A stretch of DNA of 47,117 nt, taken from an uncultured Eubacteriales bacterium. GTDB taxonomy: Bacteria > Acidobacteriota > Aminicenantia > Aminicenantales > Aminicenantaceae. The notes below the pieces were generated by a model. The model made no database searches. It was given only the letters and a program-made list of their open reading frames with translations, and was not told the origin of the DNA. The DNA lies in assembly GCA_964435925.1 (NCBI GenBank), contig CAYTBG010000005.1, positions 1 through 47,117 on the forward strand, written 5' to 3'. The stretch's first letter is position 1. Every line of letters starts with the position of its first letter. Below are positions 1 to 47,117 of this stretch, piece after piece. Both the position numbers and the translations under genes were made by a program.

Positions 1-551
1 TCCTTCATCACTCCCATCACTTTCATAGCATGCTGGTTGTCAACAGTTATGACCTTTCCGATAGGGCTCTCGTCTCCGAAGTATTTTTTTGCAGCCTGTT
101 CCGATAGAACCAGGGAATATGGGTCTTTGAGAGCGGTCTTTGGGTTCCCTTCAATCAAAGGGAATGTGAACATCTCCAGGACTTCGGGATCTGCAGGAAA
201 AACTCGTCGTTCTGAGAACGTTCTATCCTCGTAGCTGAGGATAAAAGTCCGGAGACCTGCAAGGAACCGGGCCGATTCTTCCACTTCCGGAAAAAGCTCT
301 TCCAAAAGCGGACCCACTCCGGGAACCGAGGGCACCTGCAGCTCATCCTTTTCCTTCTTGATATGGGCAGAGACGAGGTATATATTGTCTATCTTCTCAT
401 GGAATTTGTCGAAGCTCAGCTCGTCCTGGACCCAGAGAAGCAGCAAGACCACACAGGTCATACCGATGGTCAAGCCGGCGATATTGATGAAAGAGTAGGC
501 TTTGTGTCTTCTGATGTTTCTCAAAGCAATTTTTAAATAGTTTTTAAACAT
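1..551 (-). CDS. ABC transporter permease, MacB/FtsX-like (5' part only; runs off the window edge)
   Basis: Not in the ORF track. Manual translation from ATG 551 (RBS GAGGTG) gives MFKNYLKIALRNIRRHKAYSFINIAGLTIGMTC...WVQDELSFDKFHE, clearly paralogous to the two neighbouring permeases. Open to position 1. Confidence 0.93.
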   Translation of the reverse strand, partial: MFKNYLKIALRNIRRHKAYSFINIAGLTIGMTCVVLLLLWVQDELSFDKFHEKIDNIYLVSAHIKKEKDELQVPSVPGVGPLLEELFPEVEESARFLAGLRTFILSYEDRTFSERRVFPADPEVLEMFTFPLIEGNPKTALKDPYSLVLSEQAAKKYFGDESPIGKVITVDNQHAMKVMGVMK

Positions 552-593
552 TTCTACACCTCGATAAAATGCTTTCTATAAAGGAACTTTTTC

Positions 594-2951
594 CTATTCA
601 TACCTCAAGGAATCCGCGGGATTGGCAACGGCAGCCTTTATGGATTGATAACTTACAGCAACTGAAGCAATGACCAGTGCCAGTGCACCAGATAGGATAA
701 ATGACCATAAGGCGATATTTGTCGAGTAAGCATAACTTTTTAGCCACTTATACATGGCGAAATAGGCAACAGGCCAGGCGATAATGTTTGCTATAAGCAC
801 CCATTTTGTAAATTCTCTTGAAAGAAGCATAACAATATTTGACACCGAGGCCCCAAGCACCTTTCTGATACCGATTTCCTTGGTGCGCTGTTCCGCCATG
901 AAAGAAGCCAATCCGAACAGGCCGAGACAGGAAATAAATATGGCCAGGATAGAGAAATATCTTAAGATCGTCCCGATCTGCTGCTCGGACCTGTACAAAC
1001 TATCAAGAGCTTCGCCGAGAAAACGATAATTGAATGGATGGCCAGGAGCAAATTTTTTCCAGATATTTTTCATATACCCTATGGTCTTTGGAATATTTTC
1101 TGATTTGAGCCTGGCAAATAGAACCCCACACTGACCAGGGTTGTAAATGAGTATCAAAGGATCAATTTCTTGACGAAGTGATCTGAAATGATAATTTTTC
1201 ACAACACCTATGATCTTCATATTAGTATTACCGAGGGATAGTCGCTTTCCTATGGGCGATTCCATTCCCATGGCTTTGACCGCTTCCTCGTTGACCATAA
1301 TCGCTTCTGTAGCATCTGTTGAAAACTCCTTTGAATAGCTCCTGCCCTCGACGATCTCTATACCGAATGTCTTAAAATAGTCTAAATCAACAAAAACTGC
1401 CCTCATTAGGGTTTCCTCATCAGGATCTTGACCTTCCCAGCGCCACAGACTGTTAGAAAAAGTATATCCATATGTAGGTACGTTTGAGCTGGCAGTTACT
1501 CCTAGAATATTTGGGTTTTGCAGCAATTCATTTTTCACGGAATCAAACTTCGCCCGCATACCTCCCCGCATTCCCTTATAAATCATGTACTCCTTGTCAT
1601 AACCGAGCTTCATATTTCCCATATAGTTGATCTGGTTATAAATTACGATCGTGCATATGATTAAAAGAATTGTGAGGGCAAACTGGAAAACAACCAGTAT
1701 TTTTCTGAATACGGAGCCTTTCGAGCCGGATCGCAAAGATCCTTTTAATATTTTCACAGGCTGAAAGGTCGAAAGAAAAAGAGCCGGATAGCTACCCGAT
1801 ATAATCCCGGTAAGCAGCGTAATGCCCAGTAATCCCAGCAAAACCAGAGGATTTCCGGAAACATCCATTGACAATTCTTTTGCGGCCAGGTTGTTGAAAA
1901 CCGGGAGCAAGAGCCCCACGATAATCAAGGCAACGAACAGAGCGATAAACGCCAGCAAAATCGACTCACCATAAAATTGCCTGATAATGTCGGTTTTATG
2001 CGCACCAGCCACCTTTCTCATCCCGACCTCTTTGGCACGGTTTCCAGACCGGGCAGTCGCCAGGTTCATAAAATTAATGCAGGCTATGAGCAAAATAAAA
2101 AACGCGATGATAGAGAAAATGGTTACATACGTGATATCGCCATGGGCGGTATCAAACTCGTAATCTGAATAAAGGTGAACCCGCGCAAGAGGCTGAAGAT
2201 TCAGCCTGGCATCTTTTTCGATGGTAGGCTTTTCGAATAAATAACCGGATATCTTCTGGATTACTTCCTGAGCGGGGGCACCCTTTTGTAACTGTACATA
2301 GGTGCGAAATTGACTGTTACCCCATCGGTCAACAGTATAATTCAACTCCCTGCCAAATATGAAAGGGATGAGAAAATCGAACTGCAAATGGGAATTGTGA
2401 GGAACTTTTTTCAGAATACCAGTTACTTTAAAATCCCACTGATCATCCGCTTTAATGGTTTTCCCAAGGGGGTCTTCATTCCTGAAATATTTTTCAGCCA
2501 TCTCTTCTGTAATAACGATGGATTGCGGATCAGAAAGGGCAGTTGCTTGATCACCTTTGACAAGAGGGAAGGTAAACATTTCAAAGATGGAACCGTCAGC
2601 CATTCCGAGCACTTCGTCGAAGCTTTTGTCATTATATGTAAGCCGTAACCGTCGCCCCGTTATGCGTGTGGCGTTGATGATTTCAGGAAAATCTGCTTTC
2701 AGCGAAGGACCAAGCGGGCCCTGCGTGATCGTCCAGGTAGTGTCGTGGTCAGTAAATTTGATATCCTGTATAACCCGATAAATATCACCGGCATTTTCAT
2801 GGAAGCGGTCATAGCTCAGCTCGTCCTGAACCCACAACAGTATCAAGATACAGCAGGCCATTCCGATAGCCAGGCCGGCTATATTGATAAAGGAATAAGC
2901 TTTATGCCTTCCAATGTTTCTTAAAGCGATTTTTAGATAGTTTTTAAGCAT
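594..2951 (-). CDS. ABC transporter permease, duplicated MacB_PCD + FtsX domains (785 aa)
   Basis: MLKNYLKIALRN start, ACINFMNLATARS..RAKEVGMRKVAGA and RTKEIGIRKVLGAS motifs, C-terminal NPADSLRYE. RBS GGAGGAG. Confidence 0.95.
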   Translation of the reverse strand: MLKNYLKIALRNIGRHKAYSFINIAGLAIGMACCILILLWVQDELSYDRFHENAGDIYRVIQDIKFTDHDTTWTITQGPLGPSLKADFPEIINATRITGRRLRLTYNDKSFDEVLGMADGSIFEMFTFPLVKGDQATALSDPQSIVITEEMAEKYFRNEDPLGKTIKADDQWDFKVTGILKKVPHNSHLQFDFLIPFIFGRELNYTVDRWGNSQFRTYVQLQKGAPAQEVIQKISGYLFEKPTIEKDARLNLQPLARVHLYSDYEFDTAHGDITYVTIFSIIAFFILLIACINFMNLATARSGNRAKEVGMRKVAGAHKTDIIRQFYGESILLAFIALFVALIIVGLLLPVFNNLAAKELSMDVSGNPLVLLGLLGITLLTGIISGSYPALFLSTFQPVKILKGSLRSGSKGSVFRKILVVFQFALTILLIICTIVIYNQINYMGNMKLGYDKEYMIYKGMRGGMRAKFDSVKNELLQNPNILGVTASSNVPTYGYTFSNSLWRWEGQDPDEETLMRAVFVDLDYFKTFGIEIVEGRSYSKEFSTDATEAIMVNEEAVKAMGMESPIGKRLSLGNTNMKIIGVVKNYHFRSLRQEIDPLILIYNPGQCGVLFARLKSENIPKTIGYMKNIWKKFAPGHPFNYRFLGEALDSLYRSEQQIGTILRYFSILAIFISCLGLFGLASFMAEQRTKEIGIRKVLGASVSNIVMLLSREFTKWVLIANIIAWPVAYFAMYKWLKSYAYSTNIALWSFILSGALALVIASVAVSYQSIKAAVANPADSLRYE

Positions 2952-3051
2952 TGCTCCTCCAAACTTGAAGAAAAGATGAATAACGCACAGGAATCAATTA
3001 CCAAAAACTGAGAGTAAAACATAATTTAAAAGCCTCACACAGGTATGCTAA

Positions 3052-3067
3052 AGCAAAATTTATGCCA
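3052..3067 (-). promoter_or_regulatory. sigma54 -24/-12 promoter, internal, for permease 594..2951
   Basis: Minus strand TGGCAT-aaatt-TTGCT matches TGGCAC-N5-TTGC(A/T), about 100 bp upstream of the ATG. Confidence 0.8.
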
Positions 3068-3120
3068 TTATTGAATACAGAAGAGTTAAAGGGGTAGGGA
3101 AAGATATTCATGAAAAAAAA

Positions 3121-3158
3121 TGTTCGCTGGTGTTACAAACGGTGTTCAGAAGTGAACA
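3121..3158. promoter_or_regulatory. Putative enhancer-binding-protein UAS (tandem TGT-N11-ACA and TGT-N10-ACA)
   Basis: TGTTCGCTGGTGTTACA-N5-TGTTCAGAAGTGAACA, 54 bp from the sigma54 site. Same architecture as 8308-8345. Confidence 0.72.
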
Positions 3159-3187
3159 GGCACGCTTTCTGAGGTAAGCGCTTTTTT

Positions 3188-5545
3188 TTATTCATATCTC
3201 AGCGACTCCACCGGATTGGCAATAGCCGCCCTGATCGCCTGGAAACTCACAGTTATGACTGCCACAACCAATGCCGCTGCCATGGCTGCCACAAAAATAT
3301 ACAACTCCAGGCCAGTATGGTAGGCGTAATTCTGCAACCAGTTTTTCATTAAGAAATAGGCCACAGGCCAGGCGATAAGATTTGCCAGCAGTACCAGCAT
3401 AAAGAATTCCCTGCACAGAAGCAACGTGACCTGGGAAACGCTGGCACCGAGAACTTTGCGAATGCCGATCTCCTTGGTTCGCTGCTCTGCCATGAAGGAA
3501 GCCAACCCGAAAAGACCAAGACAGGCAATAAAAACAGCCAGGCCGGCAAAATATTTCAATACGGTTCCTATTTTCTCTTCAGCCCTGAACATCCTGTCAA
3601 AAGTTTCGTCCAAAAACTTGTATTCGAAAGGATAGTCGGGGATTACACTATTCCATGTATCTTCAACAAACTGCAAAGACTCGGATATGCTGCCCGGCGG
3701 AATCCGGATGATCATATAATTTATATACTCGTGAGATACAATAATGGCCAGCGGCTCGATCTTGTTCCGGATATGCTGGTAATGGAAATCTTTCATGACT
3801 CCGACAATAGAGCCTTCCACCCCTACAAAAGAGAATCGCTCTCCTACGACAGATTCTTTTTCCATTATCTTCGCCACCTCTTCATTAACTATGAATGTCT
3901 TGGAAAGATCGGAGGAAAACTCTCTGGAAAAGCTCCGCCCTTCTGCCATTTCTATCTTTAAGGTCTCTATAAAATCAAAATCAACCGCGTTATAGCCGAT
4001 CAATACACTCAGATCAGGATCTTTTCCATCCCAATCGACTCCACTAGAATTGCTTCCTAAATAAAGAGGCAGCTGCCCTGTACCTGTAACGCCCAGAACC
4101 CTGGAATCTTTGACCAATTCAGTCTTCAGGGCTTCATACGATTTCTTTATATCAGCTCTTAAATAAATATAGACAAGATGCTCCTTATCCCATCCCAGTC
4201 CTCTATTCTTCATAAAATTCAGCTGTTTGTAGACTACGATTGTTCCGATGATCAACAAAATAGAGAGTGAAAATTGAACAACAACAAGAACTTTTCTGAA
4301 CCAGGAACTACCGGCACCGGATTCGAGGCTTCCTCTTAGAACCTTTACCGGTTGAAAAGCGGATAGAAACAGGGCGGGATAACTTCCCGCAACAAGACCT
4401 GTAAAAAGCGTGACGCCCAATAACCCTATCAGAATCGATTCTATACCAGTCACGTTCCATGAGAGTTCCTTAGAGGCTAAGGTACCGAAGGCAGGCAGCA
4501 AAAGGGTGACAATAATCACCGCGAAAATCAAAGCGATTAAGGCAAAAATAACCGACTCGCCGTAGAATTGTCGGATAAGATGGCCTTTGAGGGCTCCGAC
4601 AACTTTTCTCAGGCCTACTTCTTTAGCCCGGTTGGCAGAGCGGGCTGTGGAGAGATTCATAAAATTGATACAGGCGATCAACAACACAAACAGGGCAATA
4701 ATGGAGAATATGTATACGTACTGTATGGCGCCTGGATTTTTCTCATAACCCCAATAGGAATGAAGATGAATCCGAGTGTAAGGCATCAGCACCAGGTCGG
4801 TCCTGCTCTCAGGAACACGCGTGCGGATAAAACCAAGAATCTTTTCATTAGCCTGTTCAACCGGGAGATTCTCCTGAAGCTTGACGAAAGTTTGAATGGA
4901 ATTACTGCCAAATTCTTCATTCGTTTTTCCGGTCTTTCTTAATAACTCATACGGAATTATAATGTCGAACTGCAGATAGGAATTATGAGGAACATTATTC
5001 ATGATTCCGGTAACAGTAAAATCATCCTGGTTATTGACAGAGATCACCTTTCCCAATGGATCTTCTTCACCAAAATATTTCTCAGCAATTTCTTCAGAAA
5101 GGACTAGGGAGTATGGCGAATTTAAAGCCATATTCTTATCTCCCTTTAATAAAGGAAAATTAAACACCTGGAAAAAGGACGGGTCGACTGCCCTTATGTT
5201 ATCTTCAAAAAAGACCTTATCTCCGTAGCGAAACAACAAACCGCCAGCCCAGACATACCTTGTGGCATCTATGATTTCCGGGATTTCCTCCTTGAGGGCC
5301 GGCGCTAGAGGGTAGGGAGTGACATTGACATGAAACAGCCTTCCGGAGTAATGCTGATTTTCCTCAACTCTGTAAAGACTTGCGGCATTTTCATGAAACT
5401 TATCAAAGCTCAATTCGTCCAGAACCCAGATCGTGATAAGCAGGCAGCAGGCCATACCAAGTGCAAGTCCGGTAATATTGATGAAGGAATAACCTTTATG
5501 TCTTTTTATGTTTCTCAAAACGATTTTTAAATAGTTTTTCAACAT
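3188..5545 (-). CDS. ABC transporter permease, duplicated MacB_PCD + FtsX domains (785 aa)
   Basis: Same motifs as 594..2951 (ACINFMNLSTARSANRAKEVGLRK, RTKEIGIRKVLGAS, NPVESLRYE). Confidence 0.95.
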   Translation of the reverse strand: MLKNYLKIVLRNIKRHKGYSFINITGLALGMACCLLITIWVLDELSFDKFHENAASLYRVEENQHYSGRLFHVNVTPYPLAPALKEEIPEIIDATRYVWAGGLLFRYGDKVFFEDNIRAVDPSFFQVFNFPLLKGDKNMALNSPYSLVLSEEIAEKYFGEEDPLGKVISVNNQDDFTVTGIMNNVPHNSYLQFDIIIPYELLRKTGKTNEEFGSNSIQTFVKLQENLPVEQANEKILGFIRTRVPESRTDLVLMPYTRIHLHSYWGYEKNPGAIQYVYIFSIIALFVLLIACINFMNLSTARSANRAKEVGLRKVVGALKGHLIRQFYGESVIFALIALIFAVIIVTLLLPAFGTLASKELSWNVTGIESILIGLLGVTLFTGLVAGSYPALFLSAFQPVKVLRGSLESGAGSSWFRKVLVVVQFSLSILLIIGTIVVYKQLNFMKNRGLGWDKEHLVYIYLRADIKKSYEALKTELVKDSRVLGVTGTGQLPLYLGSNSSGVDWDGKDPDLSVLIGYNAVDFDFIETLKIEMAEGRSFSREFSSDLSKTFIVNEEVAKIMEKESVVGERFSFVGVEGSIVGVMKDFHYQHIRNKIEPLAIIVSHEYINYMIIRIPPGSISESLQFVEDTWNSVIPDYPFEYKFLDETFDRMFRAEEKIGTVLKYFAGLAVFIACLGLFGLASFMAEQRTKEIGIRKVLGASVSQVTLLLCREFFMLVLLANLIAWPVAYFLMKNWLQNYAYHTGLELYIFVAAMAAALVVAVITVSFQAIRAAIANPVESLRYE

Positions 5546-5614
5546 GTGGATGAGTTTGATAATTGCTTCAGGACTTGTCGAGATTTTAAGAATTGTTGCA
5601 TATATTCTTAAGGC

Positions 5615-5833
5615 CTATGCCTTTTGCTTTACCCTATAAAGCACTTGACCTAGGTAGCCAGAATCATTGATCTCCGCAATATATAATCCTGGCTGGAGGT
5701 GTGCCCGTCTTTTTAACATCGGCTCTGATAGATTTTCCAGGAGGACGCTGGCTTCCCAATCCTTACTTCTATCACTTAACAAAATCCGAGCTCCCTCTTC
5801 TACTATCTTCTCCAAGATATCTTTCAAGCTCAT
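5615..5833 (-). CDS. Small hypothetical protein (about 72 aa)
   Basis: Fills the gap between the ATPase and the permease, with protein-like composition. The ATG at 5833 (MSLKD) has AGAGGAAG upstream; the ORF track starts at 5851. Confidence 0.6.
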   Translation of the reverse strand: MSLKDILEKIVEEGARILLSDRSKDWEASVLLENLSEPMLKRRAHLQPGLYIAEINDSGYLGQVLYRVKQKA

Positions 5834-5928
5834 GGCTTCCTCTCTTGTCATATGTATTTGGCTGTACTACCTTTTATATAATATACGTATTTTTTGGTCC
5901 TTTAGTTGCTTTTAATCGTAAAATAAAT

Positions 5929-6016
5929 TGGGGACGTTCCCCAAGGTGCCAGCCTTGTTAAATATCAGTTTTTTTAATTTTGAGATAAAAGGGTGGCACC
6001 TTGGGGAACGTCCCCA
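5929..6016. repeat. REP-doublet/MITE-like element, perfect 23-bp inverted repeat
   Basis: TGGGGACGTTCCCCAAGGTGCCA (5929-5951) and its exact reverse complement (5994-6016) flank a 42-bp AT-rich spacer. Each arm contains the mini-hairpin GGGGA-CGT-TCCCC. Confidence 0.8.
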
Positions 6017-6086
6017 TATTTCCTGATTTTGATTTTAGATTTTTCACTCTGCGCCAAATCCATAGCCCAGGTAACTCTGCCTGATT

Positions 6087-6776
6087 CTATATCTTGAATT
6101 CTTTCTGGATATTTTCGGAAACAATGTGTCCGTCAAAAAGATGGATAGTGCGGTGGCTGAATTCGGCATATGCAGGAGAATGAGTGACCATGACAATAGT
6201 AGTGCCCGCTTCATGAAGTTCTCCTACGATTCTCATCACTTCCTCGCCGTGGGCGGAATCCAGGTTTCCTGTCGGCTCATCGGCCAGTATAAGTTTCGGT
6301 CTGGCAACAATGGCTCTCGCTACTGCCACCCGCTGCTGCTGCCCTCCAGATAGTTGCTGGGGGAAGTGATTGCTCCGGGCCATGATTTCCATCTGCTCGA
6401 GAACTTCATTGACTCTTTTTTTTCGCTCTGAAGCAGAGAAACCAAGATAAAGCAGTGGAAGCTCAACATTCTCGAAGACAGTCAATTCATCGATAAGATT
6501 AAAGCTCTGGAACACAAATCCAATATTTGCTTTTCTGAGGTTTGCCCGCTGGCGTTCAGAATACTTGGATACTTCTTTTCCCAGAAAATGATATTCACCG
6601 CTCGAGGGATTATCGATCATCCCCAGAACATTGAGCAGAGTAGATTTACCACAACCAGATGGCCCCATAATGGCTACGTATTCTCCTTCTTGAACGTTCA
6701 AATTCACGTTATTTAACGCCGTTGTTTCTACATCTTCTGTAGTGTAAACTTTCTTGAGGTCCTTCGTTTTTATCAT
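6087..6776 (-). CDS. ABC transporter ATP-binding protein, MacB/LolD-like
   Basis: Walker A GPSGCGKS, signature LSGGQQQRV, Walker [13 protein letters not shown]-loop VTH. Confidence 0.97.
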
Positions 6777-6877
6777 TCTTTTCCTCCTTAATTAAGCTTT
6801 CAGCTATTAGCATTCAGCTTTCAGGTCTTTGACCTTTTATTCTCATCTTAATAATACGCAGAATCGAGATTTTTAGT

Positions 6878-8164
6878 TTACTTTAAAACCAATCTATCCA
6901 TGTCGCCGAAGCTTTCGTAGGATGAGGTAATGACCCGGTCGCCGGGTCCCAGGCCTTCGAGCACTTCAAACACCTGTGGGTTTTGCCTTCCGATTCTCAT
7001 TTTTCTTTTCGTGGCAATATTTTCAGATTCTTCTACAACATAGGCCCAGTTTCCCCCGGTAGTCTGGTAAAATCCTCCTCTTGGAAGGAGAATGGCTTCG
7101 GAAATATCACCTAATTCTAATCGGATATGGAGAGTTTGTCCCCGCGTGATTTCCTCAGGTCCCTCGCCAACAAATTCCATGTCAACTTCAAATCGCCTGT
7201 CTTTCACTTCAGGGTAAATTTTCTTGACTATAAGCCCGTATGACTTGCCGGCAAAATCAAACTCACCTGTCCTCCCTGTCTCTACACGGGCTATGTAGTG
7301 CTCGTCAATAGCAGCTCTCACTCTAAATCCCTCTAAAACATCAATCTGTCCCAAGGGCTGACCTGGTGATTTGGATTGACCGATTTCTGCATCCAGTGCA
7401 GTCAGATGACCGGAAACAGGAGCCCTTATCGTCAAGTTATCCTGTTTCTGCTTGACTATTTCGAGATTATCTTGCATCCGTTGCAGCGAGGCTTCCAAGG
7501 CGTCAATCTGGCCCTGCCTGAACTCCAAATCATTCTTCTGGCTTTCTACCGTTAATTCTTTTCTTTTGATCAGGTATTCGTGCTGATCCTTGGCCAGCTC
7601 ATACTCATGTTTGGAGATCAAATCATCTTTTACCAACTCTTTATATCGCTCATAAGTTCGTTTTTGCTGTTGGAGCAGATTTTCAATCTCAGCAAGGTCC
7701 TGGTTCAGTCTTAGTCGATACTGCTCCATGGAAAGGCGGGTATTACGCAGGTTGTTGCTTTGCTGGAATAACTCCGCTTCTCTCCACATGATGTCGAGAA
7801 GGAGGTTTGTGTTTGCTAATTTTAAGATTCCATCTCCCTCCTTAACAAAAGTTCCTGCCTCTAAATAGATCTCCTCTACTCTTCCTCCCTCCACAGCGTT
7901 TAAATAAAATGTATTTATAGGAAGAACGCTTCCCATAATAGGAATAAATTCCTGAAAAGGGCCTCTTGTGACAGTTGATATAGTTATCCTCTCCGTTTTT
8001 ACATTTAGAGTGGACTTACTCAGCCTGAAAAGGAAAACATAAAGCACAAGAATGACAAATAGCCCAACAGCTGCAAAACCTGCAATCCTTTTGGGAGGCC
8101 ACTTCTTTTTTTCAATTTTACGGTCCATCCCCATTGTGGGCTCCTTGCTTGGCGATTTATTCAT
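6878..8164 (-). CDS. Efflux periplasmic adaptor (MacA/HlyD-type membrane fusion protein)
   Basis: N-terminal TM anchor, GGRVEEIYLEAGTFVKEGD and IRAPVSG lipoyl-like halves, coiled-coil hairpin, C-terminal EVLEGLGPGDRVI. Confidence 0.93.
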   Translation of the reverse strand: MNKSPSKEPTMGMDRKIEKKKWPPKRIAGFAAVGLFVILVLYVFLFRLSKSTLNVKTERITISTVTRGPFQEFIPIMGSVLPINTFYLNAVEGGRVEEIYLEAGTFVKEGDGILKLANTNLLLDIMWREAELFQQSNNLRNTRLSMEQYRLRLNQDLAEIENLLQQQKRTYERYKELVKDDLISKHEYELAKDQHEYLIKRKELTVESQKNDLEFRQGQIDALEASLQRMQDNLEIVKQKQDNLTIRAPVSGHLTALDAEIGQSKSPGQPLGQIDVLEGFRVRAAIDEHYIARVETGRTGEFDFAGKSYGLIVKKIYPEVKDRRFEVDMEFVGEGPEEITRGQTLHIRLELGDISEAILLPRGGFYQTTGGNWAYVVEESENIATKRKMRIGRQNPQVFEVLEGLGPGDRVITSSYESFGDMDRLVLK

Positions 8165-8236
8165 GGCTCTCTCTTTCTAATGGCCTTAAAAAATCTTTAT
8201 GATCATCATGAATTTTTCCTACCGGACCATCATTTC

Positions 8237-8252
8237 TGCAATAAATGTGCCA
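8237..8252 (-). promoter_or_regulatory. sigma54 -24/-12 promoter of the MFP-ATPase-permease operon
   Basis: Minus strand TGGCAC-attta-TTGCA, a perfect consensus match. Confidence 0.88.
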
Positions 8253-8307
8253 CTATTGACATTTACGGAGTAAGCAGCAGAATGGTTAGATAAATCATTT
8301 AAAAAAG

Positions 8308-8345
8308 TGTTCGCTATTAAGACAGGGGGTGTACGATACCGAACA
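8308..8345. promoter_or_regulatory. Putative enhancer-binding-protein UAS
   Basis: TGTTCGCTATTAAGACA-N5-TGTACGATACCGAACA, 56 bp from the sigma54 site. Mirrors 3121-3158. Confidence 0.72.
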
Positions 8346-8586
8346 GTTATTGTATAATCATGTTTCATGATAAAAAAAAATCCAGACGAAAGCAAGAAAT
8401 TAAACAATAGGCATACATTTTGCAGTGGTTATCACTAGAATGTGCCGAAAGCAAAATGATTTTAGCAAATATTTTTGATACAATCGACTATGGTTAATCT
8501 GTTAGCTCATATGTCAATTGGCCAGATGTTAACTTCATATTTCGAGACTGGCTCATGGAATAACAGGCAGACGGAGAAATTACCTT

Positions 8587-9963
8587 ATGAATAAAAAGAC
8601 GGGAAAAATTCTCATCATCGATGACGATGAAGACATCCTTCAGGCAGCACGTTTACTCCTCAAACAGCATGTTGCTCAAGTCCAGACAGAAACAAAGCCC
8701 GACGTTCTTCCTTCTCTTCTTAAAAACGAAACCTACGATGTCATTTTTTTAGATATGAACTTTGCCAAAGGAGCCACCAGTGGCAAGGAGGGCTTCTACT
8801 GGCTCGATAAAATTCTTGACTTTGATCCTTCTGCAGTCATTGTGTTGATCACAGCCTTCGGAGATGTGGAAATGGCAGTTCGAGCCGTTAAAGAGGGCGC
8901 TACAAATTTCGTCCTCAAACCATGGCAGAACGAAAGACTTATAGCAACTCTTTCGACTGCCATGGATTTGAGACAATCTCGGGTAGAAGCAAAGAACCTT
9001 CGCTCCAGACAGAAACAACTGAGCGCTGACCTTGACCAGCCTTTTCATGATTTCATAGGAAGAAGCCAGGCCATGGAGTCTGTGTTTACTGCTATCCAAA
9101 AAGTCGCTAAAACCGATGCCAATATTTTAATCCTCGGAGAGAACGGCACAGGAAAGGAACTGGTCGCCCGGGAGCTCCACCGCCAATCATCCCGGACCGA
9201 TGAAGTTTTTATAAGTGTTGACATGGGAGCGCTGAGTGAGACTCTTTTTGAGAGCGAACTCTTCGGTCATGTTAAGGGAGCCTTCACAGACGCCAGGGAA
9301 GACAGGGCTGGCCGCTTCGAGGTCGCCTCAGGAGGAACACTCTTTCTCGACGAAATCTGTAATCTTCCCTTAACCCTTCAGGCAAAACTGCTGACGGTTT
9401 TGGAAAGTCGAAAGGTCATTAGGCTTGGCTCCAACAAGCCAATTGAGATCGATGTCCGTCTTATTTGCGCAACCAATATGTCCGTTCATGAAATGGTAGC
9501 CCAGAATAAGTTTCGTCAAGATCTTCTCTATCGCATTAACACCGTGGAAATCCGCCTGCCTCCGCTTCGTGAGCGGATTGAGGATATCCCTTCTCTCGTT
9601 GATCACTTTTTAAAGATTTATTGCAAAAAATATAATAAGCCGTTAAAAAAGCTGAGTTCAGCAACCCTGAAAAGGCTGGAAAAGTATCATTGGCCTGGCA
9701 ATGTCAGAGAGCTTCAGCATGCCCTTGAGCGGGCAATAATAATGAGTGAATCCCAGGTGTTACAGCCTTCAGATTTCTTCTTCCCTGCCCAGGAAACAAA
9801 AGGGGAAGGCCTGGCTTTTGAAGATTATAATCTAGAAGATATTGAAAAATTAGCCATTCACAAAGCTATAAGCAAACATGGAGGCAATATAACTCGCGCT
9901 GCAAAAGAGCTGGGGCTATCAAGAGCTTCTTTATACAGAAGAATGGATAAATATGGTTTATAA
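8587..9963 (+). CDS. sigma54-dependent response regulator (NtrC family: REC-AAA+-Fis HTH)
   Basis: REC domain (IIDDD, FLDMN), GENGTGKE, ESELFGHVKGAFTDA, FLDEI, WPGNVREL, C-terminal GGNITRAAKELGLSRASLYRR. Confidence 0.97.
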   Translation: MNKKTGKILIIDDDEDILQAARLLLKQHVAQVQTETKPDVLPSLLKNETYDVIFLDMNFAKGATSGKEGFYWLDKILDFDPSAVIVLITAFGDVEMAVRAVKEGATNFVLKPWQNERLIATLSTAMDLRQSRVEAKNLRSRQKQLSADLDQPFHDFIGRSQAMESVFTAIQKVAKTDANILILGENGTGKELVARELHRQSSRTDEVFISVDMGALSETLFESELFGHVKGAFTDAREDRAGRFEVASGGTLFLDEICNLPLTLQAKLLTVLESRKVIRLGSNKPIEIDVRLICATNMSVHEMVAQNKFRQDLLYRINTVEIRLPPLRERIEDIPSLVDHFLKIYCKKYNKPLKKLSSATLKRLEKYHWPGNVRELQHALERAIIMSESQVLQPSDFFFPAQETKGEGLAFEDYNLEDIEKLAIHKAISKHGGNITRAAKELGLSRASLYRRMDKYGL

Positions 9964-11308
9964 GCGGTTTCGAACTAACTGCATCATTCGCATATTGCTG
10001 CTGGGGGCAACTCTCTGTGGTTTTTTCTTCTTCCTCTTTCAAACAACTCTGTATGCAGGTCTCTTTATTCTCGGAATCTTGATCATCTATCAAATTTATG
10101 CGCTTATTCGCTATGTTGAGAAAACAAATAGAGACCTGACCCGTTTTCTTCAATCTATTAAGTACAGTGATTTCTCCCAGACATTTAAAGATGATGGGCT
10201 GGGTTCATCTTTCGAGGCTCTAAAAAGTGCCTTAAACGAGGTCATGAATGCCTTTCGAAAAACAAGGACTGAGAAAGAAGAGCATTATCGATACTTACAG
10301 ACGGTCGTTCAACATATAGGTATAGGCCTGATTGCTTTTCAGCCCAGCGGCGAAGTGGAGCTGATCAACACAGCTGCAAAACGTTTATTAAAAGTCCCTC
10401 ACCTCAAAAACATAAAATCTCTCGAATCCTGGAGCAAGCCATTAGTCAGCACGCTTTTCAAGCTCAAGTCGAAAGAAAAAGCCCTGGTCAAAGTCGAAGA
10501 TAACAACGAACTGCTGCACCTGGCTCTTTATGCTGCGGAGTATAAGCTTCGAGGACAAAATTTTTCTTTAGTATCCATACAAAACATTCACAGCGAGCTG
10601 GAGGAGAAAGAAATAGAAGCCTGGCAAAAGCTCATCCGGGTCCTCACTCATGAGATCATGAATTCTATTACTCCAATAGCTTCACTTGCTTCGACTATTA
10701 ATGAATTGATAAAGGAAAGCTACAATATTCGTTCATCAGGAGAAAATATAAATCCTGAATCTTTAACCGACATCCGTGATGCGTCCCAGACCATTCAGAA
10801 GCGCAGTCAAGGTTTGCTCCATTTTGTAGATGCCTACAGAAACCTGACTCTGGTCCAAAAGCCTAATTTCCAAATTTTCGCCATCAAAGAGCTTTTTGCC
10901 CGAGTGGAAAAACTCATGAAGACGCACATCAAAGATAAATCAATTAATTTTAAGGTGAGTATAGAACCACAAAGCCTCGAGCTGGCGGCTGACCCTGAGC
11001 TCGTCGAACAGGTCTTGATAAATCTCCTTCTGAACGCTCTCCATGCTGTTAAGAGACGGAAGAAGGCAAAAATTGATTTGGATTCTCGTTTGGACGGAAG
11101 AGGAAAGATACTCCTCCAGGTCAAAGACAACGGCCCTGGAATCCTGGAGGAGAATCTAGAGAAGATATTTATCCCCTTCTACTCTACAAAGGAAGGGGGC
11201 TCGGGCATCGGACTCAGTCTATCCCGTCAGATCATGCGCTTGCATAATGGATTTATCGGGGTTCATTCCGAGCCCGATGTTGAAACAGTCTTTACGTTGA
11301 GATTTTAA
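9953..11308 (+). CDS. Sensor histidine kinase (two N-terminal TM helices, PAS-like region, HisKA-HATPase)
   Basis: H-box LTHEIMNSITPI, N-box QVLINLLLNA, DNGPGI, IFIPFYSTK, GSGIGL. Overlaps the regulator stop codon. Confidence 0.95.
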   Translation: MVYKRFRTNCIIRILLLGATLCGFFFFLFQTTLYAGLFILGILIIYQIYALIRYVEKTNRDLTRFLQSIKYSDFSQTFKDDGLGSSFEALKSALNEVMNAFRKTRTEKEEHYRYLQTVVQHIGIGLIAFQPSGEVELINTAAKRLLKVPHLKNIKSLESWSKPLVSTLFKLKSKEKALVKVEDNNELLHLALYAAEYKLRGQNFSLVSIQNIHSELEEKEIEAWQKLIRVLTHEIMNSITPIASLASTINELIKESYNIRSSGENINPESLTDIRDASQTIQKRSQGLLHFVDAYRNLTLVQKPNFQIFAIKELFARVEKLMKTHIKDKSINFKVSIEPQSLELAADPELVEQVLINLLLNALHAVKRRKKAKIDLDSRLDGRGKILLQVKDNGPGILEENLEKIFIPFYSTKEGGSGIGLSLSRQIMRLHNGFIGVHSEPDVETVFTLRF

Positions 11309-11394
11309 AGCAGACTTCATCCATATTCCTTCCAGTGGACTCACTCCGGTACGAATAAAAAGCAAAAAGGACTAAAAAAGGGGAACTGAGAATA

Positions 11395-11631
11395 TTATTC
11401 TTTTTCGATTATCTCAAAGTTAAATCTTTTTTTCAGCTTCATTCCAACTGCACCGAGAATATCTCTGATAGCCTGTGCAGTTCTTCCCTGTTTTCCAATA
11501 ACCTTGCCTATATCATCTGGAGCAACCTTTAATTCAATGATCGAGCTCTGTTCTCCGTCTAATTGGGAAACGTGCACATTGTCCGGATTGTCCACTAATG
11601 CTCTGGCAATCATTTCAATGAGTTCTTTCAC
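11395..11631 (-). CDS. khpA: Single-KH-domain RNA-binding protein (KhpA/YlqC, UPF0109 family)
   Basis: MKELIEMIARALVDNPDNV...DDIGKVIGKQGRTAQAIR. GTG start with AAGGAGG RBS. Confidence 0.9.
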   Translation of the reverse strand: MKELIEMIARALVDNPDNVHVSQLDGEQSSIIELKVAPDDIGKVIGKQGRTAQAIRDILGAVGMKLKKRFNFEIIEKE

Positions 11632-11738
11632 TGTAGCCTCCTTTAATCCTTAAATTGTTTTTTTCAATCAAGCTCATGGACTGTAATCATTTTTTTCTTC
11701 TTCCCCTACGGGAAGGAATCGTTAGTTGTAACAAAAGC

Positions 11739-11832
11739 TTATTTTTCCCGCTCTTTCTTGGTGGTCTCTTTTTCTGTTCGTTCCTTTTCATCCTGGTTCT
11801 TCTTATAAGATTGTCAGACTTTTCTTTCCCAT
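11739..11832 (-). pseudogene. Possible frameshifted small Lys/Glu-rich protein
   Basis: GGGGGG RBS + ATG. Removing one base after codon 5 gives MGKKSRQSYKKNQDEKERTEKETTKKEREK*. As written it stops after 9 codons. Confidence 0.3.
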
Positions 11833-11851
11833 TATGAAGACCCCCCATTTT

Positions 11852-12052
11852 TTAACCTCCCCTTGTTCTTCTTAATGCTGTCTCAAAATCATCAACTATT
11901 TTTCTTCCTGCTCCACAGCCAACATCCGCTGCCTCAATTTCAATCAAATTTTCAAGTCTCTTTTTGATAATTGAAAGCAAGCCTAAATCTATGGTCCTTA
12001 AATCTCTGTATTTGCGAGCAATCCTTGAAAAATGATGATTAATTCTTCTCAT
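11852..12052 (-). pseudogene. Truncated class I SAM-dependent methyltransferase
   Basis: HFSRIARKY N-terminus and motif I ADVGCGAGR, followed by an unrelated 16-aa tail and a stop. Far too short for the fold. Confidence 0.75.
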
Positions 12053-12071
12053 TTATGCCTACATGAATTCT

Positions 12072-13175
12072 TTATCCCTTTTTTCCCTCTTCTTTTCCGT
12101 ATCTCTTGATGAATTTTTCTGTAAACTCTCTGGCTTCCGTGTCTGTATATTGCTGGGGAGGGGCCTTCATAAAATAAGAGGAAGGAGCAACGAGAGTTCC
12201 GGATAATCCGTTGTTAAGGGCCAATTTGCAGCATCTGATGGCATCGATAACCACTCCCGCAGAATTCGGGGAATCCTCTACAGATAGGCGGCAATCCAAA
12301 TAAGTGGGTATGTCTCCGAAATGGCGGCTTTCTATACGAAGGAAGCAGAGTTTATTGTCTTTTTGCCAGGGGACATAGTCACTGGGACCAACATGGACCT
12401 TATCAGGATCGATGTCTAGATCTCTGGCTCTAATCTGCGAGGTTACAGCGTTTGTTTTTGACTTCTTTTTGGAATCCAATCTTTCCCTTTCCAGCATGTT
12501 TAGGAAATCAGTGTTACCTCCAGTGTTAAGCTGATAGGTTCTCTCGATAGGCATTCCTCGATCCAGATAAAGATTGACGAGAGTGCGGTGGAGGATGGTT
12601 GCGCCTACCTGAGATTTTATATCGTCTCCGATGATGGGAAGATTCTTTTTCTCGAATCTTTTTTGCCAATATTTTTCACTGGCAATAAATACAGGAATGC
12701 AATTGATGAACGCACAGCCCGCCTCGAGAATTTGCTCAACATACCATTTGGTGGCTTCTTCGCTTCCAACAGGAAGATAACTGATAACAACATCTGTTTT
12801 AGTTTCTTTAAGGATATCAACGACATCTGATGTGCTTCCCGGGGCTTTTTCTATAATTTCTGAAAGGTATTTTCCGAGGCCATCGTGGGTCATTCCCCGT
12901 ACAACTTTGACATTGAGATGAGGAACATCTGAGAATTTAGTTGTGTTGTTGGGAGGGGTGAAAATTGCTTCGCTTAGATCTTTTCCCACCTTGTTTTTAT
13001 CAATATCAAAGGCAGTTACAAATTCAATGTCTCGAATATAATAGCCGCCGAGGCTAACATGCATGACTCCAGGAATAAAATCCGATTCCTTTGTATTTTT
13101 ATAATATTCTACACCCTGAACTAAAGAAGAAGCGCAATTGCCCACACCAATTATAGCCACTCTAATCTTGCTCAT
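12072..13175 (-). CDS. ino1: Inositol-3-phosphate synthase (myo-inositol-1-phosphate synthase)
   Basis: [67 protein letters not shown]. Start moved to ATG 13175 (RBS AGGAGA). Confidence 0.96.
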
Positions 13176-13227
13176 TAGTTTATATCTCCTTCCCAATTTC
13201 TCTTCTAGCTCGTTGGGAGTTTATTCT

Positions 13228-13255
13228 ATTCTAGTACAATACACTTTTTTGTCCA
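13228..13255 (-). promoter_or_regulatory. Putative sigma70 promoter of ino1
   Basis: Minus strand TGGACA-N16-TAGAAT. Confidence 0.4.
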
Positions 13256-13259
13256 AGTA

Positions 13260-13286
13260 GAACTTTTTCCACTCTCATACGTCTTA
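13260..13286 (+). promoter_or_regulatory. Putative ECF-sigma autoregulatory promoter
   Basis: GAACTT-N14-CGTCTTA (AAC-N16-CGTC), about 30 bp upstream of the ECF sigma start. Confidence 0.65.
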
Positions 13287-13317
13287 GTTAGTGAAATTCG
13301 TGATAGAATAACAAATC

Positions 13318-13917
13318 ATGGAAAATGATGGCAGCAAACGCGCCCATGATACAGGACAGATCATCCATCCGGCATTCGATGATCTGTACAAAAAATACCA
13401 GAACGCAGTCTTCGGTTTCGCTTATTATCTCACACAAAACAGAGGAGATGCAGAAGATCTATTTCAAGAAGCCTGGCTCCGCATTGCAAAAAAACTGCCC
13501 GACGAGGTAAACATGCAAAGTATAAAGGCCTGGATATTTACTGTAGTTGCCAATCTACACCGGGATGAGCTGCGTAAGAAACGGATAAGAAGATTATTTT
13601 TTTTGCAGAAAGCCATGAGTCTTGAAAAAGAAAATACAATGTTCCCTGTCCTGTCCGGAAAGCCCGTGTCTATTAATCCGGAGGAAGTCACTCAGACAGA
13701 CATGGGGAGGGATATCGCCCAGGCTTTGGCCAGGCTGCCGGATCGACAGCGCCGCGTATTTGTGCTTAAAGAAATTGCAGAATTTAAACAGGCAGAAATA
13801 AGTGATATTCTCGGGATCCCGCTCGGTACGGTCAAATCGCTGATGCACCGTGCCGTTACACGGCTGAGGCGGGAACTCTCAAAATATAACGAGAAATCCA
13901 ACGATAAGAGGGATTAA
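13318..13917 (+). CDS. ECF-subfamily RNA polymerase sigma factor
   Basis: Region 2 DAEDLFQEAWL...AWIFTVVANLHRD and region 4 LARLPDRQRRVFVL...EISDILGIPLGTVKSLMHRA. Confidence 0.95.
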   Translation: MENDGSKRAHDTGQIIHPAFDDLYKKYQNAVFGFAYYLTQNRGDAEDLFQEAWLRIAKKLPDEVNMQSIKAWIFTVVANLHRDELRKKRIRRLFFLQKAMSLEKENTMFPVLSGKPVSINPEEVTQTDMGRDIAQALARLPDRQRRVFVLKEIAEFKQAEISDILGIPLGTVKSLMHRAVTRLRRELSKYNEKSNDKRD

Positions 13918-13918
13918 A

Positions 13919-14431
13919 ATGCGATGTAAAGACATCGAGCGTTTAATCATTGAGTCCTCAGATGAGGATCTGAGCTTGGAAGAATTAGGTGCGATAGAGA
14001 AACATATCGCCCATTGCGCACTTTGTGCTCGCTTCCAAGATGATCTTGAAAAAATTCGGATGGGCGTCAAAACAATGACCCAACCCGTCCTTCCGCCTGA
14101 CTTAGCGCAAAAGACCCGGCTTAGGTGTCAGGCTGAACTAAGCCGACAACCTGCGGCTGCTTCGAAAATTGCCCGGCTGATTCCTTCCGATTCCATACCG
14201 AAATACGTATGGGCAGCGCTTCTCCCTCTTATCCTTTTGACGGTGTTTGTGCTAGCCCCTACACTTAAAGAAATCAGATTGGATCAAACGCTGACGTTTG
14301 CATCAGTTGCGGCTCTTACAATCATAATCCAAAACGCAGTGATGCTTCTATTCGCGCCGATTTTGATTCGCAGGCGCCGATGGAAGAATCAGGATATTAG
14401 AGGCATGCCAATAAACACCAACGCCTCATAA
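13919..14431 (+). CDS. Zinc-binding (zf-HC2/ZAS) transmembrane anti-sigma factor
   Basis: N-terminal Cys plus HxxxCxxC (HIAHCALC), two C-terminal TM helices, directly downstream of the ECF sigma. Confidence 0.9.
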   Translation: MRCKDIERLIIESSDEDLSLEELGAIEKHIAHCALCARFQDDLEKIRMGVKTMTQPVLPPDLAQKTRLRCQAELSRQPAAASKIARLIPSDSIPKYVWAALLPLILLTVFVLAPTLKEIRLDQTLTFASVAALTIIIQNAVMLLFAPILIRRRRWKNQDIRGMPINTNAS

Positions 14432-14489
14432 AACATACAATAGAACCCATGCCTGGGATTGCATCAGGGTATGGATAAGGAGGTTAATA

Positions 14490-15035
14490 ATGGCAACTTC
14501 AACCGAAAAAACAATAGGATTAATCCTATTGGTTATAATTATTTTAGCCCTGGCGGGGCTCATAACCCCCTTGATTGTTGGACCTTTTGGATTTTTCTCA
14601 GGAGCGCTCCACATGTTGGGTCGCCAGGGTGGTGAGACTCTCCATATCGGCCCCTCGCTTTTGCGTTTCTCTTTTTATTCTATTTCCTCTCTCGCACTTT
14701 TGATCATATGGATTTTTGTGATCGTTTGGGTCTATCGCGATGCGGAACGCCGCAGCATGAATGGTGTATTATGGGCTTTGCTGGTGCTGATCGGTAATAT
14801 AATCGGATTATTGATCTATCTTATTGTCCGTTCAGACGGCATCCCTGCGCTGAAAGCAGACCACGAAACACACGAATGCCCAAGCTGCCAGAGACAGGTC
14901 GATGCCGCTTTCGTGTTCTGCCCTTATTGCGCGGCGCGACTCCATGCCGTGTGTCCCGAATGCGGGAAACCAACAGAACAGAACTGGAAAGCCTGCCCGC
15001 ACTGCGGCAAAAAGCTGAAGGAATTGATGAAATAG
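14490..15035 (+). CDS. Membrane protein with C-terminal double zinc ribbon
   Basis: TM helices, WVYRDAERR..W motif, four CxxC pairs (CPSC, CPYC, CPEC, CPHC). Confidence 0.88.
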   Translation: MATSTEKTIGLILLVIIILALAGLITPLIVGPFGFFSGALHMLGRQGGETLHIGPSLLRFSFYSISSLALLIIWIFVIVWVYRDAERRSMNGVLWALLVLIGNIIGLLIYLIVRSDGIPALKADHETHECPSCQRQVDAAFVFCPYCAARLHAVCPECGKPTEQNWKACPHCGKKLKELMK

Positions 15036-15058
15036 ATCCTTACAATTAAAATAACGTT

Positions 15059-15165
15059 GGCTTGATGAATCAAGCCCCTATACAAGCCCCTACAAAAGAA
15101 AAACAAAATCCGTTCAGCTCATTTATATATTCAAAAAGGTGGGCTTGATAAATCAAGCCTCTACA
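15059..15165. repeat. Two GTAG-type REP-like palindromes between convergent genes
   Basis: GGCTTGATGAATCAAGCC (15059-15076) and GGCTTGATAAATCAAGCC (15142-15159), followed by CCTA/CTACA tails (GTAG on the minus strand) and partial copies. Confidence 0.7.
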
Positions 15166-15181
15166 GATAAATCAAATCTAT

Positions 15182-18013
15182 TTATTTTTCTATTATTCCC
15201 AGAATTCCCGGTAAAATAATTACAGTCGTCAGGAAACAGGCTGCCACTCCCAAAAAGAGAGCTCCTCCGAACTGGCCCCAACCAGGGAAGGCAGAGAAAA
15301 TTAAGGAGCCGAAGGCGAACATTGTTGTCAGCGAAGTGAGAAAAATAGCTTTTCCCGTGCTGGAAAACACTGTCCGGATTTTGCCCTTTCGCTCACTTTT
15401 CCATCGATGCATGATGTGCACTCCATCGTCAATTCCGATACCGATGATCAATGGAAGGCCCATAACACTCGTCATGGAAAGCTGGATACCAGTCAAGTTC
15501 ATGAGGCCGACCATCCAGAACACACCCAGAGCCAGGGGGATCATTGCCATCAAGGCGTAGCCTGGTTTGCGAAAATCAGCCCACAACAGAAAAAATACAA
15601 CGACCAAAGTCAATATGATTGCGTTGCGTCCATCACGACCCCATATCTTGAGAAGAGCAACAAATAAGGGGGGCATTCCGGTAGCTTTTTCGCTCACTCT
15701 TTCTACATCCTCAGCGAACTTATTAAGAAACTCCCCATCATAAATACTCCCGGCTGGATAGACTGTTATCAGAAATTGGTCCCTGGTTTTGTTGCTGTAG
15801 CGATCCAGAATGGTTACTGGAAGTTCATCCAGCTGGATGGACTCAGTCGAGCTCATACCAACTACAGATTTTTTAAAATAGGGTCCGAAATCCCTCTGAA
15901 ATTTGGAGAATCCTTGGGCAACAGTTGAAGCATCCGCATCCAACGTTTGCAGCAGTTTCTGGATGATATTCTTGGAATTCGGATTCTCGGGATCTCCCAC
16001 GATCTCTTTGCATTTATTATCAACTTTGTCCTGTCCACCTATGTAGGCCATATCCTGCATTTCCATAATGTTCATCTCCAGCCTTTCTATTTCATTTCGT
16101 AAAGTAGAAAATTCACCCGGGAGCACCGCTTGTTTTACAGAAGCGGATTGGATTCTCTCCAGAACCTCATTGATATGAGGAATCCTTTTCTGCTGCTGCC
16201 CTTCGGAGGGAACATAGACTGAGATATCGTCAGTTATGGCCGCAGAGCCCAGTTCACGATATTTATCTGACAGTTCATAGGATTCACTGACATCATCGGC
16301 TAAAACCAGAGCATAATCCATGCTTAAATCAAACTTCTCCATTATTGTATCCAGAAGCCAGATCGAAGGGACATCCGGTTCCATATTCCTGTAGTCATAA
16401 TCCCAACGGATTCTTGATGCTGACCAAATAAGTAAGGCACTTATAACAATCGAGGCAGCGATTGAAAGGGCGTAATTCTTGCTGAGCCATTCTCCCGCGC
16501 GGCCCAGAAAGCGAAAGGAAATATCTCGCTCTACGAATTTCTCTACTCCTTTTCTTCTCTCACGCCTTCTATCTCTGAGGCGTTCTCTCCACACTAACAT
16601 GACAGGTAAACAGAGCATCGTAGCTAAAAGAATGGCCAGCAGGCCTGTTCCCATGACTAATCCCATTTCTTTCATGCCTCGTGAAGAACTGATAACCAGA
16701 GCATAGAAAGCACAAGCCGTTGTCATTGCTCCTGTCACAATCCCCTTCCCACTTTTTAAAAATGTGTTCTCCATGGCTGTGGCTATAGTATCTCCGGCAG
16801 CCCGTCGTTCTGTGAATCCGGAAATAAGATGGATAGAAAAATCAATACCCAGCCCTAGAACTATCACAGACAGCATGGAAGTAACCATGTTTAGCTGCCC
16901 GACCACAATAGCGGCGCTTCCGAGTGCCCATAATACACCAAATATGAGATTGACTATGGCGAAAACCGGAGCCACCCACATCCTGAAGGAAACCATAAGC
17001 AGGAGCAAAATGGCAATTAAAGCGATCACTGTCGAATACCCTAGACTTCTCTCAGCATAGATCTGCTCATCATGCTCCTTGGGTATCGCTCCGCACAGAC
17101 CCGCCTCTATGTCTGGAAAATCCTTCAGCAGGTTATCGACAACGGCCTGAACTTCCTCTGTTCCAGCCATGATAAAATTCCTGTCCATCAGGGAGAAGTT
17201 GGGAATTGCATTTAAAATAAGCGCCTTTTTATCATAGGAGAGGACATACGGTTCGCCGAAAAGAAGCTTATCCACAGCTATCTCAATTTCTTCTTCTGAG
17301 ATATCCCCCCCGCCTGTTGTTTTTTGGAGGGTGAGAACCAGATTTTGAATGCCCTCCAAGAACGATACAGCTCCGTCTTCTTTCTCCCGGGTGGAAATCG
17401 ATTCTTCGCGACCCACATACTCCTTTTCCATCGAGTTATTGAGATTTGTCAGCAAACCTATCAAGTTGGGATCCATGAAAACATCTTTCATGTTTTTTAA
17501 ATCATCTTCTTTAACAAGCATCAGCATGTGATTTCTTAAAAAATCGATATCCACTTTATAATCAACGCGCTGAAACAGTTTGTAATTCATCTGGGACCAC
17601 AGCGCTTTGATCTCGGACTGAAGCTCGGCTATTTTCGACTCTTTCCCCTTTGTTTTCAATTTATCTATCTTTTTTTTAATCTTATCGATTTGCGCTTGGA
17701 GTGAATCATTCCTTCTTGTATCTCTTGTCTCTAAAATTTGGGGGGCGAGTTGATCTGCAAACTCTTTGATGCGTTTTTCTTCACCTTGAACGACTACGAT
17801 GAGGCTTGTAGCTGTGGTGAATTCGTCGATTATCTTATTGAATTGAACGACTTTCGGGTCACGCTCTGGCAGTAAATCTGATGTGCGCATGGTAACGCTT
17901 AACTGCGAGCTAAAAGCAGCAAAAATAATGGTTAAAAGTAAAACAACCAGAGCCATTCTCCAGGGATGGTAAGCATGCCAATTAGCCAGGTTTTTAAGGA
18001 TTTTTTCTCTCAT
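15182..18013 (-). CDS. MMPL/RND-superfamily transporter (HpnN-like, 943 aa)
   Basis: Two repeats of TM + large loop + 5 TM; motifs GLGIDFSIH and GIGIDDGVH, TGKAIFLTSLTT. Confidence 0.92.
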   Translation of the reverse strand: MREKILKNLANWHAYHPWRMALVVLLLTIIFAAFSSQLSVTMRTSDLLPERDPKVVQFNKIIDEFTTATSLIVVVQGEEKRIKEFADQLAPQILETRDTRRNDSLQAQIDKIKKKIDKLKTKGKESKIAELQSEIKALWSQMNYKLFQRVDYKVDIDFLRNHMLMLVKEDDLKNMKDVFMDPNLIGLLTNLNNSMEKEYVGREESISTREKEDGAVSFLEGIQNLVLTLQKTTGGGDISEEEIEIAVDKLLFGEPYVLSYDKKALILNAIPNFSLMDRNFIMAGTEEVQAVVDNLLKDFPDIEAGLCGAIPKEHDEQIYAERSLGYSTVIALIAILLLLMVSFRMWVAPVFAIVNLIFGVLWALGSAAIVVGQLNMVTSMLSVIVLGLGIDFSIHLISGFTERRAAGDTIATAMENTFLKSGKGIVTGAMTTACAFYALVISSSRGMKEMGLVMGTGLLAILLATMLCLPVMLVWRERLRDRRRERRKGVEKFVERDISFRFLGRAGEWLSKNYALSIAASIVISALLIWSASRIRWDYDYRNMEPDVPSIWLLDTIMEKFDLSMDYALVLADDVSESYELSDKYRELGSAAITDDISVYVPSEGQQQKRIPHINEVLERIQSASVKQAVLPGEFSTLRNEIERLEMNIMEMQDMAYIGGQDKVDNKCKEIVGDPENPNSKNIIQKLLQTLDADASTVAQGFSKFQRDFGPYFKKSVVGMSSTESIQLDELPVTILDRYSNKTRDQFLITVYPAGSIYDGEFLNKFAEDVERVSEKATGMPPLFVALLKIWGRDGRNAIILTLVVVFFLLWADFRKPGYALMAMIPLALGVFWMVGLMNLTGIQLSMTSVMGLPLIIGIGIDDGVHIMHRWKSERKGKIRTVFSSTGKAIFLTSLTTMFAFGSLIFSAFPGWGQFGGALFLGVAACFLTTVIILPGILGIIEK

Positions 18014-18038
18014 CTATCTTCTCCTTTTCCCTTACCAA

Positions 18039-18210
18039 TTAAAAATACACTCGAGCCCGAATCATCCCGCCGTTGCCCATATTTTTAGCAAAAACTTTTC
18101 CTTCCTTGCCAAAATTAATATTCAGATAAGCAAAAACCTCCACATTATCTGAGAGAGAGTAATTCAGGGTGGGGACCAGAGCAAAGCTATTGTCCGAAAT
18201 ACTGTAAATC
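18039..18210 (-). pseudogene. C-terminal remnant of a probable outer-membrane beta-barrel protein
   Basis: YSISDNSFALVPTLNYSLSDNVEV...GGMIRARVYF shows alternating beta-strand pattern and a terminal Y-F. It lies in operon position 25 bp before the MMPL gene but has no signal peptide or N-terminal body. Confidence 0.6.
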
Positions 18211-18586
18211 GTTTTTTTCATCCTTGAGTCTTTTTGGACTGAAATCGTTGATAAAGGCATCTCGCTTTTAAGATATGGTGAATATTAATCAATTATTTTA
18301 ATTGATATTTCAATTTGGAGAAAGGAAAAATTCTTTGTTTCTCTTCATAAAACAGTCGGAATTTTGCCGAATTAATTCTCAGGTTGTCCTAGCTCGTGGC
18401 TCAGAACACATATACTTCAACAGTATTTATCAAAAATTTTAAGGAAAATAGGTCAAACGGGCTTTTAGTGTGGATGGAAAGAATATAGTTGAATTATTGG
18501 AGAGAGTTATTTTAAGGGTTTTTGTAGCTTTTTAAGGATAGATTGAATTAAGAACTGCTTATTCTACTTCTCGAGCACTTTATCTA

Positions 18587-19078
18587 TTAGCTTATTCTTT
18601 TTACTGTGATAACAGGAAGTAGCAGATACTGACCTCCAAATCCTTCTATGGATTGGTCTGCATGAAAATCTAAAACTACTTCAGTGACACGATTATTCAG
18701 AACAGTGAAAGCTACAGGGATTTTCACTTCTAAACTGGGTAATATAGAAATTTCGAAAGTTCTGCCATTGACTACTGCCGCCGCCCCACTAATAACGATG
18801 ATAACATGAGTGTAAATCCCCTGTTCTAATTCAACATCTAACATGCGCTCTTCAATATCCCGCAGCAGAAGCAAATCTAATGTTCTCTCACCTTCCCAGA
18901 CAGTCGTGATTGATCCATCATCTTTTTGGACTTTTATCGCTGTAATGGTGATTAGTACTTGTTCTAAACCATCAATCGGCTGATCTGTCATGTAGAGTTC
19001 GAAGTTTCCTGTCTTATCAACAGTACATCCGCCTAAGAGTAAGGCAACAGATAGTGCAAAAAGGATTGGCCTTTTCAT
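18587..19078 (-). CDS. DUF4382-like lipoprotein
   Basis: Start moved to MKRPILFALSVALLLGGC (lipobox). Contains LYMTDQP, V.ITI..IKV, DLL.L and VVLDFHADQSI patterns typical of DUF4382. Confidence 0.8.
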   Translation of the reverse strand: MKRPILFALSVALLLGGCTVDKTGNFELYMTDQPIDGLEQVLITITAIKVQKDDGSITTVWEGERTLDLLLLRDIEERMLDVELEQGIYTHVIIVISGAAAVVNGRTFEISILPSLEVKIPVAFTVLNNRVTEVVLDFHADQSIEGFGGQYLLLPVITVKRIS

Positions 19079-19161
19079 TTTTGGTCCTCTTAAGCGAATT
19101 TTCTTCCTGCCTCTCTTAAAAATCAATCATCTTCAAAGGTGATATTGAAGGTGATTTTTTC

Positions 19162-19296
19162 TCACCCATAAGCGGAAGTAGCCACAACAGCTTTAATGAA
19201 AAATAGTTCGTGAGGAAAATCGGATCGAGATGCCATCCTCCAGAATTCAGCCTCCATCGTAGTATTTGATGAAGGAACTATTAACCCAAATCTCAT
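19162..19296 (-). pseudogene. N-terminal remnant of a maleate isomerase/arylmalonate decarboxylase (Asp/Glu racemase superfamily) gene
   Basis: Below the ORF-track cutoff: MRFGLIVPSSNTTMEAEFWRMA...* (44 aa). GLIVPSSNTTME is the family's N-terminal signature. Confidence 0.7.
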
Positions 19297-19504
19297 TTCA
19301 TTCTCTAAATGATTTATTGACTTTTACGCAGGAAAATTTGCTTCTGCTTTTATCTCGCTAAAATACTTTTTGCTTTTTTTATTCTGAATTACTTATTTTT
19401 ATTTTGAATTACTTAAAAGTAAGACCTGACTCAATAGTTTCGTGTGCATATTCTCGATTATCAATGAGACTTGGATCTTTTCTCGGTTTTCTCCTTCAGT
19501 AGGT

Positions 19505-19573
19505 AGCATACTAAAATAAAACTCCGCATGGACTGACCTTGGATAACGATTGTATTAAGTCTGAGTGAAGATT
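19505..19573 (-). promoter_or_regulatory. Module-1-type phased direct-repeat box plus -10 (no obvious cognate gene)
   Basis: Plus-strand 11-bp units GGACTGACCTT|GGATAACGATT|GTATTAAGTCT|GAGTGAAGATT (19530-19573). The -10 TATGCT lies 19 nt downstream on the minus strand, the same spacing as at 24861-24929. Confidence 0.6.
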
Positions 19574-19575
19574 TA

Positions 19576-20265
19576 TTATCCCTTAAATTTATATCCTACA
19601 CCTCGCACACCAATGATGTACTTTGGATTAGATGGTTCGTCTTCAATTTTCTTTCTCAGATGAGCGATATGCTTATCCACCGTACGGGGTGTGACATAGA
19701 CATCATCACCCCAGACCTCATCAAGTATCAAGTCACGGTGCATTACCTGGTCTTTATGCTGAATGAGAAAGTGAAGCAGAGAAAATTCAAGTGCCGTTAG
19801 ATATATTGGCTTACCCTTTTTTTTCGCTTCATACTTAATAAAGTCAACATCGACATCGCCGAAGTGATATATATCGATTCCTTGCTGAAGTTGCTTCATC
19901 CTTCTAAGGAGGGCTTTAACACGGGCAAGAACTTCCCGGGGGCTAAATGGCTTTGTGACATAATCATCGGCACCCAGCTCCAATCCGAGAACTTTATCTA
20001 TCTCCTGGCTTTTGGCAGTTAATATCAGGATGGGCGTTGTAATTCCAGCTTGGCGTAATTGTTTACAGACTTCAAAGCCGTCCATTTTTGGCAGCATGAT
20101 ATCAAGGATGATGAGATCGTATCCTTTCTCTTTTGCCGCGGAAAGGCCTTGTAGCCCATCTTTTGCGCTGGAAACTTCATAACCCTCAAGTCTGAGGTTG
20201 TCCTCCAGAGCCATCAGGATACTTTCCTCATCCTCGATGACAAGAATTTTCTCCATTTCACTCAT
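19576..20265 (-). CDS. OmpR/PhoB-family response regulator RR1
   Basis: IEDE, IILDIMLP, GADDYVTKPF, winged helix RTVDKHIAHLRKK, VRGVGYKF. Confidence 0.97.
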   Translation of the reverse strand: MSEMEKILVIEDEESILMALEDNLRLEGYEVSSAKDGLQGLSAAKEKGYDLIILDIMLPKMDGFEVCKQLRQAGITTPILILTAKSQEIDKVLGLELGADDYVTKPFSPREVLARVKALLRRMKQLQQGIDIYHFGDVDVDFIKYEAKKKGKPIYLTALEFSLLHFLIQHKDQVMHRDLILDEVWGDDVYVTPRTVDKHIAHLRKKIEDEPSNPKYIIGVRGVGYKFKG

Positions 20266-20272
20266 CCTCTAT

Positions 20273-22399
20273 TCATTGAAGTGGAAGCTTTATCGAAAAT
20301 GTGCTGCCATGTCCCGGCTCGCTCTCAACATGAACGCTGCCGTGATGGGCTTCCGCAATTTGTTTGACTAAAGTCAATCCAAGCCCGCTGCCTTTTACCA
20401 TCCGTGTCAGCTCATCACCTCCACGATAGAAGCGTTCAAACACCTTGTCAATCTCTTCTTTCTTGATGCCAACACCAAAATCTTGGACAGCGATAACAAG
20501 ATATTGATCTTTTATAAATGATGAAACAACAACCTTTTTGGCTTCGCCAGAAAATTTGATGGCATTATCTACCAGATTATTAATCGCTTGGGTTAGAGCT
20601 GCGCTGTCAACCTCAATTAAGGGCAAAGACTTTTCAATTTTTGTCTGGATAACAGAACCCTCATGACGCACCCGATCTTGAATGGTCGAAACAATCTCTT
20701 GCAATAGTGCGCCGATATCAACGTTCTTAAACTCAAATTCTTTACGGCCTTCTTCCATTTGAGCAAAATTTAATATGTTTTCGGTGAGTAAAGAAAGTCT
20801 TTCACTTTGTTCTAAAAGAACATCATAGTACTTCTGGCGCCGCTCTTCAGAAGGTATCCTTCCTGCTTGAAGCATCTCTGCCAACTGCCTGATAGAAGTC
20901 AAAGGACTTTTGAACTCATGGGAGATAGTAGAGACAAAATCAGATTTCATTTTTGCAAGCTCCAGTTCATGGGAAACGGTGCGAATGGTCAAGATCGAAC
21001 CGAATATCAGAATACCCGCAATGAGAAGAAACATATAGAAATAAATGCCTCGTCGTGAAGTAAGAAAAGTCTCAAGAAGACGCTGCTCCTGTTGATGAAA
21101 CTCGAGCAACCAGTCCGGAAAGTTCCCTGCGAAATTTGTTTTGACAGTAACTGATCCTGAAGGCGAGTTTTCTGACTTCAGGATAACTTTACCATCCCTT
21201 CCTCTAACAATCCATTCAGTTTTCTCAGAGGAAACATTGCGCTGCAATGTTTGGTTGAGAACGTTATCTTTTAGATATTCAGCGTTGAGCAGAAGACCCC
21301 AAGTTTCATTATTTTCGGCTCCTTTCCCCGCATGTTGGCTCAACAATGAGACAAGATAAGAGTGCCTTCCGATCTCCAGTGTAAACCGTTTCGCATAGTC
21401 GCGAGGGGTATCCGAATCTCTAGAAATTTTTGCCTGCAAATCTGCTGCTGCACCTTCCTGGAAATCAAGTAATCTTTCTGTTATGTTTCTTTGTTTCTTT
21501 TCCTCGCCTTCTAATATCTGAAGAGTATTTTTGTAAGATTGGAGCTGTGAAGATAAGGATGGCCGGGAGAGAATTTCATCAATTGATTCTTTGGCGCGCT
21601 GTGTAAAAAAGTCATATTGAGCTTTTTCAAGCCTCCATTCTCTTTGAATCAGGCTTTTGTACGACTCAGTGAATGTTCTGGCGGAGCTTAAAGAATCATC
21701 GATTTCTAAAAATAATGAGCCCAGTTCCAGGCGAGCAACCAGTCCTAAGGGTATGCCGTCTGCAACTCGCACCTGGCTGAAGTCCTGAGCAATTGTCTCG
21801 TACGATTTTATGGCGTCCGGGAAGAATTTAGATTTTTTTTGGACTCTGGCAACCGCGCTTAGTAATTCTCCTTTCACCTGAGGGTCGGAAACCTCTCCCA
21901 TCGTTCTTTGATAGCTGATCAAAGCATCACGATATCTTTTCTTTTGAAATTCCAACTGCTGAGCAGCTTGAATCTTTCTCACCAAAGTGGGAGTTGGGGA
22001 AGAAGCAGAGAAGCGTTGCCTGCTCCCGTCCGGAAGAAAGAGAAACTTTGCTACGGGGAAGTAAATTTTTTTGAAGTCCTGGAAAAGAAAAACCTCCTCC
22101 ACTAGAGGATGCTGATTTTTTAGACTTTCCAGTGAATTGGAAAAAGCAGGCTTCGCGATTCCCTGGCTATTAGCAACTGTATTTAAGAAAGTCTGTTCAA
22201 CTTCGAAAATACTTTCATCAATAGATCTGGTGACCATTTCTGCAATTCTACGGTGTTCATCCAATCTCTTTTTTTCCAGCAAGGCCCGGTCATTCTGAAT
22301 ACCACGAAAAGCCAGATAACCCAGGAGCAGGCTCGGTAATCCGATACCCAGAAAGAAGAGGAGGAGTATCCTTTTGCGTTTATGTATTGACAGTCCCAT
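20273..22399 (-). CDS. Sensor histidine kinase HK1 with large TPR-containing extracytoplasmic domain
   Basis: TM1, about 420-aa loop with TPR-like helices (EFQKKRYRDALISYQ; AIKSYETIAQDF; GIPLGLVARLELG), TM2, ISHEFKSPL, NLVDNAIKF, GSGLGL. Confidence 0.95.
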   Translation of the reverse strand: MGLSIHKRKRILLLFFLGIGLPSLLLGYLAFRGIQNDRALLEKKRLDEHRRIAEMVTRSIDESIFEVEQTFLNTVANSQGIAKPAFSNSLESLKNQHPLVEEVFLFQDFKKIYFPVAKFLFLPDGSRQRFSASSPTPTLVRKIQAAQQLEFQKKRYRDALISYQRTMGEVSDPQVKGELLSAVARVQKKSKFFPDAIKSYETIAQDFSQVRVADGIPLGLVARLELGSLFLEIDDSLSSARTFTESYKSLIQREWRLEKAQYDFFTQRAKESIDEILSRPSLSSQLQSYKNTLQILEGEEKKQRNITERLLDFQEGAAADLQAKISRDSDTPRDYAKRFTLEIGRHSYLVSLLSQHAGKGAENNETWGLLLNAEYLKDNVLNQTLQRNVSSEKTEWIVRGRDGKVILKSENSPSGSVTVKTNFAGNFPDWLLEFHQQEQRLLETFLTSRRGIYFYMFLLIAGILIFGSILTIRTVSHELELAKMKSDFVSTISHEFKSPLTSIRQLAEMLQAGRIPSEERRQKYYDVLLEQSERLSLLTENILNFAQMEEGRKEFEFKNVDIGALLQEIVSTIQDRVRHEGSVIQTKIEKSLPLIEVDSAALTQAINNLVDNAIKFSGEAKKVVVSSFIKDQYLVIAVQDFGVGIKKEEIDKVFERFYRGGDELTRMVKGSGLGLTLVKQIAEAHHGSVHVESEPGHGSTFSIKLPLQ

Positions 22400-22476
22400 T
22401 AATAAAATTCTTTTAAGGACATATAAAACTCTTACTCGAAGGCTGAAATTTCTTTCTTTTTTACACTGCTTATCTA

Positions 22477-22505
22477 ATTTTAAAAAACCCTTCCAGCAAA
22501 AACAA
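22477..22505 (-). promoter_or_regulatory. Putative sigma70 promoter of HK1-RR1
   Basis: Minus strand TTGTTT-N17-TAAAAT. Confidence 0.35.
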
Positions 22506-22611
22506 GTTGTTTATAAGAGCTTGGAGTTTGATCTCAATATTCCATGTTTAAGGCTATTGGATTGATATGTTATTTTTATCAATAATTTAATTATAAAAAA
22601 TTAATTCCGGC

Positions 22612-22649
22612 AAATAAGGAGCAGAGTCTGGTAACAGGTCTGCCCCTTA
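22612..22649 (-). terminator. Hairpin downstream of protein A gene, probable terminator
   Basis: Minus strand TAAGGGGCAGACCTG-TTAC-CAGACTCTGCTCCTTA followed by TTTG, just after the stop codon. Confidence 0.55.
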
Positions 22650-22662
22650 CATGCTGTGCATC

Positions 22663-24822
22663 TTACTTTTTACTTTTGACCAGCGGCAGAAAATTCTCCA
22701 TCACCCAGAATTCTGGACTGTCACCCTGGTATCCTGAAAAAACAAACCTCTCCCCATCAGGTGACCAGTCAAGATGATACATGTTTATATCTACCAGATC
22801 TGTCTCAATGTCTTCGATACTCCCATCGTCTATTGAAATAACTCTAATATTCTTACCATAACTAGAGCTGGGTGCGTAATTAAAAGCGATCCTTTTGCTA
22901 TCCGGAGACCAGGCCAATTCGATGTTGACATGAACCATTTTTACTTTCGCTACCACACGCGAAACACCATCATTTAACGAGAGGATTTTCAGCGTCCCAC
23001 TATGCGAATTCTCTTCTTCGTCACTGGAAAAATAAGCAATCAGTTTCCCATCAGGTGACCATGCTATGGGACAGCACCAAACACTGTCGGAATCCGATGT
23101 CAAAACATTCGGATCTCCACCATTTAGCGGAACGGTGCAGATGTTCACCTCACCAAATCCCGTAGAATAAACCTTATCAGCTCTTGCGCGTACATAGGCG
23201 ATGGTCTTTCCATCCGGCGACCAACAAGGGAATCCGTTAAGAACGGATGCAGGCGTTTGGGTGAGCTGTTTTGGTTTTCCTCCAACAACGGGTAGTGTCC
23301 AGATTTGCCAGTGCCAACTCGTATCTTTTTTTGTCTGTCCCGACAAAACAATCGTCTTTCCATCCGGAGATACATCATTTCCTCCTCCATATGCCGGTTT
23401 GACGATTTTCTCATCAAACTGAATGGGAACAGTTTTAACTTTGCCTCCCTCAGCAGGAACAACAGCTAATGAAAGTTTTTCCCAATCACCACTCTTCTCA
23501 TCTATATTATTTGTGTGAAATATTCTTTTCCCATCGGGAGACCACCTGGGTTGTGCCGGATACCCTCCATGTGAGACCAACGCCGCCTTGCCACCAGTTG
23601 CCGGCAGCGTGTAAAGGCCAAATTCCGTATGACTGCGAAATACCGCTCCGATTTTATTATCAGGCGTCCATCCTGCTAAAAACATAATTCCCCCAGTTCC
23701 TTCAGGAATGTCAATCTTAACTAACTCCCCGGAGGCCACTCCATCCTCTCCAACAGGTATTATGCAAATTTGCTGGCTCTTCAGGTCCAGAAAAGCAATC
23801 GTGTCACCGTCAGGTGACCAGGTAGGACTTGACGCATTCCCGGCATTGGCAACCAGTTTTGGAGTCCCGTTAGACGCGGGTATCACCCATAAACCTCCAC
23901 CCGCTCTACCCAAATTTTTGGTGTCTACGTACGCGATCATCTTTCCATCAGGAGAAAAGACCGGTTCTCTGGCTTGGGCATCAACCAATTGCTTCGGCAA
24001 GCCCCCATCTACGGAGATTGTATGGATATGACACTCCTTATTGTCAACCGATGAAAAAGCCAGGATCTTTCCGTCCGGAGACAAACTCATTTTATAGTTT
24101 ACGATACGTGCATCCCGGTAATTTTCATATACTTTCCTTGGCTTTCCACCTTCGGCTGAAACAATATACATACCCTGTTTTCCCTCTTTTTCTTTCCGTT
24201 TATCACTTTTTGTCCAATCATTGAATACGATCCATTTACCATCACCAGACCAGGCAAGTCCGGACCAATCAACTTCCACATCGTCGGTATTCAGTATGCG
24301 AGGAGCCCCGGGAAATTCAGAGCCCAGTTTCCCCGATAGGGGCATCATCCAGAGCTTTTTGTCAGATGGAGAAGCGAAGATCACTTTTTTGCCATCCGGA
24401 GAGAACTGCATAACCCAAGAAAGCTTGGTTGGAACCTGAAGCTTTCGGAAAGTAGGTTTATGAGGCACTTTTTCTATTGTCTCAGTCAGCCTGGCAAGTC
24501 TTTCTTTTGCCAGAGCCACTACTTGCTTCTGCCCAGGATACTCGTCTATGAGGCGTTGGTAGGCTTTTTGTGCCTCTTGTTTTCCTAGTTTTTCGTAGCA
24601 CAGTCCGATATGATACAGCGCTTTGGAGGCAGTGGCCTCATTCCCTGAAAAATCATTCAGAATCCTTTCATAAATTGCAATAGCCTTCTCTAGCTCCCCT
24701 TCAACTTCCTCTTTGTATAAGCCGGATTGGTAGAGCTGTTCTGCGCTTTGCTGGACGTATGCTGGTGATACCAAAACTAATGCTAAAGCAAAAACACCAA
24801 GCATAATAAATCGTGATCTCAT
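22663..24822 (-). CDS. Secreted TPR + double PD40 (TolB-like) beta-propeller protein A
   Basis: Sec signal peptide, N-terminal TPRs (ALYHIGLCYEKLG), 12 [WFLV]SPDG-like blades, C-terminal FWVMENFLP. Confidence 0.9.
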   Translation of the reverse strand: MRSRFIMLGVFALALVLVSPAYVQQSAEQLYQSGLYKEEVEGELEKAIAIYERILNDFSGNEATASKALYHIGLCYEKLGKQEAQKAYQRLIDEYPGQKQVVALAKERLARLTETIEKVPHKPTFRKLQVPTKLSWVMQFSPDGKKVIFASPSDKKLWMMPLSGKLGSEFPGAPRILNTDDVEVDWSGLAWSGDGKWIVFNDWTKSDKRKEKEGKQGMYIVSAEGGKPRKVYENYRDARIVNYKMSLSPDGKILAFSSVDNKECHIHTISVDGGLPKQLVDAQAREPVFSPDGKMIAYVDTKNLGRAGGGLWVIPASNGTPKLVANAGNASSPTWSPDGDTIAFLDLKSQQICIIPVGEDGVASGELVKIDIPEGTGGIMFLAGWTPDNKIGAVFRSHTEFGLYTLPATGGKAALVSHGGYPAQPRWSPDGKRIFHTNNIDEKSGDWEKLSLAVVPAEGGKVKTVPIQFDEKIVKPAYGGGNDVSPDGKTIVLSGQTKKDTSWHWQIWTLPVVGGKPKQLTQTPASVLNGFPCWSPDGKTIAYVRARADKVYSTGFGEVNICTVPLNGGDPNVLTSDSDSVWCCPIAWSPDGKLIAYFSSDEEENSHSGTLKILSLNDGVSRVVAKVKMVHVNIELAWSPDSKRIAFNYAPSSSYGKNIRVISIDDGSIEDIETDLVDINMYHLDWSPDGERFVFSGYQGDSPEFWVMENFLPLVKSKK

Positions 24823-24860
24823 GATCGATCCTCCTTTTTACATTTTATTTTTCAGGAGGA

Positions 24861-24929
24861 AAAATACCACAAGAAATATTCGAGTGAATGAAGCTTGTGT
24901 AACGATTGTGTGAAGATTCGGTGAAGATT
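24861..24929 (-). promoter_or_regulatory. Module-1 box (four 11-bp direct repeats) plus extended -10 for protein A
   Basis: Sense strand AATCTTCACCG|AATCTTCACAC|AATCGTTACAC|AAGCTTCATTC, then 19 nt, then TATTTT preceded by TGG. Confidence 0.7.
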
Positions 24930-25529
24930 AAAGATTTGCTCCGAGTTCGCCCAATCACCTTCAAAACGCATACAATTTGTTTTGGGAATTTTGGAGTGAT
25001 TTCGCCTTATTAAAATTATTGGATAGACCCACAAACATTAAGGTAAAATCTGTAATAAACGATCCAGCCCAACAATAAAGGTTCCTCTCTCTACCTGCTT
25101 GAGATAGCCTGATGCATCTATCACCTGAAAAGCTGCAGGAACTTTAATCCGATTTTTAAAATATTTGTCGTATTTATGTTCCTTGCTGACAGACCTTGCC
25201 ACCCGGGCATGATAATTTTTGTATGGCTATTTTCTATAATAGTAGAAAAAAGTCAAGGCCATTTTTCACTAAAGTAGAAATTAGACAATCTATTGCTTTC
25301 CTCTAAAATTGGGGTGCAGGCCTCAATATTCAAGATTGCTGGATAGATGCGTTTTTAATTTATTTTTTTGTAATCGGAAAAATAAAAGTTGCTTTAGCCA
25401 GTTAACTCAAAAGAAATAAGGGAATCGTCCCCCTTGAGTTATTTAACTTTTAGCCCAGTAACGGAGGGGCAGAACTTACAAAGCTTAGATGAAATAAAAG
25501 AAGAGCAATGATTAAGATTGCATATTTTT

Positions 25530-27677
25530 TCATTTCTGCCCTCCTTTACCTTCCTTCTTATCTTTAGGCAGGAAATTCTCCATCACCCAGATCTCTGGGA
25601 GCATTGTGTGACCAGAAAGAGAGCCAAAAGTAATCCGTTCGCCATCAGGATGAACACTCAGCTGTATGAACCCACGCATTGTCAATCCCAGATTTTCGGC
25701 TTCACCTCCTTTAGCCGGAATTCTCCACAGCTCCCTTTCTCCTCCTTCAGAATCGGGTTTTCTTTTGGAGAAATATATATAACGACCGTCAGGGGACCAA
25801 TCGATATCAATGATGTTGCGCCCCTTGAATCCAAATCTATGCAATTCGACAGGTTCCCCTCCCTTAATCGACATTACCTTCAGCACTCTCAAATTTTCCT
25901 CTTCCCGCAAAAGTAAGGCCAGTCGCTGACCGTCAGGGGAGAGAGCTAGGATATTATTATCATGAGGGGGATTTCGAAAAAGCTCTTCCTCTTTTCCAGT
26001 TTCTAGATCTCGAACAACAACCGGATAATATTCGGCAGACTTTGTTTCATGGATATAGAAGATTAACTTTCCATCTAAAGATAATACCGGCGACCAGAGT
26101 GCGTCATAAGATTCTTTTTCCTTTTTCGGAATTAGTAGAGTGGCTTCACCAGTTTGAGCATCAATCTTGTAAATACCCCCACCGGACTGAAAACCCTCAG
26201 CAGGCAGCAGGATGGAACGCCCATCAGGGCACCAATGAGGACGATAAAAGTGAACAAATTTGTCTTTAAAATTAAATTCACGGACTCTTCCTGATTCCGC
26301 AGAATAGAGGCAGAGAATCGATTGACGTTTCCCTGGTCCCCTGAGAGAGACGTAGACAAGGTTTTTTCCGTCAGGTGACCAATCTGGACAGTTATTGTTT
26401 CCTTCGTAGGGAAGAGGATCCTTCTTCGGCTGTTCAATGATATTGCCCGTTTCTGGATCAAGCTTGGCGGAGTAAATATCCCACGTGGCTCCCTCAGTGC
26501 TGTAGTAAAACGAACCATCCTGGCTGAATCCTAGGGACACGATTATCCCTATATCCCGCCTTACAAGCTGAGGATCTCCCTGAGGTTTTCCTTCCAAGAC
26601 TGGAATGATCCAGGCATCCCTGGTTCCTGTGCGGTCGCTTGAGAACAGGATCCATTTTCCATCAGGAGACCAACCAAGCAGATAATCATCAGCCGGATGG
26701 GCGATGAGCGGAATTTTTTTCGTCCCATCTGATGAGATTAGGGAAATATCTTTCTTCCTAAATTCTTCCTTCTGTGGAAAGTCATAGACAATATAGCGGC
26801 CATCAGGGGAAAATCTTGCCTTCATCGGAAAAGGGTCCACTGCATCAAAGGTTTTAAGGATTTGGATAGGGCTGTCTTTAATTGAAATTAAACCTAGCTG
26901 CCAACGTTTCGCCTCATTCAAGAAAAAGGCCAGAATGTTCTTGCCGTCAGGAGACCAATCTGCCAGCTCAACCCATCCCTTGTTATAATCAACTTGGTGG
27001 AGAAGGCGAGGTTCTGAACCGTCAAGTCCTACGATATGCACTTCAACTTGACCTTTAGCACCATCCAACCAGATATAAGCCAATTGCTTTCCATCGGGCG
27101 ACCACACAGAAGTCTCAGCAAAAGCAAAAGATTCATCCCAGGAACCTTTATGGGTGAGATGGCGATTCTTCCCAGTGGCCATCTCTCTTATAGCCAGGTT
27201 GCCGGTTTCCCAGTCTACAAAAGATAGATATTTCCCATCAAAAGAAATCTCACCACTGCCATCCACTTCTTTGCCTGTCCAGACTTGCCTTACTTGAAAT
27301 TCTTTATCTCCTTTTTCTAAGGCAGCCTGTGCTCTGAGGAGAATTGACAATTTTTCCTGCGCCATCCTTACAATATCCCTCTGGCCGGGATAATCGCTGA
27401 TCACCTTTTGGAAAGCTTCCTGGGCTAATTTGGCCTTTTTCTGCCCCAGCTTCTCGTAGCAGATTCCGATACGGAGTTGGGCTTTGGCGGCGAGAGATTC
27501 ATCCTTTGTTTCAGTGACAACCTTCTTATAGAGAGAAATCGCCTCCTCGAGGTTTCCCTCCCCGCGCTCTTTGGCCAGCGCTTTTTGAAACAGATCGTAT
27601 CCGCTTTGAGCGGCAGAACTTGCAAAGATAAGAGGTAAAAAAATGAGAATTGCTATCAAAACTGTAAGTTTTTTCAT
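25530..27677 (-). CDS. Secreted TPR + double PD40 beta-propeller protein B
   Basis: Signal peptide (..ASSAA/Q), TPR AQLRIGICYEKLG, 12 PD40-like blades, IWVMENFLP. ATGA overlap with C. Confidence 0.9.
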   Translation of the reverse strand: MKKLTVLIAILIFLPLIFASSAAQSGYDLFQKALAKERGEGNLEEAISLYKKVVTETKDESLAAKAQLRIGICYEKLGQKKAKLAQEAFQKVISDYPGQRDIVRMAQEKLSILLRAQAALEKGDKEFQVRQVWTGKEVDGSGEISFDGKYLSFVDWETGNLAIREMATGKNRHLTHKGSWDESFAFAETSVWSPDGKQLAYIWLDGAKGQVEVHIVGLDGSEPRLLHQVDYNKGWVELADWSPDGKNILAFFLNEAKRWQLGLISIKDSPIQILKTFDAVDPFPMKARFSPDGRYIVYDFPQKEEFRKKDISLISSDGTKKIPLIAHPADDYLLGWSPDGKWILFSSDRTGTRDAWIIPVLEGKPQGDPQLVRRDIGIIVSLGFSQDGSFYYSTEGATWDIYSAKLDPETGNIIEQPKKDPLPYEGNNNCPDWSPDGKNLVYVSLRGPGKRQSILCLYSAESGRVREFNFKDKFVHFYRPHWCPDGRSILLPAEGFQSGGGIYKIDAQTGEATLLIPKKEKESYDALWSPVLSLDGKLIFYIHETKSAEYYPVVVRDLETGKEEELFRNPPHDNNILALSPDGQRLALLLREEENLRVLKVMSIKGGEPVELHRFGFKGRNIIDIDWSPDGRYIYFSKRKPDSEGGERELWRIPAKGGEAENLGLTMRGFIQLSVHPDGERITFGSLSGHTMLPEIWVMENFLPKDKKEGKGGQK

Positions 27678-29911
27678 CTGTTCCCTCCTTTGCTTTGCTT
27701 TTTATCCAAAGGAAGGAAGTTATCCATGGCATAGATTTCTTTTATTCTTTGGCCAGCCCTGAAAGCGATGTGCTGTCCATCAGGATGGACGCTTAGCCCA
27801 TACACTCTGTCCATTGACAGTCCTATTTTTTGAGGTTCTCCTCCTTCCGTTGAAATTAGCCAAAACTCAAATTTATACCCTCTCTGGAATCGACTTTCTG
27901 CAAATAGTAGTGCTTTTCCATCAGGAGTCCAATCTGTAGTCTCAATTATCTTTCCTTTTTTCCACCTCACCACTTCCCTTGCTTCTCCACCAGATATAGG
28001 TATGATCTTTAAAATAGATTCGTGTGTTTCCCTTTCTCGCACATTGAATGCTAAGAATTGTCCGTCTGGTGAGAGGTCCAGATCTTGCGGGAAGAAAGGT
28101 CGCCCTCCCCAGTAGTAACGCTGAAAATTATCACTATGGATTTCCTTCTTTTCTTTGGATGCGAGGTCAAACATCATGATACGGGCAATTTTTTGCTCGG
28201 GATGTTTGTATATACAGAATATCTTTTTTCCATCTCGGGACAAAACAGGAGCTCCAACTATATCGCCTTTATTGAACTGAAGAATGGATATGAAATCTCC
28301 TGTTTTGGCATCGATCTTGTAAAATCCTTCATGACCTTCTTTTTCGCTTCCTACCGCAAGAATAAAGCGTCCATCAGGATCCCAGCATGTTCCCCATATG
28401 TATCTAAGTTCAGGATATATTTCGCGTTCCTCACCATTCTCTAGGGAACGGATACAGAGAACTGACTTGGAGCCAAGCATATCGTGTCCAGTTTCAGGAT
28501 AAGAGATATAAGCTAAGTACTTTCCGTCTGGCGACCAGTCTGGATGCATTGTAGAGCCTACAAAGTGCTCGGACGCTTTTTTTGGTTTTGACAGAATTTC
28601 ATGAGTTTTGGAATCGATCTCGGCTATGTAAACATCACTGACCACAGTCTCAAAGGCATAATAGAATGATCCATTCTTGTCAAAGCCTTTAGGCCAAATC
28701 GTTCCCACATCCTTTTTAATAAGAACAGGATCTCCCTGAAGTTCACCTTCTGAGACTCGTATAGCCCATATACTTGTAGTTCCTGTGCGGTCGCTGGCAA
28801 AGATAAGGCTTTTCCCATCTGGAGTCCATCCGAGCACGAAATCATCTGCAGGGTGCTTGACCAGAGCAACCTCCTGAGTCCCGTCTATTGAGAGCAGGAA
28901 AATATCTCGCTTTGAAGAATTTTCCTGTTTTAGATCAAAAACAACGTAACGGTCGTCAGGTGAAAATAGCTCTCCTATCATAAAGGCATCGCCGCGAGGG
29001 AGCTTATCAAACGTTTTGAGCACACGCACTGAACCCTCTGCCACAGATATCATCATAAGCTGGCGGGTTTTATCTTTTCTGATGAATTCAGCCAATATGT
29101 ACCTGCCATCCTGTGACCAATCAAGAGGATTCACCTCTGCCAAATTATCATCACTGCAGAGGATTCTTGTATTTGAACCATCAAATCCAGTAATCCTCAG
29201 TTCTTTGAAAGAATCCTTAAAGTTTCCCTCTTCATCCCAGGCATCTTTTAGCGCAAAAACATTCTTGAATTTCAGCCAGGAGTAAGCCACCTTTTTTGTA
29301 TCCGGTGACCAAATGCTCCCACCCCAATGAAATTCGATAGGCTTCTTGGAGGAAGGTTCTCTTGATGCAGACCAAACCTTTTCTTTTGTTATGAAATGCT
29401 TCTTTTTCGTTGCAAATTCGAGAGCGCAAACATTTGGAGAATACATATCCCAGTACAAGAGATAGCGGCCGTCAGGAGAAGGCCTGCCCATGTTACCTCT
29501 GCCGCCCATTCTTGCATAATCCCAGACTTTTCTGATTCTAAATTCCTTATCACCTTTTTTGATGACGGTTTGAGCTTTCACGAGGATGGATAATTTTTCT
29601 TTGGCTACTTTGACTGTTTCGGTCTGGCTGGGATAATTATCAATGACTTTCTGAAAAGCCTTTTGTGCCTCCTTCATTCCTAACTTTTCATAGCATATTC
29701 CAATACGAAGTTGGGCTTTAGCCGCCAGAGATTCATCCTTTGTTTCAGCGACAACCTTCTTATAGAGAGAAATCGCTTCCTCGAGGTTTCCCTCGCCGCG
29801 CTCTTTGGCCAGCGCCTTTTGAAACAAGTCGTAACCGTTTTGAGCAGCAAGACTTCCAAAGCTGAAAGATAACAGGATGAATATTGCTATTAGGATCGAT
29901 AATCTTTTCAT
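27674..29911 (-). CDS. Secreted TPR + double PD40 beta-propeller protein C
   Basis: Signal peptide, TPR almost identical to B, repeated WSPD/FSPD/WTPDG blades, IYAMDNFLP. RBS AAGGAGG. Confidence 0.9.
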   Translation of the reverse strand: MKRLSILIAIFILLSFSFGSLAAQNGYDLFQKALAKERGEGNLEEAISLYKKVVAETKDESLAAKAQLRIGICYEKLGMKEAQKAFQKVIDNYPSQTETVKVAKEKLSILVKAQTVIKKGDKEFRIRKVWDYARMGGRGNMGRPSPDGRYLLYWDMYSPNVCALEFATKKKHFITKEKVWSASREPSSKKPIEFHWGGSIWSPDTKKVAYSWLKFKNVFALKDAWDEEGNFKDSFKELRITGFDGSNTRILCSDDNLAEVNPLDWSQDGRYILAEFIRKDKTRQLMMISVAEGSVRVLKTFDKLPRGDAFMIGELFSPDDRYVVFDLKQENSSKRDIFLLSIDGTQEVALVKHPADDFVLGWTPDGKSLIFASDRTGTTSIWAIRVSEGELQGDPVLIKKDVGTIWPKGFDKNGSFYYAFETVVSDVYIAEIDSKTHEILSKPKKASEHFVGSTMHPDWSPDGKYLAYISYPETGHDMLGSKSVLCIRSLENGEEREIYPELRYIWGTCWDPDGRFILAVGSEKEGHEGFYKIDAKTGDFISILQFNKGDIVGAPVLSRDGKKIFCIYKHPEQKIARIMMFDLASKEKKEIHSDNFQRYYWGGRPFFPQDLDLSPDGQFLAFNVRERETHESILKIIPISGGEAREVVRWKKGKIIETTDWTPDGKALLFAESRFQRGYKFEFWLISTEGGEPQKIGLSMDRVYGLSVHPDGQHIAFRAGQRIKEIYAMDNFLPLDKKQSKGGNR

Positions 29912-29943
29912 GCCTTTCCTCCTTTGTTTTTTAATCCTCTCAT

Positions 29944-30052
29944 AATTTAGTTCTTCCAGTTTTGGAATGTGTCATGATATTGTGTTGATAATGCAATTTT
30001 TATGTCAATTTTATTCCTGAAAATTGTCTGCTTTTTGTCATGAAAATGTCAT
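29944..30052 (-). promoter_or_regulatory. Module-2 box (eight phased 11-bp units) plus -10 for the C-B operon
   Basis: Sense ATGACATTTTC|ATGACAAAAAG|CAGACAATTTT|CAGGAATAAAA|TTGACATAAAA|ATTGCATTATC|AACACAATATC|ATGACACATTC (30052-29965); -10 TAAATT at 29949-29944. Confidence 0.7.
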
Positions 30053-30741
30053 CTCTCGAGGACCAGCTTGTAGCCAACACCGTGAACCGTAAGCAGGTGG
30101 CGTGGCTTGGAAGGATCTTCTTCAAGCTTGGAACGGAGCAAAGCGATATGATTGTCAACAGTACGGGTTGTAGGATACTGTTCATAGCCCCACACCTCAT
30201 CGAGGAGTTCGTCGCGAGTGACTACTTCGCCGACCCGAGCAGCCAATAAGCGAAGAATTCCGAATTCCTTGCGCGACATATTAAGAACTTTGTCCTCTCT
30301 GCGGGCTTCAAAGCTTTTGAAATCTATTAAAACTTTGCCAAAGCGTAGCTCGTTCGGAAGAGGCCCAATCTTAGACCGCTGCATCCGACGCAAAATGGCA
30401 CGGATGCGAGCCAGTAACTCTGGCACAGAAAAAGGCTTTGTAACATAATCATCGGCTCCTAGATCCAATCCGAGCACCCGATCCACTTCCTCACCCCGGG
30501 CAGTCAACATCAAGATTGGCGTGGTTAGTCCTTCTTCGCGCACTTTGCGGCAGAGCTCATACCCACTCATCTTGGGCAGCATTAAATCCAGGATAATCAG
30601 GTCGGGTTTTTTCTCTTGTATCAAACAGTAACCCTGCTCACCATCCGTAGCAGTCAAGACCTCGTACTTATCATACTCTAGGTTGTCCTTTAGTCCCCGC
30701 AGTATCGCCCGATCATCCTCGATGATGAGAATCCGTTTCAT
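30049..30741 (-). CDS. OmpR/PhoB-family response regulator RR2
   Basis: IEDD, IILDLMLP, GADDYVTKPF, RTVDNHIALLRSK. Confidence 0.97.
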   Translation of the reverse strand: MKRILIIEDDRAILRGLKDNLEYDKYEVLTATDGEQGYCLIQEKKPDLIILDLMLPKMSGYELCRKVREEGLTTPILMLTARGEEVDRVLGLDLGADDYVTKPFSVPELLARIRAILRRMQRSKIGPLPNELRFGKVLIDFKSFEARREDKVLNMSRKEFGILRLLAARVGEVVTRDELLDEVWGYEQYPTTRTVDNHIALLRSKLEEDPSKPRHLLTVHGVGYKLVLER

Positions 30742-32714
30742 TGTTTGCTCTCCAAAGGCAGGTAAATAGAAAAGGTGCTCCCTTTACCTGGCGCACTCTC
30801 GACCTCTATATTCCCTCCATGGGCTTTGGCGATGTGGGAAACGAGGGTCAGACCCAGTCCTGTCCCCACAGTGCGCTCGTTCTCCGGCATGGGAACACGG
30901 TAGAACTTTTCAAAAATCCGCTTTTGTTCCCGCGGGTCAATCCCGACACCTCGATCAGCTACCTGGATCAGAGCCTGGTCATCTTTTCTCTGCAGCCGCA
31001 AGTCAATTTCATGGGACTCACCCGAGTACTTCATGGCATTATTGAGGAGATTCAATATGGCTTGTTCAAGAGCGTCCTTATCCACCCGAACCTCGGGCAA
31101 GCCTTCTTCTGCGTAAACATTAAGCTCGAATCCTTTTTGACTCAGAGGATACTTCATAGCTCGAGCGGACGCCTGGATAATTTCAGATAGAGACGTCGGT
31201 TCCAGCCTGTAAATCCTCTTTCCTTGTTCGATCTTGGAAAAATCGAGCACATTGTTTAATAATCGTGTCAGCCGCTGACTCTTGCTGACAATTGTATCCA
31301 GATACTCTGCCTGCGTTTTCAGATCCTTGGAACGGCCTAAACGCAGTGTCTCGGCAAACATTCTGATGGCTGTCAGGGGAGTCTTGAGCTCATGGGAGAC
31401 GCTGGAAACAAATTGGGAGCGCATCTCCGCCATCCTCACATCGCGACGCACATCTCTCCACAGGAGGTAAGCGCCGAACAGCGTCACGCCCAAGACTAAA
31501 AGCAAGGCGAGTAAGTAAAATGAGCGCTGAAAGCTCCACTGTCTTGAAAGTGCTGTGCCTTCGCTTTCTGCGAAAGCGATTTTTAGACCGCGAAAATTAG
31601 GTCCCAATGATTCTCCCTCGGAACCTTCACCGGTGACAAGGTGGAACTCACCGGGAAATGTTTCAGAGAAGCCGCTGTCTTGCCTGAGAGAAGCGAGGAT
31701 ATCCTGAGCATGCACCACAAAAAGCAAAGGTTGCGATCCGGCAAGCGGAGGAGCCAAACTAACCAACCAGGGGATTTCTCCGTAGGAGATCCATACGGGT
31801 TCGTCTCTTCTTCCTTGATTTCCCCGCTCGGCTGTAAAAGCTATTTTTTGAAAGTCTCCTTGAAGTTCCAAAGCCTGCTCAAGTTTCAGAATGTTCTCAT
31901 TAATTATTCGCTGGTAATCCTTGGCAGTATCCTTGATGTATTGTTCGGGAGCGGTGTTGATGAGTTTTTGGACCAATTCCTGGAGCATATAAAACTCAGC
32001 GGGTGGGAGCCAGCGATTTAACTCAAGTTCGGCTCGGATATATTCTAAGATTTCTCCATGGGCGTCTTCTTCATCGAGCAGGGGTCCGGCTGCATAAAGA
32101 GATAAGGGGATTCCATACTCATCTGTTACGCTGGAAGGAAGGTCCAAAATACGACGGTATTGCGATAAAGCTTCCTTGTTTCGACCCGACTTGGCGAGGG
32201 CTCGTGCCAGCAAAAGACGAGCATATCCTCTCTGGAGGGATTCTTGTGCTGATTCCATCAATTGACGATATAACCCAGCAGCTCGAATAAAATCTTTCTT
32301 AGCAAACTCCTCGCTTTCAGCAAGCTGAACCTTTCGGGAAAAATCAGAGCTGCTAAGGAGCCGACGGAATTCTTCACTCCTCTTATTTTCTTCCCAGGGG
32401 AGCAACAATCGATCTTCCTCCACCAGGCCGATCAACACAACCTCGGGGTTCATATAATCGCGATGGGCGGATAATTGAGCCCAATTTGCCGCCGCGCTTG
32501 ACTCCTGAAGTTTGATTTTTTCCAGGCGGACAAGCAGGTGCTGTCCGATTTCGCTTCCCATACGACGACGCTCATCTACCATTCGCTTTTGAGCCAGTTC
32601 CCGCTCCTGGCTGATCATGCGCAAGGTAAAGACCACCAGGACTAAGCTGGGCAGAATGACAGCAAGCAAGAAAAGAAGGATTTGTTTGCGATGGCCACGT
32701 GAGCTAACAGGCAT
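30738..32714 (-). CDS. Sensor histidine kinase HK2 with TPR-containing extracytoplasmic domain
   Basis: Two TMs, TPR (ARLLLARALAKSGRNKEALSQYRRI, YGIPLSLYA), VSHELKTPL, NLLNNAMKY, GTGLGL. 4-nt overlap with RR2. Confidence 0.95.
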   Translation of the reverse strand: MPVSSRGHRKQILLFLLAVILPSLVLVVFTLRMISQERELAQKRMVDERRRMGSEIGQHLLVRLEKIKLQESSAAANWAQLSAHRDYMNPEVVLIGLVEEDRLLLPWEENKRSEEFRRLLSSSDFSRKVQLAESEEFAKKDFIRAAGLYRQLMESAQESLQRGYARLLLARALAKSGRNKEALSQYRRILDLPSSVTDEYGIPLSLYAAGPLLDEEDAHGEILEYIRAELELNRWLPPAEFYMLQELVQKLINTAPEQYIKDTAKDYQRIINENILKLEQALELQGDFQKIAFTAERGNQGRRDEPVWISYGEIPWLVSLAPPLAGSQPLLFVVHAQDILASLRQDSGFSETFPGEFHLVTGEGSEGESLGPNFRGLKIAFAESEGTALSRQWSFQRSFYLLALLLVLGVTLFGAYLLWRDVRRDVRMAEMRSQFVSSVSHELKTPLTAIRMFAETLRLGRSKDLKTQAEYLDTIVSKSQRLTRLLNNVLDFSKIEQGKRIYRLEPTSLSEIIQASARAMKYPLSQKGFELNVYAEEGLPEVRVDKDALEQAILNLLNNAMKYSGESHEIDLRLQRKDDQALIQVADRGVGIDPREQKRIFEKFYRVPMPENERTVGTGLGLTLVSHIAKAHGGNIEVESAPGKGSTFSIYLPLESKQ

Positions 32715-32740
32715 AGGGTTGACCCTTTTTTCAATAGTAT

Positions 32741-32784
32741 ATTCTAAAATACCCCCAAAGATAAAGATGTCACGAAAATGTCAT
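32741..32784 (-). promoter_or_regulatory. Module-2 box plus -10 upstream of HK2 (putative autoregulation)
   Basis: Sense ATGACATTTTCGTGACA (32784-32768) is a 16/17 match to the first units upstream of C; -10 TAGAAT at 32746-32741. Confidence 0.72.
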
Positions 32785-32794
32785 AAGGCAAACA

Positions 32795-32874
32795 GGGTCA
32801 AATCTTTATTATTGATAAAGCTAGTGTCGTGTCAAATGGTTTGAGATTTTTTGTCAATAATAATAATTTAACCC
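32795..32874. repeat. REP-doublet-like imperfect inverted repeat (GGGTCA...TGACCC class)
   Basis: GGGTCAAATCTTTATTATTGATAAA and TTTGTCAATAATAATAATTTAACCC, 21/25 complementary. Confidence 0.6.
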
Positions 32875-32893
32875 CGTTTTTCTTTACTTTTCT

Positions 32894-35026
32894 TTATTTT
32901 TTCTTAATCTTCTCTTCAGGCAGGAAGTTTTCCATCACCCAGATTTCGGCACTGGGCTTTCCCGAGAAAAACGCGATACGTTGCCCATCTGGATGAATAC
33001 TTAAGTCAAATATTCTGTCTATTGTCAATCCGAGATTTCGAGCCTCTCCACCTTCTGCGGGAATCATCCACAACTCACATTTCTTATACTTCTTTCTATA
33101 GTCCGACCCTTTAGCAAAAAGAATCTCCTGACCGGTGGGAGTCCACGCATATGGTCCGATCGTTTCAGGTAGCGGAACTTTAATAAGGTCGTGAGGTTTT
33201 CCACCAGCGGCAGGAATGATCCTCAAGACATCTGTTAATTTTTCCTCAACCTTTTCAGCCGTAAGAAAGGCTAAGTACTTTCCATCAGGAGATAAGGTTA
33301 CACTTCCAATATCAGGTGGAGCAATCTTGCGATAGAGTTCCTTTTCTTGGCCGGTTTCAAGGTCACGCATGAGGACGCAGGAAAGCTTTTTAGTCCATTG
33401 AGTGTACGGATAGAAAATCGCTTTTCCGTCAGGTGACCACGCAGGCTGCTTTATAATTGTTCCACGCTCAAATTGAACAATTGAAGTAGCATCCCCAGTT
33501 TGCACATCGAGCTTATACATTCCTGAACGATTCTCTTTGTCTAAACCTATCGCAATAATGGAACGGCCGTCAGGGGCCCAAGAAATATACCTAAAGTAAT
33601 TAAGCTGAGGAGAGGAAACTGTCCGTATCTCCCCAGTTTTGCCAGATCGTAGACAAAGAACACAAAAGTCCTTTCCTTCGATGTTTCTGTAGGAGACGTA
33701 AGCTAAATAATTTCCATCAGGTGACCAATCAGGAACAAGGTTGAAGCCTTCGAAACGCTGGGCGGCATTTTTTGGTTGTTCCAGAAATTTGCCCTCTTTC
33801 ATATCAAGCGAGGCGATATAAACATCTACCATAGTGGTCATTATGCCGTAGTAGAAGGACCCTTTGTTAATAAACCCCATAGGCCAAATTTGACCTATAT
33901 CCTTCTTAATCAATTCAGGAGTTCCTTGAGGCTTCTCCTCCTTGACGCGAATGAGCCAAACGTCCGAAGTTCCTGTACGGTTGCTGACAAAAAGAACGCT
34001 TTTCCCATCTGGTGTCCAACCAAGCAAACGGTCATCAGCCTTATGATTAATCAGAGGAATTTCAAGGCTTCCCTCCGTCGAGAGCAGAGAGATGTCGCGC
34101 TGTTGAATGTCTTTCTGTGGTCGAAAATCGTAGGCGATGTATTCTCCGTTCGGTGAAAATAATGCGCTGCTTTCTGGATAGCGCTCGTCCAGAGTCTTAA
34201 GTATGCGAAAAGAGCCATCTGAAACGGAAACCAGCACAACCTGAAGTTTGCCTTGTTCTTTTTGGAGGAAGAAAGCTAGAATGTGCTTACCATCTGGTGA
34301 CCAATCAGCGGGCATGACTTCTACTTCCTTATTCTTAAAGAGAACACTAGGGCCAGAACCATCAAGACCTATTATACGCAGGTCATAGAAGTTATCCTTA
34401 TTGAACCATTTGTAAGCAATCTTCTTGCCGTCAGGGGACCATCTGGAAGTGGAGGCAAACTCTGCTGACTCTTCCCAGGAGCCTTTCTTAGTGAGATTGT
34501 GTTTCTTTCCAGTGGCCATCTCCCGGATAATAAGGTCGCCTTCTCCATCCACACAAGATAGATAACGTCCATCGGGGGAAGGTTCGCCAGAAGTACTCAC
34601 TTCAGGACCTGCCCATACCTTTCTGATTTTGAATTCTTTATCACCTTTTTCGACAACTGCTTGGGCTTTCAACAGGAAGGATAGTTTTTCTTTGGCAAGG
34701 GCGACTTCTTGCTGCTGGTCAGGATAATTATCAACCACCTTCTGGAAAGCTTTTTGTGCTTCTTTCAAGCCTAACTTTTCATAGCACAGACCGATGTAGA
34801 GCTGAGATTTGGCGGCATATTCTCTTTCATCTGGATATTTTTTAATGATTTCATTAAAAAGCTTGATAGCTCCTTTGAGATCGCCCTTTGTTTCCATAGT
34901 AAATTTCGCCTTCTCGAAGAGCACTTTGTGTTCAGAGGAATTCTGAAATCCAAAAGCCATGAGTATGGCTGCTATGAATATGGCTGCTGTAAAGGCAATT
35001 AAAATAAAAACCTTTTTTGAACTCAT
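32894..35026 (-). CDS. Secreted TPR + double PD40 beta-propeller protein D
   Basis: Signal peptide, TPR SQLYIGLCYEKLG, PD40 blades, IWVMENFLP. RBS AGGAGGT. Confidence 0.9.
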   Translation of the reverse strand: MSSKKVFILIAFTAAIFIAAILMAFGFQNSSEHKVLFEKAKFTMETKGDLKGAIKLFNEIIKKYPDEREYAAKSQLYIGLCYEKLGLKEAQKAFQKVVDNYPDQQQEVALAKEKLSFLLKAQAVVEKGDKEFKIRKVWAGPEVSTSGEPSPDGRYLSCVDGEGDLIIREMATGKKHNLTKKGSWEESAEFASTSRWSPDGKKIAYKWFNKDNFYDLRIIGLDGSGPSVLFKNKEVEVMPADWSPDGKHILAFFLQKEQGKLQVVLVSVSDGSFRILKTLDERYPESSALFSPNGEYIAYDFRPQKDIQQRDISLLSTEGSLEIPLINHKADDRLLGWTPDGKSVLFVSNRTGTSDVWLIRVKEEKPQGTPELIKKDIGQIWPMGFINKGSFYYGIMTTMVDVYIASLDMKEGKFLEQPKNAAQRFEGFNLVPDWSPDGNYLAYVSYRNIEGKDFCVLCLRSGKTGEIRTVSSPQLNYFRYISWAPDGRSIIAIGLDKENRSGMYKLDVQTGDATSIVQFERGTIIKQPAWSPDGKAIFYPYTQWTKKLSCVLMRDLETGQEKELYRKIAPPDIGSVTLSPDGKYLAFLTAEKVEEKLTDVLRIIPAAGGKPHDLIKVPLPETIGPYAWTPTGQEILFAKGSDYRKKYKKCELWMIPAEGGEARNLGLTIDRIFDLSIHPDGQRIAFFSGKPSAEIWVMENFLPEEKIKKK

Positions 35027-35077
35027 GATATTACCTCCTGATATTTCGTCCTGCGGGTGAGTTTTTCATTCACAAAC

Positions 35078-35140
35078 AATGTAGGTTTTTTAGTTTCTCA
35101 AGTTGTCAAATAAAACTAAAAAAATGTAAAAGATTGTCAT
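35078..35140 (-). promoter_or_regulatory. Module-3 box plus -10 for protein D
   Basis: Plus-strand half sites TGTCA/ACTAA/TGTAA/TGTCA at 35104, 35115, 35125, 35135 (11-10-10 spacing); -10 TACATT at 35083-35078. Confidence 0.72.
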
Positions 35141-35150
35141 TTCTCTTTTA

Positions 35151-37259
35151 TCAATCAGCTTTTTTTACTAAAGGCAGGAAGTCCTCCATCAGGAAAAGAT
35201 CGTAGTCGCCGCCCTTTTCCGAGTCAAAAGCTATCTTCTTTCCATCAGGCGACCAGGTAATGCGGCGTATTCTCGCATCCATTCCCGTATTTACTTCCAC
35301 TGGCTCTCCTCCAGTAAAAGGAATCACAAAAATTTTCCCTGTGCGCACATAACCAATTTTCTGCCCATCAGGCGACCAGGACAAACCACCTCCCTCTTTC
35401 CGTTTCACCAGGACTTTAGGTTCTCCTCCAGTAAAAGGAACAATTTTAATTGCCCCTTCAGGACCACAGCCATAAGCTATGGATTTTCCATCCGGAGACC
35501 ATGTGTTTGAGCCTTCAACTTCGTCGGGTGAAAATGTGAGCTGTCTAAGCTTGCTTCCTTCTGCCGATACGATAAACAGGTCAGTTTTATACGTTTTTCC
35601 ATTTGATTTTTTCTGCTGGCGTGAGAACACAATCCATTGCCCGTCAGGTGACCAAGAAGGAAAGACGTCTACTCCAGGGCTTGAAGTGATTTGTTTGGGC
35701 TCTCCTCCTTTGATAGATACAGTCCAGATATGTGCCTTGGAGGTTCCCTTTTCTCCCGCCGGAAAAGCGATCTTTTTGCCATCTGGCGAGACACTCGGAT
35801 AATACCAGCCTAATTCCAGATTTTCTGTAATAGGAACGATAGAAACATCTCCGCCTTCAGCAGACGACCAGCAAATTTTTCCTTCCATGAAGAAATAGAG
35901 CCTATTCCCATCAGGGCTCCAAGCCGGATGATCTGTTGAGGCAGGAGTCACTTGAGTGGCTTTGCCTCCTGATGAAGGCACCGTGTAGATGGCCCTGTGG
36001 ATTGGATTCTGCAGAAGAAAGCCGATTTTGTTATCTGACATCCAACCTGCCAATCTCCATGACGATTCTAGCGGAAGGTCAATCTTCGTGGGTGCTGCCG
36101 TCGGTTTTCCGCTCTCAGAGACAGGAACTATCCATACTTCCTTGCAACCTTTGTCAGGTACAGGCTCTCTTAAAAAAGCGATCATTCGACTATTGGGGGA
36201 CCACAAAGAATCTTGAATTCTTCCACCTAAATTGGAAATTTGCACTGGTTTTCCTCCAGATAGGGAAGTTACCCACAAATCCGAAAGCCATGGTTCTTTT
36301 TCTTGAGAACAAACTTTCACATAAGCTAATTTCTTGCCATCAGGAGAGAATGAAGGAAGCCAGGTTTGCGGCTCTGTTTGCTTTCTCGTCGTCCCACCAT
36401 CCACTGGAACCGTGTAGATAAAAGACTGTTTCGACTCTCCTCCAGATTCACCAATCTCTTTTGAAGCATAGGCTAATATTTCGCCATCAGGTGAAAGGCT
36501 CAGGCAATACTGAGAAAAATGGAAACCTCCCCCTCGGTTTACTGGAGCCAAGATTTTCTTTGGCTTACCCCCTGAAGAGGGAATAACATGAATTTCGTCG
36601 ACAAATATATCTTTCTCATTCCTCATATAATTGTAGGCTATCCATTTACCGTCGTTAGACCAGACATGCCCCCATGTCCAGATCTTATCCTCTCCAGCCA
36701 ACTTAGAGGGTTCGCCGGCAATATCAGGACTGACCTTACCCGGTAAAGGGACAATCCACATGCTTCCTTCATACAGCATCGAAGAGAAAGTGAGCATCTT
36801 ACCGTCTGGAGATAACTGCGCTCCTTGGGAAAGTTTAACAGGGATACTTATTTTTCTGAAGATGGGCTTAGGGGGAGCCTTTTCCTTTGCTTTGGAAAGG
36901 GCCGCCATCTTTTCTCTGGCAATGGCCACTTCTTGCTGCTGCTCAGGATAATTGTCGACCACCTTCTGGAAGGCTTGCTGGGCTTGTTTTGCCTGCTCTT
37001 CACCCAGTTTTTCATAGCAGAGACCGATATAGAGCTGAGATTTGGCGGCATATTCTCTTTCATCTGGATATTTTTCAATGATCTCGCTAAACAGCTTAAT
37101 AGCTCCTTTGAGATCGCCTTTTGTTTCCATCGTGAATTTCGCCTTCTCGAAAAGAACTTTGTGCTCAGAGGAATTCTGGAAGCCGAAGGCCATGAGTATG
37201 GCTGCTATGAATACGGCTACTGTAAAAGAAATGAAAATAAAAGTCTTTTTTGAATTCAT
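35151..37259 (-). CDS. Secreted TPR + double PD40 beta-propeller protein E
   Basis: Start moved to MNSKKTF (37259; RBS AGGAGGT; collinear with D). D-type TPR, A-type propeller, C-terminal LFLMEDFLP. Confidence 0.9.
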   Translation of the reverse strand: MNSKKTFIFISFTVAVFIAAILMAFGFQNSSEHKVLFEKAKFTMETKGDLKGAIKLFSEIIEKYPDEREYAAKSQLYIGLCYEKLGEEQAKQAQQAFQKVVDNYPEQQQEVAIAREKMAALSKAKEKAPPKPIFRKISIPVKLSQGAQLSPDGKMLTFSSMLYEGSMWIVPLPGKVSPDIAGEPSKLAGEDKIWTWGHVWSNDGKWIAYNYMRNEKDIFVDEIHVIPSSGGKPKKILAPVNRGGGFHFSQYCLSLSPDGEILAYASKEIGESGGESKQSFIYTVPVDGGTTRKQTEPQTWLPSFSPDGKKLAYVKVCSQEKEPWLSDLWVTSLSGGKPVQISNLGGRIQDSLWSPNSRMIAFLREPVPDKGCKEVWIVPVSESGKPTAAPTKIDLPLESSWRLAGWMSDNKIGFLLQNPIHRAIYTVPSSGGKATQVTPASTDHPAWSPDGNRLYFFMEGKICWSSAEGGDVSIVPITENLELGWYYPSVSPDGKKIAFPAGEKGTSKAHIWTVSIKGGEPKQITSSPGVDVFPSWSPDGQWIVFSRQQKKSNGKTYKTDLFIVSAEGSKLRQLTFSPDEVEGSNTWSPDGKSIAYGCGPEGAIKIVPFTGGEPKVLVKRKEGGGLSWSPDGQKIGYVRTGKIFVIPFTGGEPVEVNTGMDARIRRITWSPDGKKIAFDSEKGGDYDLFLMEDFLPLVKKAD

Positions 37260-37311
37260 GATATTACCTCCTGATAATATGCCCTGCGATTGAGTTTTTT
37301 CATTCACCAAC

Positions 37312-37374
37312 AATGTAAGTCTTTGCTTTTCCCGAGTTGTCAAATAAAAGTAAAAGAATGTAAAAGATTGTCAA
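37312..37374 (-). promoter_or_regulatory. Module-3 box plus -10 for protein E
   Basis: TGTCA/AGTAA/TGTAA/TGTCA at 37338, 37349, 37359, 37369 (11-10-10); -10 TACATT at 37317-37312. Confidence 0.72.
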
Positions 37375-37388
37375 CAAAGCTTTGAAGC

Positions 37389-37510
37389 ATTGGGGTCAGA
37401 CTTTTATAATTTTTTTTATCTGCATCTTTCTCAAAATTCTAACACGCTATCTTGTTATCCTGAGATAAACGCAAATTATGCAAGTCTGACCCCAATAACT
37501 GACCCCAATA
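37389..37510. repeat. REP-doublet-like inverted repeat (GGGGTCAGA...TCTGACCCC)
   Basis: ATTGGGGTCAGACTTTTATAATTT (37389-37412) and AAATTATGCAAGTCTGACCCCAAT (37473-37496), 22/24 complementary, plus a tandem extra CTGACCCCAATA. Confidence 0.72.
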
Positions 37511-37515
37511 AATTG

Positions 37516-38202
37516 TTACCCAACAAATCGATATCCTTCTCCGTAAACTGAAAGGATATATTCGGGATGAGATGGATCCCCCTCAATCTTTTTCCTCAAT
37601 TTCAATATATGATTGTCGATGGTTCGGGTGGTAGGATATTTTTCATAACCCCAGATTTTATCCAGCAAAGCCTCTCTCGTTACCACTTCTTCCCTATGGG
37701 AAATGAAGTATTTTAAAATCTCTACTTCTAGTGATGTAAGATCCAATTCCTTATCTTTGCGCCTGACTTTGAAGTGTGTAAAATCAATCTCGACATCGCC
37801 AAAGCGATAAACTTCTGGGGCTTTTTTTCTCTCCCTCTTCTCGCGTCTTAAGTGTGCTTTTATCCGCGCTAAAAGTTCCCGGATGCTGAAAGGCTTGGTC
37901 ATATAATCGTCAGCTCCGATTTCCAATCCAAGCACTTTATCAATTTCTTCTCCCTTGGCTGTCAGCATGATAATAGGAATGCTTATATTTTTTTGACGGA
38001 GCTCTCGACAGATATCCAGGCCATTCATCTTGGGGAGCATAATATCAAGGATAATCAGTTGGGGTCTGTCTTCCAGGGCTTTGCGAAGTCCTTCCTCACC
38101 ATCCGCTGCCCAATCCACCTCATATCCCTCGTCTAACAGGTTGAGTTTCAACCCTTTTACCAGGTCTTCTTCGTCTTCTATTATTAATATTTTCTCTTTC
38201 AT
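37516..38202 (-). CDS. OmpR/PhoB-family response regulator RR3
   Basis: IEDE, IILDIMLP, GADDYMTKPF, RTIDNHILKLRKK. Confidence 0.97.
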   Translation of the reverse strand: MKEKILIIEDEEDLVKGLKLNLLDEGYEVDWAADGEEGLRKALEDRPQLIILDIMLPKMNGLDICRELRQKNISIPIIMLTAKGEEIDKVLGLEIGADDYMTKPFSIRELLARIKAHLRREKRERKKAPEVYRFGDVEIDFTHFKVRRKDKELDLTSLEVEILKYFISHREEVVTREALLDKIWGYEKYPTTRTIDNHILKLRKKIEGDPSHPEYILSVYGEGYRFVG

Positions 38203-38204
38203 CC

Positions 38205-40337
38205 TTATTTATCCTTTTTTGGGCCGGAGAGAGGGAAAATCACAGAAAAGACACTACCCTTTCCTGGCTCGCTTTCGACCTTAATCCGGCCCCCATGAGC
38301 TTCGGCGATGTGTTTAACCAGGGTCAGGCCCAGGCCGCTTCCTCCTGCTTCGGAAACAATTTCATTTTTTACCCTGTAGAATCTGTTGAAAATTCTTGAT
38401 GTATCCTTAGGCGAGATTCCTATGCCTTTATCAGCAACCTGAAGGACTGCATTTCCGTTATCTTTGAATAATTTGACGGTTACTTCTTTTATCTTGGGCG
38501 AAAATTTCATGGCATTGCTTAAGAGATTAACCAGCACACTGGCTATAGCTTCTCCATCAAAACTCATCTCCGGAAGATCTGAGGCAATTTCTTTTTGCAC
38601 AGAAAAACCCTTTTTCTCTAAATGATAACGGTATGACTCTAAAGTGTCGCGAACGATCTGGGCCAAGCTGCCTTTTTTAAAATCGAATTCTTTTCTGCCC
38701 ATCTCAATCCGGGAAAAATCAAGAACATTGTTTATCAGGTGCGATAGGCGCTCGCTTTCTTTGGTTATTATCTCATAAGCTTCTTTCCTTTCCTCTTTCT
38801 TAAGGTCTTCTTTTCGCTGGAGCGTCTCCCCATAAAGGCGAATCAGAGTGAGAGGTGTTTTTAGTTCGTGAGAGATATTATGAACGAATTCGGTCTTTAA
38901 GCGTGTAGTTTCTGATTCACGGGAAATATCACGCACTATGAGAAAAGCACCCATAAGCATTAAAGCCACAATAAAAGTCAGAAGAACTCCGTAGAGAAAA
39001 TTCTCCCGCCGTGCGGTCAGTTCAAGGTCACTGAACGCAGGCTGAGAGACAAGAAGTTTCCAGGGAAAAGGGAATTGGCGATAAGATAAACTGAGAGAGT
39101 CTTTTGAAGTTAATTCCTCTTTTCCGGTTAAGATATTCCGACCTCTCTCATCGATGACTTGAAGAGAAAGTCCGGTATCTTTTGTCAGATTTTCTAAAAT
39201 TTTTGGGAATATTTCTTTTTTCAGGGAACTTAGATCCCAACAAAAACCACCATAAAAAGTCCTTTCTGACTGAAAGTTAGGCAGCACAGAGTAAGAGACA
39301 AGACAAAATTCTTCTTTTTGCGCGACAAGCAAGCGTCCTTGTTGTGCTTCGCCTCCCATACGAGAAAGTGTCAGCTTTTCTTTTATCTTTGGGACGGCCT
39401 CTCTCTTTATGAAATCTGTAAAAAGGAGCGCCTCTAAATAAGAAGATCGTTGTTTCTGGAGGCCCAGATAAGATTCTCGAATTTCAGGAAATCTTCCTTC
39501 AGAAAATTTATCATCGAGAATTGACTCTATTTCGACGATGAAAAAGTCATAGGTAGGAAGGTTAACCGGCCAACCTCCTTTCCTAATTTTTCCGTAGAGC
39601 GAGAGCAAAATTTTCAGGCTATTCTCTTCTCTATTTCGGAGCTGCTCGATTTCATACAGCTGAAAGGCAGCCAATATGCCGTAAGGATGCCCCGCTTTAT
39701 TCAGAAATTGCCCGTATTCAGCCGAAAGGTCGCTATATACTTTATAGGCTTCACTATATTTTTTTGAGGATAAAAGACAGCGCCCCAAAGCTCCCAAGGC
39801 TAATGCTTTGTGCTGGTTTGTGGGGGCAAGCGATGTACACTTCCGGTATAATTCAGCAGCTTGGACGTAATTCTTTCTAGAGAATTCAAGAGATTCCGCT
39901 TGCTTAAGAGCCTGAGCAAATTCGGTATTTTGTACATTCTTTTCCCCTGGGAAGATCGAAATGTCTTCTTTTCCGGTTTTAGGGATAATTATTTGGTACT
40001 CGGCATTAAGCAGAAATAGTTGGCCTTCGATTTCCTTTGATAATTTAGAATAATCGGAGAGAGCTTGTTCTGTTTCTTTTATGCCAGTTAGACGAGTGAA
40101 ATTTTCAATCTTTAAAGCTTCTTTTTCATGCTCAAGAAGCTCGCCTTCGATAGATTTCAGGGCGGATTCTCCTGAAATCCAGAGGTTCGACTCGAGTATC
40201 TTTTTTACCGATTCCCGCCTTTCGGCAAAAGTGCTAAAGCTTAAATAACCAACAACTAAGGAAGGAAGTAAAATGGCTAAAAGAAAAATAAAGACTATTT
40301 TCCTCCTGGCCAATATCCCCTGGGTGAATATTCTCAT
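38205..40337 (-). CDS. Sensor histidine kinase HK3 with TPR-containing extracytoplasmic domain
   Basis: Two TMs, TPR (EFSRKNYVQAAELY; ALGALGRCL..KKYSEAYKVY; GHPYGILA), ISHELKTPL, NLLSNAMKF, GSGLGL. Confidence 0.95.
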   Translation of the reverse strand: MRIFTQGILARRKIVFIFLLAILLPSLVVGYLSFSTFAERRESVKKILESNLWISGESALKSIEGELLEHEKEALKIENFTRLTGIKETEQALSDYSKLSKEIEGQLFLLNAEYQIIIPKTGKEDISIFPGEKNVQNTEFAQALKQAESLEFSRKNYVQAAELYRKCTSLAPTNQHKALALGALGRCLLSSKKYSEAYKVYSDLSAEYGQFLNKAGHPYGILAAFQLYEIEQLRNREENSLKILLSLYGKIRKGGWPVNLPTYDFFIVEIESILDDKFSEGRFPEIRESYLGLQKQRSSYLEALLFTDFIKREAVPKIKEKLTLSRMGGEAQQGRLLVAQKEEFCLVSYSVLPNFQSERTFYGGFCWDLSSLKKEIFPKILENLTKDTGLSLQVIDERGRNILTGKEELTSKDSLSLSYRQFPFPWKLLVSQPAFSDLELTARRENFLYGVLLTFIVALMLMGAFLIVRDISRESETTRLKTEFVHNISHELKTPLTLIRLYGETLQRKEDLKKEERKEAYEIITKESERLSHLINNVLDFSRIEMGRKEFDFKKGSLAQIVRDTLESYRYHLEKKGFSVQKEIASDLPEMSFDGEAIASVLVNLLSNAMKFSPKIKEVTVKLFKDNGNAVLQVADKGIGISPKDTSRIFNRFYRVKNEIVSEAGGSGLGLTLVKHIAEAHGGRIKVESEPGKGSVFSVIFPLSGPKKDK

Positions 40338-40381
40338 TGCTGATATCGAAATCGGGCTTTGATTTGGATAAGCTCATTTAG

Positions 40382-40443
40382 ATTTTATCAAATCCAACTA
40401 TTAAAATGTCAAAAAAATGTAAAACTTTGTCAGCAAATGTAAA
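40382..40443 (-). promoter_or_regulatory. Module-3 box plus -10 upstream of HK3 (putative autoregulation)
   Basis: TGTCA/TGTAA/TGTCA/TGTAA at 40407, 40418, 40428, 40438 (11-10-10); -10 TAAAAT at 40387-40382. Confidence 0.72.
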
Positions 40444-40547
40444 AGCTAATTTGATAAGCGGAACGAAAATTTGAAGGAGAATACGTTACACTCAAGGAAC
40501 TGAAGCGTGATATCGAAAAGGAAAAGATGGGACGTAAGTAAAATCGC

Positions 40548-40587
40548 AAAAAGAAAACCACCAGAGGTTGAAATAGCTCTGGGCTTT
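40548..40587 (-). terminator. Putative intrinsic terminator after protein F gene
   Basis: Minus strand CCAGAG-ctatttcaac-CTCTGG followed by TGGTTTCTTTTT. Confidence 0.5.
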
Positions 40588-40643
40588 AATAGGGAAATAT
40601 TTTTATAACTTGGGGAGTTCTTTGCTTCTGCCTTTCTGCTATC

Positions 40644-42767
40644 TCACTGAATGCCTTTTTTTACTAAAGGCAGGAAGTTTTCCATCACCCAGACTTCATT
40701 TGCTTGAGTATAAGTGTCGAAAGCGATCTGATGTCCATCAGGATGAACATGCAGACCGCGCATTTTTTTATCTGTCTGCCAGAGCTTTTGAGGCTCTCCC
40801 CCATCTGAGGAGATTTGCCATAAGCTAGTGCCATAATCTTCGGCTTTGGTAAAGAGTACATGTTTCCCGTCTGAAGACCAATCAAAGGCTCTAATAACTG
40901 CCGCTTCTTTCAGTCTGAGTAATTCCCGGGCCTTTTCTCCAGAAACGGGCATAATCAATATGCTCTCGGCGTCTTTTTCAGGGTAGGCGATGCCAAAAAG
41001 CAGCTTTCGACCATCAGGCGAAAGAGCTAAAATGCTAAATAGATTGGGGTCACAATAGAGCTGCTGCTCCAGGCCCGAGTTGACTTCGCGCCTCAAGATG
41101 CAGCCTCGGTTTACATAAAAAATAGCTTTCCCGTCTTTTGACCATTCTCCCCTGTGCCAACCCCAGTCATCGATCCCCGGTGCATATGGTGCTATAAGGA
41201 TGACTTTTCCGTCACGAACATCGATTTTGTAGAGTCCTCCGACATAATCCTTTTTTTTGTCCTTTTTATAGAAGCTTGTGACCAGAATTGAGTGCCCATC
41301 AGGAGACCAGCGGGGATTATCAAAAAAATCAAGTTCACAAGGAACCTCTCGGTCTTTTCCAGTTTTAAGGGATCGAATATGAAGAATATACTTAAAAAAA
41401 ACGGGCCCTGCAGGCTTGAGTTGCTCAAGGATATAGGCTATGTACTCACCGTCGGGTGACCACTGAGGGGAAAAGTTGGAGCCTAAAAAGGGTTGTTTCA
41501 AAGGAGCCTTGACTTTTCCTATTGCCAGATCGATTGAAGCAATGTAGGAATTAGACCAGCTTCGAAACATGCTAAAAAAGAAGGAGCCATCCTGCTTAAA
41601 TCCCAAGGGGAAAACTTTCCCTATCTCGCTTTTAATCCATCGGGGTGATCCCTTAAGCCTGCCATTTTCGACCTGAATAAGCCAGAGGTCCAAGGCTCCT
41701 GTGCGGTCGCTAATGAATATAACTTCCTTTCCGCCTGGTGCCCAACCAAGCAATTTGTCATTTGCTGAATGCTCAATCAAAGGAGTCTCTCCGCTTCCAT
41801 CCGTGGCAAGCAGGTAGATGTCGTATTTTCCGGAGTCTTCCTTGACCGGAAGGTCAAAGGCGATATACCGGTCATCTGGTGAATGACACACACAATCTTG
41901 TGTTGTTTGCCCTATATCAGATATTTTGAGAACGCGAATGGAACCATCCTTGACAGAGACCCACGCAATCCGGAACTTTTTGTCTTTTCTGCCATACATC
42001 CTGACCGCAATGTGTTTGCCATCTGAAGACCATTGGGCCGGATAGACTTCATAATCTTTGTTACTGTAGAGAATACGAGGAGATGAGCCATCGATCCCGA
42101 TGAGCCTTAAATCATAATAAAAATTCTTATCAGACAGTTTATTATACCAGGAGTAGGCGATTTGCTTGCCGTCAGGAGAAATTTTGGAATAAAACGCAAA
42201 TTGCTGGGCAGCTTTTAAGGATGCTTCGTGGGTGAGGCGGCGCTTTTTCCCCGTAGCAAGCTCGTGAATAGCCAGATCTCCAGTTTCCCAATCCACATAA
42301 GAAAGATAACGGCCATCAGGAGAAGGACCTCCGAAAATATCCACATCAGGGCCTGACCAGACCTGGCGGATTTTGAACTCTCTATCACCTTTTTCAACCA
42401 GAGCCTGGGCCTTTAAAAGAATGGCAATTTTTTCTTCGGCCAACTTGATTTCTTCAGTTTGCTCAGGATAGCTCTCAGCCACTTTCTGGTAAGCCTTTAG
42501 TGCTTGCTTCATTCCCATTTTTTCGTAGCACATACCGATTTGAAGCTGAGCTTTTGCCCCCATTTTTCTGTTGTCAGGAAAGCTGGTTGTAATTTTGAGG
42601 AAAAGCTGGATAGCCCCCTCCAAGTCTCCTTCTGCTTCCTTCTTGAAGATCGCGCCTTCGTAAAGTTCCTCGGCTGACTCTTGGGGCAGAGCTTCTCGCA
42701 AACAGATGAGAGAAAACAGAATTGATATTGCTATGACGAGCCAGAGCGAAATTTTTTTATGGTTCAT
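40644..42767 (-). CDS. Secreted TPR + double PD40 beta-propeller protein F
   Basis: Signal peptide, TPR AQLQIGMCYEKMG, PD40 blades, VWVMENFLP. Confidence 0.9.
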   Translation of the reverse strand: MNHKKISLWLVIAISILFSLICLREALPQESAEELYEGAIFKKEAEGDLEGAIQLFLKITTSFPDNRKMGAKAQLQIGMCYEKMGMKQALKAYQKVAESYPEQTEEIKLAEEKIAILLKAQALVEKGDREFKIRQVWSGPDVDIFGGPSPDGRYLSYVDWETGDLAIHELATGKKRRLTHEASLKAAQQFAFYSKISPDGKQIAYSWYNKLSDKNFYYDLRLIGIDGSSPRILYSNKDYEVYPAQWSSDGKHIAVRMYGRKDKKFRIAWVSVKDGSIRVLKISDIGQTTQDCVCHSPDDRYIAFDLPVKEDSGKYDIYLLATDGSGETPLIEHSANDKLLGWAPGGKEVIFISDRTGALDLWLIQVENGRLKGSPRWIKSEIGKVFPLGFKQDGSFFFSMFRSWSNSYIASIDLAIGKVKAPLKQPFLGSNFSPQWSPDGEYIAYILEQLKPAGPVFFKYILHIRSLKTGKDREVPCELDFFDNPRWSPDGHSILVTSFYKKDKKKDYVGGLYKIDVRDGKVILIAPYAPGIDDWGWHRGEWSKDGKAIFYVNRGCILRREVNSGLEQQLYCDPNLFSILALSPDGRKLLFGIAYPEKDAESILIMPVSGEKARELLRLKEAAVIRAFDWSSDGKHVLFTKAEDYGTSLWQISSDGGEPQKLWQTDKKMRGLHVHPDGHQIAFDTYTQANEVWVMENFLPLVKKGIQ

Positions 42768-42807
42768 ATTTACGAATTATCTTTCCTATGAAAAATTCTA
42801 TCTATGA

Positions 42808-42873
42808 ATAATATCAAATTCTTCACCACTGCGGGTTAAGTTTGCGTTAAAATTCAGATGCGTTTCTATTAAG
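42808..42873 (-). promoter_or_regulatory. Module-4 box plus extended -10 for protein F
   Basis: Plus-strand GTTAAG/GTTAAA/(GATGCG)/ATTAAG at 42835, 42846, 42857, 42868 (11-bp phase); TGaTATTAT -10 at 42813-42808. Confidence 0.65.
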
Positions 42874-42879
42874 ATATTC

Positions 42880-43560
42880 TTAGCCTCTAAATTTGTATCC
42901 AACTCCCCTGACACTAATGATGTATTCAGGGTTAGCAGGGTCGTTCTCAATTTTCTTTCTAAGATGGACGATATGGGGGTCAATGGTCCGAGACGAAACA
43001 ATAGCGTCCTCCCAAGCATCATCGAGCAGATTATCCCTGGTCACCACTTCTCTCTTATGCTCGATAAAATACTTGAGCAGCTTGAATTCTAAAGCGGTCA
43101 AGTGCAATATTTTCCCGGCCTTGTGAACCTCATGGCTTTTGAAATTTACAGTCACATCGCCGAATTTGTAGACCTCTCCGATGTCATCCTTCTGCCTTGT
43201 CCTTCTTAAGATGGCCTTTACTCTTGCCACTAATTCCCTTGAGCCCACAGGTTTGGTGACATAATCATCAGCACCTAATTCCAGTCCCAACACTTTGTCC
43301 ATCTCCTCGGTCCTCGCTGCCGTAAGCATAAGAATGGCTGTATCCTTGCCCGCTTCTTTGAGCTTCTTGCAGACTTCGAAACCACTCAGTCCTGGAAGCA
43401 GTATGTCAAGGATTATCAGTTGGAACTCCTGATCCAATGCCAGCTTTAAACCCTCCTTGCCGTCGAGGGTTGCAGAAACTTTGTATCCCTCAAACTCCAG
43501 ATCGTCTTTTAATCCCATCAGAATGGACTTATCATCTTCAACAATCAGTATCTTATCCAT
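42880..43560 (-). CDS. OmpR/PhoB-family response regulator RR4
   Basis: VEDD, IILDILLP, GADDYVTKP, RTIDPHIVHLRKK, VRGVGYKF. Confidence 0.97.
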   Translation of the reverse strand: MDKILIVEDDKSILMGLKDDLEFEGYKVSATLDGKEGLKLALDQEFQLIILDILLPGLSGFEVCKKLKEAGKDTAILMLTAARTEEMDKVLGLELGADDYVTKPVGSRELVARVKAILRRTRQKDDIGEVYKFGDVTVNFKSHEVHKAGKILHLTALEFKLLKYFIEHKREVVTRDNLLDDAWEDAIVSSRTIDPHIVHLRKKIENDPANPEYIISVRGVGYKFRG

Positions 43561-45706
43561 TTTTATCCTTCTTTCTTGCCTTTGTTTGTTTTACCGGAAG
43601 CACCATTGTAACTTTTGTCCCCTTTCCCGCATCGCTTTCCAACAATACCTCGCCTCCATGAGCTTTGATGATATGAGCCGTTAGGGTTAGACCTATTCCG
43701 CTTCCTTTGATGCTTATTTTGTGCGTTTCATCAGACCTGTAAAACTTTTCAAACACTTTTTTCTGCTCTTCCTTGCTTATTCCTATCCCCTCGTCCCCCA
43801 CTTCCAAAAACACACTCTGGGCGTTCGACCAGACCCGAAGAAATGCTCTCGGGCTTTGTCCTCTGAATTTCAAAGCATTATCGAGCACATTGAACAGAGC
43901 CCGGGAAATAGCTTCTTTATCGGCTAAGACTTTTGGCATCTGCTCGGGTATCTCTGTCTCCAGGAGGAATTTCTTCCCGGAAGTCTGTCTTTGAAATCGA
44001 GAAGCAACGTCCTTTGCCAGTTCAGCGATGCCTGTCTCTTCGAATTGGTATTCTTTCATTTCCGCTTCTATTTTAGAAAAATCGAGAATGTTTTCAACGA
44101 GTCGACTCAGGCGTTCGCTTTCATCGGTTATAGTTTCATAGTACAGTTGTTTCTTTGCTTCTTCCTTAACCCGTCTTCTCTTAAGAAGTTCGGCTAAATA
44201 TCGAATGGAAGTCAAAGGCGTTCTGAAATCATGGGAAACTGTGGACACAAATTCTGATTTCAATTTGGCTAACTCCAACTCTTTAGCCGTGCTCCTGATC
44301 GCCAAAAATCCTCCAAAGAACAGGGCAACTATCACAACGCCTACAGAAAAGAGGTAGATATTCCGTCTCTGCTTGAACTGTCTTTCAGCTAATCCTAGCT
44401 CGCTCTGAAAAACATTGACTTTCCAAGGTGGGAAATTCTCTTCAAAGCCTTGAGAAAAAGTTAACTGAGGAAGGGGCTTTTGAAGAGAAGTCATATCTTT
44501 CCCAGACACAGCGTTCCCGAATTCATCTTTTATCTGGACATGCCAATCCTTTTTAAGCGGAAGTCTTCCCAAAATCTCCGGAAGAAGCTTTTTGGACAGG
44601 ACTTCGGAATCTATTCTAATTCCCAGGACTGTATTATTTTTGATAGATGTACAGGAAACGAGATAGGCTTCGTTACCAATTGTCTCAGCGTGGTGATAGA
44701 AATTTCCGAAGGAAGAAATGGAGGAAGATGTTTTTGTCTTGATAAGAGGAATGACTTTTGTTACAAGATTCTCCCTTGCTTGCATCCTGCTTAGTTTTTC
44801 TTCTTCGAGCTGATTGAATTTCTGCCCTTTTTCCATGAAACTCTTCTTTACTCCAGACTCATCTATACTCTCCAAGGACGTATCAAGCATAGCTTTAACT
44901 TTCTTCCGGTAGAAATAAAATTGATTCTTGCTCAAAGGCCATCTGGATTCCAGGATGTTTTCGTGAAGCTCAAAAAAGGCTTCAACCGCCTTCATCTTTC
45001 TGTTTATATTCCAGTAGATGCTTCCTATCTGATACTGAGCTATCAGCCCAAGGGGTATTCCATCAGGACTTGGCACGGCTGTATGTTTTTTCAAAATCTT
45101 TTGATAGGCTTCAATAGCCTTAAAAGGATTCCCAGACTTTGCGAAACACCGTCCAATGCAATTCAAAAGTATGGCATGGGAAGCATCATCTGAAGTCTCA
45201 CCCATCAGTTTTTGGTAAGACTCTATTGCCAGAGAATAGTTTTTTGCCTTGAACTCAGACATCTCTGCTTTTTTCAGGAGAGGATGACGCTCTATCTCCA
45301 TAGTTTGTTTTTTCCTAATCCGTCCTTCATGGGGAAGAAGGAAAAGCGATTTTCCCAGCGGGAAAGACACATCTCCTCTTTTGTTAATCAGGAAAATCTC
45401 AGAGACTAGCTCTTCGCTTTCAGCTATTCTTTGGCAGACTTCTTTTAGCCCCTTTTCGTCGGATTGATTTTGAGGGATGCCGATCAGTTTGCTAATCCTT
45501 TCCTCAGCCTCTGATACGGATGCTTCGACTTCCTTAACGAGGAGTTCTGTTAATCTTTGCTGTTCTTCCTCGATATCCATTTTCCTGACCAGCTTTTCTC
45601 TTTCTGCTTCCCGAATAGCAAATATGGCCAGAACAATGCTCAAGAGGAATATGGCTACAGAGAATAGTATTATCGCCCTTTTTCGCCAAGTAAGCTTTAT
45701 TATCAC
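43553..45706 (-). CDS. Sensor histidine kinase HK4 with TPR-containing extracytoplasmic domain
   Basis: Two TMs, TPRs (KNYSLAIESYQKL; LNCIGRCFAKSGNPFKAIEAYQKI; GIPLGLIAQYQIG), VSHDFRTPL, NVLDNALKF, GSGIGL. Confidence 0.95.
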   Translation of the reverse strand: MIIKLTWRKRAIILFSVAIFLLSIVLAIFAIREAEREKLVRKMDIEEEQQRLTELLVKEVEASVSEAEERISKLIGIPQNQSDEKGLKEVCQRIAESEELVSEIFLINKRGDVSFPLGKSLFLLPHEGRIRKKQTMEIERHPLLKKAEMSEFKAKNYSLAIESYQKLMGETSDDASHAILLNCIGRCFAKSGNPFKAIEAYQKILKKHTAVPSPDGIPLGLIAQYQIGSIYWNINRKMKAVEAFFELHENILESRWPLSKNQFYFYRKKVKAMLDTSLESIDESGVKKSFMEKGQKFNQLEEEKLSRMQARENLVTKVIPLIKTKTSSSISSFGNFYHHAETIGNEAYLVSCTSIKNNTVLGIRIDSEVLSKKLLPEILGRLPLKKDWHVQIKDEFGNAVSGKDMTSLQKPLPQLTFSQGFEENFPPWKVNVFQSELGLAERQFKQRRNIYLFSVGVVIVALFFGGFLAIRSTAKELELAKLKSEFVSTVSHDFRTPLTSIRYLAELLKRRRVKEEAKKQLYYETITDESERLSRLVENILDFSKIEAEMKEYQFEETGIAELAKDVASRFQRQTSGKKFLLETEIPEQMPKVLADKEAISRALFNVLDNALKFRGQSPRAFLRVWSNAQSVFLEVGDEGIGISKEEQKKVFEKFYRSDETHKISIKGSGIGLTLTAHIIKAHGGEVLLESDAGKGTKVTMVLPVKQTKARKKDKNG

Positions 45707-46031
45707 CCGCCCTTAACTCCGTTCATCCTTTATTTAAAGGGGGCTGTATTCTTGAAAACCTGTGATTTTTCACCCTTTTCCTTATATCAGCTTATACCAG
45801 GTCAAAAATGGAGTCAAATGATTCAGGGCAGAAGCTTAGGCACAAGATAGGTCAGGTCTCTTAGACCGCTCCTGATCACATTTTGAAATGACTAGCGTTA
45901 TCACAGAGTTGCAAAGGGATTAAGCATTCTGTGAGAAATAGAGCCTATTCCCTTTTTTATATGAGAAGTGCTCTAAAGAATACGCACTGGCTTGTGGATT
46001 GAATAAAATTTTTATGTGTCAGCTTTTATTT

Positions 46032-46823
46032 TTAATCCCGAATCCAGGTAGTTACAAAACTAAACAAAGTTTTCGCCCTAAGTGGATTCTTGGATTCCCA
46101 ATTTTTCTTCCCTTTCTTTTTCTTGACTTTATAATTCTCTTCGAAATAAGTCTCATAGTCATTTATTGTAACAGTCCAAGTATCGGGATCATCCCTATAA
46201 ATCTCCATAATAACATCATCAGCACTCAAAATATTGTGATAATCTGAATCGTCATCTTCAAGAACATCGAATGTATTACGGACATCGATGTATACTTTTC
46301 CAGAGGAAGAAACCATCCTACCCGTATTGATTTTTTCAATATCATAATCTACTCTAATTATCAGGGTTACGCTGTAATACCCACAATTGGGATGGGGATA
46401 TTGCTCTAAGAAGCACTCCATACAATCAGGGGGAGTAATTCCGCAATTATCCTTGGGCGGAAAATGGCAACAAAGACCTTTATCAACATCCCAGTCAATA
46501 AACCATAAGTTTTGAAAGCCTATTTTTCCCAAAGTTACTTCTTCAGCACAAGTTTGGTCTGTTTGATTGTTTTTAATATCTAAACTGAGGTAATAGCCAG
46601 TTGTTGGTCCTCCCTTAAATTTCTTCGCACCCACATAGACATTTTCTGTGTTCTCGTAGACATCTTGATATCCAAATAAATTATATGATTCTCCCGGAAT
46701 CTTAAGTGACCATATCCATTTTTGGGGCTTTTTGGCTTCGAGAAAATTGATAGCCATAAAGACCAAAGCTATCGTTAAAATAATCACCAAACCAAATAAT
46801 TTTAACTTACCGAATTTTTTCAT
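46032..46823 (-). CDS. Hypothetical exported protein with a Cys cluster (about 263 aa)
   Basis: RBS AGGAGGA, N-terminal basic + hydrophobic signal, seven Cys within about 60 aa. No family recognised. Confidence 0.8.
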   Translation of the reverse strand: MKKFGKLKLFGLVIILTIALVFMAINFLEAKKPQKWIWSLKIPGESYNLFGYQDVYENTENVYVGAKKFKGGPTTGYYLSLDIKNNQTDQTCAEEVTLGKIGFQNLWFIDWDVDKGLCCHFPPKDNCGITPPDCMECFLEQYPHPNCGYYSVTLIIRVDYDIEKINTGRMVSSSGKVYIDVRNTFDVLEDDDSDYHNILSADDVIMEIYRDDPDTWTVTINDYETYFEENYKVKKKKGKKNWESKNPLRAKTLFSFVTTWIRD

Positions 46824-46983
46824 CAAATCCTCCTATTCTCAAATTCTTAATTTTTCCTGTTGACCTCACAATAATAATATTATCCCTGGGCACCACCTCC
46901 TATTTTAAGGAATATTTCTGCTTCATTCATTTAATTTGAATTTTCTTCCATCAAGCACTTATCCCCACATTGACATCACAAGT

Positions 46984-47049
46984 AATATAAAACTTTTTGA
47001 ATGGAGGTAGGTTAAGGTTGTGTTGTGATTTGGTTAAGATTTGATTGAA
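46984..47049 (-). promoter_or_regulatory. Module-4 box plus -10 for the Cys-rich exported protein
   Basis: GTTAAG/GTTGTG/GTTAAG/ATTGAA at 47011, 47022, 47033, 47044 (11-bp phase); -10 TATATT at 46989-46984, the same 22-bp offset as for F. Confidence 0.62.
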
Positions 47050-47065
47050 TTATTTATTATCTATT

Positions 47066-47117
47066 TGAGGTGGACCCCAAAAATTGGACAGAGTGTTAAG
47101 GTAGATGATTTAATAAG
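47066..47117. mobile_element. Terminal inverted repeat of a probable IS3-family insertion sequence (cut by window end)
   Basis: TGAGGTGGACCCCAAAAATTGGACA resembles IS3-family ends (5'-TG..., CCCC-AAAA-TGGACA). A minus-strand frame ends LLNHLP* at 47096, consistent with the right end. No transposase is visible in the window. Confidence 0.62.

What the first reader, a model, noticed from the sequence alone, without database searches (positions are those of the whole stretch)
19505..47049. Four distinct module-specific operator boxes, each about 22 bp from a -10 element
Seen at nine promoters (plus-strand half sites). Module 1: TGAAGATT/TAACGATT, 11-bp phase (24886-24929, 19530-19573). Module 2: TGTCAY-N5, 11-bp phase (29965-30052, 32768-32784). 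Module 3: TGTCA/TGTAA with identical 11-10-10 spacing (35104, 37338, 40407). Module 4: GTTAAG, 11-bp phase (42835, 47011). In every case a TAnnnT hexamer lies 21-23 bp from the proximal half site, so the box covers the -35 position. Known: OmpR/PhoB regulators bind 10-11-bp phased direct repeats at -35. Inference: each RR has a private regulon (RR1: A; RR2: C-B and itself; RR3: D, E and itself; RR4: F and the Cys-rich protein), making the paralogues transcriptionally insulated.
Basis: partly seen in the sequence, partly recalled or inferred. Interest (0 to 1): 0.85.

Follow-up and report, generated by a model that had tools for sequence, protein, structure and literature searches.

The report
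Paralogue-specific response-regulator operator boxes
Four neighbouring sensor-regulator pairs each sit beside promoters carrying their own kind of phased DNA repeat, almost certainly that regulator's binding site: a tidy but conventionally built example of how duplicated signalling modules get separate target genes.

Summary
All nine promoters carry 10-11-bp phased direct repeats on the coding (-) strand. The promoter-proximal core ends 19-22 nt upstream of a TAnnnT hexamer.

Position-weight matrices (PWMs) were trained only on regulator-downstream promoters from other genera. Scanned over the whole 2.84-Mb genome, they rank eight of the nine sites 1-5 among 5.65 million positions. The ninth, downstream of RR1, ranks 50.

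Box type follows the adjacent OmpR-type response regulator (RR):
- It is conserved although four-fold degenerate sites are saturated.
- It recurs upstream of the cognate kinase gene in relatives.
- It recurs upstream of homologues of the Cys-rich gene.
- It matches type-specific recognition helices.

"Four distinct boxes" is better read as two core families with two variants each. CTTCAC and CTTAAC differ by one base. The two TGACA/TTACA types differ in spacing. Strict insulation is therefore plausible but unproven.

The box downstream of RR1 is degenerate and has no gene behind it. No transcription start or binding data exist. The architecture matches PhoB, PmrA and SphR boxes, so this is a new member of a known kind.

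The parts
24886..24929 (-). Type-1 box upstream of A: four 11-nt direct repeats with core CTTCAC/CGTTAC/CTTCAT
   Evidence: Rank 1 of 5.65 million positions with the type-1 matrix trained on other genera.
24861..24866 (-). Predicted -10 hexamer TATTTT of the A promoter, preceded by TGG (extended -10), 21 nt after the proximal core
   Evidence: The same 21-nt gap is seen in type-1 promoters of relatives.
19530..19573 (-). Degenerate type-1 box directly after the RR1 stop codon; probable relic promoter
   Evidence: Rank 50 with the box-only matrix and rank 2 with the whole-promoter matrix. An SD sequence is kept but there is no start codon and no beta-propeller gene.
19505..19510 (-). TATGCT, -10-like hexamer 22 nt after the proximal unit of the RR1_dn box
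   Evidence: The same hexamer lies at the intact orthologous promoter in L097.
29965..30052 (-). Type-2 box upstream of C-B: eight 11-nt units (ATGACA-type); the first unit overlaps the RR2 stop codon
   Evidence: Rank 1 with the type-2 matrix. Conserved in 10 orthologous promoters of other genera, plus the same-genus row L139, which was kept out of the training set.
29944..29949 (-). Predicted -10 TAAATT of the C-B promoter, 20 nt after the proximal TGACA
   Evidence: The gap is invariant in the 10 of 12 aligned sequences that reach that far.
32763..32784 (-). Type-2 box upstream of HK2-RR2 (ATGACATTTTCGTGACA): autoregulatory site
   Evidence: Rank 2. A type-2 box lies upstream of the kinase gene in 5 of 5 type-2 relatives.
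32741..32746 (-). Predicted -10 TAGAAT of the HK2 promoter
   Evidence: TAGAAT or TAAAAT lies at the same place in G023 and G009.
35104..35139 (-). Type-3 box upstream of D: TGACA-TTACA-TTAGT-TGACA, spacing 10-10-11
   Evidence: Rank 2.
35078..35083 (-). Predicted -10 TACATT of the D promoter, 20 nt after TGACA
37338..37373 (-). Type-3 box upstream of E: TGACA-TTACA-TTACT-TGACA, spacing 10-10-11
   Evidence: Rank 1.
37312..37317 (-). Predicted -10 TACATT of the E promoter. The true start of E is the ATG at 37258, behind AGGAGG, and not the TTG at 37343
40407..40442 (-). Type-3 box upstream of HK3-RR3: TTACA-TGACA-TTACA-TGACA, spacing 10-10-11
   Evidence: Rank 5. 21 of 21 bases identical in G023.
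40382..40387 (-). Predicted -10 TAAAAT (TGA before it) of the HK3 promoter, 19 nt after TTGACA
   Evidence: The same 19-nt gap is seen in G023 and G034.
42830..42873 (-). Type-4 box upstream of F: four 11-nt units ending in CTTAACC
   Evidence: Rank 1.
42808..42813 (-). Predicted extended -10 (TGA)TATTAT of the F promoter, 21 nt after CTTAAC
   Evidence: 16 of 17 type-4 promoters are reported at the same gap.
47006..47049 (-). Type-4 box upstream of the Cys-rich gene (CTTAAC at 47038 and 47016)
   Evidence: Rank 2. A type-4 box lies upstream of 6 of 6 homologues examined in five other genera.
46984..46989 (-). Predicted -10 TATATT of the Cys-rich gene promoter; about 160-nt leader
19576..20265 (-). 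RR1, OmpR-type; recognition helix RTVDKHIAHLRKK
30049..30741 (-). RR2, OmpR-type; helix PTT-RTVDNHIALLRSK, wing VHGVGYKL
37516..38202 (-). RR3, OmpR-type; helix PTT-RTIDNHILKLRKK, wing VYGEGYRF
42880..43560 (-). RR4, OmpR-type; helix RTIDPHIVHLRKK
20273..22399 (-). HK1: two hydrophobic segments flank a domain of about 410 aa, followed by HisKA and HATPase_c. No box upstream
30738..32714 (-). HK2, sensor kinase of module 2
38205..40337 (-). HK3, TPR-containing sensor kinase of module 3
43553..45706 (-). HK4, TPR-containing sensor kinase of module 4. No box directly upstream
22663..24822 (-). A: protein with an N-terminal hydrophobic segment, TPR_6 and PD40 beta-propeller repeats. Predicted target of RR1
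25530..29911 (-). C-B: two overlapping TPR_6 + PD40 genes, a predicted operon under RR2
32894..37258 (-). E and D: TPR_6 + PD40 genes, each with its own type-3 promoter
40644..42767 (-). F: TPR_6 + PD40 gene, predicted target of RR4
46032..46826 (-). Cys-rich protein with an N-terminal hydrophobic segment and no known family. Predicted target of RR4

Best explanation
Each array is the binding site of the OmpR/PhoB-type response regulator (RR) encoded next to it.

Inferred mechanism. Phosphorylated RR dimers bind head-to-tail to pairs of 10-11-bp phased half-sites. There are two dimers on a 4-unit array, one on the 2-unit HK2 site, and up to four on the 8-unit C_up array. The proximal half-site ends 19-22 nt upstream of a -10 hexamer, at about -39 to -33. 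It therefore stands where a correctly spaced -35 hexamer would be, and the bound regulator recruits sigma-70 RNA polymerase in the manner of a class II activator.

Predicted outputs are TPR + PD40 beta-propeller proteins with an N-terminal hydrophobic segment, so probably exported; for module 4 also a Cys-rich protein with such a segment; and, for modules 2 and 3, the kinase-regulator operon itself (positive autoregulation).

Shown here: the sequences, their phasing, the fixed distance to the -10, their type-specific conservation, and their covariation with the recognition helix.

Inferred: binding itself, activation rather than repression, the transcription start sites, and how far the modules are insulated from one another.
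For: 1. Independent matrices. Whole-promoter PWMs were built only from other genera. Training sets were T1 11, T2 10, T3 10 and T4 16 sequences. From the 17-row T1 alignment I dropped 4 rows without an array (L096, L104, L105, L107) and the own-genus rows. Each matrix puts the window's promoters first in the whole genome, far ahead of the next hit:
- T1: 55.0 and 10.4, next -7.5.
- T2: 118, next -57.
- T3: 86.2 and 83.9, next -24.
- T4: 64.7 and -1.0, next -13.
Box-only matrices give ranks 1-5 for 8 of the 9 sites.

2. Conservation is not shared ancestry alone. Four-fold degenerate sites of the RR genes are only 22-45% identical between this genome and G009, G017, G023 and G034. Their promoter regions nevertheless find the window's boxes as best or near-best genome-wide blastn hits. 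Examples: G023 RR2-downstream to 30056-29990, E 1.5e-7; G017 RR1-downstream to 24929-24885, E 9e-5; G023 HK3-upstream 21 of 21 identical.

3. The box follows the regulator and not the target gene.
- In G003 the orthologue of A (76% identity) sits behind RR3 and carries a type-3 box. In this genome A carries a type-1 box.
- Homologues of the Cys-rich gene carry a type-4 box in 6 of 6 cases examined, and no other type passes threshold.
- The cognate box lies upstream of the kinase gene in relatives: T1 7 of 11, T2 5 of 5, T3 6 of 9, T4 8 of 14. There were no hits across the two core families.

4. Recognition helices are diagnostic of type and close to invariant within it. T1 has RT[V/I]DKHI (RTVDKHI in 17 of 18, RTIDKHI in one). 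T4 has RTIDPHI[V/A] (RTIDPHIV in 15 of 16 readable, RTIDPHIA in one). T2 has PTT-RTVDNH[I/V]A/S (13 of 13, one row reading V). T3 has PTT-RTIDNHILKLRKK (13 of 13). The two helix super-types match the two core families.

5. The gap from core to -10 is fixed within a type, and 15 of 17 type-4 promoters have an extended -10 (TGn). The genome's own promoters peak at TTGACn-N17-TAWWWT (128 against about 30 background). The tool's 16-18-nt promoter scan calls none of the box-to--10 pairings proposed here. It does list other -35/-10-like pairings inside some arrays (32773-32746, 30008-29979, 30052-30023, 40443-40416), so these promoters are not shown to lack a usable -35.

6. Only 6 OmpR-type regulators are found in this assembly. 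The other two, on C134 and C56, also have their own phased arrays next to them.
Against: - There is no binding, expression or transcription-start evidence. No RNA run was listed.
- The training promoters are largely orthologous to C_up, E_up and F_up, so part of those scores reflects homology. The non-orthologous sites (A_up, D_up, Cys_up, HK2_up, HK3_up) carry the argument.
- TGACA is also the core of the genome's own -35 consensus, TTGACA. A second genome-wide peak at N19 (64 against about 30) means that HK3_up (TTGACA-N19-TAAAAT) could work without an activator.
- The tool finds a canonical promoter at 32835-32808, upstream of the HK2 box.
- RR1_dn scores poorly (rank 50).
- 4 of 17 type-1 regulators (L096, L104, L105, L107) have no array downstream. 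In separate sets, 4 of 11 type-1 (L096, L097, L104, L107), 3 of 9 type-3 and 6 of 14 type-4 relatives lack a detectable box upstream of the kinase gene.
Confidence: 0.8

Rival explanations
1. The boxes are real regulator sites but they are not private. Regulators within a core family cross-bind: RR2, RR3 and the C56 regulator on TGACA/TTACA/TTAACA arrays, and RR1 and RR4 on CTTCAC/CTTAAC arrays. The modules would then form a partly shared network and not four insulated regulons.
For: - Types 1 and 4 differ at one base of the proximal core. Position 4 is C in 12 of 12 listed type-1 cores and A in 17 of 17 type-4 cores. Phase and gap to the -10 are the same.
- A_up ranks 8 with the type-4 matrix, F_up ranks 73 with the type-1 matrix, and HK3_up ranks 162 with the type-2 matrix.
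- Three type-3 kinase promoters of relatives hit the T2p matrix.
- Within each super-type the helices share their N-terminal half.
Against: - Type-specific helix and wing residues are close to invariant across genera, and so are the discriminating base and the spacing. That fits selection for discrimination.
- Cognate scores exceed non-cognate scores by 40 to 100 bits.
Confidence: 0.3
2. The TGACA-type arrays (types 2 and 3) are stacked -35-like hexamers or UP-like elements read directly by RNA polymerase. No response regulator is involved.
For: - TTGACA is the most strand-biased hexamer upstream of genes in this genome (57 against 20).
- The tool calls -35/-10-like pairs inside the arrays: 30008-29979, 32773-32746 and 40443-40416.
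- There is a genome-wide N19 peak.
Against: - The conserved proximal core sits 20 nt from the conserved -10. The gap is invariant in the 10 of 12 type-2 and 10 of 12 type-3 aligned sequences where the script found it. The genome's optimum is 17 nt.
- Four to eight units in strict 10-11-bp phase are conserved.
- This reading does not account for types 1 and 4, nor for the link to regulator type.
Confidence: 0.05
3. The arrays are inherited passengers of cassette duplication: promoter sequence copied along with each kinase-regulator-propeller cassette. Alternatively they are sites of one global regulator such as a PhoB-like protein.
For: - D_up and E_up are alike over the whole promoter and leader, as expected after a recent duplication.
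- The type-4 core CTTAACC equals the Pho-box consensus CTTAACCT reported for Synechocystis SphR (passages of PMC1906773).
Against: - Four-fold sites are saturated while the boxes persist.
- The boxes occur at non-syntenic promoters.
- None of the 6 OmpR-type regulators reaches the PhoB cut-off.
- PhoU, PstA and the PstS family were not found. The assembly is only 88% complete, so this point is weak.
Confidence: 0.05

Closest known systems
PhoB Pho boxes of E. coli and SphR Pho boxes of Synechocystis
   Same: Both are tandem direct repeats in 11-bp phase (an 8-bp box plus a 3-bp linker), upstream of a -10 TAN3T/A, in place of a -35. SphR needs at least three repeats with consensus CTTAACCT. This comes from passages of PMC1906773. 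The type-4 proximal unit reads CTTAACC, and types 2 and 3 contain TGACA, the complement of TGTCA.
   Different: - None of the four regulators reaches the curated PhoB cut-offs.
- The kinases have a domain of about 410 aa, TPR-containing in HK3 and HK4, between two hydrophobic segments.
- The predicted targets are beta-propeller proteins and not phosphate-uptake genes.
- In types 2 and 3 the motif reads TGACA on the coding strand. From recall, this is the opposite orientation to CTGTCAT at pho promoters.
- The proximal core ends 19-22 nt from the -10, not 10 bp.
PmrA box (Salmonella, Klebsiella)
   Same: The half-sites are CTTAAG/nTTAAT separated by 5 bp and bound head-to-tail by an OmpR/PhoB-family winged helix. 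This comes from passages of PMC3973317. Type-4 arrays in relatives read CTTAAT-N5-CTTAAC (L148, L153).
   Different: Here there are four units, not two, at a fixed distance from the -10. The regulators are not PmrA orthologues: no PmrA model is among the 25 best NCBIfam hits shown for RR4, and none of the regulators scanned reaches any curated cut-off.
B. subtilis PhoP boxes and WalR/YycF boxes (motifs recalled, not taken from any call)
   Same: As I recall them, PhoP binds four TT(A/T/C)ACA repeats with about 11-bp periodicity on the coding strand, and WalR binds TGTWAH-N5-TGTWAH. Types 2 and 3 and the C56 arrays (TTACA, TGACA, TTAACA) look like these. YycF is the best NCBIfam hit of RR1, RR2 and RR3, but below its cut-off.
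   Different: Scores are below the equivalog cut-offs. The sensors and the predicted targets are different. The 10-10-11 spacing of type 3 is a peculiarity of this system.
Insulation of duplicated two-component systems, studied at the kinase-regulator interface
   Same: The question is the same: how duplicated signalling pathways become separate. I saw PMC9208753 only in a search listing and its abstract.
   Different: That work concerns phosphotransfer specificity. Here the diverged layer is the regulator-DNA interface, and the evidence is only comparative.

Membership tests
OmpR/PhoB-family response-regulator operator (tandem direct-repeat box) | The adjacent regulator has a receiver domain plus a winged-helix Trans_reg_C domain | tested here: met
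   All four regulators match PF00072 and PF00486 above the gathering score.
OmpR/PhoB-family response-regulator operator (tandem direct-repeat box) | Half-sites are direct (head-to-tail) repeats spaced about one helical turn (10-11 bp) | tested here: met
   Phased units are listed. Pattern searches. The phasing is conserved in relatives.
OmpR/PhoB-family response-regulator operator (tandem direct-repeat box) | The box overlaps or replaces the -35 region of a sigma-70 promoter that has a -10 but no well-spaced -35 | tested here: inconclusive
   The sequence geometry fits. The core ends 19-22 nt before TAnnnT. The gap is invariant within a type. The genome's optimum spacer is 17 nt. The 16-18-nt scan does not call the proposed pairings, although it lists other -35/-10-like pairs inside some arrays. 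No transcription start has been mapped, so the -10 hexamers remain predictions.
OmpR/PhoB-family response-regulator operator (tandem direct-repeat box) | The phosphorylated cognate regulator binds the box specifically | not testable with these tools
   Only indirect support exists: the box co-occurs with regulator type and covaries with the recognition helix.
Pho regulon (PhoB/SphR Pho box) | The regulator is a PhoB orthologue | tested here: not met
   TIGR02154 scores of 204-225 bits against a cut-off of 296.2. No regulator in the genome is over the cut-off.
Pho regulon (PhoB/SphR Pho box) | The boxes lie upstream of phosphate-acquisition genes (pst, phoA, phoU) | tested here: not met
   The predicted targets are TPR/PD40 proteins and a Cys-rich protein. 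PhoU, PstA and the PstS family were not found in the 88%-complete assembly.
PmrA box | YTTAAK-type half-sites separated by 5 bp and bound by a PmrA orthologue | tested here: inconclusive
   The type-4 half-site form and spacing match. No PmrA model is among the 25 best NCBIfam hits shown for RR4, and none of the regulators scanned reaches any curated cut-off. This is resemblance of the motif only.

The most novel reading that the evidence does not exclude
This bacterial family holds a natural set of at least seven orthogonal OmpR-type regulator/operator pairs: types 1, 2, 2', 3, 4 and 4', plus the C134 and C56 types. They would have arisen by duplication of one cassette: a periplasm-sensing kinase, a regulator, and an exported TPR/beta-propeller protein.

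Specificity would have been reset by minimal steps:
- One core base, CTTCAC against CTTAAC, paired with helix D-K-H against D-P-H.
- Half-site spacing, 11-11 against 10-10-11, paired with helix A-L-L-R-S against L-K-L-R-K and a changed wing.

Effector genes move between modules and take on the local box, as the A orthologue does in G003. That would make this a readable record of how insulation at the DNA level evolves after duplication of a two-component system.
Probability: 0.4. Interest if true: 0.65.

Novelty: new member of a known kind. Interest (0 to 1): 0.5.

Why it matters
The result gives a concrete regulatory map for a gene cluster in an uncultured bacterium, and the map can be tested. 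It says which regulator should drive which probably exported beta-propeller gene, where transcription should start, and which bases should matter.

Because the same cassette is repeated several times per genome and in many genomes of the family, the paired regulator helices and boxes form a natural series. That series could be used to study how duplicated OmpR-type regulators come to recognise different DNA. It could also supply orthogonal regulator/promoter pairs.

The mechanism itself is textbook: phased direct repeats over the -35 position, plus positive autoregulation. What the propeller proteins and the kinases' extracytoplasmic sensor domains (TPR-containing in HK3 and HK4) detect remains unknown.

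Tried and rejected
- Bacteroidota-type promoters (TAnnTTTG at -7). I suspected these at first from TTTG-like words near the -10 hexamers. I rejected the idea: TAnnTTTG is not enriched in 434 upstream regions, while TTGACA, TAAAAT and an N17 spacer are.
- The search for related loci with RR1 in genome contigs returned only generic OmpR-family regulators at 52% identity or less.
- The ESM Atlas gave no usable hit for the Cys-rich protein. Pfam and NCBIfam gave none either.
- RNA evidence: no RNA holder was listed, so transcription starts could not be examined.
- Rfam: no family reached the gathering score in the window.
- Literature: three searches found no description of this kinase-regulator-TPR/PD40 cassette or of its boxes. 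This covers the held library only.
- Other genome hits of the matrices (C60:9829, C2:60010, C170:1519, C19:33049, C11:30232) were inspected. They lie in or at coding sequence and have no array, so I set them aside.
- Short ORFs in 19127-19575 had no Pfam match at E <= 1. My recalled likeness of the 44-aa ORF to a racemase or isomerase N-terminus is unsupported.
- No structure or complex prediction was run, because no protein-protein binding is claimed.
- The organism's taxonomy was not determined.

Full report
LAYOUT. Every gene of the region lies on the - strand. From high to low coordinates the order is:
- a Cys-rich gene (46826-46032)
- HK4, RR4, F
- HK3, RR3, E, D
- HK2, RR2, C, B
- A, HK1, RR1
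- a DUF4382 gene

The four RRs are OmpR-type, with Response_reg plus Trans_reg_C domains. The four HKs carry HisKA and HATPase_c. HK3 and HK4 have TPR hits. A-F carry TPR_6 plus PD40 (TolB-like) beta-propeller repeats. A hydrophobicity scan shows two membrane-like segments in each kinase, at about residues 7-35 and 395-475. They flank a domain of about 410 aa. It also shows an N-terminal hydrophobic segment in A-F and in the Cys-rich protein. My reading is a periplasm-sensing kinase, a cytoplasmic regulator and exported outputs. The true start of E is the ATG at 37258, behind AGGAGG, and not the TTG at 37343.

OBSERVATION.
- Type 1, A_up (24929-24886): AATCTTCACCG AATCTTCACAC AATCGTTACAC AAGCTTCATTC. 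RR1_dn (19573-19530) is a weaker copy that starts 2 nt after the RR1 stop codon.
- Type 2, C_up: eight 11-nt units (30052-29965), beginning inside the RR2 stop codon. HK2_up: ATGACATTTTCGTGACA (32784-32768).
- Type 3: four half-sites (TGACA/TTACA) spaced 10-10-11 at D_up (35139-35104), E_up (37373-37338) and HK3_up (40442-40407).
- Type 4: four 11-nt units ending in CTTAACC at F_up (42873-42830) and Cys_up (47049-47006).

The gap from the last base of the proximal core to a TAnnnT hexamer is 21 (A), 22 (RR1_dn), 20 (C), 21 (HK2), 20 (D), 20 (E), 19 (HK3), 21 (F) and 21 (Cys). Window-level shuffles favour the patterns, but those patterns were written after seeing the data.

WHICH PROMOTER TYPE THE ORGANISM USES. 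In 434 upstream regions of the genome, TTGACA is the most strand-biased hexamer (57 against 20). TAnnnT peaks 20-40 nt before start codons. TAnnTTTG is not enriched. Genome-wide, TTGACn-N(x)-TAWWWT peaks sharply at x = 17 (128 against about 30), with a second peak at 19 (64). The 19-22-nt gaps mean that the box cores are not well-spaced -35 hexamers. The tool's 16-18-nt promoter scan does not call the box-to--10 pairings proposed here. It does list other -35/-10-like pairings inside some arrays, so these promoters are not shown to lack a usable -35.

COMPARATIVE TEST. Relatives of the same family carry many kinase-regulator-propeller cassettes. I collected RR orthologues from 96 family genomes and fetched 73 loci in addition to the larger clusters fetched earlier. 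Regions downstream of the RR align into conserved islands that are specific to the RR type:
- T2: ATGACATTTTCATGACA ... TCATGACACA ... TAAATT
- T3: TGACAATCTTTTACATTCTTTTACTTTTGTTTGACAA ... TACATT
- T4: ... AATCTCAAC.CAA.CTTAACC ... TG.TAnnAT
- T1: ... CTTCAC ... AAGCTTCAT ... TATnnT

Four of the 17 type-1 regulators (L096, L104, L105, L107) have no array and no propeller gene downstream. Six regulators with 69-75% identity to RR3 are followed directly by an ORF with no room for a promoter (L123, L125-L129).

Four-fold degenerate sites of the RR genes are only 22-45% identical between this genome and G009, G017, G023 and G034. G003, of the same genus, is at 67%. Neutral sequence is therefore saturated and the islands are under constraint.

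INDEPENDENT MATRICES. PWMs were built only from other genera; rows from this genome's own genus and the four array-less T1 rows were dropped. They were scanned over all 5.65 million positions of the genome. The whole-promoter matrices put the window's promoters first by wide margins. Box-only matrices gave these ranks:
- Type 1: A_up 1, RR1_dn 50.
- Type 2: C_up 1, HK2_up 2.
- Type 3: E_up 1, D_up 2, HK3_up 5.
- Type 4: F_up 1, Cys_up 2.

HK1_up and HK4_up have no box. Weak cross-scores appear only within a core family: A_up ranks 8 with the type-4 matrix, F_up 73 with type 1, HK3_up 162 with type 2. Other genome hits are far weaker and lie in or at coding sequence. blastn-short searches with relatives' promoters against the whole genome point the same way.

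THE BOX FOLLOWS THE REGULATOR.
(a) In G003 the orthologue of A (76% identity) lies behind RR3 (93% identity) and carries a type-3 box. Here A carries a type-1 box.
(b) Homologues of the Cys-rich protein occur in 10 other genomes of the 96 searched. In five genera they lie next to a type-4 module. All 6 homologues examined have a type-4 box upstream (scores 11.9-30.0), and no other type passes threshold.
(c) The region upstream of the kinase gene in relatives carries the cognate box in 7 of 11 (T1), 5 of 5 (T2), 6 of 9 (T3) and 8 of 14 (T4) modules for which that region was available. The threshold was about 1e-5 per position. There were no hits across the two core families.
(d) Recognition helices are type-specific and nearly invariant: T1 RT[V/I]DKHI (18 of 18), T4 RTIDPHI[V/A]HLR (16 of 16 readable), T4' RT(I/L)DSHIVHLR, T2 PTT-RTVDNH[I/V](A/S).(L/I)R with wing VHGVGYKL, T3 PTT-RTIDNHILKLRKK with wing VYGEGYRF.

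The PTT-RT.DN helices go with TGACA/TTACA boxes. The P/S-RT.D(K/P/S)HI helices go with CTTnAC boxes.

This assembly holds only six OmpR-type regulators. The fifth (C134) and the sixth (C56, helix PTT-RTIDTFIHHLRQK) also have their own phased arrays. For C56 the array is TTAACA x3 plus TTGACA, 20 nt before TAAATT or TATATT, at two promoters.

WHAT NEEDS CORRECTING.
First, the four boxes are two core families with two variants each. The type-1 and type-4 proximal cores differ at one position: C in 12 of 12 listed type-1 cores and A in 17 of 17 type-4 cores. Phase and gap are the same. Types 2 and 3 share the core and differ in spacing (11 against 10-10-11) and flanks. Insulation is plausible, because the discriminating bases and residues are conserved, but it is not shown.

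Second, RR1_dn is degenerate in two of its four units. It keeps an SD-like GAAGGAG, but it has no start codon and no propeller gene. The same-genus genome G006 shares this state (L095), while G066 (L097) has the intact gene behind the same TATGCT hexamer. I read it as a relic promoter. A long-leader transcript towards the DUF4382 gene is not excluded.

Third, A_up resembles relatives' kinase-upstream type-1 sites more than their regulator-downstream sites in 6 of 7 genomes compared. The Cys-rich gene likewise sits between a type-4 promoter and HK4 in five genera. The simple scan found no terminator-like site between A and HK1. Modules 1 and 4 may thus also autoregulate by read-through. This is inference only.

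COMPARISON WITH KNOWN SYSTEMS. The architecture is that of OmpR/PhoB-family operators.
- E. coli Pho boxes are tandem 8-bp repeats with 3-bp linkers upstream of a -10. Synechocystis SphR uses at least three CTTAACCT repeats (passages of PMC1906773).
- PmrA boxes are CTTAAG/nTTAAT-N5 half-sites bound head-to-tail (passages of PMC3973317).
- Types 2 and 3 resemble B. subtilis PhoP and WalR boxes as I recall them; this comes from no call.
- None of the regulators reaches any curated equivalog cut-off.
- PhoU, PstA and the PstS family were not found in the 88%-complete assembly.

The boxes therefore work like Pho or PmrA boxes but do not belong to those regulons. Three searches of the held literature found no description of this cassette.

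VERDICT. The assignment of boxes to regulators is strongly supported by comparative evidence, and I give about 0.8 that these are the cognate binding sites. Strict privacy of the regulons remains open. The finding is a new member of a known kind and of moderate interest. Its value is as a ready-made natural series for studying how regulator-DNA specificity diverges.

Noticed in passing
window 24861-24823 (leader of A); L146-L165 and G017/G023 loci: Leaders of type-1, type-4 and type-4' propeller genes carry an anti-SD stretch that can pair with the SD region: TCCTCCT...AGGAGGA. Relatives show compensatory variants: CCCTAT..ATAGGGAGG and CCCTGT..ACAGGGAGG. Type-3 leaders have a hairpin just before the SD (GTTGGTGA..TCACCGAC against TTGGCAAA..TTTGCCGG). 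RNAalifold found a consensus stem for T1, T3 and T4' but none for T2. The T4 run was spoilt by my extraction of the leaders. This could be a second, translational layer of control or a 5' stabiliser.
   Followed up: partly
whole genome G000: Besides the N17 optimum, TTGACn-N19-TAWWWT shows a second genome-wide peak (64 against about 30 background). This suggests a class of promoters with a 19-nt spacer.
   Followed up: no
G000:C56:9850-18084: This is a sixth OmpR-type two-component system, with a 794-aa kinase and a regulator with helix PTT-RTIDTFIHHLRQK. Two downstream promoters each carry TTAACA x3 plus TTGACA in 11-bp phase, 20 nt before TAAATT or TATATT. They stand in front of genes unrelated to the propeller proteins.
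   Followed up: partly
G000:C134:934-6438: This is a fifth kinase-regulator-propeller cassette in the same genome. Its regulator is 60% identical to RR1 (helix RTVDSHIANIRKK). It has its own array upstream of the kinase gene: CTTCACAATAACTTGACAGATTCTTAACACTTCCTTAAC. That array is the best genome-wide hit of three kinase promoters from G023 and G009.
   Followed up: partly
window 46032-46826; G041:C20, G067:C178, G110:C97, G042:C19, G066:C376: The 264-aa Cys-rich protein has an N-terminal hydrophobic segment and no Pfam, NCBIfam or Atlas match. It is nevertheless a conserved small family: homologues occur in 10 other genomes of the 96 searched. Where examined, they lie next to a type-4 module, with a leader of roughly 160-290 nt.
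   Followed up: partly
window 37515-37390: An insert of about 140 bp lies between the RR3 stop codon and the type-3 box of E. It is bounded by the inverted repeat TTGGGGTCAGAC...GTCTGACCCCAA. In G003 and most relatives the box starts inside the RR3 stop codon. The insert may be a small mobile element or a terminator.
   Followed up: no
window 19127-19575: There are 449 nt without a credible gene between RR1 and the DUF4382 gene. The stretch shares homology with G006 (L095). It holds short ORFs of 36 and 44 aa with no Pfam match. The propeller gene expected here seems to have been lost in this genus.
   Followed up: partly
L123, L125-L129: Regulators 69-75% identical to RR3, with the same recognition helix, are followed within about 15 nt by an ORF starting M-K/N... 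and containing YYR.LFERG. There is no promoter gap. This is a variant cassette in which the output gene is co-transcribed with the regulator.
   Followed up: no
G000:C134 and G023:C6 intergenic regions: A REP-like palindrome (GTCATTGCGAGG...GCAATC) recurs in several intergenic regions of the cassettes.
   Followed up: no
window 32835-32808: A near-consensus promoter (TTGACA-16-AATAAT, 11 of 12 matches) lies upstream of the type-2 box of HK2. HK2-RR2 may therefore have a basal promoter as well as the regulator-dependent one.
   Followed up: no

Follow-up and report, generated by a model that had tools for sequence, protein, structure and literature searches.

A tandem array of kinase-regulator-propeller modules in an Aminicenantes-related bacterium as a candidate three-component signalling system with exchangeable receptors

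Signalling systems in which a sensor kinase works with a separate exported protein are already known, as in MtrAB-LpqB, ExoR-ExoS-ChvI, LuxPQ and CpxP. In MtrAB-LpqB, the gene for an exported beta-propeller protein is adjacent to those of the two-component system and nearly always linked to them, and its product was put forward as a modulator of the kinase (PMC2732212, which cites Hoskisson and Hutchings 2006). ExoR is described as a periplasmic protein that physically associates with the sensor domain of ExoS, the kinase partner of an OmpR-family regulator (PMC10659215), while the tandem-PDC sensor of LuxQ binds a distinct periplasmic protein, through which the kinase senses (PMC8534201). In the latter account, VbrK's periplasmic region is made up of a TPR-like distal and a PAS-like proximal domain, with ligand bound in the TPR-like domain and no partner protein (PMC8534201).

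Our analysis points to a related but differently built arrangement. The window, a stretch of 47,117 nucleotides, comes from the 2.84-Mb genome of an uncultured sediment bacterium close to Candidatus Aminicenantes. On its minus strand, positions 19576-45706 encode four sensor kinases that are paralogs of one another, along with four OmpR-type regulators and six secreted TPR/double PD40-propeller proteins, hereafter partners; the paralogs match one another at E values of 1e-39 to 0, beyond chance. The open reading frames lie where the initial annotation had placed them, all on the minus strand and in the transcription order HK4-RR4-F, HK3-RR3-E-D, HK2-RR2-C-B, A-HK1-RR1. Specifically, module 4 comprises HK4 (43553-45706), RR4 (42880-43560, overlapping the HK4 stop by 8 nt) and partner F (40644-42767). 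Module 3 comprises HK3 (38205-40337), RR3 (37516-38202) and two partners, E (35151-37259) and D (32894-35026); the open reading frame of E extends to 37343, and the start at 37259 (MNSKK..., as in D) seems the more likely one. In module 2, HK2 (30738-32714) and RR2 (30049-30741, a 4-nt overlap with the HK2 stop) are followed by C (27674-29911) and by B (25530-27677), whose start overlaps the C stop by 4 nt. In module 1, A (22663-24822) lies upstream of HK1 (20273-22399) and RR1 (19576-20265), and the A-HK1 gene order recurs at another locus (L072). The E-D junction is spanned by contigs from two further samples. Outside the window, contig C134 of this genome is taken up by a fifth module, HK5-RR5-G.

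The kinase/regulator pairs are OmpR/PhoB-type two-component systems, with HisKA and HATPase_c in all four kinases and Response_reg and Trans_reg_C in all four regulators, each above its Pfam cut-off. A model built from the five module regulators found six open reading frames at E < 1e-40 in this genome, five of them the module regulators themselves. Each kinase has two hydrophobic segments roughly 370-420 residues apart (residues 11-29 and 452-470 in HK4), and the intervening loop, about 420 residues in HK4 and about 370 in HK2, is therefore extracytoplasmic. No Pfam or NCBIfam model covers this loop. Pfam TPR matches were weak and sub-threshold in HK2-HK4 and absent from the HK1 loop. The TPR-like helices that had been proposed for all four loops were nevertheless borne out: a profile of 45 kinase loops matched consensus-TPR chains at E 7e-37, the HK1 loop aligns across the same invariant positions as the others, and a model of the HK3 loop (residues 31-450; pLDDT 88) contains TPR-like helices at loop residues 108-298 (39354-39926, minus strand). 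This insert resembles TPR domains such as that of YbgF (2xev; Z 12.8, rmsd 2.5 over 121 residues). The rest of the modelled loop aligned to the periplasmic domain of LuxQ (2hj9_C; Z 11.7, rmsd 3.7 over 183 residues spanning 21-402). In a Foldseek search with the HK3 loop model, still carrying its TPR insert, the only Cache matches were 9niv and 6f9g, both weak (E about 0.01).

All six partners yielded TPR_6 together with PD40 and propeller-type families, and nothing else, in Pfam. As the initial annotation had claimed, no catalytic family was found in A-F; DPPIV_N and Peptidase_S9_N are N-terminal propeller families, and identity as S9- or tricorn-type peptidases was rejected, with the proteins stopping at the last blade and no catalytic domain behind the propellers. 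Each partner has a single N-terminal hydrophobic segment, in keeping with the proposed signal peptides, which appear to be cleaved, judging from the sequences alone. Against the earlier count of about 12 PD40 blades in A and B, a strict W/F-S-P-D-G-type motif was counted 12 times in A and 9 times in B; C, D, E and F have 6, 7, 10 and 5, and blades in B-F are degenerate. A model of A (pLDDT 87) places TPR helices at residues 27-118, followed by an all-beta region at 124-709 that resembles double propellers. Two propeller subtypes can be told apart among the partners (A and E versus B, C, D and F), so module 3 holds one of each. Their N-terminal ends are grouped by module: the first 125 or so residues of E and D are 82% identical, and the first 130 of B and C are 73% identical.

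The initial annotation did not recognize this architecture as a described system. No description of a kinase and regulator combined with a TPR-propeller protein was found in the literature, but novelty does not extend to the general design, since published three-component systems already include a propeller protein that is secreted (MtrAB-LpqB) or a TPR-like protein of the periplasm (ExoR). As in MtrAB-LpqB, the modules join an OmpR-family regulator and a sensor kinase to a linked gene for an exported propeller protein. LpqB, however, is a lipoprotein of GerMN and GMAD1 domains, whereas the partners combine a TPR adaptor with a double PD40 propeller; GerMN and Gmad1 families are absent from the Pfam matches of A-F at E ≤ 0.01, and inspection by eye found no L-[AS]-[GA]-C lipobox at their N-termini, where only F has a cysteine, in a non-fitting SLIC. 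The kinase sensor differs as well, and MtrAB-LpqB occurs in single copy per actinobacterial genome, in contrast to the tandem arrays with domain swapping seen here. Identity with MtrB was rejected, as its equivalog model (NF040691) covered only the kinase core and gave 138-158 bits where 450 are required.

ExoR is built of Sel1-like repeats, and exoR is not known to be linked to exoS-chvI. The likeness to ExoR-ExoS-ChvI lies in a periplasmic repeat protein and a kinase paired with an OmpR-family regulator, but ExoR has no propeller, and the Sel1 family is absent from the Pfam matches of A-F. Identity with ChvG/ExoS was likewise rejected: NF058527, with a cut-off of 740 bits, scored 114 with HK1 and was not among the best 25 matches listed for HK2-HK4. 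LuxP is a periplasmic binding protein rather than a TPR-propeller protein, and LuxQ is a hybrid kinase that, unlike the kinases here, lacks a TPR insert; the LuxQ model reached 126-131 bits against a cut-off of 1200. The kinases can be likened by description to VbrK, whose periplasmic region also joins a TPR-like and a PAS-like domain but which has no partner; no VbrK chain was among the structure matches listed for the HK3 loop model.

The combination of a PD40 propeller with TPR_6-type repeats also recalls TolB and CpoB (YbgF), which are the best NCBIfam matches, and sources label relatives 'Tol biopolymer transport system component'. On that account the genes might have been amplified together simply as neighbours, or might be spare parts of Tol-Pal (TolB/CpoB paralogs), in either case unconnected to signalling. 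We consider this very improbable. TolB identity was rejected, since TIGR02800 has a cut-off of 343.15 bits and gave 142.7, 132.0 and 130.9 for A, B and D, as was CpoB/YbgF identity at 30.4 and 32.2 bits against 90.1 (TIGR02795). Unlike TolB and CpoB, the partners have a double propeller and fuse it to the TPRs, and their genes sit in two-component modules rather than in a tol-pal operon. The Tol label is misleading for these proteins and is corrected here.

Synteny across the phylum further contradicts a reading of the genes as unconnected to signalling. The kinase-loop profile matches 47 of 401 genomes, with 64 matches outside this genome; the 40 regions retrieved account for 46 of these, the other 18 being mostly the weakest. 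These regions contain 42 kinases, of which 35 could be assessed (at least 1.7 kb of downstream DNA). An OmpR-type regulator gene came next after the kinase in 35/35 cases, and a TPR-propeller gene occupied the third position in 29 (26 directly after the regulator, 3 after intervening DNA), as expected if homologous kinases elsewhere are linked to TPR-PD40 genes. One more had a TPR remnant, while five had no TPR-propeller gene, the third position being a different gene or nothing recognisable. The 29 linked cases are spread over 21 genomes and 13 family labels. Linkage also holds in reverse: across five genomes, a kinase-loop match lies upstream of 16 of 18 partner-type TPR matches (E ≤ 1e-15), with one of the others at a contig start and one unpaired. 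In this genome, all seven partner-type proteins and all five kinases of this type belong to modules. At three loci (L043, L049 and L057) the end of the regulator gene and the beginning of the partner gene share 4-8 nt, so that the partner is co-translated with the signalling genes. By the evidence of gene order, the linkage is not a local accident, and the repeated units probably act as one unstudied signalling device.

The two parts of the partner proteins appear to have had different histories. Between D and E, the promoter and first 118 or so codons are 75-95% identical in DNA, against about 50% beyond. At the orthologous locus L074, the regulator is 93% identical to RR3 and the partner TPR 92% to D, yet the propeller is 82% identical to A. 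Among 30 modules, similarity of the TPR domain tracked that of the regulator (rho 0.42) and of the kinase core (0.53), values that 0/500 permutations reached in either case, although these figures overstate significance because kin are not independent. Propeller similarity tracked neither the regulator (0.08, 67/500) nor the kinase core (0.12, 22/500). Nearest neighbours agreed with those of the regulator in 15/29 cases for the TPR domain and 5/29 for the propeller. Our sequence analysis thus indicates that the TPR domain follows kinase and regulator identity, while propellers have been swapped between modules. An alternative could partly account for the co-segregation of TPR and regulator: the TPR-coding end adjoins the regulator gene, and recombination would fall inside the partner gene. 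Against it, the A-type TPR goes with RR1-type regulators in both gene orders, albeit at few loci, a pattern that also upholds the assignment of A to module 1.

Structure prediction is consistent with contact between these co-segregating parts, as the initial annotation had suggested in positing TPR-TPR docking. For the HK3 loop with residues 28-425 of D, ipSAE was 0.72, 0.71 and 0.72 over three runs, against 0.03 for the best of three controls; the controls were unrelated proteins, not non-cognate TPR partners, so the predicted contact may reflect generic TPR-on-TPR stacking. The ipSAE mark was reached by 116/157 solved complexes versus 2/215 mismatched pairs. The runs had at least 61% of contacts in common, with partner pLDDT of at least 75. 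The predicted interface lies on the kinase TPR insert, where it takes in E121 and R156, which rank among the top three loop positions in conservation, and on the TPR adaptor domain of D (residues 28-128; 34643-34945, minus strand), at residues 28-50 and 84-86. Kinase-side interface positions are more conserved than the rest of the loop (1.78 versus 1.42 bits; 49/5000 permutations reached the difference), whereas the partner side is no more conserved than the remainder of its TPR domain (2.45 versus 2.46 bits; 2588/5000).

On balance, we lean towards a three-component system in which the partner is a kinase-specific TPR adaptor with an exchangeable ligand-binding propeller, feedback-expressed from its own regulator; the support for this reading is all computational. 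Each of the initial annotation's refuting conditions that lends itself to computation came out in favour of its proposal, in which the propeller proteins are periplasmic receptors or feedback modulators, and the results suit either role. In the kinase sensor, a TPR array would be set into a PDC-like (LuxQ-like) scaffold, and TM2 leads almost straight into the phospho-acceptor helix. The exported partner would dock on this insert through its N-terminal TPR of two to three repeats, which would be specific for its own kinase, leaving the double propeller, different among modules, as the putative ligand-binding part. Ligand on the propeller may then alter the seating of the partner and, in turn, phosphorylation of the regulator. 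Two partners with different propellers could serve one kinase, E and D on HK3, and C and B on HK2. Finally, the regulator would bind direct repeats particular to its module, placed upstream both of its own operon and of the partner gene or genes, so that the partner would be made under feedback.

Candidate sites of this kind were found in modules 1-3, where lead-gene and partner-gene promoters share direct repeats of the type bound by OmpR-family regulators. All lie on the minus strand. Upstream of HK3, the repeats TTTTACAT / TGACA (40407-40444), a candidate RR3 site, are identical in L074. Repeats of the TGACAATCTTTTACAT type recur upstream of E (37335-37373), again conserved in L074, and, as shared-repeat and pattern searches indicated, upstream of D (35101-35139). 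A genome pattern search placed ATGACATTTTCGTGACAT, a candidate RR2 site, upstream of HK2 (32767-32784), and ATGACATTTTCATGACAA with ATGACAAAAAGCAGACAA at the RR2 stop, upstream of C (30024-30052). Four repeats spaced by about 11 bp (TCTTCAC, TCTTCAC, CGTTAC, GCTTCAT) precede A (24885-24930) as a candidate RR1 site and are conserved in L072 and L079 and partly in L080. A second copy immediately follows the RR1 stop (19544-19575) and is probably the remnant of a lost downstream partner gene. The shared-repeat score was 17 both for the region upstream of HK3 against those upstream of E and D and for the region upstream of A against the stretch after RR1, a value reached by 0/200 shuffles in each comparison. 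Module 2 was not significant in this first test (31/200), shared repeats were absent from module 4 (175/200), and a repeat element masked the test in module 5. Genome-wide, matches fell inside their own module in 3/4 cases for module 3, 2/2 for module 1 and 3/5 for module 2, with patterns that were defined after inspection of the sequences.

The near absence of these patterns elsewhere in the genome suggests that the modules may mainly control themselves. This, along with the 112-256 bp intergenic regions that precede partner genes in the window, would also suit propeller proteins that are mere regulated output, acting in periplasmic binding, scavenging or a chaperone-like role without touching the kinase. 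We regard such a reading as unlikely, though a serious contender: it is the TPR domain and not the propeller that tracks kinase and regulator, the docking prediction passes its controls, and partners are co-translated with signalling genes at three loci. The two readings partly overlap, because known cases such as CpxP, as described in PMC10659215, combine the roles of output and modulator.

The docking and feedback evidence could also be read in terms of an inhibitor that, like ExoR or CpxP, sits on the kinase until proteolysis or titration takes it away; the propeller would then be a handle for degradation or for sensing stress, and not a receptor for small ligands. Proteolysis is described as controlling ExoR, a periplasmic repressor in association with ExoS (PMC10659215), and PD40 propellers are similar to those that gate substrates in S9 and tricorn peptidases. 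We give this explanation a rather small chance; no protease gene is conserved in the modules, and diversified, swapped propellers fit distinct ligands better than a single stress signal, neither point being decisive.

If the partner is instead a kinase-specific adaptor with an exchangeable receptor, the modules offer a compact natural example of how two-component input is rewired, as well as a set of orthogonal kinase-adaptor pairs to study. As yet without a name, the family of kinase sensors is large, with 810 clusters at E ≤ 1e-30 among 1.84 billion representatives, and makes up nearly all OmpR-type signalling in this genome. It provides leads into environmental sensing by Aminicenantes and other Acidobacteriota, which are abundant in sediment and soil and mostly uncultured. 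More tentatively, Acidobacteriota may possess a plug-in receptor system, in which short kinase-matched TPR adaptors carry exchangeable double-propeller ligand-binding cassettes that are shuffled between kinases and also onto BlaR1-type signalling proteases; one kinase could then read several receptors, and new specificities would arise by cassette exchange with the kinase unchanged. In P0108, a BlaR1-type M56 signal-transducing protease carries an A-like propeller in fusion, with 61% identity over 85% of A.

Our analysis leads us to lean, with modest confidence, toward reading the modules as three-component systems in which each partner combines a TPR adaptor specific to its kinase with a ligand-binding propeller that can be swapped, and the three-component interpretation of the initial annotation is supported as far as computation goes. 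Under this reading, the partner would dock on the TPR insert of its kinase, the propeller would be the part of the partner that binds ligand and can be exchanged, and feedback from the regulator would drive partner production. The array itself, located at 19576-45706 on the minus strand, was confirmed by ORF, Pfam, and paralog analysis as a set of kinases, regulators, and TPR-propeller partners. It comprises 14 genes in the order HK4-RR4-F, HK3-RR3-E-D, HK2-RR2-C-B, A, HK1-RR1. The four kinases (HK1 to HK4) contain HisKA and HATPase_c, the four regulators (RR1 to RR4) contain Response_reg and Trans_reg_C, and in the six partners (A to F) Pfam detects TPR_6, PD40, and further propeller families and nothing catalytic. 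Each kinase has two hydrophobic segments separated by an extracytoplasmic loop of 370-420 residues, and HisKA starts ~10-15 residues past the second segment, which leaves no room for a HAMP domain; each partner has a single N-terminal hydrophobic segment. Identity within a class is 49-58% for regulators, 28-39% for kinases, and 25-48% for partners, and all within-class pairs are clear paralogs. The partners fall into two propeller subtypes, A and E versus B, C, D, and F.

The source genome is metagenome-assembled (2.84 Mb, 172 contigs, 88% complete). Its nearest named records are Candidatus Aminicenantes, and a protein 85% identical to A is encoded on a contig of Ca. Aminicenans sakinawicola. 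The 47,117-bp window is the entire contig C5, and a fifth module, HK5-RR5-G, occupies the whole of contig C134 in the same genome. Beyond the modules, the genome contains no further TPR and propeller protein of the partner type and no further kinase with a module-type loop. At E < 1e-40, six ORFs in the genome match an HMM of the five module regulators, and five of the six are those regulators themselves. In an assembly check, contigs from the probable source samples tiled 32800-40700 without differences and broke only at stretches common to D and E; in two other samples, a contig of ~870 nt runs from the end of E through the intergenic region into the start of D.

Linkage of the three components extends across the phylum. 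A profile made from the five loops matched 47 of 401 sampled genomes, representing 36 of 228 genera. We fetched 40 regions, which cover 46 of the 64 matches outside the source genome (the omitted 18 being mostly the weakest), and annotated them with HMMs made from the window's own proteins. In these regions, 42 kinases match at both the loop and the core; seven of them had less than 1.7 kb of downstream DNA and were left unjudged. An OmpR-type regulator gene follows all 35 assessable kinases. Immediately after the regulator, a TPR-propeller gene is present in 26 cases (split into fragments in four of them), and in three more it lies beyond intervening DNA (L038, L051, and L060); the co-occurrence of kinase, regulator, and TPR-PD40 gene that a neighborhood search was expected to reveal is thereby found for 29 of the 35 kinases, spread over 21 genomes and 13 family labels. 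One region retains a TPR remnant alone (L053), and no TPR-propeller gene follows the regulator of the other five kinases (L045, L052, L061, L066, and L071), where a different gene, or none that is recognizable, occupies the third position. The reverse search, conducted in five genomes, gave a similar picture, with 16 of 18 partner-type TPR matches (E <= 1e-15) found a short way downstream of a kinase-loop match and on its strand; of the two exceptions, one is at a contig start and the other is unpaired. Tandem arrays of modules also occur in L036, L038, L048, and L084, and in L043, L049, and L057 the start of the partner gene overlaps the regulator stop by 4-8 nt. In L045 (5818-7242, minus strand) and L052 (5012-6433, plus strand), the third gene encodes an exported protein of 473 residues without a Pfam family, which may be an alternative third component. 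More broadly, the loop family includes 810 clusters at E <= 1e-30, 2633 at E <= 1e-10, and 8319 at E <= 1e-3, the weakest matches probably including plain TPR proteins.

The comparison among genomes also bears on how partners are assigned to kinases. The canonical order of kinase, regulator, and partner places the membership of A in doubt. Yet in L072, an A ortholog lies upstream of the HK1 and RR1 orthologs with an identical 266-bp spacer, and in L077 and L080, which keep the canonical order, the gene after the RR1-type regulator (80% and 78% identical) encodes a partner with a TPR nearest to that of A (66% and 53%). From this gene order and TPR pairing, we assign A to HK1-RR1, in agreement with the initial annotation. 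The propellers of the L077 and L080 partners belong to the other subtype than that of A.

This mosaic structure recurs within and between genomes. The partners of one module have their front end in common. Specifically, the DNA of D and E is 75-95% identical from 124 nt upstream of the start to about codon 118 and ~50% identical after, and B and C show a weaker version of the same pattern. Over the N-terminal ~125-130 residues, D and E are 82% and B and C 73% identical, compared to 35% and 44% for the whole proteins. Across genomes, sequence similarity indicates that the TPR domain of the partner tracks the regulator and that the propeller does not. For example, L074 pairs a regulator 93% identical to RR3 with a partner whose TPR is 92% identical to D and whose propeller is 82% identical to A; in L032, the regulator is 84% identical to RR5 and the TPR 70% identical to G, with a propeller nearest D (44%); and in L037, the regulator is 78% identical to RR2 and the TPR 76% identical to C, with a propeller nearest B (39%). 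When similarity matrices were compared over 30 modules (Spearman, 500 permutations), TPR similarity correlated with that of the regulator (0.42, reached by 0/500 permutations), the kinase core (0.53, 0/500), and the loop (0.21, 2/500), versus 0.08 (67/500), 0.12 (22/500), and 0.15 (17/500) for the propeller, figures that describe the pattern rather than test it because related modules are not independent. Similarly, the nearest neighbor of a module was that of its regulator in 15 of 29 modules by TPR and in 5 of 29 by propeller. Such modular evolution is unusual. The partner propeller also serves as the outer domain in a different type of signal transducer: in the 965-residue protein P0108, a double propeller 61% identical to that of A over 85% of A is fused to a BlaR1-type Peptidase_M56 membrane domain (E 1e-72). 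In TolB and in S9 peptidases, PD40 propellers deal with peptides and proteins, which we take as a lead only.

Traces of additional partner genes may persist in the array. A 27-codon ORF at 25450-25533 on the minus strand (MKKYAILIIALLLFHLSFVSS...) begins 4 nt before the stop of B, as B does at the stop of C; it resembles the B and C signal peptide and is probably the residue of a third module 2 partner gene. After the RR1 stop, at 19162-19575 on the minus strand, there is a copy of the A promoter repeats and then a 44-codon ORF (MRFGLIVPSSNTTMEAEFWRMA...), and the same reading-frame start stands behind the partner gene of L074 (10464 onward), which suggests that a partner gene was formerly located downstream of RR1 and has since been deleted.

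Repeats in the promoter regions point to regulatory coupling within modules. Read in the direction of transcription, TGACA and TTTTACAT repeats recur upstream of HK3, E, and D, with a best ungapped score of 17 versus 8-9.5 for non-cognate pairs; 0/200 shuffles reach 17. The region upstream of A contains four repeats spaced by ~11 bp and is collinear with the 87 nt directly after the RR1 stop (score 17; 0/200 shuffles). In module 2, two 18-mers, one upstream of HK2 and one at the RR2 stop before C, agree at 16 positions; the shared repeat was not significant in a first test (31/200 shuffles) in which the 18-mer site had been cut. No repeat common to the regions upstream of HK4 and F was found in module 4 (175/200 shuffles), and the module 5 comparison was dominated by a repeat element, a 38-nt palindrome (ATTGTCATTGCGAGG...GCAATCTCA) present upstream of both HK5 and G on C134 (L001). 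With patterns drawn up after inspecting the sequences, TGACA-N2-5-TTTTACAT matched four times in the whole genome, three of these sites being in front of HK3, E, and D; both matches to the module 1 pattern are in module 1, and of the five to the module 2 pattern three are in module 2. The repeats are kept in orthologous loci, namely L074 (HK3 and its partner) and L072 and L079 (A-type promoters). A direct-repeat layout of this kind is expected of OmpR/PhoB-family sites and suggests autoregulation together with induction of the partner by the regulator, the latter as had been proposed from the array alone. The propeller proteins could also be the output of each two-component system and nothing more, a reading that overlaps with the adaptor reading and that we regard as possible though doubtful.

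Other features of these regions were noted. An apparent series of TTAAC repeats spaced by 11 bp upstream of F, HK5, and G, first recognized by eye, gave 0 matches when tried as a pattern. A consensus scan of the window returned 41 promoter-like sites versus 28 expected, with nothing decisive among promoters or terminators, and Rfam detected no RNA families in the window. In the leader of A (~24826-24868, minus strand), CCTCCT lies ~20 nt upstream of an AAGGAGG ribosome-binding site, onto which it could fold back; the same pair is found 5' of partner genes linked to RR1-type regulators in L072, L079, and L080. A 140-bp stretch (37375-37514) that separates the RR3 stop from the E promoter repeats carries TTATTGGGGTCAG twice plus an inverted copy. 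It is absent from the orthologous L074, is replaced by 31 other letters in a contig of sequencing run X5, and looks like an inserted element.

The TPR-TPR interface between kinase and partner that the initial annotation envisaged is predicted for the one pair modeled, the HK3 loop (residues 31-450) with D residues 28-425, both given as alignments. The ipSAE was 0.72, 0.71, and 0.72, compared to 0.03 for the best of three controls. Of 157 solved complexes, 116 reach the mark applied, as do 2 of 215 mismatched pairs. Between runs, at least 61% of contacts were shared, and partner pLDDT was at least 75. On the kinase side, the predicted contact is the TPR insert (loop residues 118-123, 156, 183-196, 230-239, and 271-278), and on the D side (28-50 and 84-86) it involves the mature N-terminus, the first TPR helix, and a K-L-G turn. 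Two interface residues, E121 and R156 in loop numbering (E151 and R186 of full-length HK3), are among the three most conserved positions of the loop family, where mean column identity is 24%. On the kinase side, conservation is somewhat higher at the interface than over the rest of the loop (difference reached by 49/5000 permutations); on the partner side it is not (2588/5000). The model supports TPR-on-TPR binding of D to the HK3 loop. With unrelated proteins as the controls, the score could also stem from generic stacking between TPR arrays.

Fold predictions are in keeping with a TPR-containing loop. The HK3 loop model (pLDDT 88.1, pTM 0.82) contains, besides a 43-residue helix and two strands, nine TPR-like helices (108-298), a sheet with one helix (303-401), and a terminal helix that runs into TM2. 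Foldseek returned no match to it at E <= 0.001. The TPR part aligned with numerous TPR domains, among them LGN (Z 14.2) and the YbgF TPR (Z 12.8, rmsd 2.5 over 121 residues), and the remainder with the LuxQ periplasmic domain (Z 11.7, 183 residues spanning 21-402), matches that give the fold class only, since Z values of this size are common for helical repeats. At the sequence level, the loop profile matched consensus TPR proteins (E 7e-37) and the partner TPR profile (96.9% probability, E 1.4e-10). The model of A (pLDDT 87.2) has a signal-peptide helix at 3-17, five helices within 27-118, a linker of low confidence, and strands at 124-709. Its Foldseek matches were double propellers, including 2ymu, LRP6, Aip1, and tricorn protease, with TM-scores of 0.24-0.35, which are too low and generic for a specific relative to be named.

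Signaling systems in which an exported accessory protein forms the third component are well known. The gene for a propeller lipoprotein is linked to MtrAB in MtrAB-LpqB (PMC2732212), ExoR is a partner of ExoS that is removed by proteolysis, with CpxP compared to ExoR (PMC10659215), LuxQ senses via LuxP, and the periplasmic region of VbrK is TPR-like plus PAS-like (PMC8534201). The modules resemble MtrAB-LpqB in having a linked exported propeller protein and ExoR-ExoS-ChvI in having a periplasmic protein that is predicted to associate with the kinase, but the defining features of neither were found in them. By analogy with the latter, the partner may be a kinase inhibitor that is released by proteolysis; this, too, overlaps with the adaptor reading, and we judge it unlikely. 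No curated Pfam or NCBIfam model covers the loop or the partner, whose relatives are named in databases only as "tetratricopeptide repeat protein" or "Tol biopolymer transport system component." A literature search covering sources other than subscription journals found no published description of the kinase, regulator, and TPR-propeller architecture. Systems of this kind are known; as far as that search extends, the present variant is undescribed.

The C-termini of all seven partners (A to G) carry a W/Y/F-x-M-E/D-N/D-F-L-P motif followed by a short lysine-rich tail (e.g., window 22663-22710). In the model of A, this W-V-M-E-N-F-L-P motif forms the last strand and a disordered basic tail, and we considered a sorting signal or a TPR-binding tail. 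Flanking the array, the window encodes a MacB-type ABC exporter set at 3-8164 (two 785-residue permeases, an ATPase, and an HlyD-type adaptor) and a sigma-54 regulator with its kinase at 8587-11308. Elsewhere in 1-19126 and 46032-46826 are genes for a myo-inositol-1-phosphate synthase, an ECF sigma factor with a zf-HC2 anti-sigma factor, a 943-residue MMPL transporter, a DUF4382 protein, and a family-less exported protein of 264 residues.

What the first reader, a model, noticed from the sequence alone, without database searches (positions are those of the whole stretch)
22663..42767. TPR 'address' tracks the module while the propeller 'payload' is shuffled; protein E is a chimera
Seen: B and C share a nearly identical TPR (GYDLFQKALAKERGEGNLEEAISLYKKVV.ETKDESLAAKAQLRIGICYEKLG). 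D and E share a different one (EHKVLFEKAKFTMETKGDLKGAIKLF.EII.KYPDEREYAAKSQLYIGLCYEKLG). A and F each have their own, giving four TPR types for four kinases. The propellers group differently. B, C, D and F begin KGD(K/R)EF.(I/V)R.VW and share SDRTG/SNRTG...W.I.V. A and E begin KP.FRK...P.KLS and share W..PL.GK.....G.P and YT.P..GGKA..V. E therefore joins a D-type TPR to an A-type propeller, with the junction just after EVA.A.EK. Inference: the TPR sets kinase specificity and the propellers are interchangeable ligand-binding inputs, so recombination could rewire sensing.
Basis: partly seen in the sequence, partly recalled or inferred. Interest (0 to 1): 0.86.

Follow-up and report, generated by a model that had tools for sequence, protein, structure and literature searches.

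The report
Kinase-specific docking tag on swappable propeller proteins
A bacterium carries a row of signalling modules in which a secreted propeller protein keeps a short N-terminal tag that always matches its neighbouring sensor kinase, while the propeller body has been swapped between modules many times, which looks like a natural plug-and-play way to rewire sensing.

Summary
The window holds four HK-RR modules plus six secreted TPR + PD40-propeller genes (A-F). A fifth module with gene G lies on another contig. N-terminal identity is D/E 84% and B/C 75%. Propellers fall into {B,C,D,F} and {A,E}.

E is a chimera. It follows D up to about residue 127, then follows the propeller of G099.m45a, which sits in a different kinase clade.

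In 48 such genes from 10 genomes, the kinase-clade label changes 8 times on the TPR tree, the minimum possible. It changes 31 times on the propeller tree, against 33.3 when shuffled. In 19 further modules the tag matched the kinase clade in 19 of 19; the propeller matched in 8 of 19.

The clade-specific part is only D residues ~21-75. A clade-specific direct-repeat operator upstream travels with it. Within-genome tag pairs have dN/dS 0.02 at dS ~0.67, so this is selection, not fresh gene conversion.

A complex model places D residues 28-50 on the kinase's periplasmic TPR-like region: score 0.78, best control 0.00. Binding and ligand sensing remain inferred.

The parts
43553..45706 (-). HK1, sensor histidine kinase of clade K1. 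Two TM segments flank a ~410-aa periplasmic domain with TPR-like motifs.
   Evidence: HisKA + HATPase_c; falls in the starred 8-row K1 clade (100*).
42880..43560 (-). RR1, OmpR/PhoB-type response regulator.
   Evidence: Used as the RR query; its paralogue RR4 has Response_reg + Trans_reg_C. On the RR tree the kinase-clade label changes 8 times, the minimum.
42834..42865 (-). K1-type operator-like conserved repeats between RR1 and F.
   Evidence: Conserved after the RR stop in K1 modules of other genomes; coordinates.
40644..42767 (-). F: K1 tag (about 42531-42686) + type I propeller.
38205..40337 (-). HK2, kinase of clade K2. The modelled interface residues are 148-153, 186, 213-226, 260-269 and 301-308.
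37516..38202 (-). RR2, OmpR/PhoB-type response regulator.
   Evidence: NCBIfam matches to PhoB, OmpR and YycF, all below their equivalog cut-offs.
37389..37496 (.). Inverted repeat with 13-nt arms, inserted between the RR2 stop and the K2 operator of E.
   Evidence: Two matches against 0.03 expected; the 126-nt stretch 37380-37505 that contains it folds at -47 kcal/mol; the 13-mer occurs on two other contigs.
37336..37372 (-). K2 operator copy upstream of E, with a direct repeat TCTTTTAC at 10-nt spacing.
35151..37259 (-). E, the chimera: K2 5' cassette + type II propeller.
37005..37178 (-). E address (residues 28-85).
   Evidence: 96.5% aa identity to D over codons 29-85, with dN 0.015 and dS 0.665.
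36876..36908 (-). Interval that holds E's recombination junction (E residues ~118-128).
   Evidence: End of DNA homology with D; maximum chi-square break at residues 127/129.
35102..35138 (-). K2 operator copy upstream of D.
32894..35026 (-). D: K2 address (34772-34945), pan-family conserved TPR segment (34673-34771) and type I propeller.
30738..32714 (-). HK3, kinase of clade K3.
30049..30741 (-). RR3.
   Evidence: BLASTP hit to the RR1 query, 215 bits at 49% identity; 230-aa ORF. The kinase-clade label changes 8 times, the minimum, on the RR tree.
30016..30051 (-). K3 operator-like repeats (TGACA..ATGACA), starting at the RR3 stop codon.
27674..29911 (-). C: K3 address (about 29696-29839) + type I propeller.
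25530..27677 (-). B: K3 address (about 27462-27605) + type I propeller. Its start overlaps the stop of C by 4 nt.
25041..25163 (-). Remnant (41 aa, 78% identity) of a gene that in G059 lies between the K3 module and the K4 kinase.
   Evidence: blastx.
24884..24928 (-). K4-type operator upstream of A.
   Evidence: Aligns along the K4 RR-P intergenic regions of other genomes; coordinates.
22663..24822 (-). A: K4 address (about 24601-24753) + type II propeller, displaced to a position upstream of its kinase.
20273..22399 (-). HK4, kinase of clade K4.
19576..20265 (-). RR4.
   Evidence: Response_reg + Trans_reg_C.
19541..19574 (-). Remnant of the K4 operator just after the RR4 stop.

Best explanation
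The locus is a tandem array of three-part signalling modules. Each has a membrane histidine kinase with a large periplasmic TPR-like sensor domain, an OmpR-type response regulator, and one or more secreted proteins (P). Each P consists of an N-terminal TPR and about 575 residues of TolB-like PD40 propeller.

Shown: kinase, regulator, a direct-repeat operator in front of P, and the first ~50 mature residues of P are inherited as one block. Everything 3' of a TPR segment that is conserved in all types has been exchanged repeatedly between modules. E is one such recombinant. A is a K4-type P that has been moved in front of its kinase.

Inferred: the N-terminal helix is a kinase-specific docking tag that binds the TPR-like region of the cognate kinase's periplasmic domain. 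The propeller is the exchangeable binding or sensing part that this tag delivers to the kinase. The module's own regulator controls P through the operator, giving feedback as CpxR does for cpxP.

Exchange probably happens by homologous recombination in the conserved TPR segment. The conserved 3' end (WVMENFLP) may serve as a second flank.
For: Architecture:
- 53 modules were parsed from the window, contig C134 and 11 arrays of 9 other genomes. 46 are complete HK-RR-P; 43 of these have exactly one P.
- The family was found in 58 of 151 genomes sampled from the order.

Co-inheritance:
- Kinase-clade label changes are 8 on the TPR tree (minimum 8; shuffles mean 33.3, lowest 28), 8 on the RR tree, and 31 on the propeller tree (shuffles mean 33.3, lowest 27).
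- AU tests reject congruence (p = 3.3e-6 and 4.7e-53).
- Replication on 19 complete modules from 18 further genomes: tag clade = kinase clade in 19 of 19; propeller clade = kinase clade in 8 of 19.

Extent of the tag:
- For D residues 21-75, identity between genomes is 0.45-0.76 within a clade and 0.18-0.43 between clades.
- Residues 71-115 are conserved in all clades (0.51-0.69 between clades).
- In the propeller the within/between ratio is 1.03-1.25.

Selection:
- D/E tag: dN 0.015, dS 0.665.
- B/C tag: dN 0.016, dS 0.679.

Operators:
- In the 110 nt after the RR stop, pairs share a mean of 11.3 7-mers within a clade (n = 114) and 1.76 between clades (n = 833).
- The regions upstream of D and E score highest against K2, and the region upstream of A against K4.

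Independent case:
- L020, from another organism, has RR-P1-P2. Both carry the K2 tag, identical over its 28-residue core to D and E.
- Their payloads differ from D and E: P1's propeller is 62% identical to G, and P2's is 82% identical to G059.m17b.

Docking model (HK2 36-445 with D 28-130):
- ipSAE 0.78 in all three runs; best of 3 controls 0.00.
- Partner pLDDT 90; the runs agree in at least 90% of contacts.
- The tool states that this mark was reached by 58 of 80 solved complexes and 2 of 110 mismatched pairs, and that these counts hold only roughly because my own alignments were used.
- The interface on D is residues 28-50 and 84-86, which is the clade-specific tag.
- Kinase interface residues are more conserved within clades than the rest of the sensor domain (0.58 against 0.41, MWU p = 2e-5) and somewhat more clade-specific (p = 0.01).

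Propeller as sensor:
- A type-I-like propeller is fused to a BlaR1-type Peptidase_M56 transducer in G045.
Against: - The tag is physically the part of P nearest the regulator gene. Between clades, the conserved TPR segment is the first DNA homology 3' of the tag. Linkage plus homology-dependent recombination would therefore give the same co-segregation without any docking role.
- No P gene was found far from a kinase, so linkage and function cannot be separated.
- The complex model used my own unpaired alignments. Only one job was allowed, so no non-cognate tag was tested. The tool warns that close cousins of a true partner also pass, so it says nothing about specificity.
- No ligand is known, and P could be an output of the system rather than an input.
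- The trees are 'quick' IQ-TREE runs with SH-aLRT support only. The TPR alignment has only 92 columns. Gene calls are my own crude ORFs. All genomes are metagenome bins.
- Signal peptides were read by eye, and the operators were not tested for binding.
Confidence: 0.65

Rival explanations
1. Linkage only. P is simply a regulated output gene of each two-component system. Its 5' end stays with the kinase and regulator because it adjoins them, and because recombination between paralogues can start only in the conserved TPR segment. The N-terminal residues differ between clades for historical reasons and do not contact the kinase.
For: The whole block of HK, RR, operator and tag is contiguous, and all four track each other. 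The conserved segment begins exactly where clade specificity ends. The longest identical nucleotide runs between paralogues of different modules lie in conserved segments, such as CYEKLG and the WVMENFLP end.
Against: The tag is under very strong purifying selection (dN/dS 0.02) and is identical over 28 residues in a distant genome with other payloads. It also diverges sharply between clades, which is the pattern expected of a specificity determinant. The complex model places just these residues on the kinase (0.78 against 0.00 for controls). The kinase residues it contacts are more conserved within clades.
Confidence: 0.25
2. Concerted evolution. The near-identical TPRs of D/E and B/C reflect only recent gene conversion between neighbouring paralogues, and mean nothing beyond this genome.
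For: The D/E homology tract has sharp ends and includes non-coding DNA. The similar pairs are neighbours.
Against: Synonymous divergence in the tags is already ~0.67 while dN is ~0.015. The same tag types recur with the same kinase clades in the 9 other genomes of the first set and in 18 more. B's TPR pairs with G114.m26a, not with C (SH-aLRT 96).
Confidence: 0.03
3. Assembly artefact. E is a chimeric contig join made at a repeated TPR sequence during metagenome assembly.
For: The genome is a bin of 172 contigs, and repeated 5' cassettes could mislead an assembler.
Against: The D and E cassettes are only ~85-90% identical in DNA, so they are not collapsible repeats. Both ORFs are intact. E's junction lies in a diverged stretch. 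The same two-P arrangement with the K2 tag occurs in an unrelated record, L020.
Confidence: 0.02

Closest known systems
CpxP-CpxA-CpxR (E. coli envelope stress system with a periplasmic accessory protein)
   Same: A periplasmic accessory protein acts on the sensor domain of a histidine kinase (PMC4160245, search listing and abstract start only). Here the P gene likewise carries an operator-like site matched to the module's regulator. That cpxP is controlled by the system's own regulator is recalled knowledge, not taken from a call.
   Different: CpxP is a small helical protein with no propeller. It is a single system, not a family of paralogous modules. No tag/payload split or domain exchange is known to me for it.
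QseG-QseE-QseF and HbpS-SenS-SenR ('three-component' systems)
   Same: An extracytoplasmic third protein is encoded with the kinase and regulator, and binds or modulates the kinase (PMC12691602, PMC6075780, PMC4991794: search listings and abstract starts only).
   Different: The folds are unrelated (a lipoprotein; an octameric haem-binding protein). There is one accessory protein per system, and no evidence of an interchangeable sensing domain attached to a kinase-specific tag.
TolB (Tol-Pal) and YbgF/CpoB
   Same: The propeller matches TolB structures (best E 5.1e-28) and TIGR02800. The TPR gives weak matches to the YbgF and BamD TPRs.
   Different: Scores are far below the equivalog cut-offs: 130.9 against 343 bits for TolB and 32.2 against 90.1 bits for YbgF. 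There is no TolB N-terminal domain, the propeller region is about twice as long, and the genes sit with HK-RR pairs rather than in a tol-pal operon.
BlaR1/MecR1-type transducers with an extracytoplasmic sensor domain
   Same: In G045 a propeller of this family stands where the sensor domain of a Peptidase_M56 transducer would be. This supports a sensing role for the propeller.
   Different: There the sensor is fused covalently. In the window it is a separate secreted protein, inferred to dock through a tag.

Membership tests
Two-component system (HisKA-type kinase + OmpR/PhoB-type regulator) | Kinase with HisKA and HATPase_c domains; regulator with receiver and winged-helix (Trans_reg_C) domains. 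| tested here: met
   All four window kinases have HisKA (E 4.6e-16 to 4.2e-22) and HATPase_c. RR4 has Response_reg + Trans_reg_C. RR2 matches PhoB, OmpR and YycF models below their equivalog cut-offs.
PD40 / TPR_6 repeat proteins (Pfam PF07676, PF13174) | Whole-protein score above Pfam's gathering cut-off. | tested here: met
   PD40 scores 67.3-168.3 bits against a 20.9-bit cut-off. TPR_6 scores 31.2-41.1 bits against 26.3 bits. This holds for all of A-F.
TolB (TIGR02800 equivalog) | Score above the equivalog cut-off, an N-terminal TolA-binding domain, and a tol-pal operon context. | tested here: not met
   130.9 bits (D) and 142.7 bits (A) against a cut-off of 343.15. The N-terminus is a TPR. 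The neighbours are HK and RR genes.
YbgF/CpoB (TIGR02795) | Score above the equivalog cut-off. | tested here: not met
   32.2 bits (D) and 26.0 bits (A) against a cut-off of 90.1.
Accessory-protein ('three-component') signalling systems | A third, extracytoplasmic protein encoded beside the kinase and regulator. | tested here: met
   The order HK-RR-P holds in 46 complete modules of the 53 parsed and in 19 further modules. The hydrophobic N-termini were read by eye; no signal-peptide predictor was run.
Accessory-protein ('three-component') signalling systems | The accessory protein physically binds the kinase's sensor domain. | tested here: inconclusive
   Only a model is available: ipSAE 0.78 in 3 runs, best of 3 controls 0.00, partner pLDDT 90, at least 90% contact agreement. 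The mark was reached by 58 of 80 solved complexes and 2 of 110 mismatched pairs; these counts hold only roughly with my own alignments. There was no non-cognate control and no experiment.
Accessory-protein ('three-component') signalling systems | The accessory gene is controlled by the system's own regulator. | tested here: inconclusive
   Clade-specific conserved direct repeats lie between the RR stop and P: 11.3 shared 7-mers within clades against 1.76 between clades. Binding was not tested.

The most novel reading that the evidence does not exclude
Aminicenantales-like bacteria may run a natural plug-and-play sensor system. A family of at least nine kinase clades would each recognise a private ~25-50-residue N-terminal docking helix. 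Any propeller 'sensor cartridge' fused behind that helix then reports to that kinase. The cartridges are flanked by two pan-family conserved segments (CYEKLG..AFQKV..NYP and WVMENFLP) that would act as recombination handles. On this reading, sensing specificities are exchanged between pathways within and between genomes, and one kinase can carry two different cartridges, as with E + D here and P1 + P2 in L020.
Probability: 0.4. Interest if true: 0.88.

Novelty: new variant of a known kind. Interest (0 to 1): 0.8.

Why it matters
How paralogous two-component pathways stay insulated while they acquire new inputs is a long-standing question. This locus offers a natural case in which the wiring element and the sensing element seem to lie on separable parts of a third protein: a short tag that co-inherits perfectly with kinase, regulator and operator, and a propeller that has been swapped many times.

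The idea becomes directly testable through tag-swap and all-by-all binding experiments. If true, it would give a compact, transferable docking tag for engineering sensor inputs. It would also explain why this gene family has expanded in an uncultured lineage that is common in sediments.

No description of this family was found in four full-text searches.

Tried and rejected
Recent gene conversion as the full explanation. I rejected it because dS is ~0.67 in the tags while dN is ~0.015, and because the same tag types recur across genomes.

Single unequal crossovers as the only swap mechanism. If this held, a propeller should stay linked to the next module downstream. The downstream kinase-clade label changes 24 times on the propeller tree, against 28.0 when shuffled (9 of 500 shuffles as low). 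This is a weak signal and does not explain most swaps.

Reconstructing the exact events that made E-D. No single deletion or crossover from the arrangements seen in G114, G029 or G099 gives the present order, so I left this open.

TolB or YbgF membership. Rejected on score cut-offs and gene context.

Looking for remnants of lost kinase genes in the intergenic gaps. I found only a 41-aa remnant of an unrelated neighbouring gene in the B-A gap.

Tools that gave nothing:
- The protein-atlas search could not read the sequence.
- Paper supplements were not consulted, and none seemed relevant.

What was left out of the counts:
- A was left out of the label counts, because its module assignment was the question being asked.
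- One of the 49 labelled genes had a TPR piece shorter than 80 residues and was dropped, leaving 48.
- In the replication, 4 of the 23 parsed modules had no kinase in the fetched stretch and were dropped.
- The arrays of the first set were chosen because one search showed several hits on one contig. That is why a second, separately chosen set was tested.

Full report
**What is there**

All genes of interest are on the minus strand. In transcription order they are:
- HK1 (43553-45706), RR1 (42880-43560), F (40644-42767)
- HK2 (38205-40337), RR2 (37516-38202), E (35151-37259), D (32894-35026)
- HK3 (30738-32714), RR3 (30049-30741), C (27674-29911), B (25530-27677)
- a 707-nt gap, then A (22663-24822)
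- HK4 (20273-22399), RR4 (19576-20265)

The kinases have HisKA and HATPase_c domains and weak TPR hits in a ~410-residue stretch between two hydrophobic segments. RR4 has receiver and Trans_reg_C domains. A-F each have a hydrophobic N-terminus, a TPR_6 hit above cut-off and many PD40 repeats. The propeller resembles TolB, but scores lie far below the equivalog cut-offs.

The window is contig C5 of a 2.84-Mb bin of 172 contigs. A fifth module, HK5-RR5-G, lies on contig C134. Named relatives found by the search for related loci are labelled Aminicenantales, Acidobacteria and similar.

- Identity of signal peptide + TPR is 83.9% for D/E and 74.8% for B/C, and 34-52% for all other pairs.
- Propeller identity is 40-49% within {B,C,D,F}, 36% for A/E, and 23-27% across the two groups.
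- The quoted motifs are all in the alignment.
- At DNA level, D and E are homologous from about 115 nt upstream of the start codon to about nt +345, with sharp ends. The B/C tract runs from about -15 to about +390.
- E's listed TTG start at 37343 falls inside the shared upstream element. The real start is the ATG at 37259.

**It generalises**

A search with D found the family in 58 of 151 genomes sampled from the order, often with several copies on one contig. I fetched 11 arrays from 9 other genomes and parsed 53 modules in all, counting the window and C134. Forty-six are complete HK-RR-P, and 43 of these have exactly one P. I split each P into a TPR part (D residues 30-118) and a propeller part (from D residue 136), then built separate trees for TPR, propeller, kinase and regulator.

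I defined nine kinase clades from the kinase tree and counted changes of that label on the other trees:

| Tree | Label changes | Minimum possible | Shuffled mean | Shuffled lowest |
|---|---|---|---|---|
| TPR (48 genes, A left out) | 8 | 8 | 33.3 | 28 |
| Regulator (49 rows) | 8 | 8 | 34.55 | 29 |
| Propeller | 31 | 8 | 33.3 | 27 |

AU tests reject a single clade for the TPRs of the five type-II-propeller genes (p = 3.3e-6). They also reject a single clade for the propellers of the K2 modules (p = 4.7e-53).

The first arrays were picked for having many hits, so I fetched a second set of 20 stretches from 20 other genomes. Nineteen complete modules from 18 genomes could be scored; 4 modules lacked a kinase in the stretch. 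By best BLAST hit to the first set, tag clade equalled kinase clade in 19 of 19. Propeller clade equalled kinase clade in 8 of 19.

**Where the tag ends**

I compared only pairs from different genomes.
- D residues 21-75 are 0.45-0.76 identical within a kinase clade and 0.18-0.43 identical between clades.
- Residues 71-115 (LYIGLCYEKLG..AQKAFQKVVDNYP..) are conserved in every clade (0.51-0.69 between clades).
- From about residue 120 onward, the within/between ratio in the windows examined is 1.03-1.25.

So the 'address' is not the whole TPR. It is the mature N-terminus and the first helices. The swap junctions fall in or just after the pan-family conserved segment.

**E is the recipient chimera**

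E's propeller is 65% identical to that of G099.m45a. That gene's TPR and kinase belong to clade K7. A sliding comparison shows E following D up to ..EVAIAREK and then following G099.m45a. A maximum chi-square scan puts the break between E residues 127 and 129 (chi-square 149; 0 of 2000 permutations reach it). D's tag type is attached to type I propellers beside K2 kinases in six other genomes.

**A belongs to HK4**

- A's tag clusters with the tags of K4 modules, in an open fork with SH-aLRT 92 (not starred). HK4 falls in the starred K4 kinase clade.
- The 135 nt upstream of A align along the whole RR-P intergenic region of K4 modules. The first ~40 nt after the RR4 stop still look like the start of that region.
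- The B-A gap holds a 41-residue remnant (78% identity) of a gene that in G059 lies between the K3 module and the K4 kinase.

Together these indicate that A was moved from behind RR4 to in front of HK4.

**An operator travels with the tag**

Each kinase clade has its own conserved repeats directly after the RR stop. Examples are GACAATCTTTTACATTCTTTTACTTTT.TTTGACAAC in K2, TGACATTTTCATGACA in K3, and TTCAC-type repeats in K4. In the 110 nt after the RR stop, pairs share a mean of 11.3 7-mers within a clade (n = 114) and 1.76 between clades (n = 833). Both D and E carry the K2 element. Direct repeats at about 10-nt spacing suit OmpR-type regulators; this point is established knowledge and was not tested here.

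**Selection, not fresh conversion**

| Pair | Region | aa identity | dN | dS |
|---|---|---|---|---|
| D/E | tag, codons 29-85 | 96.5% | 0.015 | 0.665 |
| B/C | tag, codons 25-77 | 96.2% | 0.016 | 0.679 |

Flanking segments have dN/dS of 0.15-0.35.

**An independent example**

L020 is a 3.8-kb contig from another organism. It has RR, then P1, then P2 (P2 is cut by the contig end).
- Both carry the K2 tag, identical to D and E over its 28-residue core.
- P1's propeller is 62% identical to G and 44% to E.
- P2's propeller is 82% identical to G059.m17b.

The same tag is thus joined to yet other payloads.

**Does the tag dock on the kinase?**

The only clade-specific, periplasm-exposed partner encoded in a module is the kinase's sensor domain; this step is inference. 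I ran one complex prediction of HK2 residues 36-445 with D residues 28-130.
- The score was ipSAE 0.78 in all three runs, against 0.00 for the best of three controls.
- Partner pLDDT was 90, and at least 90% of contacts agreed between runs.
- The tool states that this mark was reached by 58 of 80 solved complexes and 2 of 110 mismatched pairs. These counts hold only roughly because I supplied my own alignments.
- The confident interface on D is residues 28-31, 34-35, 37-39, 41-42, 44-48, 50 and 84-86, which is the tag.
- On HK2 the interface is residues 148-153, 186, 213-226, 260-269 and 301-308, in the TPR-like region.

The HK2 interface residues are more conserved within clades than the rest of the sensor domain (0.58 against 0.41, MWU p = 2e-5) and slightly more clade-specific (p = 0.01). 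Invariant positions (E151, R186) are mixed with clade-specific ones.

The model supports binding but does not show it. No non-cognate pair could be run, so it says nothing about specificity.

**What the propeller does**

This is unknown. A sensing role is suggested by a type-I-like propeller fused to a BlaR1-type Peptidase_M56 transducer in G045. A relative in G011 replaces the C-terminal part of the propeller region with a Laminin_G_3 lectin-like domain. P could still be an output protein.

**How swapping happens**

Between paralogues of different modules, the longest identical nucleotide runs (12-27 nt) lie in conserved segments. The longest, 19-27 nt, lie in the WVMENFLPLVKK end. Others fall in CYEKLG/AFQK and in SPDG-type PD40 repeats. 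Array order differs between genomes, and the propeller is only weakly linked to the next module downstream (24 changes against 28.0 when shuffled; 9 of 500 shuffles as low). This suggests recombination at both conserved flanks as well as unequal crossovers, but the events were not reconstructed.

**Rivals**

- Linkage plus homology-limited recombination explains the co-segregation, but not the selection pattern or the modelled interface. I give it about 0.25.
- Concerted evolution alone and assembly artefact are contradicted.

**Comparison with known systems**

The closest working analogues are accessory-protein systems such as CpxP-CpxA, QseG-QseE and HbpS-SenS. For these I saw only search listings and abstract starts (PMC4160245, PMC12691602, PMC6075780, PMC4991794). 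The differences here are the TPR + propeller fold, the expansion into many paralogous modules, and above all the split into a co-inherited tag and a freely exchanged body. Four full-text searches found no description of this family.

**Limits**

- The trees are quick searches with SH-aLRT support only.
- The TPR alignment is short.
- ORFs are my own crude calls.
- All genomes are bins.

Noticed in passing
window 37389-37496: A perfect 13-nt inverted repeat (ATTGGGGTCAGAC) spans 108 nt and sits between the RR2 stop and the K2 operator of E. Other K2 modules have the operator directly after the RR stop, so this looks like an insertion: a small mobile element or a structured terminator. The 126-nt stretch 37380-37505 that contains it folds at -47 kcal/mol. 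The 13-mer also occurs once each on contigs C9 and C28.
   Followed up: partly
C-termini of A-F (e.g. window 32894-32940 for D) and all relatives: A C-terminal motif W(V/L)MENFLP followed by a few lysines is nearly invariant (E699, N700, L702, P703 in alignment A3). It is kept in both propeller types, which otherwise share ~25% identity. Its codons hold the longest identical nucleotide runs between paralogues of different modules. It could be the closing strand of the propeller, a docking peptide or a recombination handle.
   Followed up: partly
L113:16902-19778 (-), genome G045: A 959-aa protein with a BlaR1-type Peptidase_M56 domain (E 3e-60) is fused to a propeller of this family. The same 'cartridge' is here wired covalently to a different kind of transducer. 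Several other long ORFs (888-1109 aa) may be similar, but they were not examined.
   Followed up: partly
L117:17487-19940 (-), genome G011: A relative has TPR + PD40 repeats + a C-terminal Laminin_G_3 (concanavalin-like lectin) domain. This hints at glycan binding for some payloads.
   Followed up: no
window 15182-19126: Downstream of HK4-RR4, where other modules have their propeller gene, lie a DUF4382 lipoprotein-like gene (18587-19126) and an MMPL/RND-type transporter (15182-18013). A remnant of the K4 operator remains just after RR4 (19541-19574), so these genes may now be under RR4 control.
   Followed up: no
window 594-11308: A MacB-type ABC exporter set (two MacB_PCD/FtsX permeases of 785 aa, an ABC ATPase and an HlyD-like adaptor) lies next to a sigma-54 activator response regulator and a kinase-like gene.
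   Followed up: no
window 46032-46826 (-): A 264-aa ORF upstream of HK1 has a hydrophobic N-terminus and several cysteines. It has no Pfam match at E <= 0.01.
   Followed up: no
L099:17349-19673 (-), with matching ORFs in G101_C6 (80846-83086), G106_C68 (50609-52828) and G045_C3 (268286-270520): A second kind of TPR + PD40 protein (~745-775 aa) carries a different, stronger TPR (TPR_2, TPR_16). It lies convergent to the last propeller gene of some modules in four arrays. Its relation to the modules is unknown.
   Followed up: no
L022 (named record labelled Bacteroidales MAG) and L023: More distant records keep the same HK-RR-P order, with kinases only ~30-50% identical to those of the window. 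The architecture therefore extends beyond the sampled order, or else these bins are mislabelled.
   Followed up: partly
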